Sequence record: PZ386951.1
Length of the DNA stretch: 64,000 bases
Reading direction: 5' to 3' (one strand)
DNA from: a phage
Shown: piece after piece, positions 1 through 64,000 of the stretch
How the letters are laid out: each line of letters begins with the position of its first letter
Position numbering within the stretch: the stretch's first letter is position 1
Made by a program: the position numbers and the translations under genes
Notes under the pieces: model-generated
Told to the model about the DNA's origin: nothing
Seen by the model: the letters and a program-made list of their open reading frames with translations, nothing else
Databases searched by the model: none

Positions 1-105
1 CTTTACGATAGTTCCAAGATAAGCTCCATGGTACCAAATATCCCAACCCTCTTGAGTAGGTTCTGCGCAACGACGAAGTTCATTAACAATTTCTAACTTG
101 TTCAT
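1..105 (-). CDS. hypothetical protein, 3' end cut by window edge (gene next to motA)
   Basis: Minus-strand ORF, ATG at 103-105 preceded by GAGGAA RBS; translation MNKLEIVNELRRCAEPTQEGW... runs off the window start. Confidence 0.5.
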   Translation of the reverse strand, partial: MNKLEIVNELRRCAEPTQEGWDIWYHGAYLGTIVK

Positions 106-115
106 TATTTATTCC

Positions 116-751
116 TCACAGTTCAGATGCTACAGTGATTACAGCTTCAATGTTTTCTGCCGAGCGTTTAATGTCAAGATACACATTACCGTTTTTAGCG
201 ATTTTACAAGACATTCCGATATCAGTAAATTTCTGAATATGATGTTCCATCATTTTGTATCCAAAAATTCGCATATTTCCATTGTTGTTAATTTCAAAAT
301 TACGAATTCCGTGAGTGCGTTTTTCTAAAATAGCGAGATAGTTACTGCGATAAGTTTCAATCTTTTTAAGAACAAATCCATTTTCATCTAAAAGTTTTAA
401 CATGAAGTCTTTATCTTCTTCCATATCAGAAGTAATCTCACGAGCTTTACGAGTTGCTCGTTTTTTCAGCAGTTCCGGAGCATTTTCTTGTGCGTATAAA
501 GTTGCTGCATTTGAAATAATATCCTGAGCTTCACCTGTAATGATTAATCCATCACCAGATTTCTCCACCAGGCCTTTTTTAATCAATACCCCAATATTAC
601 TATTAACTACTGCGTTACCTAAATCTGGATGCACCTCACGAACTTCTGCAGCTGTAATGAAATCTTTCTTAGCAATAGTAATTAAAATCGCAGCAGTTTT
701 TTCATTCAGAACAGCGTTAGAAGCTTTGATGATGTAAGTTACTTTAGACAT
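116..751 (-). CDS. motA: MotA middle-transcription activator
   Basis: 211-aa ORF MSKVTYIIKASN...; length and sequence match recalled T4 MotA; lies next to gene 52 as in T4. Confidence 0.9.
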   Translation of the reverse strand: MSKVTYIIKASNAVLNEKTAAILITIAKKDFITAAEVREVHPDLGNAVVNSNIGVLIKKGLVEKSGDGLIITGEAQDIISNAATLYAQENAPELLKKRATRKAREITSDMEEDKDFMLKLLDENGFVLKKIETYRSNYLAILEKRTHGIRNFEINNNGNMRIFGYKMMEHHIQKFTDIGMSCKIAKNGNVYLDIKRSAENIEAVITVASEL

Positions 752-792
752 TTTCTAATCTCCGTAATTCTGTATCAGTAGTTGATAGTTGT

Positions 793-822
793 ATAGTACC
801 ACAGTATGCTTTGGTTGTAAAC
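793..822 (-). promoter_or_regulatory. T4-type early promoter (-10 TGGTACTAT, -35 GTTTAC on minus strand) upstream of motA
   Basis: Plus-strand ATAGTACCA at 793-801 and GTAAAC at 817-822; same architecture recurs at about 17 sites. Confidence 0.6.
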
Positions 823-843
823 CGTTTTGTGAAAAAATTTTTG

Positions 844-873
844 AAATAAAAAAGGGAGAGCCTCGGCTCTCCC
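844..873 (-). terminator. Rho-independent terminator (8-bp GC stem 854-873 followed by U-run on minus transcript)
   Basis: GGGAGAGC/GCTCTCCC stem with 4-nt loop; AAAAAA at 844-849 gives U-run on the minus-strand RNA. Confidence 0.65.
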
Positions 874-878
874 TAAAA

Positions 879-1028
879 TTACTGCATGACTGTGATAACT
901 GTCATGATAACACGTTGAATTCCGAACGCAAGAAGACCTCCTGCTACGGCTGGAACAACACCTAAACCCGCCAGTAAAATGCTACCGGATACTAATGCAG
1001 CGCTTGTAATACCAATGAATGGACTCAT
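879..1028 (-). CDS. small hydrophobic protein (49 aa)
   Basis: ATG overlaps gene 52 stop (ATGA); MSPFIGITSAALVSGSILLAGLGVVPAVAGG... is predicted membrane-spanning. Confidence 0.45.
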   Translation of the reverse strand: MSPFIGITSAALVSGSILLAGLGVVPAVAGGLLAFGIQRVIMTVITVMQ

Positions 1029-2353
1029 TTGATTTCCTCTAAATCTTTGGTGTATTCTGTAACTACATCAGTAGTTTTCCAATATTCGTTTTCTTCTTTT
1101 TTAGCTTTAGCTTCTTCTGCAAGTTTCTTTGCTTCGTCGGAAGTCATATGAAAAATATTCATTCCGACTAGTTTATCAACATAAGAAGAATACATATCGA
1201 TTTTCGAAAGTTCTTCGGTCAGTTCTTTACGAGTTTTACCCTGTACAACAATTTCACCTGAAATTACTTTCTTAATGAAATGCGCCTTGGCAAAGGCTAA
1301 ACGAAAAGCGGACTCAGTTTCTTTAATTTTGTTATCAATTCGTTTTTGGACATAAGTTTTACGAACTTCAACAAAGTCTTTAATTAAATCAACTACGTTA
1401 TCGTAAACTTGTAGTTTTCCTTTCTCATTAATAACGGTAATATTCTGAGAACGACGCTCAATCAACCCGAAGTCTTTCATGATTTTTGCATGGCGTTCTT
1501 CTTCGTTATCGCTCAAAGAGTATTCTTTGCGGAATTTAACTTTAAAGCCAAAACCATGCTCACCACAAGCATCATCCCATGTAATGAAGCCTTTATCTTC
1601 AAGCGGGTCTAAGATTTTACTCACATAAGTTTCACGATCATACTTATACGGAATCTCGGTGATATGCATTTGAGTTCGTGAAGTAAACTTATATGTTCCA
1701 CGAATTTCATATTGCCCATCAATTTCAACGACTTCACCACGAAATTCTGGGAATTCTACCTTCGGTTTAGTTACTTTCTTTCCTTGAAGAGCTTGCAGTA
1801 CAGCTTTCTTGACAGAAGAAACACTATGAGGAAGAATGTAAGTTGCATAACCAGTTGCAATACCGGAAACACCATTAAGAAGAACAGTAGGAATAATAGG
1901 CAAATAGAAAGCAGGCGGAATGTGTTCTTTATCTTGATGTACCGGAGCATATTCAGTATCTTTATATACGTTATAGAAATTTTTACTTACACGAGCAAAA
2001 ATATAACGACTTGCCGCTGCCTTTTGGACAGTACGAGAACCGAAGTTTCCTTGACCATCTAACAGAGGAAAGTTATTATTCCAAGTGTTAGCCATCAAAG
2101 CACCTGCGTCTTGCGCAGAGTTTTCACCATGATGATACCCAAGGTCCGCTACACCACCTGCAATAGAAGCAAGTTTGTGAAACTTATCTTTATTTCCTCG
2201 TGCTAAATCAAGGGCTCGAGCAATAACAAATCGTTGAACTGGCTTAAATCCATCAATCATATTTGGAATGGCACGATTTTCAACCGTGTACATAGCATAA
2301 GCCAATGCTTCATTATCAATGATACTTTTTAAATCGCGATTATTCAGTTGCAT
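1025..2353 (-). CDS. 52: DNA topoisomerase II medium subunit gp52 (GyrA-like)
   Basis: 442-aa ORF, same length as T4 gp52; N-terminus MQLNNRDLKSIIDNEALAYAMYTVENRAIP... is GyrA/ParC-like. Confidence 0.92.
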   Translation of the reverse strand: MQLNNRDLKSIIDNEALAYAMYTVENRAIPNMIDGFKPVQRFVIARALDLARGNKDKFHKLASIAGGVADLGYHHGENSAQDAGALMANTWNNNFPLLDGQGNFGSRTVQKAAASRYIFARVSKNFYNVYKDTEYAPVHQDKEHIPPAFYLPIIPTVLLNGVSGIATGYATYILPHSVSSVKKAVLQALQGKKVTKPKVEFPEFRGEVVEIDGQYEIRGTYKFTSRTQMHITEIPYKYDRETYVSKILDPLEDKGFITWDDACGEHGFGFKVKFRKEYSLSDNEEERHAKIMKDFGLIERRSQNITVINEKGKLQVYDNVVDLIKDFVEVRKTYVQKRIDNKIKETESAFRLAFAKAHFIKKVISGEIVVQGKTRKELTEELSKIDMYSSYVDKLVGMNIFHMTSDEAKKLAEEAKAKKEENEYWKTTDVVTEYTKDLEEIK

Positions 2354-2357
2354 AAAT

Positions 2358-2498
2358 TTACCATACTAGTGAATGTAGTGCCATAATAACATCAGAAATG
2401 AAAAGCACGACTTGAATTAATCCGAACATTACTCCATAATATAGTGCTACCAATAAAGTAGCAAGGGCTAGTGAATAGCCCAAGATTTTCTTAATCAT
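2358..2498 (-). CDS. small membrane protein (46 aa)
   Basis: ATG overlaps ac stop; hydrophobic MIKKILGYSLALATLLVALYYGVMFGLIQVVLF... Confidence 0.4.
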   Translation of the reverse strand: MIKKILGYSLALATLLVALYYGVMFGLIQVVLFISDVIMALHSLVW

Positions 2499-2649
2499 TA
2501 GTAGATAACAGCACAAATGTTAAATATGCACACATACCCTGGGCTAAAGCTTGTGAAAACACACTGCTAGCATCGATACAGATAGTTAAAACACATGCTA
2601 CTATCCAACAAATAAATGAAATAACTCCTAATAATTTTGCGATATTCAT
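2491..2649 (-). CDS. ac: Ac (acriflavine sensitivity) small membrane protein
   Basis: 52-aa hydrophobic ORF MNIAKLLGVISFICWIV... directly next to stp, with GAGGAAAAT RBS; T4 Ac is about 51 aa at this position. Confidence 0.6.
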   Translation of the reverse strand: MNIAKLLGVISFICWIVACVLTICIDASSVFSQALAQGMCAYLTFVLLSTND

Positions 2650-2656
2650 ATTTTCC

Positions 2657-2737
2657 TCACTGGCGTCCGAAGACGCCTTTGGTTTTAAGATTGTTACGAT
2701 AGAACTGCATCACGTGTTCGTTGTGGAAATTACTCAT
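2657..2737 (-). CDS. stp: Stp (suppressor of polynucleotide kinase / PrrC activator peptide)
   Basis: 26-aa [29 protein letters not shown] matches the T4 Stp peptide as I recall it; ATG overlaps ndd stop. Confidence 0.85.
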
Positions 2738-3195
2738 TAATATGCCTGTAAAACAAATTTAAAGTTATCAGCCAACATACGATTCATTTCTTCAAGCGTT
2801 TGATACTCAGAATGATGATTACGAGTAAACGCTAAAGCTAACTGTCCTTTTCCAAATCCCGTCGTCAGAGGTTTCATCTTAGAAGCAGGCAGATAAAATA
2901 CTGTGTATGGAACATTGTTATTTGCAATAGTACGTGCAAGCTGAGACCGACGTTGACGAATATGACTTAGAACTGCGCTGAATCCTTGCTTAGAACGTTG
3001 ATTACCTACATAAAATCGTGCTGACACACATGGATTACTAAATGGACGACCATCTAATTTACTTACTAAAAAGTAAAATCCAGGTTTAGATAAAATATCT
3101 TTATGCGGAGTTCCCAAAAACCACTCACCACCCTTGATTGTACCAATAACAGTAGCGCCTGCGTTGTTCAGATCAGTAACAGTCATGTATTTCAT
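2737..3195 (-). CDS. ndd: Ndd nucleoid disruption protein
   Basis: About 152 aa starting at [11 protein letters not shown] with GGAAA RBS; the track ORF 2737..3243 is over-extended upstream; size and position match T4 ndd. Confidence 0.8.
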
Positions 3196-3255
3196 ATTAA
3201 TTTCCTCTAAATTATTTTCTACTCCAAGGCCGCATGAATACATGCGGCCGATAAA

Positions 3256-3471
3256 TTAATCGTCGCAGTCGACGCTCAATTCCCAAAACTCTTCCACAGT
3301 ATAAGTTTCAGTATCATTTTCAATACAGAAACGTTCATTACTGTTATTTGCTAAAGTAGCATTAACTGTCGGTTTCTCGCTAGTGCTCTTAAGAGGTGAA
3401 ATACGAATTAACTGATCACCGTTATCTAAACAGAAAATTTCACCAACTTTTACATCTTTAAAACTTTTCAT
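3256..3471 (-). CDS. hypothetical protein (71 aa)
   Basis: Minus ORF with ATG start in the ndd-denB small-gene block. Confidence 0.55.
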   Translation of the reverse strand: MKSFKDVKVGEIFCLDNGDQLIRISPLKSTSEKPTVNATLANNSNERFCIENDTETYTVEEFWELSVDCDD

Positions 3472-3586
3472 AATTTACCTCAAGGAGTATAAAATCCGAA
3501 TGCAGTTGTTGACCATCCCATCCAATATGGAAAATTTGCACCAATGTAAAACATAAGAATATAAAACCAAATGTTTAGTAAATTCA

Positions 3587-3784
3587 TCATTTTACACCAT
3601 TCCAAATTGTTTCAACCACAGATTTTAAACCATTTTGATGAATATCCATTCCGACTACCGCCATCAAATAGATTCCAACTACAACTGAACCTAAGGCAAA
3701 AATCAGCATGAAAATGAATAAAGCCGGAAAAATATTATCGAAAAACCATTCAATAAATGTAAAAGCACTGCGTTTACGCTTCAT
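3587..3784 (-). CDS. small membrane protein (about 65 aa)
   Basis: Start moved to internal ATG at 3782-3784 with GAGGAAAAT RBS (track start is TTG); hydrophobic core FPALFIFMLIFALGSVVVGIYLMAVVG. Confidence 0.5.
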   Translation of the reverse strand: MKRKRSAFTFIEWFFDNIFPALFIFMLIFALGSVVVGIYLMAVVGMDIHQNGLKSVVETIWNGVK

Positions 3785-3791
3785 ATTTTCC

Positions 3792-3905
3792 TCACATAAA
3801 TCCAAAGTAAGCGTTTAATACATCAATCATTAAAACGATTGGGAATATACTCAAAACTATTAGTATTATAACTACATTCCATATAACTTTAATAATCTTT
3901 TTCAT
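3792..3905 (-). CDS. small membrane protein (37 aa)
   Basis: MKKIIKVIWNVVIILIVLSIFPIVLMIDVLNAYFGFM; ATG at 3903-3905 with GGAGG RBS, downstream of early promoter 3934-3963; track ORF 3792..4040 is over-extended. Confidence 0.5.
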   Translation of the reverse strand: MKKIIKVIWNVVIILIVLSIFPIVLMIDVLNAYFGFM

Positions 3906-3933
3906 TTTCTGTTCCTCCGTAGTTGATAGGGTA

Positions 3934-3963
3934 ATAGTACCACGGAAGAACAGTCTTGTAAAC
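3934..3963 (-). promoter_or_regulatory. T4-type early promoter
   Basis: ATAGTACCA at 3934-3942 and GTAAAC at 3958-3963 on plus strand. Confidence 0.55.
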
Positions 3964-4148
3964 AACTTTTTTAAAAATATTCGTAATAAATGTGAATACC
4001 AATCACGACTGCCGAAACTTGCGCAACCCACCATGCACAAGCAATAAGTACAGAATTCAAAATTTTCATAATAACCTCATTACAAAAGTAAATGTTAAAC
4101 AAATTACTGGAATACTAATTAACCAAACAAAACACCACCACAATGAAC

Positions 4149-4412
4149 TCATAGTTCAATCTCAGCGATTTTCATTTCATTACTATTAATAGCCGCTTTA
4201 AGACTATCTGAAAGAATTACATCCCAATGGTCATTCATATAACCATTAACTAAACGTGTAATTTCTTCAGGAGTTGAAAAATAAGGCGTATCAGACTCCC
4301 AATGCGATAATCCTAAGCGAGTATAAATCATACCTTCATCATCGCTAGAATATTCAACTGACACAAACTCATCAGTTATTTTATGTTTAGCGTAATAAAA
4401 TTTAAATTTCAT
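4149..4412 (-). CDS. hypothetical protein (87 aa)
   Basis: ATG at 4410-4412 with GGAGG RBS, immediately downstream of early promoter. Confidence 0.6.
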   Translation of the reverse strand: MKFKFYYAKHKITDEFVSVEYSSDDEGMIYTRLGLSHWESDTPYFSTPEEITRLVNGYMNDHWDVILSDSLKAAINSNEMKIAEIEL

Positions 4413-4440
4413 TTTCCGCTCCTCCGTAGTTGATAGTTGT

Positions 4441-4470
4441 ATAGTACCACAGTCCTTGTGGTATGTAAAC
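4441..4470 (-). promoter_or_regulatory. T4-type early promoter
   Basis: ATAGTACCA at 4441-4449, GTAAAC at 4465-4470. Confidence 0.6.
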
Positions 4471-4487
4471 CGTTTTGTGAAAATTTT

Positions 4488-5045
4488 TTAAATGGAAAGA
4501 TACCATCCGTTGTAGTTGCTTTTTCTTACAACCTTACGAAGGTCTTCTCTATCACCGATGAACTTCGGAGTGTACTGGATGACACCTGGGTGAATTTCTT
4601 TAGTGTTGAATATAATTATACAGTCAGCGACCTGATGATTCAGAATGGGCCCTAGATTTATTCCAGAACCATATGGATACTCTCCGCTGCATCCCGTTGT
4701 TACAGAAATCCAACGTGAGTCAGTTTGATGTGTCTTAACTTCTACACGAAGCCCGCAGTATCTTGGATGCGCCAATACATCCCATGCGTATGTATACGGG
4801 TCATTAACGTCCTCTTGGCCTTTGTTAACATACCCGCTTAGCCAATCTGCTACAAAAAACTCTGCGTACACCGCGATACGGCATCTTTCGATAACTTCTG
4901 CTTTATCCTGGTTCGGGTTTTGTTTTAAAGAGTATCTTGCTGTATCAGCAATTTTGACCTTCATTTCACTAGTCAAGTCACTGTTAGATAGGGTAAATGA
5001 CGGAATCTGAAATAGTCTCTGTAAACCCGGATTCGTTTTCTGCAT
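4488..5045 (-). CDS. denB: DenB endonuclease IV
   Basis: 185-aa ORF, same length as T4 DenB, in conserved position between ndd block and rIIB. Confidence 0.8.
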   Translation of the reverse strand: MQKTNPGLQRLFQIPSFTLSNSDLTSEMKVKIADTARYSLKQNPNQDKAEVIERCRIAVYAEFFVADWLSGYVNKGQEDVNDPYTYAWDVLAHPRYCGLRVEVKTHQTDSRWISVTTGCSGEYPYGSGINLGPILNHQVADCIIIFNTKEIHPGVIQYTPKFIGDREDLRKVVRKSNYNGWYLSI

Positions 5046-5111
5046 TTAAACTTTCCTTTATGTCGGAATCACTGATATTCATATAATAAATCATAATTTC
5101 TCTTAAAACAA

Positions 5112-5127
5112 AAGGGCCGAAGCCCTT
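5112..5127 (-). terminator. intercistronic GC stem-loop with UUCG loop on transcript
   Basis: AAGGGC CGAA GCCCTT; minus-strand RNA loop reads UUCG. Confidence 0.5.
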
Positions 5128-5130
5128 ATT

Positions 5131-5325
5131 TTATTTGAATTGTGCAATTCTTTTCTCTAGACATTCAGCATAAGATTTCATTGAAATGAACTGTGAAAGC
5201 AGCAGTTCTTGCTCAACTGTACTAACCGTTAGAAACTTTGCGCTTTCTAAAAATTTGCTCAGTGCATTAATTTTGAGCATTAATTGATCGTATTCTTCTT
5301 TTACTCGTGCTTGATAACCTAACAT
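5131..5325 (-). CDS. hypothetical protein (64 aa)
   Basis: Minus ORF with ATG start, flanked by two UUCG-type hairpins. Confidence 0.55.
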   Translation of the reverse strand: MLGYQARVKEEYDQLMLKINALSKFLESAKFLTVSTVEQELLLSQFISMKSYAECLEKRIAQFK

Positions 5326-5339
5326 AATTTTCCTTAGTT

Positions 5340-5355
5340 AAGGGCCGAAGCCCTT
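5340..5355 (-). terminator. intercistronic GC stem-loop with UUCG loop, directly 3' of rIIB
   Basis: AAGGGCCGAAGCCCTT overlapping rIIB stop codon. Confidence 0.5.
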
Positions 5356-6292
5356 ATTTAAATTGTTCAGTAACGTCTTCAACTACTTCGTATTGGCAGG
5401 TACGCATTTTAGCATCGTTGTAATCAATCGGAATTGATACTACATCACGCGGATGTACTTTAACTTTTACAACTCGGCTAGTTGAACTGCCAAAGTGGCG
5501 AATATAAGATTTAGAACACACATGCAGACCACGAGAACAAGTTTGTGTATCATCGTCATTCACACGAGTACGTGGCATTTTAACTACTTTACCCGGACTG
5601 TTATCAAAGGTGTTTGAGTGACAGTCAAAGTAGTTGTCACGAACTACTTTCCAAGCATAGAAGTAACCATCTTCGGTGATTTCAATATCGTTTGCTACCA
5701 AGAAATCAAAAAGTCGAGATACCGCTTTCTGGCTTGGGTTTTCCAGCAGATTTTCCAAGAACGGAAAATAAAATTCAAAGTTTTCACCTTTTTCCATCGA
5801 GTCAAGAATACGATCAACTAAACCGGACCGCAATTCGATATTTTGATAGAACAAGCTTCCACCTTCAATTCGAACATCGCCGGAAATATATTTTTCAACA
5901 GCGCGACGAACATTAATTTTTTGTGCCGCTTCTTCCAACTTATCTGCTACAAGCAGATTAAGAATTTCCTGGAAGTTTGAATGAGTATTAGGAGTTGCGT
6001 TATAAGTTACACCGTCAACAGTAATTGAAATGAATTTTTTAGAAGCATTCCAAATAATATCAGATTTAGCAACTGGAGCAATAGCTACATCGCTATTAAC
6101 TTTAACTGTAATGTCACCGCTAATAGTAACTGCAGAGCGTTCTGCTTCTTCAGCATTTTTCAAAACACGACGGATTGTGTCAACCGATACACCTTGCCAA
6201 TCAGCCAATTCCTGCTGAGTGTAATTACCACTTGAATACAGTTTAACAATTTCAGCTTGTTCGTTTTTGGTCAGGCATTTAATATTGTACAT
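5354..6292 (-). CDS. rIIB: RIIB
   Basis: 312-aa ORF, same length as T4 rIIB, directly next to the 725-aa rIIA ORF. Confidence 0.88.
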   Translation of the reverse strand: MYNIKCLTKNEQAEIVKLYSSGNYTQQELADWQGVSVDTIRRVLKNAEEAERSAVTISGDITVKVNSDVAIAPVAKSDIIWNASKKFISITVDGVTYNATPNTHSNFQEILNLLVADKLEEAAQKINVRRAVEKYISGDVRIEGGSLFYQNIELRSGLVDRILDSMEKGENFEFYFPFLENLLENPSQKAVSRLFDFLVANDIEITEDGYFYAWKVVRDNYFDCHSNTFDNSPGKVVKMPRTRVNDDDTQTCSRGLHVCSKSYIRHFGSSTSRVVKVKVHPRDVVSIPIDYNDAKMRTCQYEVVEDVTEQFK

Positions 6293-6303
6293 AATTTTCC
6301 TTA

Positions 6304-8481
6304 TTAGGTCGCAAGGGCCTTCATAGTTTTGGCGATTTGGGAAACTTCATCATCACTTAAAGAGTTGCGATATCCGATGAAGTCGGAAACAATACGGAAT
6401 TTCTTGGTAAACTCAGCAACCATTTTATCACTGTTTTTTGAAGCATTATTTGATAATACATCAAAAAGATTAGTTACTGTCCAGATGTCATGACCGATGG
6501 TATCTTTTCCACCGTTGAAATATACACCCTGTAATGAACTAACCATATTAGCGAGTCGTGTATATTCTTCAGAAACTTCATCTACACTGAAGTACTTCAT
6601 CATAAAATCTAACTCAGGATACTTGATAATTTTATCAATATATCGTTTAGCTGAACTTGAATAACCTACATACTTATCATAATCTACATCATCAAAAGCA
6701 TCTACATATAAATCACGCAAAGCTTCAAAAATACATTGGCACTGACCGAGTTCTTTTACCTTTTTCTGTAAAAGCGGACGAATAACATAAAATTCATTAA
6801 TGCCAATAAGATTAGCCATACGAATCAAAATATTCATAGATGGATGACAAAGAGATGTAGTACCATCCATAGAGAAAATATCAGAACGATGCATATACGC
6901 TACATAACCAGTAATTTCATCTGCTTCTGACGTAAGTGTAAATAGTTCCTCTTTTTCCCAGCGCCCGTCTTTAATTTCAAATTTAAATGCTGTAGCAGCT
7001 TTAGGACGAGGAGCTTTACTTTTAATTACCTTTGGAATATAGCTTTTAACTAAAGCTTCAATTTCTGACAAATAATGAATGTTAACTTCATCACTTTCAA
7101 ACATCGCCATAATATCAGGAAGCAAATCAATCTGCGATTCTACTTCCGGATTAATAAACAGAAGACGCTCATTGTGATGAATATTTAAAGTGTTATTAAA
7201 TTCACTATCATCTAACGCATGTGCTAATCCACGGACAATATTAACACGATTTTTAATATTATCAATAACGATATTAATTTTTGTTGTATTAATACCAAAC
7301 AGACGATAACTTGATGCAACGGCTGAAGTTTCATGACTTTGCTTAATGCGTTTCAGTCGAGGGTCAAGATTTACTTCATACACAACCCCTGCATTACATA
7401 ACTTACTATCAGGTTCAAACATACTCTGCATCTTCTTATATGACAGATTTTTAGTCGTGAATTTGACTGAATTACTAATCATATAATCTCGAGCAGAATA
7501 CCCCATCTTCATCAATTCACGATATGTATGACGGGGAGATGTAGATTCTTTAAATCGTTTTACATCTTCATTAAATGCTTTCTCACTGAGTTCTTTAACT
7601 CGTTCAATAATATTTTTACGAGTGCGATCATCTAGTGAAAGAGCCTCGCGAGATGGAGCAATATCAAGTGAACCCATTGGAAACTTAATGTAATTCACTT
7701 CATTGCGAATGCTTAGCCAGTTACGGTCTCTAATAACACCATCGATAGGATAAACAATACCGCCATAGATAGCATATAATCCGCCGCGATCTGGCCAGTA
7801 TCTTTCTGGATTTACACCGTAATAATCATCAAAATCCGGAAAATAATCAATTTCGCGGTCAAGACCATTAATGATAGCCAAATCTTTGAACGGTCGCATG
7901 ATATAAGAAACTTCATAAGCAAAGTTTCTAAAGTCTTTTTCTTCAACTGGAACTACGATTTCAATACCAGTTTTATCATCTGGACCCATTTCTTTTACGA
8001 ATGTAGGTTTAATCTGCGGACCATCGCCATCCATGTAAGCTACATAACCACGAATTTCACCTTTATGATACGAAGTAATACTAAATGTATCAGTATAACT
8101 AAACGGAGATTTAGAACCTAAACCAAATCCGCCAATGAAATCGTTAGATTCAGCCTTAGATGAACTGAAGTATGAATTATACAGCCCAGGAGAATTATCA
8201 TCACCCTGAATATCAAAATCACTCATACCCGGACCAAAATCTCGACAAACAAATCGTGGATCTAAACGTCCAGGAACTTGAATGATAAATTTTTCAGGAT
8301 TTCCATTGAGAGCATGAGCATCAATCATGTTAGTAATTAATTCACGGACTACTGCGCGAATTTTGTTTGTATACAAATCAGATGACAGAATTTTAAATAC
8401 TTTAGGAGATGCTGTGATGCTAAATGCTTTTGATTTAGAACCATTACCAAGAATTGTTTCTTTTTCAGTGGTGATAATCAT
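6304..8481 (-). CDS. rIIA: RIIA
   Basis: 725-aa ORF, same length as T4 rIIA; conserved rIIB-rIIA-39 synteny. Confidence 0.88.
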
Positions 8482-8491
8482 AATTTCCTCA

Positions 8492-8695
8492 TTAATTCAT
8501 ATTACGCTTAATAACTTCAGCAACTTCTAGTAGTTCATCTTTAGTTGCGGTGTCGGATTGAATTTTATCTCTAATATCCTTAAAGCGGTTTTTAAATTCT
8601 TCGGCTTCTCCCATATCGAAAAAGCGTTGAATGATTCTATATTCTCGATGAACTGCTTTATCAAAAAGTTCTAAATTTACTTTATATGATTTCAT
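8492..8695 (-). CDS. hypothetical protein (67 aa), rIIA.1-like position
   Basis: Minus ORF between gene 39 and rIIA, downstream of early promoter. Confidence 0.6.
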
Positions 8696-8720
8696 TCCAA
8701 TATCCTCATTTGCCCAATTA

Positions 8721-8750
8721 ATTATACCACATCCTTGTGGTAAAGTAAAC
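8721..8750 (-). promoter_or_regulatory. T4-type early promoter (consensus TGGTATAAT / GTTTAC)
   Basis: ATTATACCA at 8721-8729, GTAAAC at 8745-8750. Confidence 0.65.
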
Positions 8751-10567
8751 TACTGGCTCATCCATTCTTTACGAAGGTCAGCATTATCTCCCATGAGCAT
8801 TTCAAAAAGCTCTTTCCAGTTCTCAGGAAGTTTAACAACATCATATACTGGATTTTGAATCATTTCACGATATTCAGATTTTTCCAAAGAGCCAAGTCCT
8901 TTAATATAACGGATGCTATGTTTAGGTAGAGCATCTTTGGCACTCTCATATTCAGCGACTGTATAAAACCATTCTTGTTTTTTACCGACCTGAGCGATGA
9001 TTACAGGAGTTTTGACAAAGCGAATTCGTCCTTGCTCAAACAATTCTGGCCAATTACTAAAAAATCCGAGCAGAGAAGGATAAATGCTTCCTAGACCATC
9101 ATAGTCAGCATCAGTCATAATAGCAATATTGCGATAATTCAAGTTTTCAGCTTTTTCACCAAGAACTAGACCAGTGATTGCGCAAATATCAAACAGTTCT
9201 TTGTTTTTAAGCATATCAGCATATGACATACCCCAGCTATTAAGAACTTTACCGCGTAATGGATAACCACCATGAAGTTCTTTATCGCGAACATCAATAA
9301 GATATCCGATAGCAGAATCACCCTCAGTCAAGAAAAGAGTAGTATCAGCATCTTTACCACAAAGATTCGCTTTAATATGTTTATGAACCTTAGCTTTAGA
9401 AGCCTTTTTAGCTGCTTTAGTTTCTGCCGCTTTTTCTGCCGCCAATTTACGAGCTAGTGCAGCTTCAATAATCGGCATCAAAATCGCTTCATTATTCAAA
9501 ATAGCACGTGAAATCTTTTTAGCATCAAGTTGAATATGACTACGGATTTCACCAAATGGAGAAGTCAAACGCTCTTTAGTTTGAGAATCAAATCGCATGT
9601 TTTTCATATCACGAACAAACATAACGATAGTCAAACATTCTTTAACGCGTGCTTTAGTTACATCAATTTTGAACTTACGTTTGATTTGTGGAATAAGGTC
9701 TTCACAAATATCATCCATAACACAATCAATGTGATGGCCACCATTCTTAGTATGAATGTTATTCACATAAGTTAATTGACGAAAACCATCCGGTGAACGA
9801 CCAACCGCAATAGAACAATTTTCTTGCTCTTGAACAATAGCATGTTCATCATACTGTCGTGCATATTTCTTAAAATTGCCCTGAACCTTTTTACCATTAA
9901 AGGTAAATTGAATATCAGGATAAACAACAGCAAGTGTCTGGAGACGATCTAATGTAATGTCAAGATAAACTTGGGACAGCTCATTAGTTTCAAATGTCAT
10001 AAAATCAGGAATGAAAGTAACACGGGTTCCTTTCCATTTTCCAGGAATATCTTCCCATGATTTATTTTCCATGCCATTTGAACAACGAACTACAATATTA
10101 TTTTGACCGTCGCCAGTTTCACCAACAAACATCACAGAAAAAATATTTGTCAAACTAGAACCAACACCATTCATACCGCCAGTGACGCGTTCTTTATCAT
10201 CACCAAAGTTACCACCTGCTTTTGGAATAGTCCATGCAGCAACAGGACCAGGAATTTCTTCACCGGTAGGTGTTTTAACCATCGCCTGTGGAATACCGCG
10301 ACCGTTATCTTCAACTGTTACTTGATTGTTTTTAATAGTAACATTAATTTTATTTGCGAATTTAAACTTAGTACGAATACCTTCATCGACTGAGTTATCG
10401 ATAATTTCATCAATAAGCTTAACAAGACCAGGTACATACTGAACACTTTCCCATTTACCAAACAGAAAGCGCTCATGCATTTCATTAGCTGAAGAGCCAA
10501 TGTACATGCCGCTACGCTTTTTGATATGTTCAATATCGCTCAGAATTTTAATTTCATTCTTAATCAT
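8750..10567 (-). CDS. 39: DNA topoisomerase II large subunit gp39 (GyrB-like ATPase), unsplit form
   Basis: About 605 aa from ATG at 10565-10567 (track start is GTG one codon upstream); MIKNEIKILSDIEHIKKRSGMYIGS... GHKL ATPase; no separate gene 60. Confidence 0.92.
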   Translation of the reverse strand: MIKNEIKILSDIEHIKKRSGMYIGSSANEMHERFLFGKWESVQYVPGLVKLIDEIIDNSVDEGIRTKFKFANKINVTIKNNQVTVEDNGRGIPQAMVKTPTGEEIPGPVAAWTIPKAGGNFGDDKERVTGGMNGVGSSLTNIFSVMFVGETGDGQNNIVVRCSNGMENKSWEDIPGKWKGTRVTFIPDFMTFETNELSQVYLDITLDRLQTLAVVYPDIQFTFNGKKVQGNFKKYARQYDEHAIVQEQENCSIAVGRSPDGFRQLTYVNNIHTKNGGHHIDCVMDDICEDLIPQIKRKFKIDVTKARVKECLTIVMFVRDMKNMRFDSQTKERLTSPFGEIRSHIQLDAKKISRAILNNEAILMPIIEAALARKLAAEKAAETKAAKKASKAKVHKHIKANLCGKDADTTLFLTEGDSAIGYLIDVRDKELHGGYPLRGKVLNSWGMSYADMLKNKELFDICAITGLVLGEKAENLNYRNIAIMTDADYDGLGSIYPSLLGFFSNWPELFEQGRIRFVKTPVIIAQVGKKQEWFYTVAEYESAKDALPKHSIRYIKGLGSLEKSEYREMIQNPVYDVVKLPENWKELFEMLMGDNADLRKEWMSQ

Positions 10568-10594
10568 CACTTATCCTCGTTTGGTTTCGGGAAT

Positions 10595-10619
10595 ATTATA
10601 CTCCAATAATCATAAAGCT
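10595..10619 (-). promoter_or_regulatory. MotA-dependent middle promoter candidate upstream of gene 39
   Basis: Minus strand reads AGCTTTA (MotA-box-like), 12-nt spacer, TATAAT. Confidence 0.5.
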
Positions 10620-10620
10620 A

Positions 10621-10636
10621 AAGGCCCGAAGGCCTT
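10621..10636 (-). terminator. intercistronic GC stem-loop (UUCG loop)
   Basis: AAGGCC CGAA GGCCTT. Confidence 0.5.
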
Positions 10637-10897
10637 TTATTTAAAACGAATAGTCGAATCCTTGAAGAATAGTCCAGAACATACTGTTCCTTCTACTTTC
10701 TGCCCAGTAGGTCCAATAGCACGAAATCCAGTATGCTGGAAATCATTTTCAGAGCAACCGAACCAATTATATCCAGTGATTTCAATATTAGTAAAACCAC
10801 TTGAAGACAAAACTTTGGTTGCATTATCAGCATCAGTACATCCTATTAAAGACACTGCTAATACTAATGCTGCAATAGAACGATTAATATATTTCAT
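10637..10897 (-). CDS. putative lipoprotein (about 86 aa)
   Basis: Signal peptide with lipobox-like LIGC (MKYINRSIAALVLAVSLIGCTD...); track start is GTG. Confidence 0.55.
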   Translation of the reverse strand: MKYINRSIAALVLAVSLIGCTDADNATKVLSSSGFTNIEITGYNWFGCSENDFQHTGFRAIGPTGQKVEGTVCSGLFFKDSTIRFK

Positions 10898-10902
10898 AAT
10901 TT

Positions 10903-11274
10903 TCACTTAAATTTAATGGCTTGAAGAAGACTAATAACTCTCAAGCGGCTTCTTTCATCTTTAACTGTAAAGGAAAGAGGGTCACCAGATTTCATAGTGA
11001 TAGTGCATTCAAAATCAAAATCTTCAGGAACTTCTTCGAAGAAGTCAAATTCTTCATCATAAATTAGAACATTACTTTGAAAACTGTGAAGAATTTTTCC
11101 ATCATTTCCAGATGCTGTACTAATCATTGTAACATTATGGCCTTTCATATCTTCAACGATAAATTCGCTTGTAGATATTACAGCATTAATAGAACCATTC
11201 CTATAAATAGCAGACATTAGATATTTCTTTTCTTCACCTTCGCGAATACGGTATTTCTTACCAATTTTAAACAT
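10903..11274 (-). CDS. hypothetical protein (about 123 aa)
   Basis: Minus ORF; ATG at 11272-11274 two codons inside the track GTG start. Confidence 0.55.
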   Translation of the reverse strand: MFKIGKKYRIREGEEKKYLMSAIYRNGSINAVISTSEFIVEDMKGHNVTMISTASGNDGKILHSFQSNVLIYDEEFDFFEEVPEDFDFECTITMKSGDPLSFTVKDERSRLRVISLLQAIKFK

Positions 11275-11276
11275 AA

Positions 11277-11453
11277 TCACCCTTTAAGTAAATCGTAAAA
11301 ACCACCATTCACATGCTTAGGAGCAGAAACTAACCGAATAGCAATCCGATGACAATCAGGACATACATCAGTATCCCTTTCAGAAATTTTCTTGATTTTT
11401 TCGTATTCTTTTGCACAGTCTTTGGATTGACATTTATAATCATAAAGAGGCAT
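11277..11453 (-). CDS. small zinc-ribbon protein (57 aa)
   Basis: MPLYDYKCQSKDCAKEYEKIKKISERDTDVCPDCHRIAIRL... contains CxxxxC...CxxC; below the ORF track size cut-off. Confidence 0.45.
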   Translation of the reverse strand: MPLYDYKCQSKDCAKEYEKIKKISERDTDVCPDCHRIAIRLVSAPKHVNGGFYDLLKG

Positions 11454-11455
11454 AA

Positions 11456-11875
11456 TTATTCCTTAAAGTGAGCTTTCAACATTTGATACAAGGACCATGC
11501 TTGTTCATTATTTTCAATAGTAACTTTCATTACCGGGAATTCTGTGAAATCTTCTATTTGTTCTTGCTCTTCCTGCTCTTGTTCTTCAGCAGCCTGATAT
11601 GGATTTTCAACTTCATCAAAGAACCCAGCTTCGTTAGTAGAGAGCCAGATAAAGTTTTCGTCAAGGATATCACCACCGGCACAACGTTTGAGCACACCTA
11701 TGGATGTCATAATTTTAGTAGGACGCCCAAGATAATCAGCATCTAAAATTTTAAAAGGCTCCATACCTAAACGTCGTGCATAGATTCCGTTATCAGTATG
11801 GTCTTTAATAAAATTTTCTTGAGCTTGTTTATTTTTAAATTGATACCATTTATTAACTTCAAATTTAATAGCCAT
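11456..11875 (-). CDS. hypothetical protein (139 aa) with acidic [10 protein letters not shown] stretch
   Basis: Minus ORF with ATG start; in goF/cef position of the T4 map, identity not verified. Confidence 0.55.
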
Positions 11876-12093
11876 TAATAAATTTCCTTCCAGTAAGTTG
11901 TGCCATCTTCAGTAATTTCACGAAATACACCGTAAATTGGTTGTTTATCACCGACTTTCTCATACACATAAACCGAAGTCAAGTGAGTAAACTTGCTAGT
12001 ATGTTCCTTTTGAACTACTACCAAATCTGGATCGAATAATACATCTTCAAATTCATCATTAGTGCAATTCTGAACAATTTTACGTTTCATCAT
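11875..12093 (-). CDS. hypothetical protein (72 aa)
   Basis: Minus ORF with ATG start, coupled to downstream ORF. Confidence 0.5.
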
Positions 12094-12263
12094 AATTTCC
12101 TCATTAATTGAACATTGGAGAGATGCGTTTCAGAAGAGTATCAGCACCTTTAACGAATTATCCATTTTATTCTTCAAGTTGTTTTCTGTATCAGTAGTTG
12201 ATATTGATATAGTACCATAATCAACTACTGATGTATATAGTTTTATGAAAAAAATTTTAAACT

Positions 12264-12755
12264 TTATGCATAGCGAGCTTTGCTGTAGTGTTTAATCCAA
12301 CTTTCAGGAATGACTTTGTATGTTCCTAAAAATACCACATTGTACAGCTTAACACCATCTTCTACCCATTGATCAGTAATGTATGCACACATAGCGCGAG
12401 TACGCTGAGGAAGTGGTTGTCCACCTTCGGTAAATTCAAACTCATAAGGAGCAACGAACTTGATAGCTTGACCGAGTTTCCACTTAAAGTCTACACCTAC
12501 GTGCGAAGTATCAATTGTTTCAATTCCTTTAGCAGGAACATCTTTCAAAAACGCAGATTCAAGAAATTTCGCACGAACATAGCCAAACTGAGGTTTAGAC
12601 TTTCCATCTTTAGGAATGATACGAACTTTTACTTCAGAATCTTCATCTTTAACACCATGCTTAAGCTGAATGCTTACAATTTCGACCAATTTTCCTGCTG
12701 CTTTAGAACGGGATTTATCAGATACACGAGCAATTTCACCAATATTAATAATCAT
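12264..12755 (-). CDS. motB: MotB-like protein (163 aa)
   Basis: Length (T4 MotB about 162 aa) and position between gene 39 block and dexA; sequence identity not verified. Confidence 0.5.
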   Translation of the reverse strand: MIINIGEIARVSDKSRSKAAGKLVEIVSIQLKHGVKDEDSEVKVRIIPKDGKSKPQFGYVRAKFLESAFLKDVPAKGIETIDTSHVGVDFKWKLGQAIKFVAPYEFEFTEGGQPLPQRTRAMCAYITDQWVEDGVKLYNVVFLGTYKVIPESWIKHYSKARYA

Positions 12756-12799
12756 AGTTATCTCTCACTTGTTAAAAAGATTTTATACTCCACAGGACC

Positions 12800-12829
12800 A
12801 TTATACTCTGGTCCCAAGAGTTTGTAAAC
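12800..12829 (-). promoter_or_regulatory. T4-type early promoter
   Basis: ATTATA at 12800-12805 and GTAAAC at 12824-12829. Confidence 0.5.
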
Positions 12830-13263
12830 TAGCTTACACGAACATTAATCACTGCGCTGCGAGGAACTACTGAGTACTCTCCAGCATGAACTACATTAAG
12901 AAGTTCAACGCCATCTTCGATCCACTGATCAGTTACCCAACCGCCAATCGGATTCGCGAATGGACGACGAATGTAAACTGCCTTACACAACAAATCAGTC
13001 GGGTCTTCAGGTTTTTCAATTTCTGTCAATAGATTAAAATCTTCTTCATAGATGATGAATGATGATACCCTTCCATAATAGTTTCTAATTTCCATGTACA
13101 CTGTACCAATGAGAATTCCGCTATTAACACTAATAACAGTAAAAGGATATCCGCCAGTTGTACCAAGAAGTTCCCAAAATTTGCTATCAGTCGTATTCGA
13201 CATTGTCTGGAAATCAATTTCAGATGGTTTTTTCATTTGATACGCAGTATTAATTTTAATCAT
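12829..13263 (-). CDS. hypothetical protein (144 aa), paralog of the adjacent MotB-like protein
   Basis: C-terminal motif ...WVTDQWIEDGVELLNVVHAGEYSVVP resembles ...YITDQWVEDGVKLYNVVFLGTYKVIP of 12264..12755. Confidence 0.55.
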   Translation of the reverse strand: MIKINTAYQMKKPSEIDFQTMSNTTDSKFWELLGTTGGYPFTVISVNSGILIGTVYMEIRNYYGRVSSFIIYEEDFNLLTEIEKPEDPTDLLCKAVYIRRPFANPIGGWVTDQWIEDGVELLNVVHAGEYSVVPRSAVINVRVS

Positions 13264-13273
13264 AATTTTCTCT

Positions 13274-13774
13274 TTAGTTTAAGGTAATAAAGCCTTTTAG
13301 TTCGGCATAGGATTTACGGAACATTACTTGATGCCCGCCAACGATAACTTGGTCATCTGGTACTTCGTATATAGCAAGATAAAATCCTTTCGAAGCTAAT
13401 TCTTCACGCTCTTCTCGTGTGAACCATCTCATCATATCATATTCGCTAGCGAAAGCAAAATGATAAAGAGCTATAAACCATCCTGGAATATGATATTCTA
13501 CTCCAACATAATCTTTCTTGAACTTAGTATTAATTACTATATTAGCGTTTTTAACTAATAGTTTATCTTCGTGTGGTAAAGGAATTCTTTTATTATTATC
13601 GCTATGATGCATAAAATTAGGTCTGTCATAACCTACGTGTAATAGCCACTCTTCGCTCCATGAATCTATTATACTCCTGTACGGCGTTATTTGAACACAA
13701 AGATTTCGACGTATTGTTATAGCATCTTCATAATCAAGAATACTAAACGATGATTCAACACGATAAATTTTCAT
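13274..13774 (-). CDS. hypothetical protein (about 166 aa)
   Basis: Start placed at internal ATG 13772-13774 with GAGGA RBS, because the track start lies inside the upstream promoter. Confidence 0.55.
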   Translation of the reverse strand: MKIYRVESSFSILDYEDAITIRRNLCVQITPYRSIIDSWSEEWLLHVGYDRPNFMHHSDNNKRIPLPHEDKLLVKNANIVINTKFKKDYVGVEYHIPGWFIALYHFAFASEYDMMRWFTREEREELASKGFYLAIYEVPDDQVIVGGHQVMFRKSYAELKGFITLN

Positions 13775-13800
13775 TTTATTATCCTCAGTAGCTATGGTGT

Positions 13801-13831
13801 TATAATACCACAACTAACCGAGGAAGTAAAC
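13801..13831 (-). promoter_or_regulatory. T4-type early promoter
   Basis: TATAATACCA at 13801-13810, GTAAAC at 13826-13831. Confidence 0.6.
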
Positions 13832-13837
13832 AACTTT

Positions 13838-14521
13838 TTATCGTTTTGTTGGAAGAGATAGAGGATCGCAATCTTCCTCTGACGGAGCATCTTCAAGACC
13901 CATAGCGTATCGCAAAGCATACTTCATCATCAGGATGTCTTTCGCACAGTCATGAATAGAATCATGCGCAACGAATCCATCTAAAGTTCCTTTTGGAAGA
14001 GGACACGTGGTCATATCACGAACAAGCAGAAGTGCTTCAATTCTGGTACGAATATCACGCTGATTCCAGAATTTACATGGTTCTAACTTAAATGTGTCAA
14101 GTTCATTCTCAGAAACACCATTAAGACGTTGAATATCACGAATGAGATCGACTAAAATTGGAAAATCAAACGACATTCCACGGCACCAGCCTTGAGATTT
14201 CCAAGGATCGATATTATGCGCATTGATGTAATCATTAAATTTTGCAATACCGTCAATAGTGCTTACATCTTCATCTGATGGTGCAATATTTTTTCGAGCT
14301 TCAGGTGATTGATTTTTCCACCATTCGATAGTGCTTTTAGTAAAAAGACGATGTCCTTTTTGGCTTTTTAAATCAAATTTGATTTTAATGCCACGTGAAA
14401 CTAATTCATCAAATGTTTCAACTACTTCTGGATTAGGATCAAAGGCAATAACAGCCAAATCAATAACAGCTGCTTTTTCACCGCTTCCCATTGTTTCAAA
14501 ATCTATAATAAAATCAAACAT
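13838..14521 (-). CDS. dexA: exonuclease A (DEDD-type 3'-5' exonuclease)
   Basis: 227-aa ORF, same length as T4 DexA; N-terminal FDFIIDFETMG is an Exo I-like motif. Confidence 0.85.
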   Translation of the reverse strand: MFDFIIDFETMGSGEKAAVIDLAVIAFDPNPEVVETFDELVSRGIKIKFDLKSQKGHRLFTKSTIEWWKNQSPEARKNIAPSDEDVSTIDGIAKFNDYINAHNIDPWKSQGWCRGMSFDFPILVDLIRDIQRLNGVSENELDTFKLEPCKFWNQRDIRTRIEALLLVRDMTTCPLPKGTLDGFVAHDSIHDCAKDILMMKYALRYAMGLEDAPSEEDCDPLSLPTKR

Positions 14522-14763
14522 TAAATTTTCCTTGCTAAATCGCGAATTTGACCTACAGTATAATCTTGGATATAAACTTTATTAATAGGCTCATCAATAA
14601 ATTTTGCCATAGATTCAATATCTTTTTGCATCTCTTCAAGACTGTATATTATCTTTAAAGCTTTTTCGCGAATAGTAATATTTTCAGGACCAGAATTTTT
14701 CTCAATGACAGCTTTAACATTTGTCATAAGAGATTTAAACTGACACCAACTTAATTCAATCAT
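14521..14763 (-). CDS. hypothetical protein (about 80 aa)
   Basis: Minus ORF (track start GTG; internal ATG at 14761-14763); paralogous to 14756..15016. Confidence 0.5.
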   Translation of the reverse strand: MIELSWCQFKSLMTNVKAVIEKNSGPENITIREKALKIIYSLEEMQKDIESMAKFIDEPINKVYIQDYTVGQIRDLARKI

Positions 14764-15016
14764 TAATAACCGCCTTATAAAGATGGCTAATTTCACCTAA
14801 AACATAATCGCTGATTGTAACAGTTTTTACTTCACCACAAAAGAATTCTAACGCAATCAAATCTCGTTCAATTTCTTCCAATTGAAGCATTAACTTGCCT
14901 GATTCAGTTTTCACATTTTTGCGATTTTTGCTATAAGCTATTTCATAAATTTCGCTTACTTTATCTTGAAGAAGATAAAACTGATCTTTAGTTATTTCCA
15001 CGAATAGCTTCCTCAA
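14756..15016 (-). CDS. hypothetical protein (86 aa)
   Basis: Minus ORF with non-ATG (TTG) track start; shares LEE[IM]..D[IL]... and DY.[VL]G[QE]I motifs with the neighbour. Confidence 0.4.
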   Translation of the reverse strand: MRKLFVEITKDQFYLLQDKVSEIYEIAYSKNRKNVKTESGKLMLQLEEIERDLIALEFFCGEVKTVTISDYVLGEISHLYKAVIND

Positions 15017-15022
15017 ATTTAA

Positions 15023-16342
15023 TCATACATAAAATACATCATAACGACCACGGGTAACACCAACATAAAGAAGTTGTTGAGCTAATTCAGCATCTGCATA
15101 ATGAATACAAGGCGTATAAATGAAAGCACGGTCTACAGACATACCCTGAGCTTTATGGAATGTTGATGCAGGAAGTGCTTTCACTTTACTAAACTGTGAT
15201 TTAGCATCCCAAAAATCACTCCATGGAGCTTTTCCGCCTTTATTCCAGTTCTTATAAGTTTCTGCCGTTTTACCTAAAAATAGGTTAAACTTATACAGCT
15301 CTTCATCAGATGAAATTATTTTAATCTTTTCACGATAATATTCATCATCGCCGTAAGTTTCTACTGTTAAATCCCAATGACGAATTAAGTATTCTCCAGA
15401 AACACCACGAGCTTTAACAAAGGTTGATGTATACTCTGCTTCTATAATACGAACTAATTGTCCGTTATTAAAAATAATTTCTGACACAGGCTTTCCATCA
15501 ATTTTATATGTTTTAATTAATGGTTCCTGCATTACAATAATTTCACCGACAATAAAATCTTTATCAGTTTCAAAAATCTTTTTACGAATAATGCTATTTA
15601 ACTTGTCAACAGATTTATTCGTAAATGCCATTACACGATTTTCAAACAAATCATCTAGTGATTTGACGATTGAAAAATAATTTACCATAAAATCGCGTAA
15701 AGCGGTATCACCAGTAAATCCACGTACTCCATGACCGTCAACAACTTTATCATAAATCCACTTACCGTTGCGAACATCAGTAGCTACATCAATAATAGGA
15801 GCATTACTGCGTTTAACTTCAGTAAGTTCACATTGATAAAAATCTTTATGTGTAAAGAATGGACTGATATAAGCAGTATTTTCTCCTGGATCAACAGGTC
15901 TAATTTGCTTATTATCACCTATTCCAATTATTGTGCACCACGGTGGAATAGTTGAAAGCAAAATTTTGAAGAGCTTTCTATCATACATTGACCCTTCGTC
16001 GCAGATTAATACCCTGCATTTAGCTAAATCTGGTACTTCTTTTTGTTCAAAAAGAACGTTTTCTTCATATGTTACTGGGTTAATTTTAAGAATACTATGA
16101 ATAGTACTCGCTTCTTTCCCTGATAGTTTTGAAAGAATCTTTTTAGCTGCATGAGTAGGAGCTGCTAAAATAATACCAGTTTCACCCGTAGATATTAAAG
16201 CTTCAATGATGAACTTAGTAAGAGTAGTCTTACCGGTACCGGCAGGTCCATTAATAGTTACATGGTGTTTCTTTTCTTTAATAGCCTTCATAACGATGTT
16301 AAAGGCATTTTTCTGGCCTTCGGTCAAATCATCAAATGTCAT
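15023..16342 (-). CDS. dda: Dda DNA helicase (SF1B)
   Basis: 439-aa ORF, same length as T4 Dda; Walker A GPAGTGKT; start MTFDDLTEGQKNAFNIV. Confidence 0.92.
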   Translation of the reverse strand: MTFDDLTEGQKNAFNIVMKAIKEKKHHVTINGPAGTGKTTLTKFIIEALISTGETGIILAAPTHAAKKILSKLSGKEASTIHSILKINPVTYEENVLFEQKEVPDLAKCRVLICDEGSMYDRKLFKILLSTIPPWCTIIGIGDNKQIRPVDPGENTAYISPFFTHKDFYQCELTEVKRSNAPIIDVATDVRNGKWIYDKVVDGHGVRGFTGDTALRDFMVNYFSIVKSLDDLFENRVMAFTNKSVDKLNSIIRKKIFETDKDFIVGEIIVMQEPLIKTYKIDGKPVSEIIFNNGQLVRIIEAEYTSTFVKARGVSGEYLIRHWDLTVETYGDDEYYREKIKIISSDEELYKFNLFLGKTAETYKNWNKGGKAPWSDFWDAKSQFSKVKALPASTFHKAQGMSVDRAFIYTPCIHYADAELAQQLLYVGVTRGRYDVFYV

Positions 16343-16650
16343 CGTAAATTCCCTGCAATTGGTATACTAACAATACGCCCAGTATCTAAAATTCGCTGAT
16401 ATAATCTTTGTGTGTCTACGTCAGGCTTAACATGTTTAACTTCTATTTTATTAAACCAAAACTTGCGTGGAGTCTCAACTAATCTTGGAATTCCCTTACC
16501 TAAAGCTAGTTGATACTGCTCTTTAAGAGTGGTAAATACTTTATCAGCAATCTTCCATTCAAAAAATACAGCAGGACGATGTTCATCAAGCGGAACTGGC
16601 GCAGTAAATCCGTCTTTGTCTCGGTAAACTATCGCATATACATAAACCAT
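16339..16650 (-). CDS. hypothetical protein (103 aa), dda.1 position
   Basis: Minus ORF coupled (4-nt overlap) to dda. Confidence 0.6.
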   Translation of the reverse strand: MVYVYAIVYRDKDGFTAPVPLDEHRPAVFFEWKIADKVFTTLKEQYQLALGKGIPRLVETPRKFWFNKIEVKHVKPDVDTQRLYQRILDTGRIVSIPIAGNLR

Positions 16651-16651
16651 A

Positions 16652-17398
16652 TTATCCTCGGATAAGTTTAAAAATTGAACAATTTAGCGGGTATCCTCTT
16701 TTCAGTTTAAGTTTATCAATAAATGATAAGTTTTGAAACCGCTCTACACCTTGAATAATTTTATCACACATATCATATTGCATTTCTGCTTCTGACAACT
16801 TTTTCACAATTTTCCAATCCGAACCTTTAAGAAGAACGTTCAGTTTAACAACTTCAGCGCCTTCTGCTATACGAGAACCATCAATACGAGCTTTAAGTGC
16901 TACAATAGTTAATTTAATATCAGCGGTTTGTTTTGATTTAGAAAGCTGAGAAATGTGTTCAATTCGATTTTCACGCTTTTTCTGTATAGCTTTAATTTGA
17001 TTATAAGTCTTTTTGATTTTAGCCCATTTCTTTTCATCTAAATTTAGTTTATGAACTTTTTTCGCAGATGAACGACCAATTCGCAAAGCAAATAAATCAC
17101 GCTTTTCAATCAACTCTTCTAAAGTATAATCAGAACGAAATGTATTATACTTTTTCTTTACTGCAATAACATTCCCTTTAATGTATCCAACGTTATTATC
17201 AAAACGTTCTAATGATAATTTCTCTCCTTCAATACGATTATCAAAAGGTTCTCCCGAGTAAGCACAAACTTTTTGATCTAAAATGTTCTTAATGTAATTG
17301 AAGTCTAAGTTAAAATCTTTAGAACGTCTTTGTGCAGATGCCTGAGTGTGCTCTAAACGACGTTTAATTTTACGAATTTGATTATTAGACAGTTTCAT
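16652..17398 (-). CDS. srd: Srd-like protein (248 aa)
   Basis: Size and position (between dda and modA) match T4 srd; sequence identity not verified. Confidence 0.55.
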   Translation of the reverse strand: MKLSNNQIRKIKRRLEHTQASAQRRSKDFNLDFNYIKNILDQKVCAYSGEPFDNRIEGEKLSLERFDNNVGYIKGNVIAVKKKYNTFRSDYTLEELIEKRDLFALRIGRSSAKKVHKLNLDEKKWAKIKKTYNQIKAIQKKRENRIEHISQLSKSKQTADIKLTIVALKARIDGSRIAEGAEVVKLNVLLKGSDWKIVKKLSEAEMQYDMCDKIIQGVERFQNLSFIDKLKLKRGYPLNCSIFKLIRG

Positions 17399-17436
17399 AT
17401 TTTTCTCACATCTTACGGACGATTTAATACTTTATT

Positions 17437-17466
17437 ACTATAACATTTTTACCTTAACTTGTAAAC
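17437..17466 (-). promoter_or_regulatory. T4-type early promoter (weaker -10 TATAGT)
   Basis: ACTATA at 17437-17442 and GTAAAC at 17461-17466. Confidence 0.45.
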
Positions 17467-17523
17467 AACTTTATGTAAAAATGCTTTAAAACTTTCATGG
17501 TATAATGAATCTAAGTCCTTCCA

Positions 17524-18126
17524 TTATAGATTAAATCCTTCAAAATCAAGAGTATAGATAGTGTATGCTGAATACTTTTTGTACTCATATCTATCTGCAA
17601 TTCTAAATACACTTCCAGCTGGTATCATTACTTCTTGTTCATCTGAAACTAATTCCATATTACGATAACGATGGCTATCCGGAAACTTAAAGTTTGGATT
17701 GTATTCTTTACAGCGTAGAGCTTTTATAGCATACTCCTGGAAATTGAATACCATAGGAGCTTTGAATTCAAAAATAACTTGTGTGTTATACTCTAAACCG
17801 GAAGCAAAATGTAGAGCTATATTTTTATCATATGAAGCTGATACGACTTTATCAAATGTAATAATATCAATTCCTTGATTTAATACTTGCTTAGTCTCAG
17901 CTGGAACACCTCTCCAAAGAGGTTTATCGTTTGGGACCAAACGAGATTTGATTATTTCATTTAACCAAGTATGGTCATCTGGCTTATTAGTAATACAATG
18001 AATTAAAAGTTCAATTTCAGATAAATTAAACCCTTCAGAAAGTAATTCTTCACGAATAGAAGCACGCACCGATGCATCCATTGATTTTATTTTAAAATCT
18101 TTTAGTTGCATTACTGAGTATTTCAT
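17524..18126 (-). CDS. modA: ModA ADP-ribosyltransferase
   Basis: 200-aa ORF, same length as T4 ModA, adjacent and coupled to the 207-aa ModB-sized ORF. Confidence 0.7.
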   Translation of the reverse strand: MKYSVMQLKDFKIKSMDASVRASIREELLSEGFNLSEIELLIHCITNKPDDHTWLNEIIKSRLVPNDKPLWRGVPAETKQVLNQGIDIITFDKVVSASYDKNIALHFASGLEYNTQVIFEFKAPMVFNFQEYAIKALRCKEYNPNFKFPDSHRYRNMELVSDEQEVMIPAGSVFRIADRYEYKKYSAYTIYTLDFEGFNL

Positions 18127-18746
18127 TCAACTACCTCAATATCATAAACTTTAAATGTTCCAAACGAATCGTGTAATTTTTCTTTTGAAATAGAAGTTAT
18201 TCTATACTTTCCAATTGGAATCATCCATTCTTGTTCACGCACAATCATCATTAAGTTATCAGTACGCTCTGAATCTAGCCCATCAGTATCTTCATACGTG
18301 TACTTGAACTCAGTATTAGGAGAAGAAAGTATAATATCGCTGATATGGTCAGAATAATTAAAAGCTTTATCAGTTTTTAAGCGAAATATTATTTCAGTGA
18401 AATACTCAACATAAGAAAAACCACATGCTGTGAGTAAACTAGTAGTAAATGAATCTACCCTGTTCGTTGAAAACACTTCTCCAACTTGTAAATCTTTAAT
18501 AAGTTCTTCTGTTGATTTTGATATACCACGATATAACTGATAAGGCGATTTAGTTAAATGCTTTTTAACGATTTTATTCAACTGCTGATGAAGAGCTTCA
18601 TTCTTTTTGGCTTCCATACATTGCCAAAGAATTGACTGTTCAAAGTCAGTAAATTTTTCACAGACCTTTTTATACATATCATATTGAAAATCAACACTTT
18701 CAGCTTTTATAGATAACTGTTCAACATCTGCAAGATTAATAATCAT
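18123..18746 (-). CDS. modB: ModB ADP-ribosyltransferase
   Basis: 207-aa ORF, same length as T4 ModB; 4-nt overlap with modA. Confidence 0.7.
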   Translation of the reverse strand: MIINLADVEQLSIKAESVDFQYDMYKKVCEKFTDFEQSILWQCMEAKKNEALHQQLNKIVKKHLTKSPYQLYRGISKSTEELIKDLQVGEVFSTNRVDSFTTSLLTACGFSYVEYFTEIIFRLKTDKAFNYSDHISDIILSSPNTEFKYTYEDTDGLDSERTDNLMMIVREQEWMIPIGKYRITSISKEKLHDSFGTFKVYDIEVVE

Positions 18747-18813
18747 GATAGCCTCCGTATACTTCAGAAGCTATCATATCATCGTTAGAAAGGAAAGTAA
18801 ACAACTTTTTGAA

Positions 18814-18996
18814 TTATTTTGCCCAGGGAGCCCAGGGCGGAGGGTCAAGATGGTATGAAGCTAGTTCTTCTAGAAGAGCATCTGGGGCTTCAATTCCATA
18901 ATTCTGTAATACTATACGGTACTCTTTCTTATAATCACTAGAATCATTCTGGATATTCGTAGAATGATTATCTTCTAACATCTCAAATAAATCCAT
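18814..18996 (-). CDS. hypothetical protein (60 aa)
   Basis: Minus ORF with ATG start. Confidence 0.5.
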   Translation of the reverse strand: MDLFEMLEDNHSTNIQNDSSDYKKEYRIVLQNYGIEAPDALLEELASYHLDPPPWAPWAK

Positions 18997-19004
18997 ATTA
19001 ATTC

Positions 19005-19475
19005 CTAGCGATAAAAACCAAAGTGACGATTAGTTTCAATGATCTTTCTTTCTTCTTCGGACATTCTCCAGCGTAGTCCAACATCAAAATGAGCCCAGAC
19101 CATCTTAACAAATGCGTGTATGTCTTTAATATCTTCAATAATGAATGTTTTACTTTTCGAAGGTTGACTCGCTAATTTAACTTTATCATCTTCAAACAGG
19201 TCAAAAAGACCATATTCATGAGCTCTTTTATAGCCTTTAATAGCTAAAGCTTCAGAAGAAGAAAACGGTGAATCAGTATTCTGCAAAATATCTTCAGTAT
19301 GCTTTATAATTAGAATAATATTTTCTGGATATTTTCTTTCTTTTATATCTTTAATTAAAAAATCCGGATTTTCTGCTAAAGGAATAATCAATGAGCAATT
19401 TTTATCAAGCGTATTTACTGATTTACCTTCTTTGGACATAAATTCTATTGAATAGTGTTTTGCTACTTCAATCAT
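19005..19475 (-). CDS. hypothetical protein (156 aa)
   Basis: Minus ORF with ATG start. Confidence 0.55.
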
Positions 19476-19632
19476 GTGATTTCCTTTTGCCTACTAATGG
19501 ACCATCAGGAATTTTGTTTTCCTGGATATATTTCTCATTTTCTTCCATCATTTTACTACCTATTTTAAGAAGCAAATCCATTGCTTCATTTGCTTTTGCT
19601 TTAGCCTCTTCCAATGTCATATCTTTGTTCAT
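19468..19632 (-). CDS. hypothetical protein (54 aa)
   Basis: Minus ORF, ATG overlapping upstream stop (ATGA); below track cut-off. Confidence 0.4.
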
Positions 19633-19832
19633 GATTTATCACCATAGATGTCTCTTATCAATTTAAGCGCTGAGCGTTCTAATTTCTTTTCTTTCTCAGC
19701 ACTAATCATTGATTTCATCCATTCTTCCGATTCGTTCTGCATTTCTTTATTTGCCTGTTCAACCCAACCATCATCAATATACATTGAGTTTGGTCTATTG
19801 AACCATTCAAACATTTTCTTCAGAACTTTCAT
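19629..19832 (-). CDS. hypothetical protein (67 aa)
   Basis: Minus ORF with ATG start. Confidence 0.5.
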
Positions 19833-20292
19833 TTGTTTTACCTAAAACAATAGTAGGATTATCATCAAATTCATGAATTTTGAGTAAATTTGGATTTAAA
19901 CTATTCCATACAGAAGAAATAAAGTATGATAAAGCATCTTCACTCACAATTATAAACTTATTTCCTTTATCTATTTTCCAACTATATACCGAATCATATG
20001 AATAGAAAGATAAAGGTTTATCATTATATTTTTCTGTGTTAACATTAATGTATTCGGATTTAGTAAATGCTTCAATTGCTCTAAACGGAATATTTGGCAC
20101 AGTTTCAATAATTCCGATCTTTTTAAGTTTTATTTCAGCATCTTCTGGAACTGGCATTGAAACGAAATTTTCTACGAGATACATTGGGTCACAATAACCC
20201 TTATCAATCATTACGGCTACAGTAATTGGAACATCTTTAGCAAACGACATGCTATTACTGCTAATATACATTTCAAACAAAATCGCTTCCAT
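19807..20292 (-). CDS. hypothetical protein (161 aa), Mrh-sized
   Basis: Start at ATG 20290-20292 with GAGGAAAA RBS (track start is TTG); 161 aa equals recalled T4 Mrh length. Confidence 0.5.
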
Positions 20293-20300
20293 AATTTTCC

Positions 20301-20642
20301 TCAATCACAAGATGTAGATGAACAACTAGAATCACAAGAACTTCCACATGAATCGCCCGTCCATACATGAACAGGAACATTAGTATCATATGAATCAGAA
20401 CTAGACTGTGTATTCTGTGTGTTAGATGATGTAGTAGGTACTGACCAGCGCCAAGGATTTTTATAATATTCTTGGGCTTCTTCATAAGTCATAGTAACTG
20501 CTTCTATTGTTCCATCTCCCATATAAACATACTCAACTACAGTTAAAGGAAGGTAGTCATTTGAAATAGGAACTACACCTTCCCCAGGAGTTGTAAAGAA
20601 AAAATCCGTAAAGAAACTTTTAAACCAATTAAAGATAAACAT
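20301..20642 (-). CDS. hypothetical protein with Cys/Ser-rich C-terminal tail
   Basis: About 113 aa; hydrophobic N-terminus, C-terminus ...[20 protein letters not shown]. Confidence 0.5.
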
Positions 20643-20854
20643 CACAAAAATCCTCTTTGAAATTCGACTCTTTGAAATCCACCCCAGTCAGTATATCGCA
20701 TTTCAGCATTGAACTCGACTGAACCATCTGTATGCATCATGAATGAATGCGTGACGACATCACAATCCCAGCTTTTCATACCCCATTTATCAGCGATAGC
20801 TTTATCAAGAACCTTCTGGAGGTCTTCATTTGGTTTAATCCAACGATTTAACAT
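20642..20854 (-). CDS. hypothetical protein (70 aa)
   Basis: ATG with AGAGGAGA RBS, downstream of early promoter. Confidence 0.55.
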   Translation of the reverse strand: MLNRWIKPNEDLQKVLDKAIADKWGMKSWDCDVVTHSFMMHTDGSVEFNAEMRYTDWGGFQRVEFQRGFL

Positions 20855-20880
20855 AGTGTTCTCCTCTATAAGATATTTTT

Positions 20881-20910
20881 ATTATACCACACTCATTTTG
20901 ACATGTAAAC
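20881..20910 (-). promoter_or_regulatory. T4-type early promoter (consensus)
   Basis: ATTATACCA at 20881-20889, GTAAAC at 20905-20910. Confidence 0.6.
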
Positions 20911-20924
20911 CATAAAATGAAAAA

Positions 20925-20944
20925 AGGAACCCCGAAGGATTCCT
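20925..20944 (-). terminator. stem-loop 3' of soc (UUCG loop, one mismatch)
   Basis: AGGAACC CGAA GGATTCCT. Confidence 0.45.
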
Positions 20945-20950
20945 TAAATT

Positions 20951-21208
20951 TTAACCACCAATACCTGGAGTTGGCGTAACAGTCCAAAGACCTTCATTTG
21001 CAGTAATCCAATCAGCACGCTGATTTTCTTCATATACTGTTGAATATGCTGCTTTTTCTGAAGGAAATGTCTGATAATGAGCCCCAGAAATTTTGTGAAC
21101 ATCAGAATAAAGAGGGAAAGCTACAGAAATTTCTTTACCCTGAATTTTACCACCGTTAACTGCTTGGTCAAATGTTTTAATATTAACATAACCGCGAGTA
21201 CTAGCCAT
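20951..21208 (-). CDS. soc: Soc small outer capsid protein
   Basis: MASTRGYVNIKTF...ISVAFPLYSDVHKISGAHYQTFPSEKAAYSTVYEENQR matches recalled T4 Soc; late promoter immediately upstream. Confidence 0.9.
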   Translation of the reverse strand: MASTRGYVNIKTFDQAVNGGKIQGKEISVAFPLYSDVHKISGAHYQTFPSEKAAYSTVYEENQRADWITANEGLWTVTPTPGIGG

Positions 21209-21238
21209 GTAATTCTCCTTTTATTTAAATTACATGAC

Positions 21239-21246
21239 TATTTATA
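21239..21246 (-). promoter_or_regulatory. T4 late promoter TATAAATA upstream of soc
   Basis: Plus TATTTATA = minus TATAAATA, about 30 nt upstream of soc ATG with AAGGAGA RBS between. Confidence 0.7.
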
Positions 21247-21276
21247 ATAAATTCTCGCGGCTTTTAAGACGAGCTG

Positions 21277-21795
21277 TTAATAACCTCGGTCTTGACGTGC
21301 GAAATTTTCAGCATTTTTCAGATAATAAAGTTTAAAGATTTCTTCTGCTGTAAGACCAAGACCCTGGAACATATTCAGAACGAAATGAAGAATATCAATC
21401 ATTTCAAACTTAATTTCCAGTTGGTCTTGTGGAGACAAATCAGTAATCAGAGTTTCACGACGTTCACCATGCTGCGACTTCCAAGGTTTCCATACAGCAG
21501 ATGCGTCTTTTTCACCATTACTCATACCACCAAGAGAAGTCAGAAGTTCACGGAATTCATCATCAATATAATCTTTCTGATTACGCAGCCAATCAACAAC
21601 TTCACCTGCAGTAGCCAAATCATCAGGATGACGGTTATATTCAGGTTTATCTTTAGCTAAACGAATCTGCAGAGATTTCTGCATGTCAAGCATTACCTGC
21701 AGCGGGTCTTTTTCATCACCGAGAATATCCCAATATTCATTTTGAGCTTTATCAGCGCCTTCAATCAGTTGTGAACATTCGTTAAAGTAAGCCAT
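21277..21795 (-). CDS. 56: dCTP pyrophosphatase gp56
   Basis: About 172 aa from MAYFNEC (AAAGGAAAA RBS); MazG-like sequence, position next to soc as in T-even phages. Confidence 0.8.
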   Translation of the reverse strand: MAYFNECSQLIEGADKAQNEYWDILGDEKDPLQVMLDMQKSLQIRLAKDKPEYNRHPDDLATAGEVVDWLRNQKDYIDDEFRELLTSLGGMSNGEKDASAVWKPWKSQHGERRETLITDLSPQDQLEIKFEMIDILHFVLNMFQGLGLTAEEIFKLYYLKNAENFARQDRGY

Positions 21796-21855
21796 TATTT
21801 TTCCTTTCAATTCATCAATAAGTTAAATAATTATATCATTTGAGTATGTAAGCAA

Positions 21856-23195
<1,340 letters not shown>

Positions 23196-23220
23196 TATAT
23201 CATCCTCAGCAATTTATTTT

Positions 23221-23250
23221 ATAATACCATAACAAGCTGAGAAAGTAAAC
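23221..23250 (-). promoter_or_regulatory. T4-type early promoter for the 186-aa ORF / dam operon
   Basis: ATAATACCA at 23221-23229, GTAAAC at 23245-23250. Confidence 0.6.
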
Positions 23251-23285
23251 AAATTTATGATAAATATTAATTTAAAGGAGGACAT

Positions 23286-23486
23286 ATGGTACAAAAATTA
23301 ATGGCACTTGTTAATGCCATAAAAGGTAATAAGAAACGTATAGCTTTTACTATTTCTGCTATGATAGGAATTTTACTTTGGAATTTTGTTTTATCGCCAG
23401 TTGCTATTGCTCATGGCGTTAGTATTCCAGTAGTTACTCTTGATACATTCGTAGATTTAGCATTTGCTTTAGTTGGGTTAATTTAA
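23286..23486 (+). CDS. small membrane protein (66 aa), plus strand
   Basis: Strong SD AAAGGAGG 5 nt before ATG; two hydrophobic segments; sits in a 290-bp gap between minus-strand genes. Confidence 0.4.
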   Translation: MVQKLMALVNAIKGNKKRIAFTISAMIGILLWNFVLSPVAIAHGVSIPVVTLDTFVDLAFALVGLI

Positions 23487-24511
23487 ATCTTAGCATATTT
23501 AGATAGCCGCATTTTAGCCATTAACCCCTGGGCAATATTATTTTTCATATATTCCATAATTTGTTCAGGGGTTGCACCTTCCTTTCTAATCATATCATTA
23601 ACATCTTTTGATTTCCAGGGAGATTTATCCCAAAACATAACCCTTTCTCCTGCATCAACTAATTTAGTCATTCGCTTAATAGTGTCAGGATGACGAGGTT
23701 CATTATCTAAAACCCACACACGTCTATCTTTAAATGGAACAACTTCTAGGTCTAATTGACCACCCGTAATAGCTATACCATTTTCAATAAAAAGTGAATC
23801 TATAGGTCCTTCTAGAACATATACATCACCATCTTTAACTCGTTCGACTCCATAGATTTTTGTTGCCTCAGGATAAGCTTTGATGGTGATATATTTTTGA
23901 GGAGCATCTTTCTTTAATGCACGCCCTTGAAAAGACTCAGCTTTTCCATTAGCATTATAAATTGGAATAACAAGACGAGGCTCAGAAATTTCCATTTTAT
24001 ATGTTCCCGGTGCTATGCTATTAACCAATTTAGGCCATTCGGTTGTAAACCAAAGATATTTCCATTTATCCTTTGGAATACAACGAGCTTTTACATATTT
24101 TATAATTGGATGGTCTTCCGCCAGTTTATCTAATCTAACACATGACGGAAGAGATTTAATTATTTTCTTCTCAAGTTGTTTAGGAAGTTCTTTAGGTTTT
24201 TCTACTGGACGACTTTTACCTTTTTCTTTTCTTATTTCAAAGATATACTCACGATATAAATCAGGTTCAAACTCCTTTAAATATATTCCGATTGGTGCAT
24301 GATAGTTACAGTTATAACAATGAATATTTCCTTCATTATTATCACCATAATACCATCCACGGGCTTTATTTTGGTCGGTTTTTGAATCTCCACACACTGG
24401 GCATCTAAACCGTAATTTAAAAGTTGAACTATTATTTACTTGTGTGAATTTAGGTAAATGAGCTAATGCACGGTATGCAAACTCATTATCAATCCAAGGT
24501 ATTGATGACAT
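23483..24511 (-). CDS. 61: DNA primase gp61
   Basis: 342-aa ORF, same length as T4 gp61; N-terminal zinc ribbon CPVCGDS...CYNC. Confidence 0.9.
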   Translation of the reverse strand: MSSIPWIDNEFAYRALAHLPKFTQVNNSSTFKLRFRCPVCGDSKTDQNKARGWYYGDNNEGNIHCYNCNYHAPIGIYLKEFEPDLYREYIFEIRKEKGKSRPVEKPKELPKQLEKKIIKSLPSCVRLDKLAEDHPIIKYVKARCIPKDKWKYLWFTTEWPKLVNSIAPGTYKMEISEPRLVIPIYNANGKAESFQGRALKKDAPQKYITIKAYPEATKIYGVERVKDGDVYVLEGPIDSLFIENGIAITGGQLDLEVVPFKDRRVWVLDNEPRHPDTIKRMTKLVDAGERVMFWDKSPWKSKDVNDMIRKEGATPEQIMEYMKNNIAQGLMAKMRLSKYAKI

Positions 24512-24513
24512 TT

Positions 24514-24678
24514 TTACTCTTCTTTTTCTTTAGATTCCTCTTTTTTCTTTTTAGGAATCTGTTCAGGACCTTTATTTACTACAGCGCCTGATGTTGTTCC
24601 AGTAGAGATATTTTCAGGACTACCACCTGAATCTCCAGCGACCATATCTTCTTTGATAAATTCTTTATATGTTTTCAT
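24514..24678 (-). CDS. hypothetical protein (54 aa), K/E-rich C-terminus
   Basis: MKTYKEFIKEDMVAGDSGGSPENIS...KKKKEESKEKEE; below track cut-off. Confidence 0.4.
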   Translation of the reverse strand: MKTYKEFIKEDMVAGDSGGSPENISTGTTSGAVVNKGPEQIPKKKKEESKEKEE

Positions 24679-24690
24679 ATTAGCCTCTAA

Positions 24691-24984
24691 TTATTCACCT
24701 ACCACTTCAGCGATGATATTTTTATTATTGAAGTTTTTATCACAATACAGAACGTAATTATACTGCATTACACCACCAGACTTAAGCTGTTTTTGTACTT
24801 CAGCTTTCATTTCAGGGCGATCACGCTCAACGATATTCATAATATCTGCTTCAATCTGAGTTTCAACCTCAGTCTGATCTGCAGTCATAGACCATTCGCA
24901 CAAATCTTTATCATAACCTGCCATAGCAGGCTGAGCAGCACAAGAAGCTAAAGCAAAAATTGCAGCAAAAACAAATTTTTTCAT
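24691..24984 (-). CDS. sp: Spackle-like periplasmic protein
   Basis: 97 aa with cleavable signal peptide MKKFVFAAIFALASCAAQPAMA; T4 Sp is 97 aa at this locus (identity from memory). Confidence 0.55.
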   Translation of the reverse strand: MKKFVFAAIFALASCAAQPAMAGYDKDLCEWSMTADQTEVETQIEADIMNIVERDRPEMKAEVQKQLKSGGVMQYNYVLYCDKNFNNKNIIAEVVGE

Positions 24985-25044
24985 GATAATCTCCTCAGTA
25001 GTTTATGTTTATATAGTATCTCAATTTCCAACAAAAGTAAACAG

Positions 25045-25302
25045 TTATTTTAAAACTTCTGCATAATCACATGTTACAAACTGTTTCTCTAGCTTGACGA
25101 TTTTACGAAAGTATCTTTTGCATTGACGAATCTGCCGCTTCGTAGGACGTACAGCAAACTTAATAAATTCCACTCGACCAAATGGAGGACTTTCTTCTGC
25201 TGGAATATCTAACACCAATTCCCACGTATCCGCAATAAGTGCCTTGAATTGAGTATTTTTCCTAACATTATACGGAGTAGGTTTAAATAAAACAATATGC
25301 AT
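25045..25302 (-). CDS. hypothetical protein (85 aa)
   Basis: Minus ORF with ATG start between sp and dmd. Confidence 0.5.
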   Translation of the reverse strand: MHIVLFKPTPYNVRKNTQFKALIADTWELVLDIPAEESPPFGRVEFIKFAVRPTKRQIRQCKRYFRKIVKLEKQFVTCDYAEVLK

Positions 25303-25303
25303 A

Positions 25304-25486
25304 TTATCCTCGGCAATCTACTTCATATACTTTCTTGTCATCAATGAAAGCTTTAACTAATGCTTTATTAACTTCAGCATATTGCGTAGTAGCCCATTGA
25401 ACGTCATCTTTCATCATTGTGATTTCTTTAGTAAACATGCTTTCATTCTTAAACCACCCCATAAAAACTACCTTTACCAATTCCAT
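25304..25486 (-). CDS. dmd: Dmd (antitoxin against host RnlA/LsoA)
   Basis: 60-aa ORF MELVKVVFMGWFKNESMFTKEI... matches recalled T4 Dmd length and position next to gene 41. Confidence 0.75.
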   Translation of the reverse strand: MELVKVVFMGWFKNESMFTKEITMMKDDVQWATTQYAEVNKALVKAFIDDKKVYEVDCRG

Positions 25487-25504
25487 AACAATCTCCTCAT
25501 TTAA

Positions 25505-25535
25505 CCAACAAGACTACTATACCATAGTCTTGTCA
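25505..25535 (-). promoter_or_regulatory. T4-type early promoter upstream of dmd
   Basis: TACTATACCA at 25505-25514, GTAAAC at 25530-25535. Confidence 0.6.
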
Positions 25536-25544
25536 GCTTGTAAA

Positions 25545-26972
25545 CTAAAATTTTAATTCATTTGCCAAAGCATCTAACTGAGCTCGAGTGGATTCATTTC
25601 TTTGATAGCGATTCTGCTCAGCTTGTATCTGTTGTGAACCTGCTACCTCACTCACTTCAGTTGGAGTAGAATCTTGCTCAATTTCTACCCATTTTTGATT
25701 TCCTTTTTGAACACCCATCAAAAACTTATTCCACTTATTCTTATCACCATATCGTGATTTGATTTGCTTAATGAGTTGTTGTTCAGCAGCTGCTAGCTCC
25801 TCGGTTTCAATGACCGCAAGCATAAAATCAGCTGTTGCTGGAAGACCAGCAGATTCTGCGATATCACTCATGTTAACATCAGAAGAATCCCAAGCTTGTT
25901 TGCCGACCTGCGCTGCAGTCCAAAGAACAGTTTCAGTTTCAACAGCAAGAGCACGCAATTCCTCTGCAATAGCTTTAACAGTTGTGTAACTATTTTCTGA
26001 ATAAACTCTGATGCGGCAAGATTTACAAATACCTAGATAGTCGACAATAATGATTGTTGGAACAAAATTCTTTTTGAGCTTCAATTCATTCAAGAGAGAC
26101 CTGAATGTGTTAGCATCTGCCCCACCAGTAGGGTACTGTTTAACAATTAAACGACCGAGAGTAGATTTCTCACGCCATTTTTCCATTTTTCCTTTATACT
26201 CAGCGTAAGAAATGTGTCCATCATCAATGTCATCAAGAGAAACATCAAGCATATTAGCATCAATACGCTTAGCACAGACTTCTTCTGCCATTTCCATGGA
26301 AATGTAAAGAACATTATGTCCGAGCTGCAAATAATCTGCTGCCAATGAACACAGACCTAATGACTTACCAACGTTAACGCCAGCCATTAAAACGTTCAGT
26401 GTTCCAGTTTCAGCTCCGCCTTTCGTAATTTTGTTTAGAATTCTGAGTTTAAATGGAACCTTACGAGCTTTATTCATATAAGATAGCCAACGTGCTTCGT
26501 AGTCATCCATCCAATCATGACCAACGTAACTATCAAATGAAATAGATAATGCCTGGCGCATGATGTCAGGAATAGCACCAACATCCGGCATTTTCTTATT
26601 TCGTTTTTCCGGAGGAAGTTCAGCATTAGTTTGAATTTCGATTATTTTAGACGTAGCATTAAACATCGCCCTTTGCTGAACATATTTTTCTGTTTCTTTT
26701 ACTAACCAGCTGTGGTCTTCCGGAGAATCAGCCAGTTTTGAAATAAGTGTTTTTACACCAGAATATTCTGTTTCAGTAAATGAACTATTTTCTAATGCAA
26801 CATTTAACGCATTAATAGATGGAACGCTATGATACTCATTAACATGAGATTTAATTAATTTGAATGTATTTTTAGCTGGACCACTTTCAAAATATTCTGA
26901 ATCCATATATGGCCAAACTTTTGAAAAATAAGCTTGATCAAATATGAGATGAGAAAGAATAATTTCTACCAC
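25545..26972 (-). CDS. 41: replicative DNA helicase gp41
   Basis: 475-aa ORF, same length as T4 gp41; Walker A GVNVGKS, DnaB-family; GTG start. Confidence 0.92.
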   Translation of the reverse strand: MVEIILSHLIFDQAYFSKVWPYMDSEYFESGPAKNTFKLIKSHVNEYHSVPSINALNVALENSSFTETEYSGVKTLISKLADSPEDHSWLVKETEKYVQQRAMFNATSKIIEIQTNAELPPEKRNKKMPDVGAIPDIMRQALSISFDSYVGHDWMDDYEARWLSYMNKARKVPFKLRILNKITKGGAETGTLNVLMAGVNVGKSLGLCSLAADYLQLGHNVLYISMEMAEEVCAKRIDANMLDVSLDDIDDGHISYAEYKGKMEKWREKSTLGRLIVKQYPTGGADANTFRSLLNELKLKKNFVPTIIIVDYLGICKSCRIRVYSENSYTTVKAIAEELRALAVETETVLWTAAQVGKQAWDSSDVNMSDIAESAGLPATADFMLAVIETEELAAAEQQLIKQIKSRYGDKNKWNKFLMGVQKGNQKWVEIEQDSTPTEVSEVAGSQQIQAEQNRYQRNESTRAQLDALANELKF

Positions 26973-26981
26973 ACTTACTCC

Positions 26982-27344
26982 TTAAAAGAATTTAAATTTT
27001 TTCTTTGACCTTTTATTAAATGCATCTTGTAGTTGCATTGTAATACATTTTTCTACATGAGGAGCTAACTCAGCTTTTCTTTCTTGGTCAAGAACAGCAA
27101 AGTCCATTACAACCTTTCCATCAACCCAATCTAATTTTGTCACATATACAATGTGTGTAGAACCATCTTCTAGTTTAATGACAATCTCCTGGATAACATT
27201 TTCCATAGCGGATTTAATTATCTTAAGAGACTCATTAAAAAGACGTTCTTTTCTTTCTTCTTCCCCCTCCGAAGAGGGGGATTCATCGATAATTTCTAGA
27301 TCTAAATCTAAATCATCTTTATTCATTAAATTCTTCCATATCAC
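26982..27344 (-). CDS. hypothetical protein, gp40 position
   Basis: 120 aa from GTG (or 114 aa from ATG 27324-27326); overlaps uvsX 3' end; a GC hairpin lies inside its 5' region. Confidence 0.5.
   Translation of the reverse strand: MIWKNLMNKDDLDLDLEIIDESPSSEGEEERKERLFNESLKIIKSAMENVIQEIVIKLEDGSTHIVYVTKLDWVDGKVVMDFAVLDQERKAELAPHVEKCITMQLQDAFNKRSKKKFKFF
27273..27292 (-). other. GC stem-loop (CCCCCTC CGAA GAGGGGG) just 3' of uvsX stop, inside the following ORF
   Basis: 7-bp perfect stem with CGAA/UUCG loop. Confidence 0.45.
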
Positions 27345-28500
27345 TTAACTGTTCTAGGTCAGTTTCTAAATCAGCTGCTGATTTACTTTTACTTTCTGGA
27401 GATTTAAATTTTTCAACCTTTGAGTTAATTAATTCATCGACTTCAGCTTCAACAATTTCATTACTATCAATAGCACCTAACTGATAAGCACGTTTAATAG
27501 CATCTCGGAATGGCTGATGTTTAAATAAAGGACCCCAGAATGTAGTGCAGTTAGTATCTTTTGCACGCCAAGATTTTTCTTCGCGAATCATCTCGCCAGT
27601 TTCTTCGTCAAGAAATTCACGAGCATACCAACCATTTTTAGGTTTTACAACAAATCCTAATTCTAGAGCCATATCTAACAATCCAGAATAAGGATCGATG
27701 CCACCGTCAAATTTAACATCAATAAAGAATTTACTTTTTTCTTTAACGGTACGAGATTTTTCTACATTTAGAACAAATTGATACCCCTGAAGATCAGAAC
27801 CATCTTTAATCTGACGTTTACCGATAATGAATACGGTATCAGCCGAATACATTACGCCTGTACCACCTGTCATCACGGTTTTACTAAACATTTCAATTGT
27901 TTCAATTGTATGGTTAACCGCAACACATGGAATATTTTTAATGCTAAAGTAAGGAGTAACAATACGGAATAATGACTTCAGTGATTTAGCACGAGTCATA
28001 TCTGCCACAGATTTTTCATTCAAGGCATCTTCCGTTTCTTTCTTAGAAGCCATATTACCAATTGAATCGATGAATACAATAACTTTTTCACCACGCTCAA
28101 TAGCTTCAAGCTGGTTCACCATATCAATTTTCAGCTGTTCAACTGACTGAATTGGCGTATGAATTACTCGTTCCGGGTCAACTCCCATGGATCGCAAATA
28201 AGCTGGAGTAATACCAAATTCGCTATCATAGAATAGACAAACCGCGTCAGGATATTTGTTCAAATATGCCGCAACCATAGTCAAAGACATATTTGATTTA
28301 AAGTGTTTAGAAGGCCCTGCGAAAATAGTTAAACCAGACTGCATACCGCCATCAATCGCACCAGAAATAGCAATATTAAGCATTGGGATTTTTGTACGGA
28401 TTACATCCTTTTCATTAAAGAATTTAGATGTAGTCAGTTCAGCAGTCATTTTAGAAGTGGAAGCTTTAATCAAACGGGATTTTAAATCTGCAATAGACAT
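27319..28500 (-). CDS. uvsX: UvsX recombinase (RecA-like)
   Basis: 393-aa ORF; MSIADLKSRLIKASTSK... matches recalled T4 UvsX. Confidence 0.92.
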   Translation of the reverse strand: MSIADLKSRLIKASTSKMTAELTTSKFFNEKDVIRTKIPMLNIAISGAIDGGMQSGLTIFAGPSKHFKSNMSLTMVAAYLNKYPDAVCLFYDSEFGITPAYLRSMGVDPERVIHTPIQSVEQLKIDMVNQLEAIERGEKVIVFIDSIGNMASKKETEDALNEKSVADMTRAKSLKSLFRIVTPYFSIKNIPCVAVNHTIETIEMFSKTVMTGGTGVMYSADTVFIIGKRQIKDGSDLQGYQFVLNVEKSRTVKEKSKFFIDVKFDGGIDPYSGLLDMALELGFVVKPKNGWYAREFLDEETGEMIREEKSWRAKDTNCTTFWGPLFKHQPFRDAIKRAYQLGAIDSNEIVEAEVDELINSKVEKFKSPESKSKSAADLETDLEQLSDMEEFNE

Positions 28501-28577
28501 TCATTTTTTCCATAGGCATCATTATATTTTCCTCACTGGTTAAAGATAGAGTAATTATAACACAATAAATTTAGGCA

Positions 28578-29420
28578 TTAATCAACTGCTATTGGATGAA
28601 TAGCATTAAACTTATGAAATGCTTCTGATTTTTCTTTACGCGAAACACACATGCGAAGAACCTTTAGTGGTTCATCTTCTTCACCCAACGATTTTCGTTT
28701 TTCAATATTTGAAGTTTTCCAACGAGCTTGCTCTGGAAACTCTCTATTGATTTGCTCGAGCGCTCTATTATGTTTAGAATTACTACGAATTGAACTGCAC
28801 CCGCCAGGAGCTTGTGCTTTTCCAGATACAACTAGATATTTGAACAAGGCCAAATGCGGATAACCTTGATTAATTAAATTGAGAAATGCATACATATCTT
28901 CACATAAATCAATTTTTCCATACCCAATTTGTTCTGTCGTAAGTTTTCCGAGGTCATACCATGTATTCGTGAATCCATATGAGTTTTCACGATAATTACC
29001 CCAAGATGAAGTAATTTTAAAAATTGGTAGACGAGCATGGCCATGATAATACCCGCAATCCATGGCATCCTCAACGTATTGAATCAATTCATAGAACTGT
29101 TCACGAGTCAATTGATTGACTTTATCTACACATCGGCGATCATCTCTTTTTCGCATTGAACTCATACGAATAGTAGTATCATCGTCAATCATCCAGATTC
29201 GTTGACCTGCATACATATCAGTAATTGCTTTACGAGTACCGGCAATTCCATTAACATCATCAGGAATAGTTACAATTTTAGCTTTAGACCCATAGGCATC
29301 ATAATAAGCTTTTTCTTCATGTTCACGCACTACAATATGCGGTTCATAATCAGTCGGAAACATATCAAGGGCAGAAACTGCCCCTACGCGTTGATAGCTT
29401 GGAATTACGAATTGAATCAT
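28578..29420 (-). CDS. GT-A-fold glycosyltransferase at the beta-gt locus (candidate DNA hmC-glucose modifying enzyme)
   Basis: About 280 aa from MIQFVIPSYQRVG (GT2-like N-terminus) with DxD motif IWMIDDDTTI; does not resemble recalled T4 beta-gt. Confidence 0.6.
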   Translation of the reverse strand: MIQFVIPSYQRVGAVSALDMFPTDYEPHIVVREHEEKAYYDAYGSKAKIVTIPDDVNGIAGTRKAITDMYAGQRIWMIDDDTTIRMSSMRKRDDRRCVDKVNQLTREQFYELIQYVEDAMDCGYYHGHARLPIFKITSSWGNYRENSYGFTNTWYDLGKLTTEQIGYGKIDLCEDMYAFLNLINQGYPHLALFKYLVVSGKAQAPGGCSSIRSNSKHNRALEQINREFPEQARWKTSNIEKRKSLGEEDEPLKVLRMCVSRKEKSEAFHKFNAIHPIAVD

Positions 29421-30157
29421 TTCCACTCACCGTTATAATCTTTTTTCACAATATGAGTTTCGCCAGTATTCCACCAATGATCAACCAAGTAAAAATGACG
29501 AGAATATACATGAAGACTTCCAACATTCCATATAATAGAACCTGCTTTATACTGACGAGTTGAATCGCCTGCATTCAAATCAGATACTAATTTATCTAAT
29601 ACGTATTTTTGCCATGCATAATCATTACGGAATCCGAAGACCACGTCATTTGAGCGCATGCTTACTACTGCATTGACTTTCTTATCACGAATCAGGTACT
29701 GTACTGTATTCGTACACATGAAATCTGACATACCATCTTTATTGTAGTCAAATTGCATGGATGGACGAGTATAAATCATGATACCACGTCGAGAATCAGG
29801 ATTTTGACCAAGTTCAGCTAAACACATGTCATATTGAGCATAGTTATCTTCTGACCAGATAGCCCAACCATAATTCGAGTTAATTTCACCTTTAGAAGAT
29901 GCTACCTGCTGCCAAATCTTTGGTGTTTCACCCGGAATATCTTTAACGAACAAGCTCTTAGATTTATACCATTCAAGTTCACGCTGAATGTATTCATCAT
30001 TAAGAGCGCCAAAAATAAACGGTTCATCTGCTACAAATGATGCGCCAATAATTTCAATAGTTTTAACACCAGTTTTATCAACTACGAAATCTTTTTCTTT
30101 TAATGCAAGCCCCAAATGAAGACGGATTTCTTCAACTGTCATAGAGTCACTAATCAT
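29417..30157 (-). CDS. 42: dCMP hydroxymethylase gp42
   Basis: 246-aa ORF, same length as T4 gp42; thymidylate-synthase-like fold. Confidence 0.9.
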   Translation of the reverse strand: MISDSMTVEEIRLHLGLALKEKDFVVDKTGVKTIEIIGASFVADEPFIFGALNDEYIQRELEWYKSKSLFVKDIPGETPKIWQQVASSKGEINSNYGWAIWSEDNYAQYDMCLAELGQNPDSRRGIMIYTRPSMQFDYNKDGMSDFMCTNTVQYLIRDKKVNAVVSMRSNDVVFGFRNDYAWQKYVLDKLVSDLNAGDSTRQYKAGSIIWNVGSLHVYSRHFYLVDHWWNTGETHIVKKDYNGEWK

Positions 30158-30166
30158 TTAAACCTC

Positions 30167-30314
30167 AATTGATACATTCATATTTAACTTGTAACAGTAA
30201 TAAACCCCAACCTAAAATAATAGTTGGAATCATAAGAGGAACCGTTACACTATAGTATATACTTATTATAACCATCAAGATTAAAAGCAATGCTGCTATA
30301 ATTTTGCTTTTCAT
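30167..30314 (-). CDS. small membrane protein (49 aa)
   Basis: MKSKIIAALLLILMVIISIYYSVTVPLMIPTIILGWGLLLLQ...; ATG overlaps imm stop; below track cut-off. Confidence 0.4.
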
Positions 30315-30562
30315 TCCTTCTCTCTGATGATAATTACCTGATTTGGCTGCGCAGACTTTTTAGTTTCACCTGCAATTGACCAAATAAATGTAATAAACCA
30401 ACCAATAATTGACCAGTTAAACAGTAAAGATGTGAAAAAGATTCCTACTGTCGATTTTGACCCACGCATCAAGGCGATAAACCATGGAAGCATGTATATA
30501 ATAATAGCCAACACGCCTGAAACTAAAACCATAAAAATTGAACCTGCTACTAAAGTTTCCAT
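30311..30562 (-). CDS. imm: Imm superinfection immunity membrane protein
   Basis: 83-aa two-TM protein, same length and position (between 42 and 43) as T4 Imm. Confidence 0.75.
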   Translation of the reverse strand: METLVAGSIFMVLVSGVLAIIIYMLPWFIALMRGSKSTVGIFFTSLLFNWSIIGWFITFIWSIAGETKKSAQPNQVIIIREKE

Positions 30563-30569
30563 GTTTTCC

Positions 30570-30950
30570 TCACTTAGTCAAATTTTTTACACATGAATTA
30601 TAAGAATTCACTACATACTCCATCGGAGCATTTTTACCTGTACGCCATTGATAATTATTAGCCCAATTTGCCCAAAGTTCTGCACAGTAGTTTTCAATTT
30701 TTTCTTCGTGTGTAATTACATCCGAATTACGATATGCTTGAGCAGATTCATCTGGACGAATAGCTTCGTCAAAATTCGCCTGCATTTGTTCTACTGTCTG
30801 CTTTGGAGCTTCTTTATAACACTTGACATTAGGATTATAAAATTTGCTTGAACAGTTTACAATTTTTCCTACATCAGACTGATTTACTACCGGTCCTTGA
30901 GCTACACAACCAGTAAGACCTAATGCAATAATCAAAATAGCGATTTTCAT
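30570..30950 (-). CDS. putative lipoprotein (about 126 aa)
   Basis: Start at ATG 30948-30950 with GGAGAA RBS (track start TTG); signal peptide MKIAILIIALGLTGC. Confidence 0.6.
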   Translation of the reverse strand: MKIAILIIALGLTGCVAQGPVVNQSDVGKIVNCSSKFYNPNVKCYKEAPKQTVEQMQANFDEAIRPDESAQAYRNSDVITHEEKIENYCAELWANWANNYQWRTGKNAPMEYVVNSYNSCVKNLTK

Positions 30951-30986
30951 TTCATTCTCCAAATCTGTATCAGTAGTTGATAGTTG

Positions 30987-31017
30987 TATAATACCACAGA
31001 GGAACAGTCTTGTAAAC
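30987..31017 (-). promoter_or_regulatory. T4-type early promoter
   Basis: TATAATACCA at 30987-30996, GTAAAC at 31012-31017. Confidence 0.6.
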
Positions 31018-31104
31018 AGTTTTGTGAAAATTTTTTAGGGAATTCTAAAGGTCCAGAATCATCTGTTTTTCATAAGTATAGATTTATATTACTTGTATGA
31101 AAAA

Positions 31105-31120
31105 GGGACCCGGAGGTCCC
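31105..31120 (-). terminator. GC stem-loop 3' of gene 43
   Basis: GGGACC CGGA GGTCCC. Confidence 0.5.
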
Positions 31121-31133
31121 TAGATTTATTCTA

Positions 31134-33830
31134 TCAGCCAAACAGGAAGTCTAACGAAGCTTTTTCTTCATAGTCCATACCAGCCGATTCACACATGCCT
31201 GCAAGCGGTTTAACAAACGATTTTTGGAACAAAGTTGAGTAGTCAATCCAAGACAGTACGTCAGAACGAATTTCTTTTGGAAGTTCTGTACCCGACGGCC
31301 AAGCAATGCATTTGTCACCAAATGGATTTCCTTCACGTAATGGAAGAACCATTACTTTATTTCCATCCAAAATTGGAGCTACACCTAAACCGCTAACAGC
31401 TCGACGATAAGTTAACACCCCACGAATATGGAACGGGCATTTAAATCCTGGCCAACCTTTATCATCATATTTCGCTATATCGTTCGCAGTTTTTACTTCA
31501 GCGATAACTTTATAGTCAAGTTGACGATATTCTTTCTCAAAGTTCTTATAATATTCTTGAACAGACTCTTCGCCTTCTTGAAGAATACGACGGATACTTT
31601 CTTCAAGAGCTTCTTGGACCGCTTTAGGCGTTGAACTCTGCTGAGTTTCCATACCCATGATTTTTAGATGCGGTTCAGCAAATCGCTTATCTTCCATATC
31701 ATAAACGTTCAGAGCATAACGCTTTTTCGCTTTCCAAAATCCACCGACACCCTTTGAACCAAGCGGAGGACAAGAAATAGCTTCACGGTCCATATGCATC
31801 AGATGCTCGCGATTATTCATATAATCACATAACTCACGATATGCAACATCAATCATAGGTTCCATCTTTTTCTTACCGAACTGATTCATGAATTCAACTA
31901 AATCGTTCTGCTCTTTGAATCGGTCAAGACCTACTTTTTCAATAACTTTATCTACACAAACATATACCGAATCAGTATCACCTGCTGCGATGAAATCTTC
32001 ACCATTAGTTCCACATACTTTATTCAGATACTCATTAATTTTACGAGCAATCCACTGAATACCAACTTGGCCGAAAATTGTGATAGCAGTAGCATTTCGC
32101 AAATCATAGTAACGGAAATGAATATTACCAAGAGCACCGTAAAGACTGTTAATAAGAATTTTACGGTTTAGCTGATTTGTATTAGCAAGTGTAGCTGCTT
32201 TTTCACATTCTTCAATCAAACTATTGAGAACAGATTCAGTATAATTCGATAGTTCATTTAAGAAATCATCACTGAACTTAACATATCGTTCAACTTCAGG
32301 TTTAGTTGAACAAGACCCTGCGCCTTTCATAATAATCTTTTTAATAGCTTCGGCATTCATTTCTTCAGCGAACATTTTCTTTTTCCAATCTTTACGCTGG
32401 AAAAATACTTTAGCGATTTCCTTTGGAATGATACCTTCTTGATGCTTATCATACATCCATCCATTCGGAGAACAAGAATATTCATCACTCGGTTTAGGAG
32501 CTGTTCCTGCGATATATTCATGAATTGGATGAACTTTAAACTGCCCACGAATAGTCTCAGGACTAATGTTAACCTGACGAATAATGCTAGGATACAGAGA
32601 CGTCAAGTCAAAACTCATAATATATCGACGAGCAATTGGTTTAGGTTCAAACACAAATGCACCCGGAAAACTTTGTTTAACGTGCGAACCTTGTTGAGGA
32701 ATAACCTTATGTTCACCTTTCAATGAGTTAAAAATAATAGCATCCCAAGTTTTAATAGGACTCATTACACCAGAAAAAGGCATTTTAGCATAATAAGACA
32801 TACTTAAAACTAGATCGATAAACCCGCGAATTTTATCAATTGCTTGAACTGATTCTACGTCAATGATGTTATAACTAATATATCGTTGATGATTAGTCTC
32901 ACGAAGTTTATTAATAGGACCGTCGTATGGTAATTTACCTTTTTTGGTTTCATGTTGAGCAACTGATTCCAAAGAGAATGACGGCAAATTAGTAAAAGCG
33001 AATTTCTTGTACAAATCTAAATAATCAAGAATAGATACGCCATCAATAGAATAAATTTCTTTGCTACCGTACATATTTTGGATAAGTTTAGATTTTACTC
33101 GACCGATTGGAGAGAAGCGTTTCATACTACGTTCACCGAGAACCATTTTAACGCGATTCATGATATACGGAACGTCAAATCCCTCAATATTCCAACCGGT
33201 AAAAATAGCAGGTCGTTTCTGTTCCCAGAGATTAATATATTCCATGAGCATATCACGCTCATTATCAAATGGCATATAAATTACTCGGTCAAGAATTTCT
33301 TGAGGAACTTCATCACCACCTTCACAGTCAAGCTTAGCAGCTAACTTTGCATCCCATTTTGATACTGAACCGTACATTGAATTCAAAAGATCAAAAACAT
33401 AAAAACGATCATCAATTGAATCGTAATGAGTGATAGCATCAATTTCATATTCAGCTTTCATTGGGTCAGGAAATTTATCACCAGTAACCTCAATGTCACA
33501 GTTAGCTACACGAACAAATTTTCGGTCATAAACAATTTCTGAACCATATGTATCACTGATGTAAGCGAGTTTAAAATCGTTCATACCGAGAGCTTCGAGA
33601 CCGATGTCTTCCATTCGTTTCATCCAATCTCGAGCATCTTTCATTGATGGAAATTTTTGAGGAGCACAATTTTTACCATAAATGTCTTTGTACTTTGACT
33701 CTTCCTTACAATGCCTAAACATAGTCGGAAGATATTCTACTTCACGAGTACGTTCCTTTCCGTTTTCATCAATATAACGTTCAACAATGTTATTTCCGAC
33801 TGTTTCAATAGAGATATAAAATTCTTTCAT
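31134..33830 (-). CDS. 43: DNA polymerase gp43 (family B)
   Basis: 898-aa ORF, same length as T4 gp43; exonuclease and polymerase motifs (YGDTDS-like AAGDTDSVYV). Confidence 0.95.
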   Translation of the reverse strand: MKEFYISIETVGNNIVERYIDENGKERTREVEYLPTMFRHCKEESKYKDIYGKNCAPQKFPSMKDARDWMKRMEDIGLEALGMNDFKLAYISDTYGSEIVYDRKFVRVANCDIEVTGDKFPDPMKAEYEIDAITHYDSIDDRFYVFDLLNSMYGSVSKWDAKLAAKLDCEGGDEVPQEILDRVIYMPFDNERDMLMEYINLWEQKRPAIFTGWNIEGFDVPYIMNRVKMVLGERSMKRFSPIGRVKSKLIQNMYGSKEIYSIDGVSILDYLDLYKKFAFTNLPSFSLESVAQHETKKGKLPYDGPINKLRETNHQRYISYNIIDVESVQAIDKIRGFIDLVLSMSYYAKMPFSGVMSPIKTWDAIIFNSLKGEHKVIPQQGSHVKQSFPGAFVFEPKPIARRYIMSFDLTSLYPSIIRQVNISPETIRGQFKVHPIHEYIAGTAPKPSDEYSCSPNGWMYDKHQEGIIPKEIAKVFFQRKDWKKKMFAEEMNAEAIKKIIMKGAGSCSTKPEVERYVKFSDDFLNELSNYTESVLNSLIEECEKAATLANTNQLNRKILINSLYGALGNIHFRYYDLRNATAITIFGQVGIQWIARKINEYLNKVCGTNGEDFIAAGDTDSVYVCVDKVIEKVGLDRFKEQNDLVEFMNQFGKKKMEPMIDVAYRELCDYMNNREHLMHMDREAISCPPLGSKGVGGFWKAKKRYALNVYDMEDKRFAEPHLKIMGMETQQSSTPKAVQEALEESIRRILQEGEESVQEYYKNFEKEYRQLDYKVIAEVKTANDIAKYDDKGWPGFKCPFHIRGVLTYRRAVSGLGVAPILDGNKVMVLPLREGNPFGDKCIAWPSGTELPKEIRSDVLSWIDYSTLFQKSFVKPLAGMCESAGMDYEEKASLDFLFG

Positions 33831-33890
33831 AGATATTCCTTAGTTTATAGCCCGAGTTATTAGGCTCTTGATATATTATACTCCAAATAA

Positions 33891-33904
33891 GGGGCCGAAG
33901 CCCC
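33891..33904 (-). terminator. GC stem-loop (UUCG loop) 3' of regA
   Basis: GGGGC CGAA GCCCC. Confidence 0.5.
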
Positions 33905-33908
33905 TTGC

Positions 33909-34277
33909 TTAATTACCAATCGTATATTTAGGAACGAGTTTCCATTCATGTTTTTGTTTAAAAGAAATAACTCGGAAGTTATTAGTTAAATCTTTCATAA
34001 AAGTTCTTTGTCCAGGAACGATTTCAATCAGTCCCCAATCTTCTAACAGCCATGCAATCGAATCACGACGAACTTCATCTTCTTCTGTCATTTCAACTTG
34101 ACGGCCATCCATACGAAGCATTTCTTTAAAATGAACGATATAGTATAGTCCTTTTTTCTGAAGAATATGACAGGACTGATACAGAACTTTATCTTTATTA
34201 TTAGCAATTCCCATACGAGTCAAAGTTTCTTTTACTTTCAGAAAATCTTCAGGTTTTTTAAGAGTAATTTCAATCAT
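33909..34277 (-). CDS. regA: RegA translational repressor
   Basis: 122-aa ORF, same length and position (62-regA-43) as T4 RegA. Confidence 0.88.
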   Translation of the reverse strand: MIEITLKKPEDFLKVKETLTRMGIANNKDKVLYQSCHILQKKGLYYIVHFKEMLRMDGRQVEMTEEDEVRRDSIAWLLEDWGLIEIVPGQRTFMKDLTNNFRVISFKQKHEWKLVPKYTIGN

Positions 34278-34278
34278 T

Positions 34279-34842
34279 TTACCATTCCAATGCTAGTTTT
34301 TTGAGTTGTTTCTGTTCTTTTACGTTCTTAGTCACTTCTTTCAAAAAATCATCCGTGACTAAACCTTTTAGTTCTTTTAATACTAAAGGTAGTTTTCCAT
34401 TTTTAGTAAGAATTGATTTATAGTTAATTGCATCATTTGTGTTAACTTGATACCGTTTAGCAAGTAACTTAATAATCAATACTTCGGTGGAATCTTCAAC
34501 TAGTTTTGCCCATTTACCATATCTTTTACCACGAGGAACTGCAGCCATTAGATAATTAAAATGGGCTTCATCACTTAAGCCTGATCCAATTAAATTCATA
34601 GCATATACGGCTGGCATGCACTCCGGAAATTGTGATAATGCATTTTCAACCATGAATTTTGAATAATCTTTTTGAGCAATAGAGCATTTAGTTTTATTAT
34701 TAATAGCTCCAATTATTTCAAAAAATTCATTTTCAGCTTTTTCTTTAAAAGAATCAGCAGCGGATTGAACAGCTGTCCAATCTTTTGAATACCAAGCAAC
34801 TTGATGCTCGTTTAATTGAATATCATCTTCAAATAAGCTCAT
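34279..34842 (-). CDS. 62: clamp-loader subunit gp62
   Basis: 187-aa ORF directly downstream of gene 44. Confidence 0.88.
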
Positions 34843-34843
34843 A

Positions 34844-35803
34844 TCACTTCCACTGCATTTCGCATGCCAATTGAATGAAAAGATATGCTAAATGTAACTC
34901 AGTATTAGCCGCAATTCCATGATACTGGTTATTTTCACCAACAATTTCATACATACGAATAATACTTTGCGGAGTTACACGTGTATAGATTTCTTCGGCA
35001 AGTTTACCCACGAACCACGAATAATCGGCTGCATATTTTGGTGCTAAAGCTCTGAGTTGTTTAACATCTTTATTTTTGAGAGACTCAAGAACATCATCAA
35101 TAGCACCACGATCGTTAGTAACCAGTGATAAAATACCAGCATCCAAAACACCTTTAGATGAATAACTATCGAGCTCACCAATAGTTTTACGAAAATCAGG
35201 AAAATTCTTTTTAACCAAAGCTGCTACAACTTTCATATCAGCTATAGCAATACCTTCATGTTTACAGATTTCAGTCAATCGACGAATCATCTGCTTCATC
35301 ATTTCAATTTTATCTTCATCGGTCGGTTGACCGAACGTAATAACTCGGCAGCGTGACTGAAGTGGTTTAATAATACCATCAATATTGTTAGCAGTAATAA
35401 TAATACTACAGTTTGAACTATAAGCTTCCATAAAGGAACGAAGATGTCGCTGAGACTCTGCTAGCCCTGAGCGGTCAAATTCATCAATAACAATTACTTT
35501 TTGACGACCATCAAATGAAGCTGCACTAGCAAAATTAGTCAAAGGACCGCGAACAAAATCAATTTTACAATCTGATCCATTCACAAACATCATATCAGCA
35601 TTTACATCATGACACAATGCTTTTGCTACAGTTGTTTTACCTGTTCCTGGAGAAGGAGAATGAAGAATAATATGTGGAATCTTACCTTTACTTGTAATAG
35701 ATTTAAAGGTTTCTTTATCAAAGGCGGGAAGAATACATTCATCGATAGTAGATGGACGATATTTCTGTTCAAGAATGTGTTCTTTTTCATTTACGGTAAT
35801 CAT
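34844..35803 (-). CDS. 44: clamp-loader ATPase gp44 (RFC-like AAA+)
   Basis: 319 aa from [11 protein letters not shown] (GAGGAAA RBS); Walker A SPGTGKTT; track ORF begins 5 codons upstream. Confidence 0.9.
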
Positions 35804-35838
35804 AATTTCCTCATTCAAGTTTTAGTGTAAATTATAAA

Positions 35839-35850
35839 GGGCCGAAGCCC
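35839..35850 (-). terminator. GC stem-loop (UUCG loop) 3' of gene 45
   Basis: GGGC CGAA GCCC. Confidence 0.45.
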
Positions 35851-35854
35851 TCTA

Positions 35855-36541
35855 TTAAAAATCGTGGGTAGAATCAGCTTCAAGAGCTACTACATAATTC
35901 GCGTGTTCACCTTCAAATTTAGCAGCACCTTGTTTACCTTTTGCCCAGAGCAGAAGTTTATAATTTCCTGGTTGCATTTTCATATTTGCCATATTGATAA
36001 TGAAATTAAATGTATTTTCACCATCATAATCACCAAGAGTCAAAGAATATTTAACACGGGTCAGAGCAGAATCTTCTACTTTATTAAAACCGTTAATTAC
36101 GATTTTACCTTCTTTTACCGTGATAGCAATTGTATCAATTTGCAGACCACGAGATACACGCAACAGTTGTTGAAGGTCTTCAGCTTTAATTTCAGTAACA
36201 ACAGATGCTACCGGGAATGGAATTGGTTTATTAGGAGCAACTACTGTACTCGGATCGGCTGCTGGCCAAAAAATTGTTGAGCGGGCATCAGCAATTTTAA
36301 TATTTCCATCTTCTGACTGAGAAATTTCTGCATCATCATTAACTAAAGACAGAATACCGAGAAAACCGTTCAAATCGTAAATTGCTACATCAAAATCAAT
36401 AACGTCAGAAATATTTGCTTCCGCATAAGTTGTACCATTAACTGCGCGAGTCATAATAAATTGACCGGATTTAAGCATAATACCAGAGTTAATAGTAGCG
36501 AAATTTTTCAAAATATTCAGTGTGTCTTTAGATAATTTCAT
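35855..36541 (-). CDS. 45: sliding clamp gp45
   Basis: 228-aa ORF, same length as T4 gp45. Confidence 0.92.
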   Translation of the reverse strand: MKLSKDTLNILKNFATINSGIMLKSGQFIMTRAVNGTTYAEANISDVIDFDVAIYDLNGFLGILSLVNDDAEISQSEDGNIKIADARSTIFWPAADPSTVVAPNKPIPFPVASVVTEIKAEDLQQLLRVSRGLQIDTIAITVKEGKIVINGFNKVEDSALTRVKYSLTLGDYDGENTFNFIINMANMKMQPGNYKLLLWAKGKQGAAKFEGEHANYVVALEADSTHDF

Positions 36542-37425
36542 TTCAATTTCCTATTTACATAATAGTTAGACCAGGACCGTACAGCACCCTGATAAGATTC
36601 GTCGTTAAACCCATTAGCTACTGCAATTTTACGAAATTTATTATAACTTGGTTTTCCGTAAGCATGCCATAAAGATTTTAATTCATCTTCATGTTCAATC
36701 CAAGTTCCTCTAGCTTTAGATTTTCTAAATTTTGATTTGAATTCCGGTAAATTATTTCTAACAGTTGCTTGAATTGAAGCTCTCTGTCTTCTTTTAGCAT
36801 TATTCCATAATTCTTTTTGAGATTTAGAAATTTTTGATCTTACACTTTCTGAATTCATTATATCACTAAACTTTTTAGCATAACTACAATCAAGATATTT
36901 CAATTTCATCTTATTTGAGAGTTTAAGCTTTTTCTCATCGGTCCAGTGATTCTTCATTGAATTAGATATTTTGTATTTTACTTCAGAACTATGTTTGTAA
37001 CCTTTACGAATACCGACATACTCAGGCGTAATTTCAGATTGCGAAAGCTTTACAATTTTTCCAGTTAAAACATTTTTATATGTTCCATATCCTTTAGCAC
37101 CAATTAAAGTATTTTCATCTGCGTATGCTTTATTAAAATATTTTATATTACTTTTTGCTTTAACTTTTAATTGAAAAAATCTCTCCAATTTTCTTGGATC
37201 TAATATAGTTTCAGCTAAAATTTTGACGGTATATTTAGTGGTTTTAATAAGTTCAAAATATTCATCGCTATAACTCGATGACACGCTTCCAGTATAAATC
37301 TTTCCAGCTGAATCAATTATATTTGTTCCATCGAAAATTGCGTTAATTTTTGAACCTATATAATAACACGGAAAAATATTTTTAGCTTCCCGCTCTGGAA
37401 AGCTAATAAGATATACTAAATTCAT
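36538..37425 (-). CDS. GIY-YIG homing endonuclease (Seg-like) with NUMOD-like DNA-binding repeats
   Basis: N-terminus VYLISF...CYYIGSK (GIY-YIG variant); repeats [18 protein letters not shown] and [14 protein letters not shown]; overlaps gene 45 start and rpbA stop by 4 nt each. Confidence 0.7.
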
Positions 37426-37811
37426 TTATTAAACTCGGCCACAATTGTTTCCGCAACAATTTGTGCAGCAACAATCAGACGTTCATCTGCATTACCACAA
37501 TAATCATCTTCAAGGCGTTCACCGCATGAAGTCATAATAAATTTAGCACCGGCGTTTAGGGATTCTGTAGTATGTTTGCGCATTAGTTCAATCCATTTAT
37601 TACTTACTTCACGATCGATAGCTTCATAATACGCATGACGAGCAGGTGCAGATTTAATTTTGTTCTGAATAACTTCCATTGCGTTATCAGAAAGAGACAA
37701 AACCCATGCTCGACGAATTTTATTTTGGTTTTGTGGATTTGATTCAGAACGCACGTGTTTTGGCTGAATATCTTTTACGTCAACAGTATAATTCACAGTA
37801 ATTTTAGTCAT
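37422..37811 (-). CDS. rpbA: RpbA RNA-polymerase-binding protein
   Basis: 129-aa ORF, same length as T4 RpbA, in the 45-46 interval. Confidence 0.75.
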
Positions 37812-37820
37812 AATACACCT

Positions 37821-38009
37821 TTAGTCATAATAATCAGTAACAGTCCAAGCTTCATTTCTATTGGACATTATTTTTGTATATTCTGCTTTAAATGCATTCC
37901 TAAGCATAGATTCAGTAACTATATGCTCTTCATTAGAAAAATTATTTCTCAGAATATATCGTTTTATTTCAGGAATAGTTAATAGATGCTGTCCAGTTGA
38001 ATATTCCAT
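37821..38009 (-). CDS. hypothetical protein (62 aa)
   Basis: ATG with GGAGGA RBS downstream of middle promoter. Confidence 0.5.
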   Translation of the reverse strand: MEYSTGQHLLTIPEIKRYILRNNFSNEEHIVTESMLRNAFKAEYTKIMSNRNEAWTVTDYYD

Positions 38010-38026
38010 GTTTTTCCTCCATAGAG

Positions 38027-38050
38027 ATTATACTCTAATAAATTAAAGCA
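38027..38050 (-). promoter_or_regulatory. MotA-dependent middle promoter (MotA box TGCTTTA, 11-nt spacer, TATAAT)
   Basis: Minus strand reads ttaTGCTTTAatttattagagTATAAT. Confidence 0.6.
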
Positions 38051-38064
38051 TAATCTCTTATAAA

Positions 38065-39747
38065 TTAAACCATTACAGTAAATCGACCGACTTTCTTCAT
38101 TTGAAGATGCTGACCATATTCTTGCGGGTCATGGTCTTTATGCGAAATTATAAAAACATTAGTGTTTTTCATTGAATTTATAATATTAGCTACACCTTTA
38201 ATACCTTCGGCATCAAATGACCCATCAAACACTTCATCAAGAATTAATGTACTAATACTAACACCAGATACGATAGAAGCAATATCACGCCAAGTAAATA
38301 AAAGAGCAATATCGATTCGTGCCTTTTCACCTTCACTAAATGAAGCATAACTAAAATCTTCACGACCACGGGATTTAATTGTCTCATTAAATTCTTCATC
38401 TAATGTAAACACATAATCCGCTTCCATTATTTTAAGATAATGGTTAATCTGCTTATTAAATAATGGAATGTACTTTTTAATAATAGCACCTTTAATACCA
38501 GAATCTTTGAGCATATCAGTCAAAATTCCTCGGTGATATTTTTCCATTACTAAATTAGTTTTTGTCTTAACAATTTTATCAAGTTCTTCTTGAAGCAGTG
38601 CTATTTCGTCAGCATGGTCAATAAACTCAGAAGATGCTTTTTCTATAGCTGCTTTAACTTTTTTGGCTTTATCTACCGTCGTGATTAGAGATTGCTTTTT
38701 ATTGCGAATATCATTTGCCAACGACTGCTGGGTTTTAATATTATCTCGGTATTCATCAACAAGAACTTTTAAATTATCACGATGTGTTGAAAGCTGTTCA
38801 AACGAATGCGTACATTCAGAAACTTTATCTTTAATTTTAGAAACAACTTTATCACCGGAACTCAATTGTGACAAACAGGTTGGACATAATCCACCTTCGT
38901 GATACATATTAATGACTTTATTATATGAGTCAATTTTTGATTTAATTAAAAATGCTTCTTGACCGATTTTATTAAATGCATCAGTCGGGTCTTCATCCAA
39001 AACAATATTAACTAATCTTTCATTAGCTTCTTCTATTTCCGATTTTAGCGTTCTAGCTTCTTTTGCCAAATCATCATACATATTTTGTAGACGAGTAAGG
39101 TTGTCACCCGTTAATTTTTTCTGGCGTTCAACGTTATCATTATATATTTTAATTTGTTGGATAATACTATCTTTTTTAACATCAAGCACTTGGTTTTGTG
39201 AATTTAATTCACGTATTAGTGCTTTATTAAGCTTATCCATTTCAGCTAATGTTCCTACCTCAAGCAGGTCTTCCACAAGCTTTCTTCGCGCAGGGGTCGA
39301 CAAACCCATGAAAGGGGTATACCCTGCTGTACCAAGGACAACAATCTGCTTGAAACTGGCATATGACATTCCGATAAGCTGTTCAAATTCTGCTTGGAAA
39401 TCTTTACTGCTGGCAGATTCATTAAGACGTGTACCGTTAACGGTGATTTCGAAAACGTTTGGTTTTTGTCCTCTTTTGATATAGTACTTTTTCTCATCAT
39501 ATTCCATCCACAGTTCAACTAAAAGTTCTTTCTTATTTGTGCTGTTTATTAATTGACCTTTCTTTACATCACGGAATGGCTTGCCAAAAAGCCCAAATGT
39601 GATGGCTTCTAACATAGTAGACTTACCACCGCCATTTCGTCCAGTAATAAGAGTTTTTTGAACCTTATCTAATTGAATGTCAATCCCATTTTGACCAACT
39701 GACATTATATTTTTATATTTTACTCTATTAAGTTTAAAATTCTTCAC
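38065..39747 (-). CDS. 46: recombination nuclease subunit gp46 (SbcC/Rad50-like)
   Basis: 560-aa ORF, same length as T4 gp46; Walker A GRNGGGKST; coiled-coil middle; CPTC zinc hook. Confidence 0.92.
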   Translation of the reverse strand: MKNFKLNRVKYKNIMSVGQNGIDIQLDKVQKTLITGRNGGGKSTMLEAITFGLFGKPFRDVKKGQLINSTNKKELLVELWMEYDEKKYYIKRGQKPNVFEITVNGTRLNESASSKDFQAEFEQLIGMSYASFKQIVVLGTAGYTPFMGLSTPARRKLVEDLLEVGTLAEMDKLNKALIRELNSQNQVLDVKKDSIIQQIKIYNDNVERQKKLTGDNLTRLQNMYDDLAKEARTLKSEIEEANERLVNIVLDEDPTDAFNKIGQEAFLIKSKIDSYNKVINMYHEGGLCPTCLSQLSSGDKVVSKIKDKVSECTHSFEQLSTHRDNLKVLVDEYRDNIKTQQSLANDIRNKKQSLITTVDKAKKVKAAIEKASSEFIDHADEIALLQEELDKIVKTKTNLVMEKYHRGILTDMLKDSGIKGAIIKKYIPLFNKQINHYLKIMEADYVFTLDEEFNETIKSRGREDFSYASFSEGEKARIDIALLFTWRDIASIVSGVSISTLILDEVFDGSFDAEGIKGVANIINSMKNTNVFIISHKDHDPQEYGQHLQMKKVGRFTVMV

Positions 39748-40007
39748 AAAAGATTCCTTTTAATGTATCTTTTAGACCATTCTATCATATCATCATAATC
39801 TAAAAAGTATTCATCAAATTCAGCCATGCAAACAACGCCTTGTGCTGTTTTTGATGTGATATAAATTATTCCAACATATCTAGAATCTTCTTCGGTATAA
39901 TCAATGTTTGCTATGAATTCATCATTAATGTCAAATGTCGAAAACTTCACAGTATGCATCCTTAATACAAGATACAGCCATATCTCGTAATGATTTAGGT
40001 GTGTCAT
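39744..40007 (-). CDS. hypothetical protein (87 aa)
   Basis: Minus ORF between 47 and 46. Confidence 0.5.
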   Translation of the reverse strand: MTHLNHYEIWLYLVLRMHTVKFSTFDINDEFIANIDYTEEDSRYVGIIYITSKTAQGVVCMAEFDEYFLDYDDMIEWSKRYIKRNLL

Positions 40008-40194
40008 TATCTAAAATGTTGAAGTTAAAAGATACAGCCCAGTCAGTGCAGACTGTAACCTTTTTAATACAATTATCTTCAACCTCTAACGGTTCAAACC
40101 AGTATTCAATAATTTCTTTATGCCCAATATCATCTTTTACTTCGCATTCAAAATGCTGACTCATCATAACATTTTTAAATTCATCAAAAGTCAT
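39931..40194 (-). CDS. hypothetical protein (87 aa)
   Basis: Minus ORF; overlaps previous ORF in another frame, so start of one may be mis-set. Confidence 0.45.
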   Translation of the reverse strand: MTFDEFKNVMMSQHFECEVKDDIGHKEIIEYWFEPLEVEDNCIKKVTVCTDWAVSFNFNILDNDTPKSLRDMAVSCIKDAYCEVFDI

Positions 40195-41210
40195 TGTGTT
40201 GCCTCTACATATAACTGATTTGCATATTGAATAAGTGCTTCACGGTCAGAATCAGTGATGTCTGGAATTGCATTAATATACTCTTCCATTAATGTCTGAA
40301 GCGATTGAACTTCAACTTCTTCACTGTCATCTGACTCGACAGAGTTATCAATCTTTGACACAACTCGTAATGAATGCACAACTTTTTCTAGTTCAGATTC
40401 GAACTTCGTCAGATTTTTGTCTACCTCAGTTACTATAACACGTACTGATAGATTTGTAAAATCTTTATAGTCAATTTTTCCTTTAAATGGATAATGAATT
40501 CTACGATGCCAGGTAGTGTTGTTTGGAATAAATTCCATTCGTTCTGTTTCTGTATCAAACATCCAGAACCCACGAGGGTCATTCTCGTCACCTGCAGTTA
40601 GTGTCCATGGTGTACCAATATATCTGACGTTAGCAGCCTCAGAGATAGTATGGAAGTGACCAGACCACACTTCTTTATAAGTCTTAAGGAAATCAGGTTC
40701 AAGACCGTGAGATTTCATTCCTTTATAAAAATAAAATCCATTCAGCTCCCAGTGACCAACACAAAAAGAAGCAGATGAAGTTTTGATGTGTTCAAGAATT
40801 TCACCAGTATTTTCTTCACACATCCAAGGAATTAAATCAATTAAACATCCGTCAAAATCTACTGTAGTAGGCTTATCATATACTTTAACATTAGGATATT
40901 TAGCCAAAAGCTCAGTAGAGGCATTTGGATGCATTACATTTTTGTAGTGGAGATCGTGATTTCCTACAATAGTATGTAATGTGATTCCAGCACCATCAAG
41001 CATTTGAACTATTTCACGGGCAAACTCCATAGTTTTATGCGTGATTGCTTTTCGCACATCAAAAATATCACCATATTGAATCCATACAGTAATTCCATTT
41101 TTCTTAGAATATTCTATCGCTTGCTTAATTCCATCAATTTGAATACCGCGAATCCACTCATCATCAGCTTTAACGCCTAAATGCCAATCACCTAAATTTA
41201 AAATTTTCAT
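40191..41210 (-). CDS. 47: recombination nuclease subunit gp47 (SbcD/Mre11-like phosphoesterase)
   Basis: 339-aa ORF, same length as T4 gp47; metallophosphatase motifs DWHLG, GNHD. Confidence 0.92.
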   Translation of the reverse strand: MKILNLGDWHLGVKADDEWIRGIQIDGIKQAIEYSKKNGITVWIQYGDIFDVRKAITHKTMEFAREIVQMLDGAGITLHTIVGNHDLHYKNVMHPNASTELLAKYPNVKVYDKPTTVDFDGCLIDLIPWMCEENTGEILEHIKTSSASFCVGHWELNGFYFYKGMKSHGLEPDFLKTYKEVWSGHFHTISEAANVRYIGTPWTLTAGDENDPRGFWMFDTETERMEFIPNNTTWHRRIHYPFKGKIDYKDFTNLSVRVIVTEVDKNLTKFESELEKVVHSLRVVSKIDNSVESDDSEEVEVQSLQTLMEEYINAIPDITDSDREALIQYANQLYVEATQ

Positions 41211-41347
41211 ATATCAAGAACCGTCATTGAAATGCAAAATAAAATTATTGAAATAAACCCATCTGGGGTGCTAAAGAACCCAATCCAACATGCTCTAGTG
41301 AATAGATAAAATGCGAGAAAAAGTATCACATATCCAAGAAATATCAT
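41207..41347 (-). CDS. small membrane protein (46 aa)
   Basis: MIFLGYVILFLAFYLFTRACWIGFFSTPDGFISIILFCISMTVLDI; ATG overlaps gene 47 start region; weak call. Confidence 0.3.
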   Translation of the reverse strand: MIFLGYVILFLAFYLFTRACWIGFFSTPDGFISIILFCISMTVLDI

Positions 41348-41370
41348 TATATCAAACTCCGTATAAAGCT
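41346..41370 (-). promoter_or_regulatory. middle-promoter-like element (AGCTTTA, 12 nt, TATAAT)
   Basis: Pattern match only; its -10 overlaps the small ORF start, so function is uncertain. Confidence 0.3.
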
Positions 41371-41388
41371 AAAGGGCCGAAGCCCTTT
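41371..41388 (-). terminator. GC stem-loop (UUCG loop) 3' of a-gt
   Basis: AAAGGGC CGAA GCCCTTT overlapping a-gt stop. Confidence 0.5.
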
Positions 41389-42589
41389 ATTTTGTAATAA
41401 TGTCAAACTGCTCTTTAAAGCAGAAGCTTGAATCTTGATGCTGATACAAAAATTCATATGCTTTTTCTCGCTCACGGTCATAAAGAGCTCGGTCAGATGA
41501 CAGTTCTTTAATACGCTCGAATGTTGATTCCATGTCATTTTCATCAAACCAAATGATACCGCTATCATGAGAAATTAATGGAGTGTTATCAACACGGAAT
41601 TTTAAATTTTCGCCCGTAGATTTCCAAAATACCGGAATTGTTCCACATGCACCAAGCTCGAGATGAGTATATTCTAAAGAGCGCTGTAGATATTTTTTAT
41701 CCAACTTACTCAACTGATAACCAAAACCGGATTTACTCATACGTTCAAGCATTTCGCTATTTACATAACGGTCAAGAATTTGCGTTGGCAAATTAGGAGC
41801 AATTTTAATTTGGTCTACTTGATGAAGACGATAATACTCGTATGGAATTCCTTTTTCTTTAATAGGAATGAACGCTGGAGAACGTTCTAGACCTTCCATA
41901 ATAGTACTTAGTCCTGCAGGTTTAAGATATTTTTCATGAAAATCAAACATCTGATAAAAACCTTTCCATGTAGTCGTACGACCAATCCAACGATTGATAT
42001 TCATGTTAATTTCAGAAACATCTTTCCAGTATGTTGATCGAACCTTTGCAATATCCATCGGAGGCTGAAAGTTATATACGGTCGGTGCTTCTTCAATATC
42101 ATCAAACAGAGAAACAGTTTCTGGATACCACTCTTTCATCAGAACTTTATTAAAATCACCATTATCAGAATGGCTAAAAATAACATCAGCCCGACGAACA
42201 GTTTCTTCTAATCCCAAATTTCGACGCAAAGAAAGAGAAGAATGGTCATGCTGATAAACTACAACACGAACCGAAGGTTTAATGTTATCAATAATTTTTT
42301 TATAGTTATTAATTGTGTCTTCTTCAACTGAAGTAGCAGGAACTGAATTGATAATTAGAATATCACAATCATTTACCAGCTTAAGTGTTTTATCGTATTC
42401 TTTTGCCAATAAAACAGGAATTGAAAATGATTTATAATCATGTGCACAGTTACGAGTAAATGATTTATCTTTAGCATAAACCAAAGTTACTTCATGACCA
42501 TTTTTAATAAACCAATCACGTTGCTCAAGAGAAAATTTAGTTACACCACAACCTTCAAGACCTCGAGCCATAAAAATACATACTTTCAT
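41387..42589 (-). CDS. a-gt: DNA alpha-glucosyltransferase
   Basis: 400-aa ORF; MKVCIFMARGLEGCGVTKFSLEQRDWFIKNGHEVTLVYAKDKSF matches recalled T4 alpha-gt. Confidence 0.9.
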   Translation of the reverse strand: MKVCIFMARGLEGCGVTKFSLEQRDWFIKNGHEVTLVYAKDKSFTRNCAHDYKSFSIPVLLAKEYDKTLKLVNDCDILIINSVPATSVEEDTINNYKKIIDNIKPSVRVVVYQHDHSSLSLRRNLGLEETVRRADVIFSHSDNGDFNKVLMKEWYPETVSLFDDIEEAPTVYNFQPPMDIAKVRSTYWKDVSEINMNINRWIGRTTTWKGFYQMFDFHEKYLKPAGLSTIMEGLERSPAFIPIKEKGIPYEYYRLHQVDQIKIAPNLPTQILDRYVNSEMLERMSKSGFGYQLSKLDKKYLQRSLEYTHLELGACGTIPVFWKSTGENLKFRVDNTPLISHDSGIIWFDENDMESTFERIKELSSDRALYDREREKAYEFLYQHQDSSFCFKEQFDIITK

Positions 42590-42640
42590 TTAATATCCTC
42601 TTTGTTTTGGTTTATTTTACCAAAAATTTATAAAGCAATA

Positions 42641-42658
42641 TAGGAGCCGAAGCTCCTA
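42641..42658 (-). other. GC stem-loop (UUCG loop)
   Basis: TAGGAGC CGAA GCTCCTA. Confidence 0.45.
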
Positions 42659-42832
42659 TCCACATAATACACCGTATAGAGGCTCATTAGAGCTTCTAAA
42701 TTTTCTGCGCTTATATGTTATAGTTCCTTCTGCTTTAGCTTTATCATGAGACTCTTTAAAGCGTCTCATCATTTCCTCTTTAGAGGAACGAATTTTATTA
42801 TAATCTATTTCAGAAGTCTGGGTGTTCATCTT

Positions 42833-43039
42833 TCATAACTGCCACCATTTTTTGACTTGATAAGAATCAACCCACACTTTCATATTAGGGTTTGCTCTTA
42901 CAATAGGAGGATTAACTTCTTTAATTGAACTATCGTGGTATTCTTTTTCAGAAATTTTCACACAAAGATGACCATTCAAAGATTCAGTAAATCCTGCATT
43001 AATTTTAAGACGCTTGAATTTTACGTGTGTAAGCATCAA
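42833..43039 (-). CDS. hypothetical protein (68 aa)
   Basis: Minus ORF with ATG start. Confidence 0.5.
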   Translation of the reverse strand: MMLTHVKFKRLKINAGFTESLNGHLCVKISEKEYHDSSIKEVNPPIVRANPNMKVWVDSYQVKKWWQL

Positions 43040-43322
43040 TCATATCCTCAATCTGCGATCTAGTAGTCTTCCAAAGAATACTGATGAGTTCATCGTTATA
43101 TGGCTGTTTTAGAATATCCCGACTTTTCTTGATAGCATATTCGTATTGAGCAAAATTATTATTTTCAGCTGCAATCTGAGCGTGCTTATAAAGACGATTC
43201 AGTTCACGTTTGTTTTTAGACAATAACTTATTTGCTTTTCTTTCTGCTTCAAGACGGTTCTTTTCTTCAATAGAAGAAATAAGCTTTTCCACTTCATCAT
43301 TAATTTCGGGTTTATCAGTCAT
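43005..43322 (-). CDS. hypothetical protein (105 aa)
   Basis: Minus ORF with ATG start. Confidence 0.5.
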   Translation of the reverse strand: MTDKPEINDEVEKLISSIEEKNRLEAERKANKLLSKNKRELNRLYKHAQIAAENNNFAQYEYAIKKSRDILKQPYNDELISILWKTTRSQIEDMIDAYTRKIQAS

Positions 43323-43323
43323 A

Positions 43324-43542
43324 TTATTTCTCTAATATAAAATAAAAATCATCATCTGTTAAATGATACCGATAGTTTAATTCTACACCATTAGATTTAA
43401 AAGCGGTATCATACGGATTTTCTGGATCAATATCAATGTCAAGAGCTAAAACTTCCCTGAGATACATTTTAAGTAAATAGGGAATAGCTTCAACTTCAGG
43501 TATTTCTTCCAAGAATCCGGAGAGGTTAATCGTTAGCCTCAT
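43324..43542 (-). CDS. hypothetical protein (72 aa)
   Basis: Minus ORF immediately downstream of gene 55. Confidence 0.5.
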
Positions 43543-44083
43543 ATAAAAAATCCAAACTAGGAGAATCGTCTACAACACTTTTCTTTTCAGCCCCCGGTGT
43601 TCTATAAGTTGATTCTTCGTAATGCGTCATTTTATCGTAGATGTCTTGAATAAAAGTTTCATCTACTAACGCAACCATATCGTCGTCACGACTGTCATAG
43701 ACATTGTGAACGAAGTAACTATATTTCTTTGCAACTTCCTTACGTTCTTTTTTAATACGTTGGACGAATGCATTAAAACAAGCTTGAGTTATATATGCAT
43801 GTGGGTTTTTATATTTCGTTTCATCAAAATTATGAAGCCCCTTAATAGAAGCTTCTATACCGTCTGCAATCATTTCTTGTTTCCAAGACTGGGTGTATCC
43901 TGAAAAGTTGAAACGTTTAGATAAGCCTTCTGCAATAAGCATAATGGCTAATCCGATAGTATCATTCTGACGAACTACTTTATTTGGGTCTTTATTATTT
44001 GCTAATTCTGTTTTCCAATCAATAATAGCTTGTAAAAGCTCTTTATTGTTTACGTAATTATATTTAGGCTTAGTTTCTGACAT
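43526..44083 (-). CDS. 55: late sigma factor gp55
   Basis: 185 aa from [17 protein letters not shown] (GAGGTGA RBS), same length as T4 gp55. Confidence 0.88.
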
Positions 44084-44165
44084 TTTCACCTCTTAGCTCA
44101 ATTCATAGATCTATTATATCATAATATTTGAAGATCTATCTTAAAGCATAGAGGATGAATCAATT

Positions 44166-44381
44166 TCAAGAATTCATCAGCTTAGCCGCTCCAAGAGCTG
44201 CATCTAGTGAATCAAATTGGTCAACATATTCAATCAATTCGCCGTAATTAGCGTATAACCACCATTGGCTAAATTCATACTCAAGGATGAATCCATTTCC
44301 TTCAATTTGAGTTAAACCATTGCCGTTTGTATTTACTTCATATCCGGCAAGACGTAAATCGTTAATAAGAGCTTCGTTCAT
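44166..44381 (-). CDS. hypothetical protein (71 aa)
   Basis: Minus ORF with ATG start. Confidence 0.5.
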   Translation of the reverse strand: MNEALINDLRLAGYEVNTNGNGLTQIEGNGFILEYEFSQWWLYANYGELIEYVDQFDSLDAALGAAKLMNS

Positions 44382-44383
44382 AA

Positions 44384-44710
44384 TTATACCTTAGTAATTT
44401 TCAGGTCTGCAAATTTTTTCTTGCGTTGATTTTTCATGCGACGAATAGTTTTATCGGAAATTTCATGCTTTTGATAAGCTTTAGATTCTACACCAAAAGC
44501 TTTAACATCAAATTCTGACAAGATATATTGAACCAACAATTCACGGACAGTATTGCGTCCAATCTTCTGATCATTCTGTTTCATCGTCTGATGAAGCTCT
44601 TTTTCCCATTTATCCAAAATTTGAGGAGTTACAATATCGCCTTTTTCTAGCAAAGAAACTACTTTATCATATGCGTAAGAATTGATGGCGTTTTTAATTT
44701 GAATAGTCAT
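44384..44710 (-). CDS. hypothetical protein (108 aa)
   Basis: Minus ORF with ATG start. Confidence 0.55.
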   Translation of the reverse strand: MTIQIKNAINSYAYDKVVSLLEKGDIVTPQILDKWEKELHQTMKQNDQKIGRNTVRELLVQYILSEFDVKAFGVESKAYQKHEISDKTIRRMKNQRKKKFADLKITKV

Positions 44711-44747
44711 ACATTATCCTCAATTACGTTAAAATTTTATTATCCAA

Positions 44748-44764
44748 AAAGGGCCGAAGCCCTT
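44748..44764 (-). terminator. GC stem-loop (UUCG loop)
   Basis: AAAGGGC CGAA GCCCTT. Confidence 0.5.
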
Positions 44765-44963
44765 AGCTAAACTTTTTGGCACCCTTCCAGCCTTCATACA
44801 TCATTGCGGCTGATATTAATATTGCTCCTGAGCAACTTGAATATTTGTGATTCCAAAACCAGTTTAGAAAAACTTCATCGTCAATACCTTGGGCTATCAT
44901 ATTTTCAAAGAACTGACGACGAGATTCGGCAATTCGTTGTGATAATTTAGATTCAGGATTCAT
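44763..44963 (-). CDS. hypothetical protein (66 aa)
   Basis: Minus ORF with ATG start. Confidence 0.5.
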   Translation of the reverse strand: MNPESKLSQRIAESRRQFFENMIAQGIDDEVFLNWFWNHKYSSCSGAILISAAMMYEGWKGAKKFS

Positions 44964-45095
44964 TTAAATTTTCCAGTTACCGTTTTCATCAATAAATTTA
45001 ATCCAGTCATTTACTGACCACTTAGTTGTATCACCTTTTGGAGTAACATTTAAAGTGTATAACCCCTGCTTAAAAAGCATTCGTTTGATATTCAT
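44964..45095 (-). CDS. hypothetical protein (about 43 aa)
   Basis: Start set at internal ATG 45093-45095 with GAGGAAAA RBS; track ORF 44964..45179 overlaps the next gene. Confidence 0.35.
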   Translation of the reverse strand: MNIKRMLFKQGLYTLNVTPKGDTTKWSVNDWIKFIDENGNWKI

Positions 45096-45102
45096 ATTTT
45101 CC

Positions 45103-45396
45103 TCAGCTGTAACGATAACACTCGTTTGATTTACGTTTAGCAACTCGTTGAGAAGTATTATAATCAAAATCATCGTCAATGTAAACTGATTTTTTCAACT
45201 TTCTTACTTCACCACGTAATTGGCGATTTAGCTCATCTTTAACTTCTGAATCAATGCCTTTCATTCTACGCCATTTATCCGAGCGAAAAATGTTTTCAAC
45301 CATATCTTTATGACTTACCCCATCAGGAGCTTTACGCTTTCCGAAATAGTCATAATCACGCACTTTTAAGTCTTTACGACGATACGTTTTACCCAT
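45103..45396 (-). CDS. hypothetical basic protein (about 97 aa)
   Basis: Start at ATG 45394-45396 with AAGGAAA RBS; K/R-rich. Confidence 0.5.
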   Translation of the reverse strand: MGKTYRRKDLKVRDYDYFGKRKAPDGVSHKDMVENIFRSDKWRRMKGIDSEVKDELNRQLRGEVRKLKKSVYIDDDFDYNTSQRVAKRKSNECYRYS

Positions 45397-45571
45397 GGAG
45401 TTTAATTTCCTTAGCAACTGAACTAAATACAGCACGATCACAAATCATGCGTTTATGTAACTTGAGTATAATATAGCAAACTTCAAAACTATTTACATGA
45501 ATAACACGAACAGCATTACCATTAATGAGATAATACTGTCCCTTTTTAATTTCTTTATCAACCACAACCAT
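45389..45571 (-). CDS. hypothetical protein (60 aa)
   Basis: Minus ORF downstream of early promoter. Confidence 0.5.
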   Translation of the reverse strand: MVVVDKEIKKGQYYLINGNAVRVIHVNSFEVCYIILKLHKRMICDRAVFSSVAKEIKLHG

Positions 45572-45600
45572 ATCAATTCCTCAAAGGTAATTCATATGTT

Positions 45601-45632
45601 AATAATACCACGGTTTGAACTTGTTGTAAACA
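45601..45632 (-). promoter_or_regulatory. T4-type early promoter
   Basis: AATAATACCA at 45601-45610, GTAAAC at 45627-45632. Confidence 0.6.
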
Positions 45633-45712
45633 ACTTTGTGAAAAATATTTTAGGGAATGACAAGAAGGGAACGATAGCTTAGAATGGTAATATACAGAAT
45701 GCGAGAAAGAAA

Positions 45713-45725
45713 GGCCCAGAGGGCC
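45713..45725 (-). terminator. GC stem-loop 3' of nrdH
   Basis: GGCCC AGA GGGCC. Confidence 0.45.
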
Positions 45726-45729
45726 CGTC

Positions 45730-46038
45730 TTAATCTTCTATGATATCTCTATCATATCCAAGTGAAATGAGAGTTTCTTTGAAGTGTTTAATGTTCTTTT
45801 GTCTAGAATCATTAATGAAAATGACCGGATAACGAATGTTAAGAGATGTGAATCCAGCGCGTTTAGCAAGAGATACAATCAGCGGACGATCATACTCAAT
45901 CTTACCATTATTTGTAAGAACTTTATAGAAAGTAAAAGGAGCATTGAGCTCCTTTAGAAGTTTTGTAACTGATTGACATCCAGGACAACGACCTACTTCA
46001 TCTGGAATTCCATAGACTTCAATCTTATTTTGTTTCAC
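45730..46038 (-). CDS. nrdH: NrdH glutaredoxin-like protein
   Basis: 102 aa with CPGC redox motif; GTG start in track. Confidence 0.75.
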   Translation of the reverse strand: MKQNKIEVYGIPDEVGRCPGCQSVTKLLKELNAPFTFYKVLTNNGKIEYDRPLIVSLAKRAGFTSLNIRYPVIFINDSRQKNIKHFKETLISLGYDRDIIED

Positions 46039-46040
46039 AA

Positions 46041-46253
46041 CTATTCCTTACTAAGAGCAGCATTCAGCTTGTTAGTAATTTTATCCAGACGCTTATTGAA
46101 CTCACTAGAAGATAAGCCCTTTTCTGGAGAAATTAAACTAATAACGAAAAATACAACAATAAAAGGAATAAGGAAAATAGCTCCAACTGCCATAAACAGA
46201 AAGAATGTTACAGTTGTAAGAAAATCAGCTAAACCTTTACGAAATTTATACAT
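46041..46253 (-). CDS. small membrane protein (70 aa)
   Basis: Hydrophobic core FFLFMAVGAIFLIPFIVVFFVISLI. Confidence 0.5.
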   Translation of the reverse strand: MYKFRKGLADFLTTVTFFLFMAVGAIFLIPFIVVFFVISLISPEKGLSSSEFNKRLDKITNKLNAALSKE

Positions 46254-46368
46254 ATTTTACCCTTAATTGATTAACCAAGCATTGATAAGCACTAAACTAT
46301 ATTGCGAATAAAATTCTGGACCAAAATGAAAAATCATATCATTTATAGTATCCATAATGTAATTCAAT

Positions 46369-46839
46369 TTAATCATGTGTCCACACCCCATCGGTATTTG
46401 ACCAAAGTCGCTGATTATCTGATCCTCGCCACAGCTTTTTAGTCGGAAGATTTTTCTCATACTTCCCATCAATAATAACATCAACATATTTAAGCATTTC
46501 TAGTTGTTTAATATCTTCAAACTTATATCCTGTCCACAACCAAATGCTTTTATTGGGATAAAGATTTTTAATAGTTTGAACCACAGAGTGAATCACGTCT
46601 CTGTTATCAGGATAAAGAGGGTCACCTCCGGTTATAGTTAATCCTTCTATATAATCATTATTCAAACATTCAATTAATTGTTCTAGTGTTTCACCAGTGA
46701 ATGGAATACCATTTCTAGCATTCCATGTTGATTTATTATAACACCCTTCACATTTATGCAAACAACCTGTAACGAAAAGAACGACCCTGCAACCAGGGCC
46801 ATTAACAAAATCGCAAGGATAAAATCTATCATAATTCAT
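46369..46839 (-). CDS. nrdG: anaerobic ribonucleotide reductase activase NrdG (radical SAM)
   Basis: 156-aa ORF with cysteine cluster CLHKCEGC; 4-nt overlap with nrdD. Confidence 0.9.
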   Translation of the reverse strand: MNYDRFYPCDFVNGPGCRVVLFVTGCLHKCEGCYNKSTWNARNGIPFTGETLEQLIECLNNDYIEGLTITGGDPLYPDNRDVIHSVVQTIKNLYPNKSIWLWTGYKFEDIKQLEMLKYVDVIIDGKYEKNLPTKKLWRGSDNQRLWSNTDGVWTHD

Positions 46840-48653
46840 TGGTGTTTAACCCTATGCATGATTTCTTTATTTTTGCCAAGATTAAATCCGCGTTCGTTCG
46901 GATTTCCCAAATAACCACATGTTCTTCTTATTGTGTTCATCTTTTTAGGATCAGTTTCTCCACAAATAGAACAAACAAATCCGTTTTCAGTAGGAGTCAT
47001 TTCATGGGTACTTCCGCATGTAAAACATTTATCTACTGGCATATTAACACCAAAATAATCTAAATGTTGTGCGGCATAATCCCATACAGCCTCAAGACCT
47101 TTTAAGTTATTTTTCATATCAGGAAGTTCAACATAAGAAATGTGACCACCTGTCGCAATGAAATGATATGGCGCTTCACGAGAAATCTTTTCAAACGGAG
47201 TAATATTTTCTTCTACTGAAACATGGAAACTGTTAGTGTACCAGCCTTTATCAGTAACATCCTTTACACTTCCATATTTTTCAGTATCAAGTTTACAGAA
47301 ACGATAACAAAGGTTTTCAGCAGGAGTCGAATATAAACTAAAAGCAAATCCAGTTCTTTCAGTCCACTGTTTAAGATGAGCATTCATTTTAGTTAAAATT
47401 TCTTGTCCAATATCACGACCGACAAGAATATTCAATTCGTGAATACCAATGTATCCTAGGGACACTGAACTTCTACCGTTTTTAAATAACTCAATTATAT
47501 CATCATCAGGTTTAAGACGAACCCCAAATGCACCTTCTTGGTAAAGAATAGGAGCAACAGTTGCTTTAACTCCTTTTAAGGAACTAATTCTACACATCAA
47601 AGCTTCAAAACATAAATCCATTCGTTCATTGAACAATTCAGTAAATTTCTGTTCATTGAACTGTGTTCCAATATAAGAATCTAATGCGATACGAGGAAGA
47701 TTCAGTGTTACAACACCAAGATTATTACGTCCATCAAGAATTTCATTACCAGTCGAATCTTTCCATACGCTCAAGAAACTACGGCAACCCATCGGAGAAA
47801 CAGGAACAGATGAACCAGTGATAGCTTTATTGTTCTTAGCTGAAATAATATCAGGATACATCCTTTTGCTTGCGCACTCTAGAGCAAGCTGTTTAATATC
47901 ATAGTTCGGATCGTCTTTGTAAAGATTAACACCTTCTTCAACGAACATAACAAGCTTAGGGAAAATAGGAGTTATCCCATCACGACCGAGACCTTTAATA
48001 CGATTTTTCAGAATTGCTTTCTGAATCATTCGTTCAGTCCAGTCAGTTCCCGTACCAAATGTAATTGTTACAAAAGGCGTTTGTCCGTTTGAACTAAAGA
48101 GAGTATTTACTTCATATTCATAAGCTTGGAATGCATCGTATACGTCTTTTTCTGTTTTAGATTGAGCATAATTCAACGCATCGGCGATTTGCCATTTTTC
48201 TGCATCCTCAATATGTTTTGCATAGGTGCGTTTAACATAAGGAGAAAGTACTTTATCTACATTCGCAAAAGTCGTTCCGCCGTATTGATGGGAAGCAACC
48301 TGTGCAGTAATTTGTGCCATAATTGCAGTAGCAACACCGATTGATTTAGGAGTTTCAATCTGTGCATTACCAAGCTTAAATCCGTTCTCAAGCATTCCTT
48401 TTAAATCTACTAAACAACAATTAGTAAATGGAAGAGCAGGGGAATAATCAATATCATGGAAATGAATAATTCCGCTTTCATGTGCTTTCATAATAAAAGA
48501 CGGGACCATATTTTTGGCAATGTGTTTAGACACAATACCAGCCATAAGGTCCCGTTGAGTTGGAAAAACACGAGAATCTTTATTAGCATTCTCGTTCAAA
48601 AGGTCTTTATTAGTTTTATGAATCAATCCTTCAATTTCTTTTTCAATTGTCAT
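46836..48653 (-). CDS. nrdD: anaerobic ribonucleotide reductase NrdD, uninterrupted
   Basis: 605-aa continuous ORF with C-terminal glycyl-radical/zinc region (CFTCGSTHE...CSICG). Confidence 0.93.
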   Translation of the reverse strand: MTIEKEIEGLIHKTNKDLLNENANKDSRVFPTQRDLMAGIVSKHIAKNMVPSFIMKAHESGIIHFHDIDYSPALPFTNCCLVDLKGMLENGFKLGNAQIETPKSIGVATAIMAQITAQVASHQYGGTTFANVDKVLSPYVKRTYAKHIEDAEKWQIADALNYAQSKTEKDVYDAFQAYEYEVNTLFSSNGQTPFVTITFGTGTDWTERMIQKAILKNRIKGLGRDGITPIFPKLVMFVEEGVNLYKDDPNYDIKQLALECASKRMYPDIISAKNNKAITGSSVPVSPMGCRSFLSVWKDSTGNEILDGRNNLGVVTLNLPRIALDSYIGTQFNEQKFTELFNERMDLCFEALMCRISSLKGVKATVAPILYQEGAFGVRLKPDDDIIELFKNGRSSVSLGYIGIHELNILVGRDIGQEILTKMNAHLKQWTERTGFAFSLYSTPAENLCYRFCKLDTEKYGSVKDVTDKGWYTNSFHVSVEENITPFEKISREAPYHFIATGGHISYVELPDMKNNLKGLEAVWDYAAQHLDYFGVNMPVDKCFTCGSTHEMTPTENGFVCSICGETDPKKMNTIRRTCGYLGNPNERGFNLGKNKEIMHRVKHQ

Positions 48654-49123
48654 TTTAAACTCTTTCTAAGCTGCTTCTTAAATGAAGCTATTAATTGTGT
48701 TTTGGTGTCAGATTCATTATATTCAAATCCTCTTTGAAGCATCTCGGCCATCATTTCCTCTTTTCCTAAACGAGAAAATTCCTTTGATTTATCTCCAACA
48801 AAGTTAGGGTGAATATTATTTTGGGTGTAATCGGATTTTAAATAAGTAAGTAAATTTTCTAACCATTCAAGATAATCAACACCTTGTCCCTTTAAGCCAG
48901 AACGATTAAATTTATGCTTCATTTGACCTTCTGCAGCATTGCATAGATTACAAAGCAATCCACGTACCTTTCCTGCTTTTGGTCCATTTAATTCATGGTC
49001 ATGGTCGAGGTGATTAGCTTGAACATCAGGATTTAGTTCTCGTTGGCAAATTAAGCATTTACCGTTTTGTGCATCATAAAATTTCTGTTTTTCTTCTTTA
49101 TATAATTTGCCAGTCAATAACAT
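48650..49123 (-). CDS. 49: endonuclease VII gp49 (Holliday junction resolvase)
   Basis: 157-aa ORF, same length as T4 gp49; zinc-binding CLIC...CNLC. Confidence 0.9.
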   Translation of the reverse strand: MLLTGKLYKEEKQKFYDAQNGKCLICQRELNPDVQANHLDHDHELNGPKAGKVRGLLCNLCNAAEGQMKHKFNRSGLKGQGVDYLEWLENLLTYLKSDYTQNNIHPNFVGDKSKEFSRLGKEEMMAEMLQRGFEYNESDTKTQLIASFKKQLRKSLK

Positions 49124-49165
49124 AATAAAACCCTTACCTTAAATAGATAAGGGTATTTATTATTT

Positions 49166-49651
49166 TCAAGTATTGTAAAACATTTGATTCAATCGCTTAT
49201 ATTGCCGAATCTTTTGGTCAGAAAAAGAAATTTGAGTTTCAAGCCATTCAATATATTCTGCCGCAGCTTGCATCAAATTTCCTTCATAGCCATCGTTATT
49301 TTCTTGTGCAGCTAATTTAGCTAATGCATATGAAATACGTTCACCTTGAAAATCGGCTTTAGGCTTCTGAACAACTTGATTAGTTCGCTCTACAACTTCT
49401 TCAATTTCGCCATTTTCGACTGATTCAGTATTCCACAAGCACCAATACGTAATTGGCTTATCGTAGATGTTAATAATCTTTCCATCAGAAAGTTCAATTT
49501 CAATAATTCCAGTATCAGGCTCTATATCATCTTCGCATTCTTTTGCAAGTTCACGAACTTTAAAGACGGTGCCTGCACTAAGTTCCGGCCAGTAATTACA
49601 CAGCCCTGTATCAGCACGATTAATTCTAAACCACTTATCTACTGTAATCAT
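49166..49651 (-). CDS. pin: Pin-sized protein (protease inhibitor position)
   Basis: 161 aa from internal ATG (MITVDKWF...), equal to recalled T4 Pin length; position next to gene 49. Confidence 0.55.
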   Translation of the reverse strand: MITVDKWFRINRADTGLCNYWPELSAGTVFKVRELAKECEDDIEPDTGIIEIELSDGKIINIYDKPITYWCLWNTESVENGEIEEVVERTNQVVQKPKADFQGERISYALAKLAAQENNDGYEGNLMQAAAEYIEWLETQISFSDQKIRQYKRLNQMFYNT

Positions 49652-49774
49652 GTCCCATCTCCATATCAATTAAGTCATTTATCGTTGGTTCATTATATAC
49701 TGTTTCTTCATCAGTGTAAACCGGTTCTTCCGGCTCTGACTCTACAGTTTCCCATCTAGCCGCCCACCAAGGTT

Positions 49775-50095
49775 TTATAGCGTAATCCATTCTCGTACTG
49801 TCTGAGTTACTACACGTTCACGGGGCTCGACTAGTTCAACAGTCGGAACTGCATAATACCAGTCAGAATGATAAGAACCTGACCGAGATTCATTTACCGC
49901 TACATGTACATTATGTTTTGGACTAAAGTAAACACACTGACGATATTGGCATTTACCATCTTGCACCCAGTCTTCTATTTCAACAGGTTTAAGATAATCG
50001 GAAAAATCGAAATCATAGTTTTCCGAAAATGCATCATGGTCTTCAATGATTTCGCTCAGAACTGCATCAACATCTAATTTATTTTCAATAGTCAT
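49775..50095 (-). CDS. hypothetical protein (106 aa)
   Basis: Minus ORF with ATG start. Confidence 0.5.
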   Translation of the reverse strand: MTIENKLDVDAVLSEIIEDHDAFSENYDFDFSDYLKPVEIEDWVQDGKCQYRQCVYFSPKHNVHVAVNESRSGSYHSDWYYAVPTVELVEPRERVVTQTVREWITL

Positions 50096-50105
50096 TTTTC
50101 ACCAA

Positions 50106-50275
50106 TTAATTTCGCAATTTATTAAGTTCTTCATCATCAATCCAGGATTCTAGTCCTGATGGCAGGGCACATTCAATTTCCCAAAGAAGTTCTTCAATTT
50201 TATGAAGACGATCTAGTTCTTCAGCAGGAATAGTAACCATTGACGGAGCTCGTGATACATTAATATCGTAAATCA
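50106..50275 (-). CDS. hypothetical protein (56 aa)
   Basis: Minus ORF MIYDINVSRAPSMVTIPAEELDRLHKIEELLWEIE...; below track cut-off. Confidence 0.35.
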
Positions 50276-50278
50276 TAT

Positions 50279-50494
50279 TTACCCCAATTTAACCATACAA
50301 TCGCCGTATTTCCACTTAGAAATAGACTTTTCACCATTAGAATAATAAACTTCGAGTTTAGCACGATTATTTTTAATTTGAATAACCTTTGCTGTCATCA
50401 AAGTTCCATACCCATAATAAACTGCAACTTCATCACCTACATATACCGCGCTTCCGCGGTAATCATGAATATAGTCATTTCCTTCGAGCATCAT
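50279..50494 (-). CDS. hypothetical protein (71 aa)
   Basis: Minus ORF, 4-nt overlap with nrdC. Confidence 0.5.
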   Translation of the reverse strand: MMLEGNDYIHDYRGSAVYVGDEVAVYYGYGTLMTAKVIQIKNNRAKLEVYYSNGEKSISKWKYGDCMVKLG

Positions 50495-50754
50495 TTAAAA
50501 TATTCTCGCAGTTGGTCAAATCCACCAATATGACTTCCATCAGGAGCAAATACTTGAGGCATCGTCAAGCCGATTTGAGTATCACGACCTAGTTTAGTCA
50601 GAAGCTCAGCAATTTTCTCATCATCAAAAACACCTTTTTCCGGCATAATGTTGATAAATTCAAACGGCTGTTTCTTCACGGTCAAAAGACGTTTTGCATT
50701 ATCACAATACACACATTTGTGGATGTTGCTATCATAACCATATACTTTAAACAT
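50491..50754 (-). CDS. nrdC: NrdC thioredoxin/glutaredoxin
   Basis: 87-aa ORF with CVYC active site, same length as T4 NrdC. Confidence 0.85.
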   Translation of the reverse strand: MFKVYGYDSNIHKCVYCDNAKRLLTVKKQPFEFINIMPEKGVFDDEKIAELLTKLGRDTQIGLTMPQVFAPDGSHIGGFDQLREYFK

Positions 50755-50755
50755 A

Positions 50756-50996
50756 TTATTCCTTAATTCCTAGTACTTGTTTAAAAGTCTCGTCGTAATC
50801 AAGACTTTGGCCCGTTTGTTCTTTATGTTTGTATATAATATCACTTACTTCTGATAGCATATTTTTATATGAACGAGTTAAAGCAGATTTAAGCACGCTG
50901 TATCTATCAGGAAATTTACCATGTTCATTATAATAAGCTATTACTAATTCACGGACTGCCTTTTCAGCAGTCTCCATATATTCTTTACGCTTGGTC
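50756..50996 (-). CDS. hypothetical protein (about 80 aa)
   Basis: Start at internal ATG ([13 protein letters not shown]...); track ORF extended upstream overlaps the next gene. Confidence 0.5.
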
Positions 50997-51281
50997 ATTT
51001 TCTTCTCGGTCAAATCGGTGTTTACAATGGCGACATTTATAACGAAGATTATTAGTCTGCCAATGGACCAATTGCACCTGTTCAGTTCCACATTCAGGGC
51101 AATTAGGAACGTTTTTAGAAGCCCTTTCGCGACGCTTAACCATAGCCATAATGGCATCCCATGCTGGAGGTTTAAAATCTAAATCGTCAGTAACTAGCAG
51201 TCCTTTATCAAACCCAGCGCATGGAGTCCATTCAGGAAAATCTGAAGCTTCGGCAATATCTTCTAATAAACGCTTTTTCAT
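50985..51281 (-). CDS. zinc-finger protein (98 aa)
   Basis: CPECG...CRHCKH four-Cys pattern. Confidence 0.55.
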
Positions 51282-52204
51282 TTCAGTATCTCAATAGCAT
51301 CACGTAAACCATTTGCTTTGGCGGTTAAAGCCTTAAGAACTTTAGTATGCTCTTCAATCTGTTTTTCAACTTCAATCAAACGAGCATTGAGATATTCGCG
51401 TTCTTCTTTCATAGTATCATTCCCATGATTGGATTTTGGTGTAGGTTTAAATTCACTAGGGTCCTTTAATTTAATAACAAATTTAGTTTCAAACAGTGAA
51501 AGACCATAATTCGTATTATCATCAAAGGATTTGACTACATCCATATCAGATAATAACACGCGTAAATTATAAGCCAAAGAACTAATAGTTTCATTGTGTT
51601 TATTAGCTTCGCGTGGTTTCATATACGGAAGATTTTTATATATCTCGTGCGGAGCACAAACAATAATTGACAATTCAAATTGCCCATTCTGGGACGATGG
51701 AGTGAATTTAGCCGTAACCCAGTCTTTTACATTCACATTAATAGTACGGTTATCACCATGACAAAACAGTCTACGAGAATGCTTAAAAAGCATATTCACG
51801 TTATTATTGAATTCGTGTGAAAATTCACTAGCAAATTTTTCTTTACTATCTTTAGAAAACCATTCTTCTAAATAAGTTCTTTTCACGTCGTTAATAATAT
51901 TAAATGTAACAACACTAGCATTTGATACATTAGTCTCAATGTAGCTTGGATACATAAATTTTTTAACATTATTAACAGCTATCACAGAAGATAGTAATCG
52001 GGAACGTTTGAACCACTCTAGCAAAGAACCAAGAGAATGTGAATATGCATTTTGTGTATCTTTACAAATATGGTTTTCCCATCCAATATAGTCTAAAAAA
52101 TCACGAAGAATATTATTGATTACTGCTCTGTGTCCAATCTGATAATTACGGTGTTTAGTAATAAGACTGTCAAAATAATCAATATAATGTTTACGAGTTT
52201 TCAT
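51278..52204 (-). CDS. hypothetical protein, tandem-paralog family member A, C-terminal coiled coil
   Basis: 308 aa; N-terminus MKTRKHYIDYFDSLI; C-terminal heptad-like [42 protein letters not shown]. Confidence 0.6.
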   Translation of the reverse strand: MKTRKHYIDYFDSLITKHRNYQIGHRAVINNILRDFLDYIGWENHICKDTQNAYSHSLGSLLEWFKRSRLLSSVIAVNNVKKFMYPSYIETNVSNASVVTFNIINDVKRTYLEEWFSKDSKEKFASEFSHEFNNNVNMLFKHSRRLFCHGDNRTINVNVKDWVTAKFTPSSQNGQFELSIIVCAPHEIYKNLPYMKPREANKHNETISSLAYNLRVLLSDMDVVKSFDDNTNYGLSLFETKFVIKLKDPSEFKPTPKSNHGNDTMKEEREYLNARLIEVEKQIEEHTKVLKALTAKANGLRDAIEILK

Positions 52205-52256
52205 GTTCTTCTCACTTGGTTAATGATTTATACTCCGAGCCATCCTTGGCTTTAAA

Positions 52257-53258
52257 TTACTTAATTAACTGTAAAGCTTGTTCAAGACGATCAAGACGAT
52301 TAACGGATTCTTCCCAAATCTTTTTAGCCTGCTCATATTCTTTCTGCGCTTTATTAGAAATTTCTAGAGCTTCTTTATAAGCTTTTTCTAGTGCAATAAC
52401 TTCTGGACGAATTTCTATCGGTTCAGGTGAATCGTCAAGACATTCCATTAGTTCCTCAAGGGTAGTTTCTTCTTTAGGAGTATTCACAATTTCATCACAT
52501 TTTTGTTGATAAATTTCTTTATCAGTAGGTGAGTACGCGCACTTTACTTCACGAAGACTAATTACAATTTTATATCCTTCCCAACCGCATATATTCTTAA
52601 AAGGATAAGTATGAATATTTTCTACTGTTTCCATACAAAGTAATGCGGTCTCTAATTGACGAGTTATAGTGCTAGCAATTGAGAAAAATTTATTAATATT
52701 CTTTTGGTTAGTTTCTGGTGTAAAAAATCCATAATTCACAAAAATAGATACTTTATTTTTATCAAGTTCATATTCTTTTATGATAATCATATCAGAAGCC
52801 AAAGGATGAATTTGACGATAATCGCCATAACATAATTTAGAAGCTGATTTTAGAATCTGTCCTTTGAAAAGTCTGAAATTACTAATCCAACGACGAGTAA
52901 AAATATTCTCAGGGTCTTCTTTATTATTAAGATGATAAGAATTAACATCACCGAACCAATTATATCCTACTACATCTTTGGTTCGTTTAATTTCTTTCCC
53001 AAAATTACCAAGAATATCCCGATTAACCAAATATGAAAGAAGACGAGACTCTTTAAAGGTTTTCTTGATAAGATCTTTATCTACACGGCTAGAAATTTTA
53101 CGAATTTCATGAATAAATTTAGTAGAAGAAACAATACTTGCATCAACACTATTGAGCCATTGATTGATAATAGAAAGAACGATATTTTGACCAAACATCG
53201 GTATAGCTTTATCATCAATAACGCTATTGAATGATTTGATATATTCGTTACGAGTCAT
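52257..53258 (-). CDS. hypothetical protein, tandem-paralog family member B
   Basis: About 333 aa from MTRNEYIKSFNSVI (GAGGAG RBS); C-terminal coiled coil ...EKAYKEALEISNKAQKEYEQAKKIWEESVNRLDRLEQALQLIK. Confidence 0.6.
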   Translation of the reverse strand: MTRNEYIKSFNSVIDDKAIPMFGQNIVLSIINQWLNSVDASIVSSTKFIHEIRKISSRVDKDLIKKTFKESRLLSYLVNRDILGNFGKEIKRTKDVVGYNWFGDVNSYHLNNKEDPENIFTRRWISNFRLFKGQILKSASKLCYGDYRQIHPLASDMIIIKEYELDKNKVSIFVNYGFFTPETNQKNINKFFSIASTITRQLETALLCMETVENIHTYPFKNICGWEGYKIVISLREVKCAYSPTDKEIYQQKCDEIVNTPKEETTLEELMECLDDSPEPIEIRPEVIALEKAYKEALEISNKAQKEYEQAKKIWEESVNRLDRLEQALQLIK

Positions 53259-53286
53259 ATTAATCTCCTCAGTAGAAAGTAAGAAC

Positions 53287-53316
53287 ATTATACCACATCC
53301 TTGTGGCAAAGTAAAC
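53287..53316 (-). promoter_or_regulatory. T4-type early promoter inside the paralog array
   Basis: CATTATACCA at 53287-53295, GTAAAC at 53311-53316. Confidence 0.55.
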
Positions 53317-54344
53317 TAGTTCAGTGCATTTAGTGCATTGTTCAGTTTAGAACGTTGCTTTGTCAGATTTTGAACCCTTGACTGAGCTTGTTCTAACACC
53401 TTTTCAGCTTCTAGCACTTCATTAGTTGCTTTAACGAGTTCATCATCTACTGCCTTAAGAGACTTCTCAATCGCGTCAGCGTGCCATTTTTCTACAGGTT
53501 TAAAATTTGAATTTTCAGTAGGAAGAAAACTCACTTTATTAAGTTTACATGCATCTATATTGCTTGAGCTATACATCCAAAATTTAGGATCGTTTGATAA
53601 GTAATTGGATAAATTTAAATTTAAGTTATCTTGTACTTCCTGCTTTTTCTCTTGCGGGACTTCGTCCTTTCTCAAAAAATCGTATTTAAATGAAACGATC
53701 ATATCAAGTTCATATGATGTTGTATCTAATTTAAATCGTTCAAAACGAGGTAAAATCTTAGATTGAACAGCAGCAACAACATCCATATACTTAAATGCTT
53801 CTGTCAACTGTGATTTAAGGCATTCACAAATTGAAAGAGAATTTTTTGTATTAGGTTTAAAACTAATTCGCGCAGTTCTATTATTTTCTTTTAACGGTCT
53901 TACTTCCATCTGAAGAGTATAACCATCAAATTTCAGATTCTTTAAGTTAATATCAGAGCCTTTTAATCGACTAGAAGTAGACAAAATTTGCTTTAATTGT
54001 TTACGGAATAGAGCAATAAATCTCCATTCAATACGATAATGATTTGGATTGAAAAATCCAGATGATAAATCGACCTTACTCTGACCAACACCTTGAACAA
54101 ATAGAGGATTTTTATAATCAATAGTTTTACAGAAATCGGTGAGCTGCTCACGAGCAGTCATTTGCGTAATATACCCTGCTTTACTAAAATTACGCACCCA
54201 TTCACTGCTATTCGTATACTTAAAGTGATGAATAACACGATTAACTTTATCAGGGTCTAAATTATTTTCACACAAAAATGTCATAACATCACGAGTATAA
54301 CTGGCATTACGAACCATATCTTCAATTTGAGAACGAGTTTTCAT
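53316..54344 (-). CDS. hypothetical protein, tandem-paralog family member C
   Basis: 342 aa; N-terminus MKTRSQIEDMV; C-terminal coiled coil ...LEAEKVLEQAQSRVQNLTKQRSKLNNALNALN. Confidence 0.6.
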   Translation of the reverse strand: MKTRSQIEDMVRNASYTRDVMTFLCENNLDPDKVNRVIHHFKYTNSSEWVRNFSKAGYITQMTAREQLTDFCKTIDYKNPLFVQGVGQSKVDLSSGFFNPNHYRIEWRFIALFRKQLKQILSTSSRLKGSDINLKNLKFDGYTLQMEVRPLKENNRTARISFKPNTKNSLSICECLKSQLTEAFKYMDVVAAVQSKILPRFERFKLDTTSYELDMIVSFKYDFLRKDEVPQEKKQEVQDNLNLNLSNYLSNDPKFWMYSSSNIDACKLNKVSFLPTENSNFKPVEKWHADAIEKSLKAVDDELVKATNEVLEAEKVLEQAQSRVQNLTKQRSKLNNALNALN

Positions 54345-54352
54345 AGTGTTCC

Positions 54353-55240
54353 TTAAGATTTAAGTAAATCAACAATTTTAATTAACTTTTCACGCTCAGA
54401 TTTAGCTTTACTACTCAATCCAGATAGTCTGAAAATTTCATCGTCATACTGTTGAATAGAAATATTCAGCTCTTCAATTTGCTTATTAAAATAATCAATT
54501 TGTTCAGAATGTTTTTCGTTACTACGAACTGGTACATGTTTTGTAGGTAATTTAGATGAACTGGATTCATCCGGGCGATAAATTAAAATACAACTTGAAC
54601 CAATCGGGCATTTTGCACCAGACGAATATTCTAATGTTCCGGCTTCTTTTAAAACTTCAAAAGCTAAACAGAGATGATGTCCCATATTAACATAATCTGT
54701 AGAGCGAGCTCTGATATAATAATCATCGCCGCGAATACTAAATTTAAAGCATTTAAGGTCTTCTGTATTATTGGTCTTAAAAATCATTTGTTTATCTAGA
54801 CCTTTAGCTAATCGAGCGCCTAATGCTAATAATCGTCGTTGATTTTCCCACAAATCTGCGATCATTTGGTCAAATGATAATTTCGGCATTAGTCGACCGT
54901 AAAGATCATAGCCTTTATTATAATTGCGAAGGATTTCACTCGCATTAATACGAGACAACGCTCCAATTTTATTAAGGGCTTTCATAATGCGATTAGATAA
55001 ACCCATTCCAGACCCGTTTGTTCGTTGTAAATGTTTATCTAATCCAAACCCAATATCAACTTTAAATTTATCTAAAATTTCAGCATGAACATCTCTGTCA
55101 ATAACATTCAAATCCAAAGTTGGGTTAAATCTATGAAAAAATTTATCTGGCTCTCCACGACGAAGTACAGTCCATTCATTCAATTTTTTATTAACTAAAG
55201 ATTTAATTACTGCATTGACATTATTAATTACGACTGACAT
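54353..55240 (-). CDS. hypothetical protein, tandem-paralog family member D
   Basis: About 295 aa from ATG 55238-55240 (GAGGAAAAT RBS; track start TTG); C-terminal coiled coil ...QIEELNISIQQYDDEIFRLSGLSSKAKSEREKLIKIVDLLKS. Confidence 0.55.
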   Translation of the reverse strand: MSVVINNVNAVIKSLVNKKLNEWTVLRRGEPDKFFHRFNPTLDLNVIDRDVHAEILDKFKVDIGFGLDKHLQRTNGSGMGLSNRIMKALNKIGALSRINASEILRNYNKGYDLYGRLMPKLSFDQMIADLWENQRRLLALGARLAKGLDKQMIFKTNNTEDLKCFKFSIRGDDYYIRARSTDYVNMGHHLCLAFEVLKEAGTLEYSSGAKCPIGSSCILIYRPDESSSSKLPTKHVPVRSNEKHSEQIDYFNKQIEELNISIQQYDDEIFRLSGLSSKAKSEREKLIKIVDLLKS

Positions 55241-55247
55241 ATTTTCC

Positions 55248-55655
55248 TCACTCAATTTCAATTTTACTAAATATACAGAATAAGATGGAACAGACTATAT
55301 AAGCACCACACACAGATTGAACTAATACCATTCCAAAGAACCAAATAATATTATCAAACAATGTCTGTTTTACGTCGAAAGGACGTAAACTTACAGTAAT
55401 ATTATCACCTTTTTCTATTGAAGAATACATCTCTGGGGAAATATATTCACTAAATCTATAACCGTCTTTGAGTTCATATACAGCAATAAATGATAAACTA
55501 GACCCCTTTCCTTGAGTTCCTGTAATGGTATTAACTACAGTAACATCATAATCTTTATAATGCATATAATCATTAATTGCGTAATAACCATATGCAATTA
55601 CTATACATAAACAACATATCAATAAATTCAATCTTTTAATTATCAACCGTTTCAT
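55248..55655 (-). CDS. membrane protein (135 aa), N- and C-terminal TM segments
   Basis: LLICCLCIVIAYGYYAI and IIWFFGMVLVQSVCGAYIVCSILFCIF hydrophobic segments. Confidence 0.55.
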   Translation of the reverse strand: MKRLIIKRLNLLICCLCIVIAYGYYAINDYMHYKDYDVTVVNTITGTQGKGSSLSFIAVYELKDGYRFSEYISPEMYSSIEKGDNITVSLRPFDVKQTLFDNIIWFFGMVLVQSVCGAYIVCSILFCIFSKIEIE

Positions 55656-55710
55656 AATAATCTCAATTAAAAGGGCTTAGAACCATTATACCATCCTTGG
55701 TATAAAGCGG

Positions 55711-56238
55711 TTATGCGAGTACCGTCTTTAACCGTTCTTCAAACTTCCGAAGAGTATTTTGGCGTTCAGCTCTTTGCTTTTTGTAAGTTTCAATACGCTC
55801 TGAAATGAGAGTGTATCGTTCATTTACTGATTCTTTCATAAAATCAGGAATTTCACGAGAAGTTTTAATCTCGTCAAATTTATCAATAACAGCTTGCTCT
55901 TCAGCAATTAAGTTATCATACATCAAAATATCTTTCTTGATGAACTCAATATCTTCTTGAGTTACACGAGATAATTTAGATGCTTTATCCTTTTTGTACT
56001 GTTCGTTAGTATCACGAGACCAGTGTAATGTACGATTTTTATTCGTATTCTTGTAAATTTCTACAATACCAATCTCATCGATAATAACGATCCAATTCCA
56101 ACGGGATTTGTAAATTTGTCCTCCATCAACAGTGATTTCACCTCCGATTGAGATGTCATTAAAGAACTTGCTTTGTGCTTCTGATTTAAATTTACCATCG
56201 TTGTAATTTACCAGGTTGAAAATATCTTTAGCGTTCAT
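55711..56238 (-). CDS. hypothetical protein (175 aa) with C-terminal coiled coil
   Basis: ATG with GGAGG RBS downstream of early promoter. Confidence 0.6.
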   Translation of the reverse strand: MNAKDIFNLVNYNDGKFKSEAQSKFFNDISIGGEITVDGGQIYKSRWNWIVIIDEIGIVEIYKNTNKNRTLHWSRDTNEQYKKDKASKLSRVTQEDIEFIKKDILMYDNLIAEEQAVIDKFDEIKTSREIPDFMKESVNERYTLISERIETYKKQRAERQNTLRKFEERLKTVLA

Positions 56239-56263
56239 TTTGTGTTCCTCCGTAGTTGATAGT

Positions 56264-56294
56264 TGTATAGTACCACAGAGGAACAGTCTTGTAA
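56264..56294 (-). promoter_or_regulatory. T4-type early promoter
   Basis: TATAGTACCA at 56264-56273, GTAAAC at 56289-56294. Confidence 0.6.
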
Positions 56295-56298
56295 ACCA

Positions 56299-56613
56299 CT
56301 AAAAGAAACTTCTTTCACAATTTTTTCCACTGAACCATGCGCTCACTGCTTTCTTAGTCTCAGGAGCGGTGTTATCCATAAACCATTCAAAGGCAGCCTT
56401 TTTATGATTCTGGAGGGCTTCTCGGGCTTTAATCTGCTCACGGTCTATTAACACTAACATATGAGCCTTTCTTGTCACCAAGGGCTTCTTATGATTTTTT
56501 GAATACTCCCAATCATTTGTCCATCGCATCGTTGTTGCGAATTGAAATACAGCTTCTTTAATTTTAGTTTCGTAAATTTCACGAGCCTTTGAGTATAACA
56601 TCACTACCTCCAT
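56299..56613 (-). CDS. hypothetical protein (104 aa)
   Basis: Minus ORF with ATG start. Confidence 0.5.
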   Translation of the reverse strand: MEVVMLYSKAREIYETKIKEAVFQFATTMRWTNDWEYSKNHKKPLVTRKAHMLVLIDREQIKAREALQNHKKAAFEWFMDNTAPETKKAVSAWFSGKNCERSFF

Positions 56614-56703
56614 TTACCAGTTTAATTCTAATCATCTTTTTGATGGCAGTCCATATAATCTATTTCTGAACTGCCTTTTTGTCATAGAAGTCCTCTTATG
56701 AAT

Positions 56704-57672
56704 TTATTTCAGAAGAGTAACCTCAGCAATTTCTTCCCAACCGTTTTTGTCGGTCATAATAAAGTCAGCAAGATAAAGTGCAGTACGCAGTGAAACATTG
56801 CGTAAACGATTAACATTGACTTTCATCCATGATAATGCTTTATAAGTTTCTTCATCAGAAAGACCGCGCTTTTGCATCATGTCAGTTGAAAGAATAACAT
56901 CTTCAACCCTGACCATAATTTCTTCATTAGTGTGAACACCCAAATCCAAATAAACTGAGCGGGACACTAATGCTTGTAAATGTGGAGCAAGTTTAGTACC
57001 ACGGTCTAATTCGCGGTCAATGTCAACGTTTGTGATAAAAACAATCGTTCCTTTAAATTCAAACTCACGCTCAATGCCTTTTTCTTCTAAGTAAGAAGAT
57101 GCAGTGCTCCAGCAGACTTTACGGGTCTCTCCGGTGTCCAGAGCAGCTTTCAGAAGATTAAGAATGTCCATATCAGAGAAAACATCCACATCATCAATCA
57201 AAAGGACAGAATTCTCTTCACGATTATTCCAGAGCTGTTCATAAAGACCGATACCAGAGATTTTACCGTTAATGCTTTTATACTCAATGTATCCAATATC
57301 ATTTGCTTTATTTAAAGCTTTATCTAAAGAATACGTTTTACCAATACCCGCCGCACCAGAGATAATTAATGAACGAATGTTTCCGTTAATAATACCATTC
57401 GTCATCATTCCCATAACATTAAATCTTTTATTAATGCGGGTTTTCATATCTTCATATGATTCTTTAACTTCTTCAACTTTTACACCATCATATGAAATGT
57501 CTGATTTGTAAACCCAAACACCACGACGTTTACCGTCAATTTCAACAAAAACTTTACCATCTCCTTGTGCATCTACCGGAGCATTATCTGGGAACCATTC
57601 GCCTAAGAGCTCAAAAGTTCCAGAGATTTCTTTACCGAAGTAGATACCCTTATTGATAGTTACAGTTTTCAT
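56704..57672 (-). CDS. AAA+/P-loop ATPase (DnaC/IstB-like Walker motifs)
   Basis: About 322 aa from MKTVTINKG (GGAGAA RBS); Walker A GAAGIGKT, Walker B LLIDDVD, sensor-like FITNVD. Confidence 0.65.
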   Translation of the reverse strand: MKTVTINKGIYFGKEISGTFELLGEWFPDNAPVDAQGDGKVFVEIDGKRRGVWVYKSDISYDGVKVEEVKESYEDMKTRINKRFNVMGMMTNGIINGNIRSLIISGAAGIGKTYSLDKALNKANDIGYIEYKSINGKISGIGLYEQLWNNREENSVLLIDDVDVFSDMDILNLLKAALDTGETRKVCWSTASSYLEEKGIEREFEFKGTIVFITNVDIDRELDRGTKLAPHLQALVSRSVYLDLGVHTNEEIMVRVEDVILSTDMMQKRGLSDEETYKALSWMKVNVNRLRNVSLRTALYLADFIMTDKNGWEEIAEVTLLK

Positions 57673-57710
57673 TTTTATTCTCCAAATCTGTATCAGTAGT
57701 TGATAGTTGT

Positions 57711-57740
57711 ATAGTACCATAAAGCTTTATGCTTGTAAAC
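57711..57740 (-). promoter_or_regulatory. T4-type early promoter upstream of the ATPase gene
   Basis: ATAGTACCA at 57711-57719, GTAAAC at 57735-57740. Confidence 0.6.
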
Positions 57741-57770
57741 AACTTTGTGAAAAATTTTTGAAATAAAAAT

Positions 57771-57786
57771 GGAGCCCGAAGGCTCC
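57771..57786 (-). terminator. GC stem-loop (UUCG loop) 3' of the nucleotidyltransferase gene
   Basis: GGAGCC CGAA GGCTCC. Confidence 0.5.
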
Positions 57787-57789
57787 CTA

Positions 57790-58803
57790 TCATTTATAAT
57801 AACTTCGGTGGTTTTCAAGATAGACCTTCTCAAGGAAGTCATCCCAGAAACTCATGTCTACTTTTTGCTGCATACCGTTCTTAGAAGCTTCAGTAGATGC
57901 TGCTTCTACTTGATCGACCACATCTTCCAAAAACTCTTGAACCGTTTTAAATGGATGTTTACCCAACTTCACGTCGAGAATAAATGGAGCATCTTGGAGT
58001 GGATAAACTAAGTCGCCAGTTTTGTAAATTTCCAATAGTTGGAGTCCACCACGGCAAGCATGACTCAGAGCTTTCCAGTCAATACCTTCATTGGCTTCGG
58101 CCTTACGAGCACGTTCACCATATTCAGCATCTAATTTGTTCAGTGACTGCTTAAGCTCAATAAGAGAAAGCGTTGTCTGATATTTACGACCCAACACAGT
58201 GTAGAACGTTTGTGGGCCTGTTTTCTCATGATTATGGAACACCCATTCACAGAATTCGTTTTCTGGAAGACGATGCTTAATATCTTCAACTTTAGTGCGA
58301 CGCTGCTTAATGGAACCGTCTTCTTGGTAATCAACCCATTGCTCGGGGATTTGATTAACTACTTTCAATACATCACGTAATGCAGCCAAACGAGAACCCT
58401 TGACACCGTATTTAGAAGCTTGCTTGCGGACATATCCTAAATAGGATTTCATGTTAGTCGTATAAAAACGAGAACGGTTGTCTTGAATAAACTTCCACAC
58501 GTCAGGCAAATCAGATTTAACAACTAGTTCAGGTGGAGTGTGGAGCATATCCAATGCTACAGTTTCACCATCTGCTGCTAATTTAAAGAAATACTTAAGA
58601 CTATACAATTCGTGGTCAATATCATCTTTAGTGTTTTTAGATGATGTGTTGTTGGTATTTTTACTCATATGCTCTTTAACATTTCCGATAAGAATATCGC
58701 GAGCAGGAGGAATAAAGATTTCTTTAAAATCTACATCAGATTCTGGAGTAGAAGTTCCATAAAGATGACTACCAAAATAGCTTTTCATTACTGTTTTCAT
58801 CAT
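57790..58803 (-). CDS. Pol-beta-superfamily nucleotidyltransferase-like protein
   Basis: 337 aa; N-terminal FGSHLYGTSTPESDVDF fits the GS-x(9-13)-DxD NTase signature, with downstream acidic candidates (DIDHE, ALDMLH). Confidence 0.6.
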   Translation of the reverse strand: MMKTVMKSYFGSHLYGTSTPESDVDFKEIFIPPARDILIGNVKEHMSKNTNNTSSKNTKDDIDHELYSLKYFFKLAADGETVALDMLHTPPELVVKSDLPDVWKFIQDNRSRFYTTNMKSYLGYVRKQASKYGVKGSRLAALRDVLKVVNQIPEQWVDYQEDGSIKQRRTKVEDIKHRLPENEFCEWVFHNHEKTGPQTFYTVLGRKYQTTLSLIELKQSLNKLDAEYGERARKAEANEGIDWKALSHACRGGLQLLEIYKTGDLVYPLQDAPFILDVKLGKHPFKTVQEFLEDVVDQVEAASTEASKNGMQQKVDMSFWDDFLEKVYLENHRSYYK

Positions 58804-59261
58804 TCAGCCTTATATTCAATAACAGGACATACTTTAGCTTTACGCGCTTTTAAAAATTCGACGATAACCGATTTCTTGGGTTGAATAGGAGGTAAACCCT
58901 TATACGCCCTATCAATATTTTCTACATGTAAAGCATAATCCTTTTTCCATTTATAATCTTTATATTTTTCATGCAGTTGTGCAGGAATAACAAATGAACC
59001 AATAATAAGTAAAACAAGCAAAATGGCAAGTATAAATGCTGATGGAATAAGAGTCCATAAACTACCAAAAATAAGCCATTTCTGTATGATTTCTGCGCAG
59101 ATAATAGTTAGACCTGCGAGTATAGTACATCCGAAAAAAGAAACGAAAAATGTAGGAATAACAATAGACCAAAAGTATGCACACAGTGTCTTAGGTCGTT
59201 TCCATTCGTCGTTAAACATTTTGAATAATTTATAATGCCAAGAGCTTTCATTAATAATCAT
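58800..59261 (-). CDS. membrane protein (153 aa, two TM segments), translationally coupled to the NTase gene
   Basis: Stop overlaps NTase ATG (ATGA); hydrophobic segments FWSIVIPTFFVSFFGCTILAGLTIICA and LIPSAFILAILLVLLIIGSFVI. Confidence 0.55.
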   Translation of the reverse strand: MIINESSWHYKLFKMFNDEWKRPKTLCAYFWSIVIPTFFVSFFGCTILAGLTIICAEIIQKWLIFGSLWTLIPSAFILAILLVLLIIGSFVIPAQLHEKYKDYKWKKDYALHVENIDRAYKGLPPIQPKKSVIVEFLKARKAKVCPVIEYKAE

Positions 59262-59263
59262 AA

Positions 59264-59785
59264 TTATCCTTTCATTGAAGGTGTAACAGTTGTTAAATAC
59301 TTAATCATAGCTTCAGCTTCTGATTTTGACAATGAAATTTCTCCATTGTTTTGACGAATAGAAATAAAATCCGGATGACGGTCACCACCAGCTTTTAAAA
59401 CACACATATAAGTATCAGTTTCATCTTCAATATCTGAAATGATTGAAGCAGTTCCGCATGAATGTGGTTTTTGATAAATCAATGCAGCTTTTCTTCCACC
59501 GTTTGACTGTTCATAAACTTTTAACACATCAAACAAATCACTTCTTTTATCAATAGCTAAGATGTTGTTTTCATCTTCAATGTTAAATCCTTCGGATACT
59601 TCATAAAGTGTCACCCATAAATCGCCAATATCAATGACAGCATTCACCTTTCCATGATTTTCAAGAGCATTACAAATTTTCTTAATTTCATCATAACTCA
59701 TTTTAATAATATCATCTCCTTGAATAAAGAAGATGTCATTTTTAAATTCAACGCGAATTAAACCACTTTCACTTGAAATAAACAT
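59264..59785 (-). CDS. hypothetical protein (173 aa), paralog pair member
   Basis: GAGGAAATAT RBS; C-terminus ISLSKSEAEAMIKYLTTVTPSM resembles that of 59792..60325. Confidence 0.55.
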   Translation of the reverse strand: MFISSESGLIRVEFKNDIFFIQGDDIIKMSYDEIKKICNALENHGKVNAVIDIGDLWVTLYEVSEGFNIEDENNILAIDKRSDLFDVLKVYEQSNGGRKAALIYQKPHSCGTASIISDIEDETDTYMCVLKAGGDRHPDFISIRQNNGEISLSKSEAEAMIKYLTTVTPSMKG

Positions 59786-59791
59786 ATTTCC

Positions 59792-60325
59792 TCACTTTGA
59801 AATCATAGTTGGAATGACAGAATCAAGATAAGTCTTTAGCGCAATAGCTTCGTCTTTGGTAAATGTGACAATATGCGATCGAAAATCGTCAATTTGACGA
59901 ATAGTTAAGACATCTCCCTCTTCATAACATTTTGATACATTTAAAAGAGTTTCATCATTCTGATTGCAAGCGTTAGTAATAATAGCATTGCAATTTTTGA
60001 GCCATTTTAAACTATGTTTTCTTTCATTAGAATAATAAAAATATTTAATCTTAGCTATAAAACTATCCCAATGGATAACTGATAAACACATTGACTCACT
60101 TTTAATATTAAATCCTGGGCATGAAGAATAAAAATGAATTTTGTGCTCATCATTGATGCTTACTATTTTATCAGTATAAGGATATTCAATTTGGGTTAAA
60201 TGAATAATTTCACTAGGTGTAAAATACATCATATCGTCTTCTTGCGTCAAACGATACATATTATTTACTTTTTCTATAGCCAATTCACCAAAAAGTGGAC
60301 TAACTTCTAATACTAATCGTTTCAT
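59792..60325 (-). CDS. hypothetical protein (about 177 aa), paralog pair member
   Basis: Start at first ATG (MKRLVLEV...; track start GTG); C-terminus VTFTKDEAIALKTYLDSVIPTM. Confidence 0.5.
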   Translation of the reverse strand: MKRLVLEVSPLFGELAIEKVNNMYRLTQEDDMMYFTPSEIIHLTQIEYPYTDKIVSINDEHKIHFYSSCPGFNIKSESMCLSVIHWDSFIAKIKYFYYSNERKHSLKWLKNCNAIITNACNQNDETLLNVSKCYEEGDVLTIRQIDDFRSHIVTFTKDEAIALKTYLDSVIPTMISK

Positions 60326-60493
60326 ATTGATTCTCTTCGACTCGCTCACAATTACATACTCCTTTGAATCATATCAATAATATTGTTCACCAAATTATAA
60401 GTAAACATTGGGTAATTATATTGAATCATCACATACACAACAAACAAAATTTTCATTCTCTTCTCCTTGACAGTTGGCAAGATTACTATACCA

Positions 60494-60524
60494 TAACCTT
60501 GCCAACTTGTAAACCATTAAATGA
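60494..60524 (-). promoter_or_regulatory. T4-type early promoter
   Basis: TACTATACCA at 60494-60503, GTAAAC at 60519-60524. Confidence 0.55.
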
Positions 60525-60679
60525 CGTTTTCAATAAAATTCTGAAGCTTTGTATGAGCATCAACCATGATTTTCATTTCTTCCTTTGCGAAAGCTGTACC
60601 TCTTTCCCGAGCAGAATACTCATAGTCAGAAACTGCATTAGCATATTCTTCAATTAGTTTCATTAAAAACATCTGCTTT

Positions 60680-60874
60680 TCAGTTTTCATTATTCCACCT
60701 AATCATTTCAAGGTATTGAACTAACTTAGCTTTGGATTTATCCAAATCCTTTTTAGCTGCTTCTATACCGTCGTATGAATATCCTTCACAATGCTCAACT
60801 GCTAATTGATATGAATCTATTTCAATATCACGTGCTAATTTAATGATTTTTTCAAACTGTTCGCGTGTTAGCAT
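60680..60874 (-). CDS. hypothetical protein (64 aa)
   Basis: Minus ORF with ATG start. Confidence 0.5.
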   Translation of the reverse strand: MLTREQFEKIIKLARDIEIDSYQLAVEHCEGYSYDGIEAAKKDLDKSKAKLVQYLEMIRWNNEN

Positions 60875-60876
60875 AC

Positions 60877-61080
60877 TTAAACTCTCGTATTATGATCGAT
60901 AATTTCATCAAGAAACATATCTAACGCTTCTAAAGCATTATCAACTTTAGCTTCAAGTTCATCAATACCTTTATTTGCAATGCCTGACGAAAACCAAGCA
61001 AAGTCACTAAGTTCCTCATCTGCTTTACGAATTGAAGCCACTAATTCCTTGATTTTATCTGCTTGCTCTATACTAATCAT
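60877..61080 (-). CDS. hypothetical protein (about 67 aa)
   Basis: Start at ATG 61078-61080 overlapping upstream stop (ATGA); track start GTG. Confidence 0.45.
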   Translation of the reverse strand: MISIEQADKIKELVASIRKADEELSDFAWFSSGIANKGIDELEAKVDNALEALDMFLDEIIDHNTRV

Positions 61081-61268
61081 TATTCCACCACATATGAAAG
61101 AGAGAATATTGCACACGCCATGTGAGTTGCAACTTCATCACACATATTATAACGTTTCTTAAGAAGTTCTACAAGTTCTTCACTAGTGACTTCATCCATG
61201 TCGACGAAAAAATCGCCATTAATGATGACATAGATATTTCCTTCTTGATTAAGTGCTTCAATTTTCAT
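61080..61268 (-). CDS. hypothetical protein (62 aa)
   Basis: ATG start downstream of early promoter. Confidence 0.5.
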
Positions 61269-61295
61269 GATGTTCTCCTCTTTATCCGATGGTTG

Positions 61296-61326
61296 TATAG
61301 TACCGCGGCTCAGACGGAAAGTAAAC
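61296..61326 (-). promoter_or_regulatory. T4-type early promoter
   Basis: TATAGTACC at 61296-61304, GTAAAC at 61321-61326. Confidence 0.5.
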
Positions 61327-61342
61327 CGGTAAAATGAAAAAA

Positions 61343-61358
61343 GTCTCCCGAAGGAGAC
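61343..61358 (-). terminator. GC stem-loop (UUCG loop) 3' of rI.-1
   Basis: GTCTCC CGAA GGAGAC. Confidence 0.5.
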
Positions 61359-61363
61359 TAATG

Positions 61364-61750
61364 TTATTCGAGGGAAAGAAGATACTTACTCTGGTAAAAC
61401 ATTCCAGTAATATCATCTATCGTGCTTTGGATGGCTGGAGGCATTTCTTTATAAATGCTGTTAGATTGGTCTAGTATGCGATCAATCATTTTAATTGTGT
61501 CGGTAGGAAGTTTACTGGCATCTGGAATTGAAGGCGTGTATTTTCTACCAGAATACCCCAAATATTGCTCACCAAATTTATCAATCAAATCTGGCAACTC
61601 GGAGAAAATAAAATCGTATGCTTTGTGTCTAGCATAACTTTTAGTTTCAAAATGTGCAGAATGAAAATAAGCTTGTGCAGCCATTAATAAACCTAAGTAT
61701 TCATCTGCCTTTGAAGGTTTTCCACTTTGTGAAAAGTCGCTGAATTTCAT
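61364..61750 (-). CDS. hypothetical protein (128 aa), rI.-1 position
   Basis: Minus ORF, 4-nt overlap with rI. Confidence 0.55.
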
Positions 61751-62040
61751 TCAGTCTCCAATTTAATGTTCATAATTCTAGCGTATGATTGTGCCATCTC
61801 CGCGCCTCGTTCTATACATTCAAAATCAGAAGAGCACGGGTCATTTTTATAGGTCGTTCTCATAAAACTATAGAATTGTTCAGACGATTCTACGCTTTTA
61901 TTTTCAAAAAGCATATAAACGTGCCTAATACCAGATTCCATAAATTTATCAAAATGAGGATCGACATTCGCTTCAATCGATGGAGATAAAACAAATGACA
62001 ATCCTAGCATGGCAAATAGTGCCGTTGCTTTTAAGGCCAT
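61747..62040 (-). CDS. rI: RI lysis-inhibition regulator
   Basis: 97 aa with N-terminal signal-anchor MALKATALFAMLGLSFVLSPSIEA; same length and position (next to tk) as T4 RI. Confidence 0.8.
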   Translation of the reverse strand: MALKATALFAMLGLSFVLSPSIEANVDPHFDKFMESGIRHVYMLFENKSVESSEQFYSFMRTTYKNDPCSSDFECIERGAEMAQSYARIMNIKLETE

Positions 62041-62052
62041 AAAGGCCTCCTA

Positions 62053-62265
62053 TCATTTTTGCCCTGTATTTACTTTATGCCGATGCACGGCCTTAACTTT
62101 ATCAAGGTATTTTTCAAAATTTCGCAATCTAGTATAGTCTGCCGGAGATTGGTTGAGTGATACTTCTCGACGCAAAGCTGAAATGATATTTCCAACTTCC
62201 CTACGAATTTCATCTAATTGAAGAACAGTAAGATTGCGAAGTTGCTTTTCAGTTAATTGTAGCAT
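62053..62265 (-). CDS. hypothetical protein (70 aa), rI.1 position
   Basis: ATG with AAAGGGG RBS about 26 nt downstream of a TATAAATA late promoter. Confidence 0.55.
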
Positions 62266-62290
62266 ATATACCCCTTTAGTTAGATAAACT

Positions 62291-62298
62291 TATTTATA
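62291..62298 (-). promoter_or_regulatory. T4 late promoter TATAAATA
   Basis: Plus TATTTATA = minus TATAAATA upstream of 62053..62265 and rI. Confidence 0.6.
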
Positions 62299-62307
62299 AC
62301 TTTTGCA

Positions 62308-62889
62308 CTAACCGAGCTTTTTAGTTAATTCATTCCAATGTTTTCTACACAAAGAAACATAAATTTCATCACCAATACAGATTTGATTACCTTCTTTAAC
62401 GGGTGTTCCATCTTCCATTAATCGAGCTGTCATAATCGCTTTTTTTCCGCAATGACAAACTGCCTTCAGTTCAATAAGTTTATCTGCAATCGCTAAAAGT
62501 TCTTTAGAACCTTCAAATAATTTTCCGGCGAAATCAGTCCTTAATCCATAAGCCATAACAGGAACATTATATGTATCAACAATTCGGCTCAATTGATGCA
62601 CTTGTTCAGTTTTTAAAAACTGAGCTTCATCTACAAATACGCAATGAATATCTTTTTGTGCTTCAGCCCATTTATAGAACTCGAAAATATCCATATCATC
62701 TGTAATAATATTCGCTTCCTGTTTAATTCCAATGCGAGAAACAACTTCACAGACAGAATCGCGAGTATCAATAGCAGGCTTAAGAACTAATACACTCATT
62801 CCACGCTCTTTATAATTATGAGCAGCAGTCAAAAGAGAAGCAGATTTTCCAGCATTCATTGCTGCATAAGTAAAAATTAAACTCGCCAT
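62308..62889 (-). CDS. tk: thymidine kinase
   Basis: 193-aa ORF, same length as T4 Tk; P-loop AAMNAGKS; C-terminal zinc cysteines. Confidence 0.92.
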   Translation of the reverse strand: MASLIFTYAAMNAGKSASLLTAAHNYKERGMSVLVLKPAIDTRDSVCEVVSRIGIKQEANIITDDMDIFEFYKWAEAQKDIHCVFVDEAQFLKTEQVHQLSRIVDTYNVPVMAYGLRTDFAGKLFEGSKELLAIADKLIELKAVCHCGKKAIMTARLMEDGTPVKEGNQICIGDEIYVSLCRKHWNELTKKLG

Positions 62890-62898
62890 ATCACCTTC

Positions 62899-63084
62899 TT
62901 AAAGCGTATTCACATAAGCTATTAATTCATTTTCTTTCTTATCAAACCGATCAGCAAATTCTTCCTGCTGTTCGGGAGATAGCGGGCCGTATTCATCATA
63001 AAAGGTGTTTGCTTCTGTATGCTCATCTAGAAGTTCATGGATAAGCTCAAACAATTTATCTTTTTGTTCTTTACTCAGACTCAT
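62899..63084 (-). CDS. hypothetical acidic protein (about 61 aa)
   Basis: Start at ATG overlapping upstream stop (track start TTG). Confidence 0.45.
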   Translation of the reverse strand: MSLSKEQKDKLFELIHELLDEHTEANTFYDEYGPLSPEQQEEFADRFDKKENELIAYVNTL

Positions 63085-63293
63085 AACCATGTCACCTTTA
63101 AGCAATATTCTTCTACATGTTGTTTACGACCTTTCTTATCAATAAAGGTATATTCAACGAATGTTCCAATGTAGTCTTTATCTACATCATGTGGACTATT
63201 AATTGGACATTTAGTACGGCAAATGCGTTCCCATTGACGAATAATTACTGCTTTGTTTTTAGGATCAAACGGATGTGGGTAATGTACTTTCAT
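63081..63293 (-). CDS. hypothetical protein (70 aa)
   Basis: Minus ORF with ATG start. Confidence 0.5.
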   Translation of the reverse strand: MKVHYPHPFDPKNKAVIIRQWERICRTKCPINSPHDVDKDYIGTFVEYTFIDKKGRKQHVEEYCLKVTWL

Positions 63294-63744
63294 AATCCAC
63301 CACTATTAAATCAATATCAGGAGTAAACATGTCGATTAATTTAGAAACCTTATCCCAATCACCGCCAGCAATACCACAACCTATGCGTGGAATGTAAATT
63401 ACCGGTTTAAACAAAAGGGTTTCTGCCTGTAGATTTAATTCTATCATGCAGTTTACTAAAGCACCATAATCAAGATTAGGACCTGGTTCGTATTGCGTAT
63501 ACAAGTTATAACATATGCCAAAACCATTAGGTTTATGTTTAAAAACAATAGACATATCGCCTAATTTATCACGAGAACCGTACTCAGTAGTGGTTTTATC
63601 TATTTCTAAAATTTTGGGATAGGCTCTTGCTAATTGACCCGCTACACCTGAACCCATAGTATGAAAACAATTGCACCCGTGCGCAATAATATTACCTTCA
63701 AGAAAGAGGGCGACAATATCGCCCTTGATATATTTTACAATCAT
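63265..63744 (-). CDS. macro-domain-like protein (candidate ADP-ribose binding / hydrolase)
   Basis: 159 aa; YIKGDIV...IAHGCNCFHTMGSGVAGQLARAYP resembles the macro-domain GDI[TV]...NAAN...GGGVAGAI signature. Confidence 0.55.
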   Translation of the reverse strand: MIVKYIKGDIVALFLEGNIIAHGCNCFHTMGSGVAGQLARAYPKILEIDKTTTEYGSRDKLGDMSIVFKHKPNGFGICYNLYTQYEPGPNLDYGALVNCMIELNLQAETLLFKPVIYIPRIGCGIAGGDWDKVSKLIDMFTPDIDLIVVDYESTLPTSV

Positions 63745-64000
63745 CTAGTACTCAATCCTCGATTATAAGAATCTACCAAACGGTCAACCATTGAATGACA
63801 AGCGGCTTTATCTTTCTCCTCCGCAACTGAACATTCTAAAGTATTCCACTTTTTAGCATATCGTTTTAATAATGTATCGTTTTTGTATCTGCTTGATTTA
63901 TCTCTTTCTCCGTCTTTATATGCATATATTAATTTCTGTGCAAATTCAGCTTGGCATGCTTTATTTTTCCCACAATAATCTGCCGCAGTGCGGTTTACAT
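63741..64000 (-). CDS. hypothetical protein, 5' end cut by window edge
   Basis: Open minus-strand frame ending with TGA at 63741-63743 (ATGA overlap with next gene); N-terminus outside window. Confidence 0.45.
   Translation of the reverse strand, partial: VNRTAADYCGKNKACQAEFAQKLIYAYKDGERDKSSRYKNDTLLKRYAKKWNTLECSVAEEKDKAACHSMVDRLVDSYNRGLSTR

Follow-up and report, generated by a model that had tools for sequence, protein, structure and literature searches.

We find that the minus-strand RNA of a 64,000-nucleotide stretch of phage DNA (sequence record PZ386951.1; the window, taken at its whole length) carries the classic C(UUCG)G mRNA hairpins of T-even phages, a real feature and one that is already known. 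The existence of these hairpins, their strand specificity, their orthology with T4, their covarying structure and their positions relative to stop codons and promoters are established. The hairpins at transcription-unit boundaries very probably serve as partial intrinsic terminators or as protectors of RNA 3′ ends, activities that we infer from established knowledge and the literature, and this reading is the published view of the T4 UUCG hairpins. Tuerk et al. in 1988 (PNAS 85:1364) reportedly described the C(UUCG)G hairpins of T4 mRNA as ultra-stable, and the T4 genome review of Miller et al. (2003) is said to catalogue them. The UUCG loop was first found in T4 mRNA (PMC4371310) and is frequent in T4 intergenic stem-loops, terminators among them (PMC1702504); across the literature the motif recurs among T4 hairpins and is given a role as terminator or RNA stabiliser.

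C(UUCG)G hairpins lie on the minus-strand RNA

The window comes from a T4-type Tequatrovirus with ~97% identity to T2-like phages, and all of its genes lie on the minus strand. A search for TTCG loops between complementary arms returned 13 C(UUCG)G hairpins, all of them GC-rich and on the minus-strand RNA, with stems of 6–9 bp, 4–6 G-C pairs and a C-G closing pair in all 13. We limited a quality set to perfect Watson-Crick stems of 5 bp or more that include three or more G-C pairs. Twelve of the 13 hairpins have perfect stems, against a mean of 0.02 and a maximum of 1 in 300 dinucleotide-preserving shuffles, and the plus strand, scanned over the whole window, held no C(UUCG)G hairpin of quality-set standard. 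Among the 33 tetraloop hairpins of the quality set, 12 have a UUCG loop and the runner-up loop accounts for three. A core, GGGCCGAAGCCC, is present in six plus-strand copies where shuffles predict 0.02, and the 16-mer AAGGGCCGAAGCCCTT occurs exactly at both 5112–5127 and 44749–44764.

Minimum free energy (MFE) folding of each site plus 20 nt to either side, a check proposed in the first-pass annotation of this DNA, recovered all 13 hairpins. The bare hairpins have predicted energies of -8.8 to -15.9 kcal/mol, under a model that includes a bonus for the UUCG loop. Folding z-scores of individual sites are modest (-0.06 to -3.3), dinucleotide shuffling partly preserving GC-rich palindromes. An Rfam search of the whole window gave no match at or above a family gathering score.

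The first-pass annotation had described about 15 such stem-loops between 5112 and 61358, with the UUCG loop on the minus-strand RNA. The strand is borne out by all 13 hairpins, with none on the plus strand. The count and the range need trimming: 12 of the 13 fall inside that range, whereas one at 2662–2677 lies outside it and the last ends at 61359. Among the sites it had listed, those at rIIB, 39.1, soc, regA, 45, a-gt, nrdC.11 and rI.-1 do have UUCG loops, but the gene 43 and nrdH sites carry UCCG and UCU loops instead. The denB.1, a-gt.2 and 55.3 hairpins had not been named.

Hairpins sit at gene ends, with and without U-tracts

Placement at gene 3′ ends, as previously proposed, holds for 11 of the 13 hairpins, which are either intergenic or share sequence with a stop codon, but not for those of stp and gene 40, which lie within coding sequence. 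Hairpins at gene ends overlap the stop codon or stand 0–5 nt from it. The earlier remark that several overlap stops was correct: the codon is wholly inside the hairpin at rIIB, a-gt and a-gt.2, and the overlap is 1–2 nt at 55.3, 45 and 39.1. To compare the sequences that follow, we scored U-tails against the background of the window (mean 0.94, 95th percentile 2.44).

Four hairpins, all on the minus strand like the rest, have strong U-tails (3.8–4.9). The denB.1 hairpin (5112..5127) starts 3 nt past the stop, is followed by UUUUGUUUU and is terminator-like on either strand. The soc hairpin (20924..20945), 5 nt past its stop, has a 9-bp stem that includes one G-U pair and a compensatory change relative to T4; its U-tract reads UUUUUUCAUUUU when two stem-end U are counted, and UUUUCAUUUU beyond the stem. 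At 55.3 (44749..44764) the hairpin shares 2 nt with the stop and runs into UUUUUGG, and at rI.-1 (61342..61359), 4 nt past the stop, it is followed by UUUUUCAUUUU in a canonical terminator shape.

Intermediate scores (2.7–3.0) mark the hairpins of 39.1 (10620..10637, at the stop; T4 5381-5398), regA (33889..33906, 2 nt past the stop; T4 29952-29969), a-gt (41370..41389, with the UAA stop within the 5′ arm; T4 36607-36626) and nrdC.11, a nucleotidyltransferase gene (57771..57786, 3 nt past the stop and followed by AUUUUUAUUU). The gp43 translational operator hairpin comes after the regA hairpin.

Three hairpins score 1.8–2.1, below the 95th percentile. That of rIIB (5339..5356) holds the UAA stop in its 5′ arm and has no U-tract; denB.1 has its Shine-Dalgarno sequence and AUG in the next 15 nt. 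Between genes 45 and 44, the 9-bp hairpin at the stop of gene 45 (35834..35855) has a weak U-tract. The a-gt.2 hairpin (42640..42659; T4 38715-38734) contains the UAG stop and is followed by UUGCUUUA.

At the two coding-sequence sites the U-tail is near nil. The gene 40 hairpin (27262..27281; T4 22329-22348) scores 0.00; its 8-bp stem, with six G-C pairs, spans codons 16–22, and it lies 38 nt past the uvsX stop, lacks a U-tract and is followed by AAGAAGAAAG. The stp hairpin (2662..2677; T4 165510) scores 0.33 and has a 6-bp stem, GGCGUC/GACGCC, formed by the last stp codons (encoding GVFGR); it has no U-tract, and the Shine-Dalgarno sequence and AUG of ac come next. A canonical U-tract is present in only about a third of the C(UUCG)G hairpins.

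Promoters follow several of the hairpins. Judged from orthologous positions, the starts of the mapped T4 middle promoters P39, P43, P47 and PmobB lie 19–33 nt past four of them. The 39.1 hairpin adjoins a MotA box (GCUUUA), a 12-nt interval and TATAAT, the orthologue of P39 (T4 start 5349), and the a-gt hairpin adjoins a MotA box and TATAAT orthologous to P47 (T4 start 36576). The DNA of the regA hairpin occupies about -19 to -36 of P43. Past the a-gt.2 hairpin lies the orthologue of PmobB (T4 start 38682), the mobB gene being absent from the window. Promoter-like sites follow two more hairpins, a strong one 15 nt after that of soc and another 32 nt after that of nrdC.11.

Hairpins with other loops occupy comparable places. 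The gene 43 site (31104..31121, minus strand), 12 nt past the stop, has a UNCG-class UCCG loop followed by UUUUUCAU, and the nrdH site (45713..45725, minus strand), 3′ of that gene, forms the triloop hairpin GGCCC(UCU)GGGCC followed by UUUCUUUCU; both are terminator-like. The hairpin between motA.1 and motA (853..874, minus strand), which has a GC-rich stem of 9 bp and a CGAG loop and is followed by UUUUUUAUUU, is the window's best canonical terminator and belongs to the same functional set as the UUCG hairpins despite its different loop.

Position, strand and structure are conserved in T4-like phages

In T4 (NC_000866), an aligned hairpin stands at the matching place for all 13 window hairpins, most of them identical in sequence, and the stp and gene 40 hairpins sit within coding sequence there as well. 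The comparison of positions with T4 that had been suggested thus places every one at an orthologous site, and it upholds the earlier identification of the motif as the hyperstable UUCG tetraloop of T4 mRNA (PMC4371310). A genome-wide count in T4 gave 23 UUCG hairpins, and in all 23 the UUCG reading falls on the strand of the neighbouring genes; three of them belong to late regions on the plus strand, where they follow genes 18, 23 and 37. Forty T4-like loci, totalling 795 kb, hold 106 UUCG, 117 UNCG and 29 GNRA hairpins on the sense strand, against 0, 3 and 2 on the antisense strand.

Orthologous hairpins in other T4-like phages hold their position while their stems covary, and their loops interchange among UUCG, UACG, UCCG and GNRA (GAAA), all stable RNA tetraloops. 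For this comparison we kept one hairpin per orthologous intergenic region, the best with a tetraloop, a choice that leaves positional conservation unaffected. At the 45/44 position, where a hairpin with covarying stems is widely conserved, double changes occur in 7 of 7 pairs and the covariation score is 0.79, versus 0.21 when shuffled; the 94% of cells that are paired is a figure inflated by choosing the best hairpin. The regA/43 hairpin has double changes in 6 of 7 pairs, and its 100% pairing is inflated in the same way. Distant T4-like phages also keep the structure of the gene 40 hairpin. Positions that are kept, stems that covary and loops that switch therefore indicate selection on RNA structure.

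These data weigh against a DNA-level explanation, in which the hairpins would belong to a REP-like or mobile family of dispersed palindromes or would act as cruciforms or hairpins in replication, recombination or nuclease recognition. An identical 12-mer is common to six copies, and several hairpins lie at T4 homing-endonuclease insertion points that are empty here (mobB after the a-gt.2 hairpin), as such a reading would have it. However, alignment of the six identical-core copies confined their similarity to the stem, ~16–18 nt, with unrelated flanks. In T4 (23 of 23) and in relatives (106 versus 0) the orientation always follows the mRNA, a constraint that a double-stranded palindrome does not need, and the stems covary while the loops are exchanged only among RNA-stable tetraloops. 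We regard a DNA-level role as highly improbable. A REP/BIME-like or mobile repeat was rejected, there being no similarity past the stem and no occurrence in both orientations.

Putative roles of the hairpins

Each hairpin would fold upon transcription at, or a few nucleotides from, the end of a cistron, usually at a transcription-unit boundary, and the sequence downstream would decide its role. Those with a U-run (denB.1, soc, 55.3 and rI.-1 and, more weakly, nrdC.11, 39.1, a-gt and regA) are predicted to act as Rho-independent terminators, mostly partial ones that would release a fraction of polymerases just ahead of the next promoter. The first-pass annotation had proposed terminators or attenuators and 3′ stabilisers, a reading that fits without being uniform. 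The terminator part applies cleanly to a subset only: the U-tract is strong in 4 of 13 and intermediate in 4 of 13, but weak or absent in 5 of 13. Termination is therefore not the common denominator, because those five have no usable U-tract.

That all 13 might be Rho-independent terminators and nothing else, with polymerase always released at whatever U follow, is accordingly hard to sustain. The GC-rich stems and 4-nt loops are those of E. coli and T4 terminators, the latter described as having a GC stem and a 4-nt loop ahead of poly(U) (PMC2988022); 8 of 13 U-tails exceed the 95th percentile of 2.44; and a promoter or promoter-like site follows 7 of 13, as expected for unit ends. Yet the tails at 27262 and 2662 are essentially free of U and those at 5339, 35834 and 42640 stay below the threshold. 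Moreover, 5339, 2662 and 35834 sit inside gene groups known to be co-transcribed, where the following ribosome-binding site is a few nucleotides away (denB.1 and ac, respectively) or, for gene 44, ~25 nt away; full termination there would silence promoterless downstream genes, such as 44-62-regA after 45. We consider termination as the sole activity very unlikely.

For the hairpins with little or no U-run (rIIB/denB.1, 45/44, a-gt.2, stp and gene 40), the most likely role would be in setting RNA 3′ ends and protecting them. Once read-through transcripts are cut, such hairpins would halt 3′-to-5′ exonucleases, so that the upstream cistron would outlive the downstream one, and they may also let adjacent cistrons fold independently. 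This stabiliser role is an inference by analogy. In T4, an RNA 3′ end lies in vivo directly past a stem-loop within the 358 nt before gene 41 (PMC12152347), and the UUCG hairpin is the sole compact GC-rich stem-loop of that stretch. The stem-loop drawn there is probably the hairpin of gene 40. Debate over this RNA end has moved from termination to RNA stability (PMC2988021; PMC12152347).

That shift, together with the retention of a hairpin without a U-tract after gp45 in many phages, would also suit a purely post-transcriptional account, with exonuclease stops and insulators or nucleation sites for inter-cistron folding but no termination at all. We find this very unlikely: the tails at 20924, 61342, 5112 and 44749 are textbook (3.8–4.9) and passed a terminator scan, and the comparable internal T4 terminator of mobE stops ~30% of transcripts (PMC2988022). 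Translational control is the least probable reading of all. T4 does have hairpins that sequester ribosome-binding sites, at soc, e, 39, 25, 26 and homing endonuclease genes (PMC2988022), and a Shine-Dalgarno sequence lies 5–15 nt downstream of several window hairpins; but in 0 of 13 does the stem contain a downstream Shine-Dalgarno sequence or start codon, and the hairpins are tied to the upstream stop. Partial termination or 3′-end protection, depending on the downstream sequence, stays the preferred reading.

Comparison with known systems

In E. coli operons, REP sequences are intercistronic stabiliser stem-loops of about 35 nt. Like them, the window hairpins place a stable stem-loop at the point where an upstream cistron of a polycistronic RNA ends, and by analogy a block to 3′ exonucleases and differential expression would be expected for 45 versus 44/62 and for rIIB versus denB.1. 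They differ from REP elements in being much shorter (16–22 nt), in having conserved sequence at the tetraloop alone and in not forming a repeat family of shared descent.

Rho-independent terminators of E. coli and T4 have the same stem and loop geometry and GC-rich stem, and the window set likewise stands at unit ends before promoters, with a U-run after at least four hairpins. In contrast to that class, 5 of 13 hairpins lack its defining U-run and two lie within coding sequence. The weak internal terminators of T4 mobE and segF are found in the 5′ part of coding regions with a middle promoter downstream, and that of mobE, which stops ~30% of transcripts, has a poly-U (PMC2988022). The gene 40 hairpin has a like layout, early in the downstream coding region and just past the uvsX stop, and might modulate read-through into the essential gene 41; it differs from mobE in being followed by AAGAAGAAAG in place of poly-U.

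The closest likeness is to the T4 C(UUCG)G hairpins themselves. The UUCG hairpin of the T4 gene 60 bypass element has no counterpart in the window because the gene 60 insertion is absent. Elsewhere the differences are small ones of sequence, with a compensatory pair change in the window soc hairpin and perfect window stems where the old T4 reference misses a base, and the two sets agree in loop, C-G closing pair, strand and genomic position.

A UUCG hairpin family at T4 positions

We scanned the reverse strand of the window for TTCG loops with complementary flanks. The scan returned 13 GC-rich stem-C(UUCG)G-stem hairpins, all on the minus strand, here listed by start position with the preceding gene: 2662 (stp), 5112 (denB.1), 5339 (rIIB), 10620 (39.1), 20924 (soc), 27262 (uvsX), 33889 (regA), 35834 (45), 41370 (a-gt), 42640 (a-gt.2), 44749 (55.3), 57771 (nrdC.11) and 61342 (rI.-1). 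Perfect stems of ≥5 bp, including three or more G-C pairs, occur in 12 of the 13, against a mean of 0.02 UUCG hairpins of that quality in 300 dinucleotide-preserving shuffles, and the plus strand of the window yielded no perfect-stem UUCG hairpin. Of the 33 tetraloop hairpins with stems of this quality, 12 have a UUCG loop (runner-up loop, n = 3). The 12-mer GGGCCGAAGCCC has six plus-strand copies in the window versus 0.02 expected, and at every UUCG site the hairpin forms part of the minimum free energy fold when 20 nt of flank are included on either side. The 12-mer excess, shuffle counts and folds therefore establish the hairpins as real and far from chance; we relied on these family-level statistics, single-site shuffle z-scores being weak evidence for short GC palindromes. 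An Rfam scan of the whole window gave no family match.

The first-pass annotation had proposed such a recurrent family at gene 3′ ends between 5112 and 61358, with some members overlapping stop codons. The family is confirmed, and the range covers every UUCG hairpin except 2662. Eleven of the hairpins are intergenic or overlap a stop codon, and two lie inside coding sequence: the stp hairpin sits within the last stp codons, and that after uvsX in gene 40 codons 16–22. The stem contains the entire stop codon at rIIB, a-gt and a-gt.2 and overlaps it by 1–2 nt at 55.3, 45 and 39.1, bearing out the proposed overlap; at the remaining intergenic UUCG sites the hairpin begins 2–5 nt after the stop. 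UUCG loops had also been assigned after gene 43 and nrdH, where the loops prove to be UCCG (31104–31121) and a UCU triloop (45713–45725), respectively. Other strong non-UUCG minus-strand hairpins lie at 853–874 in the motA.1/motA interval (CGAG loop and U6 tail, the best canonical terminator of the window), 3228–3249 (9-bp stem with 7 G-C pairs) and 45935–45955 (8 bp).

The window, with ~97% identity to T2-like records, comes from a Tequatrovirus; all its long ORFs are on the minus strand. Mapping the sites one by one onto the annotated T4 genome (NC_000866) placed orthologues of all 13 UUCG hairpins, and of the related hairpins at 853–874, 31104–31121 and 45713–45725, in the same positions. 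For five hairpins (5112–5127, 5339–5356, 35834–35855, 44749–44764 and 31104–31121), the orthologous stem in NC_000866 (loci L001–L003) is missing one base; the same five stems are perfect in the window and in re-sequenced T4T (HM137666, L095). The missing bases are probably gel-compression errors of 1980s sequencing. One alters the annotated end of 55.3, giving 79 aa in NC_000866 versus 66 aa in T4T and the window.

Separately, the topoisomerase large subunit is a single continuous 606-aa ORF (8750–10570); the T4 gene 60/mobA insertion is absent, and so are the 50-nt translational bypass and the UUCG take-off hairpin (T4 2834–2857) that belong to it. Two homing-endonuclease genes, mobB and segF, are likewise missing beside hairpins that remain present.

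Selection acts on the RNA

A palindromic stem is the same on both strands, so strand identity can be read from the loop alone. Across the whole T4 genome, the UUCG reading matches the orientation of the local genes at 23 of 23 UUCG hairpins; three of these belong to late regions on the plus strand, following genes 18, 23 and 37. We then compared 80 viral-contig loci, each surrounding a regA homologue, divided into 40 closer relatives (regA identity ≥63%, 795 kb) and 40 distant ones (≤60%). The closer relatives carry 106 UUCG, 117 UNCG and 29 GNRA hairpins on the coding strand and 0, 3 and 2, respectively, on the antisense strand; the motif is almost missing in the distant relatives.

Three orthologous positions keep a hairpin despite sequence change: one follows gp45, another follows regA, and the third lies in gene 40 past the uvsX stop. 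The stems are separated by compensatory changes, and the loops are UUCG, UACG, UCCG, GAAA, UCAG or UAAG. In loop-anchored alignments of the best tetraloop hairpin per orthologous intergenic stretch, a choice that favours pairing and of which positional conservation is independent, the 45/44 hairpin is paired in 94% of cells; all 7 of its pairs show double changes, and its covariation score reaches 0.79 (versus 0.21 in shuffles and ≤0.19 with partners slid). The regA/43 hairpin is 100% paired, and 6 of its 7 pairs show double changes. The alternative of a DNA-level palindrome is contradicted by the strand bias, the covariation and the choice of loops. Selection on the hairpins acts on RNA.

The six identical-core copies have nothing in common beyond ~16–18 nt when aligned, so the family is convergent rather than a copied repeat; a mobile or dispersed repeat was ruled out, as similarity ends at the stem. 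Occupancy can be lineage-specific: among the nine loci found for the rIIB site, close relatives have the hairpin, and it is missing where rIIB identity has fallen to 51%. Two of these close relatives (L086 and L090) have UUUG in place of UUCG on the same stem, ~3 nt past the rIIB stop, a natural loop variant of an otherwise identical site. Five hairpins have plus-strand T-rich tails; we did not count these as evidence of antisense terminators, because the genome is 65% A+T and the loop is always UUCG on the sense strand.

U-tails divide the hairpins into two classes

U-tails were scored over the 15 nt past the G-C core, with a scheme modelled on that of d'Aubenton-Carafa (window background: mean 0.94, 95th percentile 2.44). 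Tails are textbook at 5112, 20924, 44749 and 61342 (3.8–4.9), intermediate at 10620, 33889, 41370 and 57771 (2.7–3.0), weak at 5339, 35834 and 42640 (1.8–2.1), and essentially lacking at 2662 and 27262 (0–0.3). Anatomy thus splits the UUCG hairpins into those with and those without a U-run. The U-less hairpins fall inside co-transcribed groups, and the next ribosome-binding site lies within a few nucleotides of the hairpin at rIIB/denB.1 and stp/ac and ~25 nt downstream at 45/44. Sequestration of ribosome-binding sites is countered by the stems themselves, none of which takes in a Shine-Dalgarno sequence or start codon.

Known T4 terminators have poly(U) and a GC-rich stem with a 4-nt loop, and some of them, as in mobE and segF, are located in the 5′ portion of a coding region; that of mobE halts ~30% of transcripts and is followed by a middle promoter (PMC2988022). 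UUCG is frequent in T4 intergenic stem-loops "like transcription terminators" (PMC1702504). The literature searched contained no genome-wide T4 3′-end mapping by Term-seq or ONT-cappable-seq. That all the hairpins are terminators and nothing else is contradicted by the five sites with a weak or absent U-tract, several of them inside operons; against the view that all are purely post-transcriptional elements stand the four canonical terminator tails and the mobE precedent. We consider a two-part reading likely, with terminators where a U-run is present and 3′-end protectors or insulators where it is not. Hairpins with a U-run would act as partial intrinsic terminators, marking unit ends just before the next promoter, and U-less hairpins would probably define RNA 3′ ends, shield them from 3′ exonucleases and insulate the folding of neighbouring cistrons.

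Hairpin-promoter junctions

Many hairpins have a promoter immediately downstream. The mapped T4 middle-promoter starts P39 (5349), P43 (29933), P47 (36576) and PmobB (38682; PMC2988021, Table 1) lie 32, 19, 31 and 33 nt past the 3′ ends of the T4 hairpins at 5381, 29952, 36607 and 38715, respectively. In the window, the stems at 10620 and 41370 are directly followed by GCTTTA, 12 nt, and TATAAT. Promoter-like sites with a TG follow the soc (11/12 matches) and nrdC.11 (9/12) hairpins; after rI.-1, the site scores below the scanner threshold.

The DNA of the regA 3′ hairpin (33889–33906; T4 29952–29969) spans about −19 to −36 of P43 and occupies the expected MotA box position. In other T4-like phages, the hairpin lying 6–10 nt before the same GGAGTATAAT differs in both stem and loop. 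Overlap of a structure or terminator with the upstream promoter element seems to be a conserved arrangement at P43; the window region concerned runs on downstream to ~33830. The idea that the common GGGCUUCGGCCC version doubles as a MotA box (GCTTC resembling the GCTT(t/c) core) was dropped as unsupported: at P43 the GCTT core is 15 bp from the −10 hexamer, versus 12 ± 1, and in other phages the orthologous hairpins that precede this TATAAT have loops of GAAA or UACG. Elsewhere, a 6-bp GC-rich minus-strand hairpin (12795–12814, GGACCA/UGGUCC), whose 8-nt loop carries GAGTATAA, overlaps the −10 hexamer of a near-consensus promoter-like site (12828–12800, 11/12 matches); a second GGAGTATAA comes after it.

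The gene 40 hairpin

A stable hairpin is retained in the start of gene 40 (27262–27281) where uvsX is 68–87% identical. Among the relatives compared (loci L017–L020, L023–L031, L038 and L039), stems differ and loops are UCAG, UAAG, CUAGU or CUA, so the encoded gene 40 peptide must differ. Such sequence comparison suggests that RNA structure is under selection here inside coding sequence.

A 2025 report from the Hinton laboratory describes an in vivo RNA 3′ end immediately past a stem-loop; the stem-loop lies in the 358 nt preceding gene 41, and more RNA ends there in rho mutants (PMC12152347). The corresponding stretch of the window has a single compact GC-rich stem-loop, the UUCG hairpin, and we infer that it is the structure described in that report. 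Whether this RNA end arises by termination or decay is still debated (PMC2988021).

A bolder proposal, which we regard as rather unlikely, is that the U-less hairpins (45/44, rIIB/denB.1, a-gt.2, stp and especially gene 40) form a separate Tevenvirinae-conserved class that directs intra-operon 3′-end formation without intrinsic termination, sets the ratio of neighbouring cistrons, and could be the site of the long-debated effects of Rho, Rop and GoF (an LSm-like protein) on T4 middle mRNA levels. If true, the gene 40 hairpin, kept where the sequence otherwise differs, would make that old question directly testable.

Discussion

Our analysis sets canonical terminators apart from U-less hairpins of unsettled action. 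The hairpin-then-promoter pattern allows transcription-unit boundaries to be mapped cleanly when the phage is annotated, and the conserved gene 40 hairpin offers a handle on the control of uvsX-40-41 mRNA levels. As a discovery the family carries little weight, the window holding copies of the T4 UUCG hairpins; residual interest lies only in the conserved U-less class, especially the gene 40 hairpin, and in the tight hairpin-promoter junctions. The first-pass annotation found and interpreted the family correctly, and the finding is already known because it restates a classic T-even phage feature at orthologous positions: the UUCG tetraloop first came to notice in T4 mRNA, its textbook case.

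Follow-up and report, generated by a model that had tools for sequence, protein, structure and literature searches.

An uninterrupted topoisomerase gene 39 at an apparently empty MobA-cassette site in a T4-like phage

The large ATPase/Toprim subunit of a phage type IIA topoisomerase is encoded, in the stretch of DNA analysed here (sequence record PZ386951.1; 64,000 nucleotides, hereafter the window), by a single, unsplit gene 39 (Table 1). The gene reads on the minus strand from an ATG at 10567 to a TAG at 8752–8750 and comprises 605 codons, with no internal stops or frameshifts in the ORF translation or in its alignment to the T4 proteins. A first-pass annotation had proposed a single 605-aa ORF at 8750–10567; its coordinates are exact and its frame is indeed free of internal stops, although the strand had been left unstated. 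Nor does the 605-codon frame hold a stop or frameshift needing bypass, which that annotation had named beforehand as the sign of a different arrangement. The minus-strand ORF listing extends to 8750..10570, counting 606 aa from a GTG, but GTG at 10570 was dropped as the start of the gene, as both the spacing of the ribosome-binding site and the homologues favour the ATG. The latter is taken to be the real start because a GAGGA Shine–Dalgarno sequence sits 6 nt upstream of it, because the annotated starts of T4, T2, T6 and RB32 agree (MIKNEIK...), and because the protein aligns over residues 1–605 with T6 gp39. Plus-strand ORFs within the gene, the longest of 96 aa, were taken as mechanical by-products.

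Table 1. Features of the gene 39 locus and its partner gene, in window coordinates
Feature	Position	Strand	Basis
Gene 39, large ATPase/Toprim subunit of phage type IIA topoisomerase, unsplit, 605 aa	8750..10567	-	ORF list, alignments, Pfam
GAGGA ribosome-binding site, 6 nt upstream of ATG	10574..10578	-	Sequence read directly
GHKL ATPase domain, aa 47-149	10121..10429	-	Pfam PF02518 HATPase_c, E=2e-9, 38.3 bits vs cut-off 26.4
Transducer domain, aa 250-384	9416..9820	-	Pfam PF00204 DNA_gyraseB, E=1.4e-13, 51.1 bits vs cut-off 27
Toprim core, ~aa 409-518	9014..9343	-	Motif positions and alignment to T6 gp39/type IIA enzymes; boundaries inferred
Toprim C-terminal associated domain, aa 519-604	8756..9013	-	Pfam PF16898 TOPRIM_C, E=2.4e-7
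Putative empty MobA-cassette site, codons 474-494	9086..9148	-	T4 comparison and published element anatomy (bioRxiv 10.1101/2022.08.31.505936)
Gene 52, partner DNA-cleavage subunit, 442 aa	1025..2353	-	Full-length match (1-442) to 8yo3_A/8ylu_A, E ~1e-297
rIIA, downstream of gene 39	6304-8481
rIIA.1, downstream of gene 39	8492-8695		PF24210

The domain content of the protein is that of a complete large subunit. All three Pfam families, HATPase_c, DNA_gyraseB and TOPRIM_C, exceed their gathering scores, and the QTK loop sequence of the transducer is present at residue 329. A full Toprim domain lies within the one polypeptide, with the catalytic Glu in the motif EGDSA (aa 415–419) and the acidic DxDxD cluster in DADYDG (aa 486–491). 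In T4, by contrast, the Toprim core is the domain which is cut in two. The solved T6 large subunit (8ylu_C) aligns over residues 1–605 with a score of 1377 bits, whilst the artificially fused T4 gp39–gp60 chain (8yo3_C) aligns in two pieces. Further afield, residues 6–605 align with ParE and the human and yeast forms of topoisomerase II (E = 1e-47 to 1e-59). The order GHKL, transducer, Toprim is also that of bacterial GyrB/ParE and of the N-terminal half of eukaryotic topoisomerase II, albeit at a much lower identity to the phage protein.

The partner of this subunit is directly observed in the window: gene 52 lies some 6.4 kb from gene 39, and the two chains which it matches along its full length are those of the T4/T6 'DNA topoisomerase medium subunit'. 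The cleavage subunit of the phage enzyme is the short gp52, which is without a GyrA-type C-terminal domain, and the structure and enzymology of both the two-subunit T6 and the three-subunit T4 enzymes have been published (PMC11461880). ATP-dependent DNA relaxation has been shown for T6 gp39 together with gp52 (PMC11461880), and with an amino-acid identity to T6 of ~99% the present gp39 would be expected to support the same activity. The window is that of a Tequatrovirus, its first 25 kb being ~95–96% identical to known members. Gene 39.1 lies upstream of gene 39, and the order rIIA, rIIA.1, 39, 39.1 is as in T4, T2, T6 and RB32.

Comparison with T4 shows where the two alleles differ. Residues 1–473 correspond to T4 gp39 1–473 with 98.3% identity and residues 472–605 to T4 gp60 27–160 with 94.8% identity in protein alignment, so that the ORF represents gp39 plus gp60 end to end, minus the T4-specific insert; both the integrity of the frame and this collinearity are seen directly. 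At the DNA level, window positions 10899–9150 align with T4 5661–3911 (96.0%) and positions 9085–8400 with T4 2793–2108 (99.1%). Between these flanks, 46 nt at 9141–9096 are only 74% identical to T4 2899–2854, the segment termed homR. T4 is matched more closely on the downstream side of the cassette site than on the upstream side, a contrast for which the mosaic ancestry of T-even genomes may be explanation enough.

T4 carries two extra pieces of DNA in this region. One, of ~1,011 nt (T4 2900–3910), is without a counterpart in the 64-kb window; its coding content is a 43-aa tail of gp39, a decayed mobA and the opening 30 codons of gene 60. The mobA of laboratory T4 is a pseudogene, for which the annotation gives mobA plus 60.1. 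At its N-terminus T4 gp60 bears a nascent-peptide signal which is lacking here. The other piece is the 50-nt untranslated gap, T4 2803–2852, with its GGA take-off codon, UAG stop, stem-loop and GGA landing codon, none of which is found at the present locus. The first T4 breakpoint maps after codon 473 (GCT, 9151–9149) and the position of the gap after codon 491 (GGT, 9097–9095). From codon 490 onwards the window reads GAT GGT CTA GGA AGC ATT (D G L G S I) in frame. T4 instead reads GAT GGA, followed by the gap (UAG and the other 47 nt, ending in GGA) and then by TTA GGT TCT ATT; GGT-CTA in the window thus stands against GGA-UAG in T4.

The MobA element is described as inserting after residues 466–473, with its 3' end just past D490/G491, and as bringing with it the diverged homR copy of the segment that it replaces, at 67–81% identity; in the T4 clade, another 9 nt derived from the cassette follow the gap (bioRxiv 10.1101/2022.08.31.505936). 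As judged from the alignments, the layout of the window and T4 matches this published anatomy exactly, the stretch of codons 474–494 being swapped in T4 for the cassette's own diverged copy.

The whole 64 kb was searched for parts of the cassette, using blastn at word size 7 for the T4 insert DNA, tblastn for the proteins, and a fuzzy search that tolerated as many as 18 substitutions in the 50-nt gap and three in the stem-loop core. Apart from chance-level hits, blastn gave no match to T4 2900–3910, and tblastn found no homologue of gp60.1 or of the MobA fragment and no match to the gp39 C-terminal tail or to gp60 residues 1–26 anywhere in the window. The sole tblastn match for cassette parts was that of gp60 residues 27–46, within the gene at 9154–9095, as expected. 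There is no second, gene-60-like ORF in the 64 kb, nor does the 50-nt gap have a copy there at a tolerance of 18 substitutions. The 91-nt junction RNA folds no better than shuffled sequence (z = +0.45) and forms no take-off hairpin; the equivalent T4 RNA forms the ten-pair UUCG take-off stem-loop and a 5' stem-loop (z = −2.07). The cassette is therefore absent from the window as a matter of observation, and gene 39 needs no recoding. On all three counts, no gene 60, no mobA and no bypass element or hairpin, these searches bear out the first-pass annotation.

The nearest relatives of the gene are the unsplit alleles. Gene 39 is 1818 nt long in the window and in T2, T6 and RB32, and the alignment is free of gaps, with the same 605 aa matched end to end in T2 and T6. 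Nucleotide identities lie between 96.6 and 97.4%; the window differs from T2, T6 and RB32 by 62, 58 and 48 nucleotides, respectively, but by only four, five and three amino acids. That 48–62 nucleotide differences translate into only 3–5 amino-acid changes points to a working gene under purifying selection. In RB32 and RB51, gene 39 carries the annotation '60plus39', and structures are available for T6 gp39 (8ylu, 8yo1 and related entries). Among the replacements, T2, T6, RB32 and UoN_LDJ77_1 have S191 and H489 where the window has T191 and Y489, and R479 is common to the RB51 group but is found in neither T2 nor T6.

Residue 489 deserves comment. Its codon is TAT (9103–9101, minus strand), giving DADYDG rather than DADHDG in the Toprim DADxDG motif, through a C to T change in the coding sense at window position 9103. 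All six phages compared (T2, T4, T6, RB32, RB51 and UoN_LDJ77_1) have His. An identical 76-nt or 52-aa junction stretch was present in no phage record searched, the best matches having one difference, and a junction scan of a viral contig collection yielded very small counts, none for the Tyr variant and two contigs for the His variant. Since residue 489 occupies the non-acidic 'x' position that separates the second Asp from the third in the Toprim DxDxD cluster, the substitution is expected to be tolerated. It lies inside the ~60-nt stretch which the MobA cassette replaces, ~16 nt from the reported nick region, and in the segment where MobA is reported to nick (Bonocora et al. 2011, as described in citing work). 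There is a slim chance that the change alters MobA recognition, giving a putative homing-resistant empty site, or that it tunes metal binding. A neutral private substitution and a sequencing or base-call error are possible alternatives.

The contiguous form of the gene is the prevalent one. With a 2.6-kb query around gene 39, a single alignment covering at least 80% of the query was obtained for 522 phage records, which are counted here as contiguous. The T4 insert was found in 43 records (41 of them full-length), mostly T4 isolates together with a few relatives such as RB55, RB59 and HY01, making the contiguous form ~12 times commoner than the split one among close relatives. A 52-aa peptide that bridges both T4 junctions runs without a break in 1,413 phage records, among them Klebsiella, Acinetobacter, Aeromonas and Vibrio phages, and bacterial ParE/GyrB and eukaryotic topoisomerase II align uninterrupted across the region of the T4 split. 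From work on MobA, as reported by a later study, the extra T4 DNA codes for a homing endonuclease, intact MobA nicks the T2 allele, and in mixed infections MobA transfers to T2 both the split and the 50-nt insert (Bonocora et al. 2011, via bioRxiv 10.1101/2022.08.31.505936; see also PMC2988022). From the record counts, the continuity of the cellular enzymes and this published homing we infer that the contiguous gene 39 would be the uninvaded, ancestral state, a polarity which is well supported. The proposal of an ancestral T2/T6-type arrangement, made in the first-pass annotation, is strengthened accordingly by the shared length with T2 and T6 and by the dominance of the contiguous form. The reading as an uninvaded allele agrees with the literature (Bonocora 2011, in the account of Manning & Atkins 2022; Xin 2024).

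Taken from sequence comparison, the locus is almost certainly an uninterrupted gene 39 allele of a Tequatrovirus, a T4-like coliphage, with a two-subunit topoisomerase and an empty MobA site. A single polypeptide would combine the GHKL ATPase, the transducer and the complete Toprim domain, and would assemble with gp52 into a two-subunit, ATP-dependent type IIA topoisomerase as described for T2 and T6. Translation would be collinear and ordinary, without bypassing, frameshifting or reassembly of subunits. On this reading, the locus represents the 'empty site' for the cassette of MobA homing endonuclease and bypass element which has broken the gene up into genes 39 and 60 in T4 and in a minority of its relatives. 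For the present allele, enzymatic activity, two-subunit composition and sensitivity to MobA are all predictions from these relatives.

It might be asked whether a cassette was once gained and later lost, re-creating the single ORF. Manning & Atkins propose such a 'hit and run' history for one clade of Aeromonas phages (bioRxiv 10.1101/2022.08.31.505936), and if a split allele were replaced through recombination with an uninvaded phage, nothing of it would remain visible. The Aeromonas cases, however, retain homology to the C- and N-terminal extensions of the cassette (bioRxiv 10.1101/2022.08.31.505936), whereas tblastn detects no such remnants of the gp39 tail or of gp60 1–26 in the window. 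The protein is moreover exactly as long as in T2 and T6, and codons 474–494 are of the parental T2/RB51 type, with 1–3 nt differences, as against 74% identity to the T4 cassette copy. Secondary loss is consequently very improbable, and replacement by recombination with an uninvaded phage would in any case lead to the same present-day object.

Still less credible is the suggestion that assembly produced the continuous ORF as an artefact or that the gene is inactive, the real phage having a split gene or being without a working gp39. The one feature in its favour is the unusual H489Y beside the catalytic aspartates. Against it, the same 1818-nt ORF occurs in hundreds of independently sequenced phages, and silent changes relative to T2, T6 and RB32 outnumber replacements by a very high ratio. 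The gene moreover has an intact ribosome-binding site, start and stop, and all of the domains are detected.

An uninvaded gene 39 is the common, long-described T2/T6-type arrangement and is already known. The gene should be annotated as one CDS for the topoisomerase II large subunit, with no join or bypass feature, and the phage assigned to the T4-like majority in which the MobA cassette has not entered gene 39. Genomes of this kind are natural recipients in homing and serve as 'parental' references for mapping the boundaries of the cassette; the window provides one more of these references, with a slightly different target-site sequence (R479, Y489). Beyond correct annotation the significance is little.

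A number of minor features surround the gene. In the 39.1–39 spacer, directly after the 39.1 stop and ~55 nt upstream of the gene 39 start, there is a perfect tetraloop hairpin, AAGGCC-UUCG-GGCCUU (10621–10636, minus strand), followed by a TATAAT box at 10600–10595; together these look like a transcript-end or stabilising hairpin and a promoter. The fuzzy search for the stem-loop core picked out a further UUCG hairpin at ~57772–57785 (GAGCC-UUCG-GGCUC, of the CUUCGG type), which is similar to the upper part of the take-off stem-loop in T4 gene 60 but unrelated to gene 39. A strong promoter-like site (TTTACT, 17 nt, TG-TATAAT; 8721–8749, minus strand) begins at the base directly following the gene 39 stop, upstream of rIIA.1 and rIIA. 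Finally, an ORF of 125 aa with no Pfam match lies between 39.1 and 39.2 (10903–11280, minus strand). T4 is without a gene at this position, whilst a hypothetical protein that matches it in size is annotated there in RB32 and T6, the one in RB32 being RB32ORF005c, noted as 'similar to RB69ORF005c'; the ORF is a small indel polymorphism.

Follow-up and report, generated by a model that had tools for sequence, protein, structure and literature searches.

The small ORF at positions 23286-23486 (plus strand; ATG start, 66 aa) is best explained as a genuine membrane-protein gene found throughout the Tevenvirinae, forming a lone clockwise late-strand unit within a counter-clockwise early region, a reading to which we give a probability of roughly 75%. 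It was intact in ~700 records from at least six Tevenvirinae lineages and, judging from its upstream sequence, is probably switched on late in infection. The window, that is the whole 64 kb stretch of DNA that was analysed, is a segment of a Tequatrovirus (T4-like) genome, and the 1.2-kb stretch around the small ORF displayed 99.0% identity to Escherichia phage EC128, with 504 phage records matching. We regard the small ORF as an ordinary, already catalogued, uncharacterised and probably late membrane-protein gene. On present evidence it adds to the conserved hypothetical genes and does not represent a novel type of system. What gives it modest interest is that the T4 reference annotation lacks it, that it is the lone unit in late-strand orientation within the early region, and that it is stable beside a variable segment.

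The small ORF occupies a gap of 287 nt (23196-23482) between a nuclease-like ORF of 186 aa located upstream of dam (22635-23195, minus strand) and gene 61, coding for the DNA primase (23483-24511, minus strand), which is convergent with the small ORF and was its constant neighbour in all lineages. The stop codons of the small ORF and gene 61 share 4 nt, a TTAA palindrome at 23483-23486. The genes dam (21856-22635) and 56, the latter coding for the dCTPase (21277-21810), also lie on the minus strand. A reading made from the sequence alone had placed the 66-aa ORF between the 186-aa ORF and gene 61 in a gap of 290 bp, and had called it the only credible plus-strand gene in the window. This was upheld, as among the plus-strand ORFs of at least 40 aa the small ORF was the only one essentially clear of the long minus-strand ORFs (2% overlap) and the only one with a Shine-Dalgarno sequence. 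The Shine-Dalgarno sequence, AAAGGAGG (23274-23281, plus strand), is strong, as had been claimed, although the spacer to the ATG is 4 nt (ACAT) and not 5 nt. No paralogue of the small ORF was detected in the window by an HMM search of all six-frame ORFs, and an Rfam scan of 23100-23600 returned nothing meaningful.

T4 is the reference organism of this phage group, yet its curated records omit the small ORF. No feature is annotated between dam (16846-17625) and gene 61 (17935-18963) in NC_000866 and AF158101, where an intact 66-aa orthologue is located at 17738-17938 (plus strand). An intact orthologue at 15343-15543 (plus strand) is also left unannotated in the RefSeq record of JS98 (NC_010105). 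The small ORF is called in a recent T4 assembly annotated with Pyrodigal and is listed as hypothetical in hundreds of newer phage records, and the exact T4 protein was found in a collection of 15 billion proteins in raw assemblies only, without an NCBI accession. The orthologue in RB69, RB69ORF029w (16061-16258, plus strand, convergent with gene 61), entered GenBank with the deposition of the RB69 genome. This ORF belongs to the same family (phrog_2024), is located at the same locus and shows no difference in kind from the ORF of the window. It was listed as a "novel ORF" and counted as having no T4 counterpart (Nolan et al., 2006, supplementary tables), a score that it received because the T4 reference leaves the orthologue unannotated. 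For the same reason, counts of reads, peptides or guide RNAs made gene by gene on T4 cannot see the small ORF. A literature search covering transcript, ribosome-profiling, proteomic and transcription-start evidence and the dam-61 intergenic region returned these tables only, with no expression or function data for the small ORF in any phage.

Conservation and selection of the small ORF

Conservation in related genomes had been proposed by the sequence-only reading as a check on the small ORF, and it was borne out. A tblastn search identified 698 phage records with the small ORF, in 686 of which the frame was open over almost its full length, with one match place per genome; identity was 80-100% in 503 of these records and below 60% in the other 195. 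With the most distant type (from Enterobacter phage Q7622) as the query, 606 records were identified, of which 152 were Klebsiella phages. The product matched phrog_2024 (E = 8.1e-31; residues 2-66 aligned to positions 1-65 of a 65-position profile), a PHROG family for a small protein of T4-like phages to which PHROG assigns no function. In every annotated example that was opened the small ORF was on the strand opposite to that of its neighbours and converged on the primase gene. These examples comprised JB75, fPS-65, Lutter and T4 (Tequatrovirus), WFL6982 and RB69 (Mosigvirus), VR26 and EAWsc9 (Gaprivervirus), Q7622 (Kanagawavirus), JS98 (Dhakavirus) and the Klebsiella phage Roth34.

The small ORF is under purifying selection. 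The dN/dS ratio was 0.09-0.18 in Tequatrovirus, 0.16 in Mosigvirus and 0.35-0.5 in Gaprivervirus. Between genera, synonymous sites were saturated with ~50% amino-acid identity kept in the protein, and substitutions were ordered by codon position as 3 > 1 > 2 (chi-square p 3e-4 to 1e-6, between genera). Five residues (W32, N33, P38, G44 and P48) were invariant across both subtypes of the family. The conservation, the coding pattern of the substitutions and the five invariant residues together exclude a chance ORF or a purely RNA-level element.

The first type of the small ORF stands alone in Tequatrovirus and Mosigvirus, and the second type stands alone in Kanagawavirus, Dhakavirus and the Klebsiella phages. 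Gapriverviruses carry two paralogues in tandem, 8 nt apart, located at 1495-1692 and 1701-1901 in the VR26 locus (L006) and also present at two further loci (L014 and L016).

Probable late promoter and expected opposite-strand transcription

A late-promoter-like octamer, GATAAATA, is located at 23259-23266 (plus strand) upstream of the small ORF. The T4 late promoter consists of TATAAATA at -13 to -6 (PMC2988020). It requires no -35 element, and the octamer in the window is identical to this consensus at seven of eight positions, the sole deviation being a G at -13. Among 50 listed T4 late-promoter sites, 32 are perfect, 9 have an A at -13 and the rest mostly carry a single deviation, and single deviations, especially at -13, are documented in accepted T4 late promoters (PMC2988020). 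The T at -13 is also the least conserved position of the late promoter in relatives (PMC1524935). A list of RB69 late promoters compiled in 2006 with an HMM holds no site upstream of RB69ORF029w. The record of phage Lutter annotates the same octamer upstream of the small ORF as a promoter.

The upstream flanks of the different genera were too diverged for MAFFT to put in register, and NATAAATA was therefore located by pattern search. It started 23-30 nt before the ATG in 20 of 20 first-in-row orthologues, representing at least five unrelated upstream contexts; the second of the tandem Gaprivervirus paralogues was without a NATAAATA of its own. The octamer was GATAAATA in the window, T4 and most Tequatroviruses, AATAAATA in the dam-less Tequatroviruses, Mosigvirus and JS98, CATAAATA in Gaprivervirus, IMG/VR contig L019 and Klebsiella phage Roth34, and the exact consensus TATAAATA in Kanagawavirus. 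The core ATAAATA was invariant in all lineages examined, and a GGAG-type Shine-Dalgarno sequence before the small ORF was kept in all of them.

Six copies of ATAAATA were present on the two strands of the window compared to 41.9 +/- 6.7 expected from dinucleotide-preserving shuffles of the window, a ~7-fold depletion that points to selection keeping the early region free of stray late promoters. Two copies only were on the plus strand, one of them upstream of the small ORF. Given this depletion and the presence of just two plus-strand copies, an ATAAATA 20 nt before the sole plus-strand ORF is unlikely to be idle. The window's only exact plus-strand TATAAATA is located elsewhere, at 11202-11209 inside a minus-strand ORF (10903-11280), with neither a Shine-Dalgarno sequence nor an ORF downstream of it, and may be a late antisense promoter.

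The late gene soc is located in the same window. It has TATAAATA, 22 nt, AAGGAG and then the ATG, with TATAAATA 38 nt before the ATG. Both units have a late octamer and a small coding sequence, with a short leader and a strong Shine-Dalgarno sequence between them. They differ in that soc, a minus-strand gene, matches the consensus exactly, whereas the small ORF lies on the plus strand in convergent orientation to an early gene and its octamer has a G at -13. From the upstream sequence we infer gp55-dependent late transcription. After the onset of replication, gp55-RNA polymerase together with gp33 and gp45 would recognise GATAAATA and initiate near 23272, giving an mRNA with a leader of ~14 nt that would consist almost wholly of the strong Shine-Dalgarno sequence, and translation would then yield a 66-residue inner-membrane protein.

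Antisense transcription across the small ORF is expected from the gene layout, as gene 61 converges on it. A terminator-like hairpin followed by a T-run was identified on the minus strand at 23291-23320, inside codons 2-12 of the small ORF, with an 8-bp stem followed by TAATTTTTGT (-8.9 kcal/mol, z = -2.1); the same bases are thus coding on the plus strand and a candidate terminator on the minus strand. The hairpin is also present in T4, and it is annotated as a terminator in the record of fPS-65. It was absent in Mosigvirus, Gaprivervirus and Kanagawavirus and is confined to Tequatrovirus, which places it outside the conserved design of the locus, and a conserved bidirectional or early terminator inside the small ORF was rejected on this ground. 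The early gene 61 transcript may terminate at this hairpin and would in that case cover almost all of the small ORF in antisense. A dedicated small-RNA promoter for an antisense RNA was not found at the small ORF. On the plus strand, no intrinsic terminator was identified for more than 3.5 kb after the small ORF, and the late transcript would therefore continue antisense into gene 61 unless stopped by Rho. T4 late transcripts run in either direction (PMC2988020), and an antisense effect on gene 61 is a possible side effect of the predicted late transcript.

Predicted product and its possible role

The product has the sequence MVQKLMALVNAIKGNKKR-IAFTISAMIGILLWNFVLSPVAIA-HGVSIPVVT-LDTFVDLAFALVGLI, with the C-terminus ...DLAFALVGLI. 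Mean Kyte-Doolittle hydropathy was 2.0 at residues 19-41 and 2.0 at residues 45-66. All five basic residues (K4, K13, K16, K17, R18) fall within the first 18 positions, and D53 and D57 are the only acidic residues. An AlphaFold2 model built on an 8-sequence alignment (mean pLDDT 76) contains helices at residues 2-13, 16-42 and 52-63 and a loop at 43-51. A transmembrane segment at residues 21-41 has also been predicted in RB69ORF029w (Nolan et al., 2006). The sequence-only reading had described a small membrane protein with two hydrophobic helices; the first part of this description stands, and for the second the hydropathy and the model give one clear transmembrane helix and a shorter C-terminal helix. 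In the predicted product, a basic N-terminus is thus followed by one clear transmembrane helix and then by a shorter, hydrophobic but acidic C-terminal helix, the last of these being too short and too acidic for a confident second span in the predicted topology. A dual-start motif (M1...K4...M6, as in lambda S) was rejected, as other genera do not have the M6 of Tequatrovirus.

The positive-inside rule would place the basic amphipathic N-terminus in the cytoplasm, with residues ~19-42 spanning the membrane. The W32-N33...P38...G44...P48 motif and the helix at 52-63 would be located at the periplasmic face of the membrane or slightly outside it, or would form a re-entrant hairpin; in the model, the C-terminal helix may accordingly rest on the periplasmic leaflet or re-enter the membrane. 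The invariant W-N within the span and the invariant P, G and P after it point to a specific contact, made between helices or by the loop, and not to a generic anchor. Late in infection, the small protein would most likely act by bringing its helices into contact with those of a second membrane protein.

Searches of Pfam, NCBIfam and PDB sequences with ten family members returned no matches. A profile search of 1.84 billion cluster representatives recovered six proteins, all of the same narrow family, so no distant homologue lends the protein a function, and a BFVD fold search with the AlphaFold2 model recovered family members only. Since no homologue of known function was found, the cellular role of the small protein is a guess. 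Envelope, lysis-timing and superinfection-related functions are the candidate processes. Small late membrane proteins are a class from which regulators of lysis and exclusion have repeatedly emerged, and T4 Imm, the RI antiholin, Sp and Ac, all of them short and with a membrane segment that is N-terminal or the only one, work by contacting other components of the envelope. The small protein is likewise a short membrane protein, with no detectable homology to any of these four. Imm and Sp are early genes, unlike the small ORF with its late-type promoter. We hold a role in lysis or the envelope to be possible but on the doubtful side. A bolder version of the same reading, which we consider unlikely, would have the small ORF as an overlooked late gene of T4 and essentially all enterobacterial Tevenvirinae whose product is a missing player in one of the classic late events at the envelope, be it the timing or inhibition of lysis, late exclusion of superinfecting phage, resistance to lysis from without or escape from a host defence based at the membrane, and whose transcript also shuts down the primase mRNA by antisense pairing.

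Alternative explanations and the dam side of the locus

It is improbable that the small protein itself acts in lysis as a holin or in the manner of a pinholin. Class II holins and pinholins (e.g., phage 21 S68) are proteins of ~65-70 aa with one or two hydrophobic helices and late expression, and the small protein is like them in size, in its helices and hydrophobicity, and in its probable late expression. Two records also carry holin names ("Holin" for phage OE5505 in UniProt and "holin family protein" for EAWsc9); the remaining records name the protein hypothetical, with that of JB75 calling it a "putative membrane protein". However, no Pfam or NCBIfam holin model was matched by any of the ten family members, and every true holin in the BFVD fold search scored at E > 5 with a probability below 0.12, which leaves the two holin names, and the holin-like role suggested from the sequence alone, unsupported in both sequence and fold. 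The protein is small and has at least one predicted transmembrane domain, as holins do, but its C-terminus is hydrophobic where a holin has a charged hydrophilic tail, and its charged domain is N-terminal, where all the basic residues lie. The small ORF is not near lysis genes and does not belong to a lysis cassette, and T4 holin T is necessary for lysis, which also counts against a holin here. A type-I-toxin-like membrane peptide is quite improbable; in this reading the 3' end of the early gene 61 transcript would pair in antisense with the mRNA of the peptide and control it. Hok, TisB and Ldr are small hydrophobic peptides of type I toxin-antitoxin systems whose genes are overlapped by antisense transcription, and the small ORF resembles them as a hydrophobic peptide gene that the gene 61 transcript is expected to cross in antisense over most or all of its length before the hairpin (23320-23301). 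Unlike in these systems, the antisense RNA at the small ORF would be the tail of a protein-coding mRNA in a strictly lytic phage, for which an addiction module has no obvious use; moreover, the hairpin is limited to Tequatrovirus and the promoter motif is of the late type and not constitutive. The converse arrangement, in which a late antisense RNA that silences the gene 61 (primase) mRNA is the functional product and the ORF is secondary or incidental, is very unlikely. The unit does converge on gene 61 without a nearby plus-strand terminator, and T4 is known to have sites at which the one strand and the other are transcribed at different times (PMC2988020). The selection, however, is at the protein level, with a strong Shine-Dalgarno sequence, a frame intact in ~700 genomes and five invariant residues, so that an antisense effect could accompany the protein but cannot be the sole function.

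The two remaining explanations concern the ORF's surroundings. The sequence-only reading had linked the small ORF to the nuclease/methylase operon and pointed to a plus-strand TATAAT at 23219-23224 as a -10-like element; in such an account the small ORF would be an early sigma-70 gene, transcribed from the TATAAT at ~23220 and tied to the operon as the toxin or regulator of a restriction-modification-like cassette. In the window the small ORF is indeed divergent from a PD-(D/E)XK nuclease-like ORF translationally coupled to dam, and the TATAAT is present, although at 23220-23225. It lies, however, within the AT-rich -10 region of the sigma-70-like early promoter serving the 186-aa ORF/dam operon on the minus strand (23221-23249; TTTACT-17-TATTAT with an upstream TG), at the equivalent place of which the fPS-65 and JB75 records annotate a promoter. 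A sigma-70 promoter scan found no -35 partner for the plus-strand TATAAT, and T4 and other lineages with the small ORF lack the motif and have the late-promoter core conserved instead. The link to the operon did not survive comparison either, as the small ORF is kept in T4 without an intact 186-aa ORF and in a Tequatrovirus locus (L010) and other genera without dam. An early cassette gene is thus highly unlikely. That the small ORF is a chance, unexpressed ORF in the 3' untranslated or terminator region of gene 61 is hardly credible; the curated T4 and JS98 records leave it unannotated and a terminator-like hairpin of the opposite strand lies inside it, but the conservation, the coding substitutions and the conserved Shine-Dalgarno and promoter motifs speak against this. 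A genuine late membrane-protein gene is the reading that we retain.

Comparison of the loci supports the small ORF as a unit apart from its dam-side neighbours. As to INDEPENDENCE from the dam operon, T4, the dam-less Tequatroviruses and Mosigvirus all keep the small ORF. In T4 dam is present and the 186-aa ORF is reduced to its last ~27 codons with a frameshift; in the Tequatrovirus locus L010 both dam and the 186-aa ORF are missing. In Mosigvirus, Gaprivervirus, Dhakavirus, Kanagawavirus and the Klebsiella phages gene 56 is found directly on the dam side. The small ORF was kept in all of these, and its presence does not follow that of the nuclease and methylase genes. The stretch from gene 56 to the small ORF is variable, the stable unit is the small ORF with the end of gene 61, and the association of the small ORF with the nuclease/methylase operon is accidental. 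As the small ORF is kept in every lineage examined while dam and the nuclease-like ORF vary, it is probably useful to the phage.

Compared to the window, T4 has lost ~538 bp (window 22719-23260; 2205-2215 in the T4 locus, L004) between two TGAT microhomologies. The deletion ends exactly at the G of GATAAATA and so spares the promoter motif. The stop codon of the 186-aa ORF overlaps the dam ATG (TAATG), by which the 186-aa ORF is translationally coupled to dam. This ORF was found in ~146 records and contains an invariant D72...E85-x-K87 motif (AlphaFold2 pTM 0.78). Only weak matches to DpnII and BanI were obtained in Pfam, and the Foldseek matches in PDB were all PD-(D/E)XK nucleases, the best full-length match being the restriction enzyme MunI (TMq 0.60). 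On the predicted structure, the 186-aa ORF looks like a PD-(D/E)XK nuclease-like, restriction-enzyme-like gene coupled to Dam in a lytic phage.

Follow-up and report, generated by a model that had tools for sequence, protein, structure and literature searches.

Gene order around the glycosyltransferase locus

The window analyzed here, a stretch of 64,000 nucleotides of phage DNA, carries on its minus strand the genes 41 (helicase), 40, uvsX, gt, 42, an open reading frame (ORF) of 49 aa, imm, imm.1 and 43 (DNA polymerase), in this order. The gt gene, referred to below as ba-gt, lies in the slot that beta-gt occupies in T4; the first-pass annotation had placed a 280-aa ORF there, between uvsX and gene 42, and the gene order confirms this. 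T2 and T6 have the identical order from 41 to 43, with gt between uvsX and gene 42 in the Tequatrovirus replication gene cluster. The 24-kb stretch around ba-gt shows 97.5% identity to Shigella phage ESh24 and similar Tequatroviruses. Judged by its sequence, the source genome is that of a T-even phage (Tequatrovirus), an ordinary member of the genus. The features discussed below are summarized in Table 1.

Table 1. Features of the ba-gt locus and the alpha-gt gene, with positions in the window
Feature	Position	Strand	Remarks
uvsX	27319..28500	-	
ba-gt (ggt/TAGT), predicted beta-glucosyl-HMC-alpha-glucosyltransferase, 280 aa, predicted GT-A fold	28578..29420	-	
Codons of D79-D80-D81, predicted DxD-type motif for metal and nucleotide-sugar binding	29178..29186	-	invariant in 49/49 homologues; follows strand E74-78 of the model
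ATGA overlap, stop of gene 42 and start of ba-gt	29417..29420	-	read directly from the sequence
Gene 42, dCMP hydroxymethylase, 246-aa ORF	29417..30157	-	PF00303, E = 1e-15; gp42 at the syntenic position in T2, T4 and T6
alpha-gt, DNA alpha-glucosyltransferase, 400-aa ORF	41387..42589	-	PF11440, E = 4e-237, 786 bits

The ba-gt ORF is intact and encodes, from an ATG at position 29420, a 280-aa protein beginning MIQFVIPSYQR. A GTG start at position 29426 (282 aa), given in the mechanical ORF list, was rejected in favor of this ATG, since the latter is the start annotated in all relatives (T2, EH2, Solly and WL-3) and creates the ATGA overlap with gene 42. The T2, EH2 and Solly annotations have this ATGA as well, and the overlap suggests co-transcription and translational coupling of the two genes. 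A promoter and terminator scan of positions 28300..30700 returned as many sites as expected from shuffled sequence, with no sign of a separate ba-gt promoter in this interval.

No homing endonuclease gene is present beside ba-gt in the window, neither in the gap to uvsX (28501..28577) nor at the junction with gene 42 (29417..29420). T4 carries segA between uvsX and beta-gt, while in WL-3 an endonuclease ORF separates gene 42 from ba-gt; the WL-3 ba-gt protein is 100% identical to that of the window. The presence or absence of these genes in the window, T4 and WL-3 shows a turnover of mobile endonucleases at the gt locus.

Two further small genes of this region deserve comment. The 49-aa ORF between gene 42 and imm (30165..30314, minus strand) encodes a strongly hydrophobic product (MKSKIIAALLLILMVIISIYYSV...), and its ATG overlaps the stop codon of imm. 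It is kept in T4 (L002, 6228..6377; 47/49 residues identical) and in T2, where it is unannotated in the T4 RefSeq entry and in T2 LC348380; the EH2, Solly and WL-3 records list it under no more specific name than "phage protein" or "hypothetical protein". The imm.1 homologue (30570..30962, minus strand) is listed with a TTG start (130 aa), while relatives annotate a gene of 381 nt (126 aa), and its true start is probably an internal ATG (MKIAILII...). The imm.1 protein carries a signal sequence (LTGC) resembling that of lipoproteins.

Identity and predicted fold of the ba-gt protein

The ba-gt protein matched PHROG 842, "beta-glucosyl-HMC-alpha-glucosyltransferase", with E = 3e-89 over residues 1-275. 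It also scored 38.1 bits against the Pfam family PF20691 (TET-associated glycosyltransferase, TAGT), whose curated gathering threshold is 27.5 bits; residues 3-207 aligned with positions 2-205 of the 205 in the profile. An NCBIfam search with this protein matched no family. Megablast of positions 28000..30200 yielded 469 phage records with at least 80% query cover, among them several T2 records in which the gene is annotated as b-gt/ggt, "beta-glucosyl-HMC-alpha-glucosyl-transferase". At the protein level, identity was 100% to WL-3 and at least 95% in 472 records; 276 of the 280 residues (98.6%) are shared with the T2 protein and 274 with that of T6 (NC_054907). The proteins of EH2 and Solly are distinguished from that of the window only by K46R and V50I, both at variable positions.

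The 98-99% identity to the T2 and T6 enzymes, the matches to PHROG 842 and PF20691 and the lack of similarity to T4 beta-gt (see below) form the basis of the assignment: positions 28578..29420 almost certainly encode a functional ba-gt (ggt, TAGT) of the T2/T6 type. Of the two possibilities that the first-pass annotation had left side by side, a T2/T6-type pattern of hmC glycosylation or a distinct sugar modification of the DNA, the former is the one that these data bear out. The gene is long named and has already been sequenced and characterized, so that the finding is correct but already known. The ba-gt genes of T2 and T6 were reportedly cloned and sequenced in 1993. Papers of 2024-2026 have returned to the gene, the fold of its product and its distribution (PMC13390438, PMC13216743, PMC11078745).

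For the analysis of conserved residues, homologues were gathered down to about 14% identity and 49 of them were aligned. A sequence search of all PDB chains with the ba-gt protein gave only two chance matches (E > 1); because no family member with a solved structure was detectable by sequence, a predicted model was used (mean pLDDT 92.4, pTM 0.90). It consists of a single Rossmann-like alpha/beta/alpha domain with the DxD motif at the end of a central strand, and its structural neighbors are GT-A proteins. The DDD triplet follows the strand of residues 74-78, at the DxD site of GT-A enzymes. The window protein shares R11 (of the PSYxR motif), R63, D79, D80 and D81 with all 49 aligned homologues; D175, in an "ED"-like motif, is found in 43 of them. 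Both motifs pointed out in the first-pass annotation, VIPSYQR and MIDDDTT, occur in the protein, and its proposal of a GT-A fold with a DxD motif is supported by the predicted structure, the structural neighbors and the 49-sequence alignment. The T6 orthologue was likewise modeled as GT-A with AlphaFold3 and clusters as a sister to GT2 (PMC13216743).

The inverting GT-A enzymes of family GT2 to which the protein can be compared, i.e. TarS and TarP of S. aureus, AvpGT, SpsA and the catalytic domain of cellulose synthase, share only 7-16% identity with it, and none of the GT2 Pfam models matched the ba-gt protein. The acceptors also differ: a sugar on duplex DNA would be used by ba-gt, while those of the GT2 enzymes are polysaccharides, teichoic acids or lipid-linked sugars.

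In T4, segA and a beta-gt gene encoding 351 aa are found between uvsX and gene 42, so that the two glycosyltransferase genes have the same slot in common. T4 beta-gt uses UDP-glucose as the donor and forms a beta-glycosidic bond on hmC-containing DNA, as would ba-gt. The resemblance does not extend to the sequences. The best BLASTP match of ba-gt to T4 beta-gt had E = 2.2 over 8 residues, PF09198 (325 bits in T4 beta-gt) had no match in ba-gt, and a tblastn search of the entire window with T4 beta-gt found nothing better than E = 1.5. The first-pass annotation was therefore right in seeing no resemblance to T4 beta-gt. T4 beta-gt is a two-domain GT-B enzyme (PF09198; structure PDB 1JG7, PMC13216743), whereas the ba-gt model comprises a single domain of the GT-A type. 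The predicted acceptor of ba-gt is the 6-OH of alpha-glucosyl-hmC, and that of T4 beta-gt is the hydroxymethyl group of hmC. The relationship between ba-gt and T4 beta-gt is one of non-orthologous replacement at one locus; the exchange of a GT-B beta-gt for an unrelated GT-A enzyme is a textbook case of such displacement and has been described before.

Proposed pathway and alternative substrates

The enzymes that would produce the acceptor of ba-gt are encoded in the same window, as indicated by the PF00303 and PF11440 matches at 29417..30157 and 41387..42589, respectively; the score of the latter (786 bits) agrees with the earlier identification of this second gene as alpha-gt. We propose that the gene 42 product makes hm-dCMP, by which hmC would take the place of C in the phage DNA, and that alpha-gt adds an alpha-linked glucose to hmC. 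The ba-gt enzyme, as predicted from its relatives, would then move a second glucose from host UDP-glucose to the 6-OH of alpha-glucosyl-hmC, forming a beta-1,6 bond and yielding gentiobiosyl-hmC. By analogy with the GT2-like GT-A class, this transfer should proceed with inversion, from UDP-alpha-Glc to a beta product. Conservation and comparison with GT2 enzymes suggest that DDD79-81 would bind the UDP pyrophosphate together with a divalent cation, that R11 and R63 would touch the nucleotide-sugar, and that D175 of the "ED" motif is a candidate catalytic base activating the acceptor hydroxyl. Expression of ba-gt together with gene 42 is probable, through the ATGA overlap.

Published data on close relatives are in line with this scheme. 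Wild-type T6 DNA resists the Brig1 glycosylase in vitro, while T6 lacking ba-gt has DNA with alpha-glucosyl-hmC only and is more sensitive to Brig1 (PMC11078745). The genomes of EH2 and Solly contain alpha-gt and TAGT, the latter syntenic with T4 beta-gt, and by HPLC/MS their DNA contains about one third 5-hmdC, about two thirds alpha-5-gentiobiosyl-mdC and a trace of alpha-5-glc-mdC, with no beta-glucosyl form (PMC13390438).

Other functions of the protein have to be weighed against these observations. The diverse TAGT family includes many enzymes of phages that have neither alpha-gt nor beta-gt, so that its specificity is not uniform (PMC13216743); a distinct DNA sugar modification, with another donor sugar, another acceptor (e.g. 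bare hmC) or another linkage, might be imagined on these grounds. The window protein, however, is 98-100% identical to enzymes of phages whose DNA has been chemically characterized as containing gentiobiosyl-hmC, EH2 and Solly being examples (HPLC/MS; PMC13390438), and alpha-gt, the maker of its acceptor, is present in the window. This part of the first-pass proposal found no support, and we consider it very improbable. A substrate other than DNA, for instance a polysaccharide of the host envelope or a protein of the phage, would fit the nearest structural neighbors of the model, which are GT2-type enzymes acting on teichoic acids, polysaccharides and lipid-linked sugars. Yet these neighbors are alike in fold only (7-16% identity), ba-gt sits within a cluster of DNA replication and modification genes, where it overlaps gene 42, and deletion of the T6 orthologue alters the DNA modification (PMC11078745); the probability of a non-DNA substrate appears lower still. 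Both readings were discarded in view of the near-identity of the protein to enzymes from phages with chemically characterized DNA.

For this window, the assignment is of value for annotation only: the phage is a Tequatrovirus of the T2/T6 type, and its DNA should contain hmC, alpha-glucosyl-hmC and gentiobiosyl-hmC, and no beta-glucosyl-hmC. The expected modification in turn predicts the behavior of the phage towards modification-dependent defenses. According to published work, the second glucose protects alpha-glucosyl-hmC against glycosylases, Brig1 for example. Gentiobiosyl-hmC is Brig1-resistant in vitro, but it remains open to attack by GmrSD and BrxU-type enzymes (PMC11078745, PMC13216743, PMC13390438).

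Expected glycosylation pattern and ba-gt alleles of T2 and T6

The window protein resembles the T2 and T6 enzymes in its full-length identity (98-99%), size (280 aa), position between uvsX and gene 42, partners (alpha-gt and gp42), invariant PSYxR and DDD motifs and predicted GT-A fold. It differs from the T2 protein at four positions, R11 (H in T2), K46 (R), V50 (I) and P251 (S), and from that of T6 NC_054907 by five substitutions and by a complete DDD, which is DD in NC_054907. None of these differences from T2 or T6 points to a changed function.

Near-identical enzymes differ widely in the extent of the second glucosylation, which makes the quantitative pattern uncertain from sequence. Gentiobiosyl-hmC amounts to about 5% in T2 (PMC11078745, PMC6024577) versus 72% in T6, and EL, BGP and Geo, which have this gene set too, lie in between, with a 1:2:2 pattern and roughly 40% second glucosylation (PMC13390438). 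Since the window protein keeps the invariant R11 and is only two residues away from those of EH2 and Solly, we regard it as likely that the DNA of this phage follows the T6-like and not the T2-like quantitative pattern. It would then be expected to contain mostly gentiobiosyl-hmC; plain hmC should make up about a quarter to a third, and beta-glucosyl-hmC should be absent.

A weak, T2-like allele or expression of the same family would instead give DNA that is mostly mono-alpha-glucosylated, with a few per cent of gentiobiosyl-hmC. The 98.6% identity to the T2 protein and the values found in EL, BGP and Geo speak for it, but the window protein retains P251 as well as R11, the latter present in all 49 family members and replaced by His in T2, and its two differences from the T6-pattern proteins of EH2 and Solly fall at variable positions. 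Such an outcome is unlikely. We would hardly expect a functionally distinct ba-gt variant, in which the window allele or its expression gives a pattern unlike those of T2, T6 and the measured Durham phages; examples could be longer glucose chains, or transfer to bare hmC that offsets the approximately 25% of hmC untouched by alpha-gt.

The T2 gene (L001:3579-4421) encodes His at residue 11, where Arg is found in the window (codon 29388..29390), T6, EH2, Solly, WL-3 and all 49 aligned sequences. R11H of T2 might be a hypomorphic allele, which would explain the long-known difference between T2 (about 5%) and T6 (72%) in gentiobiosylation; this explanation was not found stated in the cited literature.

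Finally, both public T6 records show an apparent lesion of ba-gt at the sequence level. In MH550421 (L003:3138-3980) codon 10 is an amber TAG, and a shorter CDS of 261 aa is annotated. In NC_054907/AP018814 (L007:921-1760) one Asp of the invariant DDD79-81 is missing, leaving 279 aa; PMC13216743 uses this NC_054907 protein as its "T6 TAGT" reference.

Follow-up and report, generated by a model that had tools for sequence, protein, structure and literature searches.

A probable Seg-type GIY-YIG homing endonuclease gene at the rpbA/gene 45 junction of T-even phages

A reading frame situated between rpbA and the clamp gene, gene 45, in a T4-like phage is best explained as a Seg-type (GIY-YIG) free-standing homing endonuclease gene that resides at this junction, and we hold this explanation with considerable confidence. 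The reading frame was found in a stretch of phage DNA of 64,000 nucleotides (sequence record PZ386951.1, hereafter the window) that represents the replication-gene cluster of a Tequatrovirus. Its product is an uncharacterised GIY-YIG homing endonuclease related to T4 SegG, and it is already present in public genomes, where it is sometimes labelled as a putative homing endonuclease. The literature searched contained no cleavage or homing data for it and no named or studied example.

The reading frame and its domains

The open reading frame (ORF) extends from an ATG to a stop codon at 36538..37425 on the minus strand, to which all features described below also belong, and encodes 295 amino acids. 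Its neighbours correspond to gp45 and RpbA, based on annotated homologues, and both overlap it by 4 nucleotides in the form of an ATGA. One overlap joins the ORF stop to the start of gene 45 (35855..36541) at positions 36538-36541, and the other joins the ORF start to the stop of rpbA (37422..37811) at positions 37422-37425. The gene order on the minus strand is 46, 45.2, rpbA, the ORF, 45, 44, 62, regA, 43. We assign 36538..37425 to a free-standing Seg-like GIY-YIG homing endonuclease gene on the basis of the ORF itself, its match to PHROG 655, its similarity to SegG and its dN/dS.

The ORF is not a chance reading frame, since comparisons with its orthologues give a dN/dS of 0.13-0.15 inside Tequatrovirus and of 0.18-0.25 across genera, and since an HMM of the ORF's own clade, when searched against 1.84 billion representative proteins, matches 262 of them at E<=1e-3. 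The same dN/dS values indicate purifying selection on the endonuclease protein. An Rfam scan of positions 35000-38500 detected no group I intron and no other family. A group I intron at the locus is thereby ruled out, and the endonuclease gene is therefore free-standing, located between the conserved genes rpbA and 45 and outside any intron or intein.

The N-terminal GIY-YIG catalytic domain comprises about residues 1-105 (37111..37425) and carries the residues Y5, Y22-I23-G24, Y44, S47, E81 and N98. Over its whole length, the ORF matches PHROG 655, which is annotated as 'homing endonuclease' (E 4.6e-33). Its closest characterised relative is T4 SegG, to which the catalytic domain, residues 1-103, aligns in pairwise BLASTP at 40% identity (E 1e-16). 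SegG was also matched by tblastn in a 2.3-Gb phage collection (E 3e-9), in which segG matches occur across T4-like phages. When the ORF is aligned with four close relatives, one distant relative and T4 SegA-G (alignment A2), the sole invariant columns are Y22, G24, Y44, E81 and N98, which represent the YIG motif, the YxGS typical of Seg proteins, the metal-binding Glu, and the Asn. A second alignment (A6) contains 125 family members, none of them a T4 Seg protein or I-TevI; here Y5, Y22, G24, Y44, S47 and N98 are invariant, and E81 is conserved in at least 90%. The 'GIY' tyrosine is Y5, within V4-Y5-L6 on the first beta-strand. It is invariant in the 125-member alignment and in one of 132 members, and hhalign aligns it to Y6 of I-TevI. 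The 'YIG' motif, on the second beta-strand, is Y22-I23-G24.

Comparison of the A6 profile with a profile of I-TevI and SegA-E by hhalign gave a probability of 96.4% and an E-value of 1.2e-9 over 156 columns. The alignment pairs VY with GIY, YYIGS with YVGS, and E81 and N98 with E75 and N90 of I-TevI. A profile built from six clade sequences proved too shallow in hhalign (E 0.034, probability 1.5%) and was replaced by the 125-sequence profile, and searches of PDB sequences with phmmer and with the shallow profile gave a spurious GNAT match or nothing. With the family alignment as input, AlphaFold2 (AF2) modelled residues 1-140 confidently (pLDDT 93.2, pTM 0.84), and the predicted catalytic domain has a three-stranded sheet plus helices, as expected of the fold. 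This domain model was used in place of a full-length AF2 model that was based on an alignment dominated by SegA-E-like proteins and was mediocre (pLDDT 72.6, pTM 0.35). With the domain model, the best Foldseek match was I-TevI (1ln0) at a non-significant E-value of 1.7, and the full-length model retrieved nothing significant.

Scans of the ORF against Pfam detected no GIY-YIG family (PF01541, PF19835), but only a sub-threshold NUMOD3 and two weak DUF matches, and NCBIfam gave no match. In control scans, neither Pfam nor NCBIfam detects GIY-YIG in T4 SegG and SegF, whereas Pfam does recognise SegA-E and I-TevI. The Pfam-negative result carries little weight because the characterised SegG and SegF fail as well, and for annotation purposes the SegG-like branch of GIY-YIG proteins escapes both Pfam and NCBIfam. 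Arg27 of I-TevI has no aligned residue in the ORF, as the R27 segment falls in a gap of the hhalign alignment. The active T4 SegA-G enzymes likewise lack an invariant Arg there in A2, and K26 is conserved in at least 90% of the wider family.

Following the catalytic domain is a three-stranded beta module specific to the subfamily, at about residues 106-140 (37006..37110), which was recognised from its conserved consensus, YxTYKHxxTGKxxRL...YVGVTKG (alignments A6/A7), and from the AF2 model. Its strands are modelled at residues 113-118, 124-128 and 136-138 with pLDDT 76-90. The module is missing from T4 SegA-G (A2), and it possibly contacts DNA. Next is a helical linker with two degenerate NUMOD3-like repeats at about residues 142-225 (36751..37002), delineated with Pfam, hhalign and the family profile. 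The Pfam NUMOD3 match (PF07460) at residues 142-158 is below threshold, with an E-value of 0.1 and 13 bits against a cut-off of 20.4. However, NUMOD3 is significant in 78 of the 125 family members, the family profile matches I-TevI over its NUMOD3 stretch (DNA-binding fragment, chain 1i3j, E 7e-5), and hhalign aligns residues 185-201 to this stretch; the repeats in the window protein are therefore degenerate. The C-terminal domain, at about residues 246-294 (36541..36690), was recognised by similarity to SegA and SegF and consists of three helices in a helix-turn-helix-like arrangement. BLASTP aligns the C-terminus of the ORF with that of SegA (34% over 32 aa, E 2e-4), and the helices occupy residues 246-255, 261-270 and 276-290 in the full-length AF2 model. 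This succession of nuclease, linker and DNA-binding domain is the layout of I-TevI and the Seg enzymes.

An earlier note, made from the sequence alone, had described a 295-aa ORF at these positions that shares 4 nt with each of its neighbours, gene 45 and rpbA, with a GIY-YIG-type N-terminus and NUMOD-like motifs. The ORF and both overlaps are seen in the sequence, and every peptide cited in the note is present in the translation. The GIY-YIG assignment is upheld by the SegG similarity, the conserved motif residues and the profile-profile match to I-TevI and SegA-E, and the alignments with SegA-G and I-TevI share the YIG, Glu and Asn columns. With regard to the fold, profile-profile comparison recovers it, Pfam does not, and the leading Foldseek match is I-TevI at a non-significant E-value; the NUMOD-like motifs are supported at the level of the family but are sub-threshold in the ORF itself.

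SegG and the ORF product share the start MN(I/L)VY and the motifs P-x-YYIGSK and YFN. Both genes are free-standing, promoter-less and located upstream of an essential replication gene, and neither product matches Pfam GIY-YIG. They differ in insertion site, which is rpbA/45 for the ORF and 59/32 for SegG, and in length (295 aa versus 210 aa), and the ORF adds the beta module at 106-140, the NUMOD3-like repeats and the SegA/SegF-like C-terminal domain, none of which is found in SegG. T4 SegA and SegF share with the ORF the C-terminal helix-turn-helix-like motif ELW..GKP....K.A and the modular arrangement of nuclease, NUMOD3 linker and DNA-binding domain. However, their catalytic domains are far more distant from that of the ORF (13-21% overall), and their sites are uvsX/beta-gt and 56/soc rather than rpbA/45. 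I-TevI (PDB 1ln0, 1i3j) is the endonuclease of the td intron, whereas the ORF is not intron-encoded, judging from the lack of an Rfam match. The ORF product also has no zinc finger and no identifiable equivalent of Arg27, and its sequence identity to I-TevI is about 14-23%.

Distribution and insert-linked substitutions

In T4 the site is empty, and rpbA and gene 45 are separated by a 55-bp spacer (32604-32658). The insert is found in 25 of ~504 Tequatrovirus records (full-length; >=90% identity band), with ~480 records empty, in 10 of ~154 Mosigvirus records (>=95% identity band), and in 3 of 34 Gaprivervirus records, namely VR26 under two accessions, and TH15. Carriers make up about 4-9% of each of the three genera, and ~95% of Tequatrovirus records are empty. 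Insert-free Tequatrovirus records align with ~55% query coverage and flanks up to 98.3% identical, and insert-free close relatives of the Mosigvirus and Gaprivervirus carriers have flanks that are ~98.5% identical. The orthologues in these two genera occupy exactly the same junction and are 54-59% identical in amino acid sequence to the window protein and 62% to each other, and same-site orthologues within Tequatrovirus are 97-99.7% identical. The closest public genomes are those of Shigella phage SHBML-50-1 and Escherichia phage PaulHMueller/Bas45, in which the rpbA-ORF-45 region is 99.5% identical. Public annotations of the orthologues (bas45_0164, SHBML-50-1, VR26_053, FL31) read 'homing endonuclease', 'putative homing endonuclease' or 'hypothetical protein'. 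The exact protein sequence of the window had no entry in a collection of 15 billion proteins, and none of the six loci with RpbA in an IMG/VR scan has the insert (0/6). Relatives from the same family occur elsewhere, with segG at 32/59 and others adjoining gene 49 and within uvsX.

These observations agree with the statement in the earlier note that the site is unoccupied in T4, and with its proposal of a mobile insertion. Across T-even genomes, the 45-rpbA interval exhibits presence/absence polymorphism, with the insert in minorities of three genera, and so the ORF is not universal at this locus. The similarity to SegG, the lack of an Rfam intron and the presence or absence of the gene among near-identical flanks all favour a free-standing homing endonuclease that is probably mobile.

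A few copies (ESh24, EC121, AV115) have frameshifts located in homopolymer runs, the annotation splits several of the Mosigvirus copies, and several database copies are annotated as start-truncated or frameshifted. The frameshifted or split copies may reflect decay or sequencing error. Frameshifted copies would be expected in the life cycle of a homing endonuclease gene.

We compared 13 Tequatrovirus sequences, 6 carriers and 7 non-carriers, for flank divergence and fixed differences. More than ~20 nt away from either junction, carriers differ from non-carriers just as much as sequences of one group differ among themselves, and the flanks have no signature of a sweep or of co-conversion at these distances. 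The element is therefore not the result of a recent single sweep. Since flank diversity among carriers is similar to their divergence from non-carriers, recombination has broken the linkage between the insert and its flanks. Outside the insert, the only fixed differences are at the end of rpbA and at three positions of gene 45. The upstream junction (37422..37427) contains the change in rpbA, whose final codon and stop, CGT TAA in non-carriers, are AAA TGA in carriers, which yields the ATGA overlap with the endonuclease start. The change of the rpbA stop from TAA to TGA is also found in Mosigvirus and Gaprivervirus carriers.

The three fixed changes in gene 45 are at nt 7, 9 and 18 (window positions 36535, 36533 and 36524) and are all synonymous. 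They are part of an insert-linked cluster of substitutions at gene 45 nt 7-27 (36515..36535), which emerges from comparison of carriers with non-carriers as a candidate recognition or immunity region. For each genus, we also counted gene 45 mismatches between one carrier and one non-carrier. The number located within the first 30 nt is 3 of 8 for Tequatrovirus (Fisher p 0.004), 13 of 17 for Mosigvirus (Fisher p 2e-16) and 8 of 16 for Gaprivervirus (Fisher p 5e-8), and in all three pairs the mismatches are concentrated at nt 7-27. Among the changes in the cluster are a switch between synonymous Ser codons (TCT to AGC/AGT) and the substitution K5R, and the sequence ATGAAAYTNTCTAAAGAYAC is common to insert-free gene 45 alleles of the three genera. 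Comparison of three genera thus narrows the candidate target to gene 45 nt 7-27. The likeliest reading of these sequences places the start of gene 45 within the recognition or cleavage region, with the carrier-linked changes as immunity substitutions and/or the innermost part of a co-converted donor tract. Alternatively, the clustered substitutions could have come along as hitch-hiking donor sequence, with no role in immunity.

Gene 45 expression signals within the insert

The T4 spacer contains TTGCTTTA-N12-TAAAAT, a perfect MotA box plus -10 element. The mapped start of the T4 middle promoter P45, 32626 (Hinton 2010, PMC2988021, Table 1), falls within this spacer, and in carriers the whole spacer, P45 included, is replaced by the endonuclease gene. 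Comparison of three lineages revealed a middle-promoter-like motif embedded in the ORF, TGCTTAC-N12-TATAAT, which lies 123 nt upstream of the gene 45 ATG (36640..36664). Orthologues in VR26 and FL31/AV115 have TGCTTTA-N12-TATATT in the same format and at the equal position (-123), inside the 3' end of the ORF. With the MotA-box consensus and the spacing of 12+/-1 taken from PMC2988021, the box in the window, TGCTTAC, departs from TGCTTtA. The window contains 4 matches to the pattern TGCTT-N14-TATAWT, against 0.29 expected, and 0 of 100 shuffles reached 4. Conservation of the embedded motif could be driven by the protein, because it overlaps the conserved peptide W-x-A-L/Y-G-K-P-S-Y. On sequence grounds, we consider this MotA-box/-10 motif a putative promoter for gene 45. 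A scan for sigma-70 promoters found sites to be no commoner than in shuffles, and the late promoter TATAAATA does not occur near the locus in any of the three lineages.

The ribosome-binding site of gene 45 is in the final codons of the ORF, AAT AGG AAA TTG AAA TGA (36542..36556), with AGGAAA as the Shine-Dalgarno sequence. The sequence AATAGGAAA at this site is kept across the three lineages, and in every lineage the end of the ORF, AAT AGG AAA nnn AAA TGA, supplies the gene 45 Shine-Dalgarno. Precise deletion of the insert would be costly, since it carries both the promoter-like motif and this Shine-Dalgarno. A parallel arrangement is known for T4 SegG, where promoters of the downstream gene reside inside the endonuclease ORF, the gene 32 promoters being situated within segG (Edgell et al. 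2010, PMC2988022).

Proposed mechanism and competing explanations

By analogy with SegF, SegG and SegE, we propose that the endonuclease acts in mixed infections with an insert-free T-even phage. The protein would bind DNA through its NUMOD3-like linker and its C-terminal helix-turn-helix-like domain, and the GIY-YIG domain would cleave either close to the gene 45 start or within the 45-rpbA spacer. During recombination-dependent repair, the carrier genome would then serve as the template from which the endonuclease gene and a short run of flanking markers are copied. The incoming insert would displace the 55-bp spacer that bears P45, and the internal MotA-box/-10 motif at -123 may compensate for this loss.

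The gene could instead be a domesticated, immobile remnant of a Seg-type endonuclease that has been kept for the gene 45 promoter and Shine-Dalgarno or for a new role, such as that of a DNA-binding regulator. Such a remnant would accord with the cost of deletion imposed by the embedded signals, the canonical catalytic Arg that is not identifiable, the low frequency per genus with no sweep, and the several frameshifted copies. However, active T4 Seg enzymes have the same Arg-less motif set, the remaining catalytic residues (Y5, Y22, G24, E81 and N98) are kept across the 125 family members, and the whole ORF is under purifying selection. Moreover, polymorphism amid near-identical flanks in three genera is a product of active homing or recurrent exchange, and we regard an immobile remnant as unlikely. 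We give slightly less credence to an ancestral gene that was present at rpbA/45 in the ancestor of Tequatrovirus, Mosigvirus and Gaprivervirus and was repeatedly deleted rather than inserted. Orthologues do occupy one junction in three genera, and endonuclease divergence (54-62% aa) is comparable to that of gp45 (59-79%) and RpbA (39-62%). This history nevertheless requires many independent precise deletions, each restoring a functional spacer with P45, while 7 of 7 Tequatrovirus non-carriers examined have one junction in common and the 55-bp spacers of T4 and G8 are identical. Additionally, the family is mobile, given its relatives at 32/59 (segG), beside gene 49 and inside uvsX, and the phylogenetic signals are incongruent, as gp45 joins Tequatrovirus and Mosigvirus at 79% but the endonucleases are roughly equidistant. 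A long residency marked by cycles of homing and loss would fit the explanation that we prefer, a resident homing endonuclease gene.

It is very improbable that the nuclease serves mainly in competition or defence, through exclusion of co-infecting phages or local recombination and amplification, with self-propagation as a secondary effect. Localised marker exclusion by Seg enzymes such as SegG (as cited in PMC2988022 and PMC10448857), the promotion of anti-defence locus amplification by SegB that was reported in 2026 (PMC13096335), and the essential nature of the clamp gene, in whose neighbourhood the target would lie, are all in line with such a role. On the other hand, nothing at the locus suggests adjacent anti-defence cargo, and the role is not exclusive of homing. 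Within the homing explanation, we tentatively entertain a more specific scenario, to which we give somewhat less than even odds. In this scenario, a distinct Seg lineage that spans genera is dedicated to the start of gene 45, with a site in its conserved first ~27 nt, and has rewired the expression of this essential gene for replication and late transcription by exchanging the mapped P45 for a promoter within the endonuclease ORF. The synonymous recoding of gene 45 codons 3-9 in carriers, such as Ser TCT to AGC/AGT, would have evolved for self-immunity. If so, endonuclease drive would shape clamp-gene alleles in T-even populations.

The catalogue of T-even mobile elements thus gains a probable Seg-type endonuclease and a candidate new homing site, the rpbA/gene 45 junction. 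The locus also provides a computational example of a selfish gene that displaces the mapped promoter of an essential gene and apparently brings a substitute. If confirmed, the enzyme would join the modular GIY-YIG nucleases that have a defined long target, and it would account for local exclusion of alleles near the clamp gene when phages are crossed or combined in engineered cocktails.

The endonuclease itself is probably expressed at a low level, since the ORF has no promoter motif of its own, a weak Shine-Dalgarno, an ATGA overlap and a hairpin after its start. Within the window, neither a middle-type nor a late-type promoter motif was found ahead of the ORF, the Shine-Dalgarno is GAG, and the ATGA overlap suggests that translation of the endonuclease is coupled to that of rpbA. 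A small hairpin is predicted over the start codon, and a 10-bp, GC-containing, terminator-like hairpin is at +20 to +44 of the ORF (37382..37406), in a 100-nt region with a z of -2.0. It is possible that this terminator-like hairpin down-regulates endonuclease expression. Endonucleases of T4 are subject to tight down-regulation, and the weak signals and hairpins described here match this pattern in a way that is only suggestive. FL31 has no hairpin at a similar place, and VR26 has a non-homologous, stronger one of 12 bp (z -3.3).

Sequence elements at the start of the endonuclease gene

Two potential hairpins are located on the (-) strand at the start of the endonuclease gene. A terminator-like hairpin of 10 bp corresponds to positions 37382-37406 of the window, 20 nt inside the ORF, and a small hairpin at 37420-37438 covers the SD-like GAG and the AUG of the gene. 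The orthologue in VR26 carries a 12-bp hairpin at a comparable position (z -3.3) that is not homologous to the one in the window, and no such hairpin was found at the start of the endonuclease gene in FL31. These hairpins may act in the control of endonuclease expression.

The upstream junction in FL31 contains the motif TGCTTGA-N12-TAATAT (positions 1483-1517 of locus L015), which spans the 3' end of rpbA and the 5' end of the endonuclease gene. This motif resembles a middle promoter, and its predicted start would lie inside the endonuclease ORF, downstream of the ATG. Possibly it is what is left of the MotA box of P45, the middle promoter mapped in the rpbA-45 spacer of T4, which the insert displaced.

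Broken copies and diversity in gene 46

The endonuclease gene is disrupted by single-run indels, or is annotated as two to three fragments, in ESh24, EC121, AV115, JM17, FL18 and G2285. The indels include T6 to T7, CC to CCC and A7 to A11. Such copies could reflect either decay of the element or homopolymer sequencing errors.

Within the 3' part of gene 46, a 200-bp stretch (window 38113-38312) has a nucleotide diversity of ~0.14 among seven genomes without the insert and of 0.015 among six carriers, and diversity in the adjoining windows is at most 0.04. The stretch has the appearance of a segment that is mosaic or recombinant in origin. Two overlapping 87-aa ORFs are present between genes 46 and 47 (window 39744-40194, (-) strand).

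Family relatives and other candidate insertions

Relatives of the endonuclease family also reside in the interior of uvsX, at 1528-4013 of L021 (Escherichia phage ELT1) and at 3032-5495 of the loci L022 and L023, and split the gene in two, with RecA_N in one ORF and the UvsX C-terminus in the other. ELT1_61 is 37% identical to the endonuclease over residues 1-157, and P0005 is 40% identical to its N-terminal half. One downstream fragment has a weak match to an intein-splicing Pfam family.

A second annotated "homing endonuclease" is found in the Mosigvirus FL31 between gene 46 and 45.2, on the opposite strand (L015, 81-797, (-)) and ~700 bp upstream of the element at the rpbA/gene 45 junction. 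The Gaprivervirus VR20 lacks an insert at that junction; between its genes 45 and 44 is an additional hypothetical ORF of 196 aa (L026, 2170-2760) with no counterpart in the window or in T4, which could be another mobile insertion.
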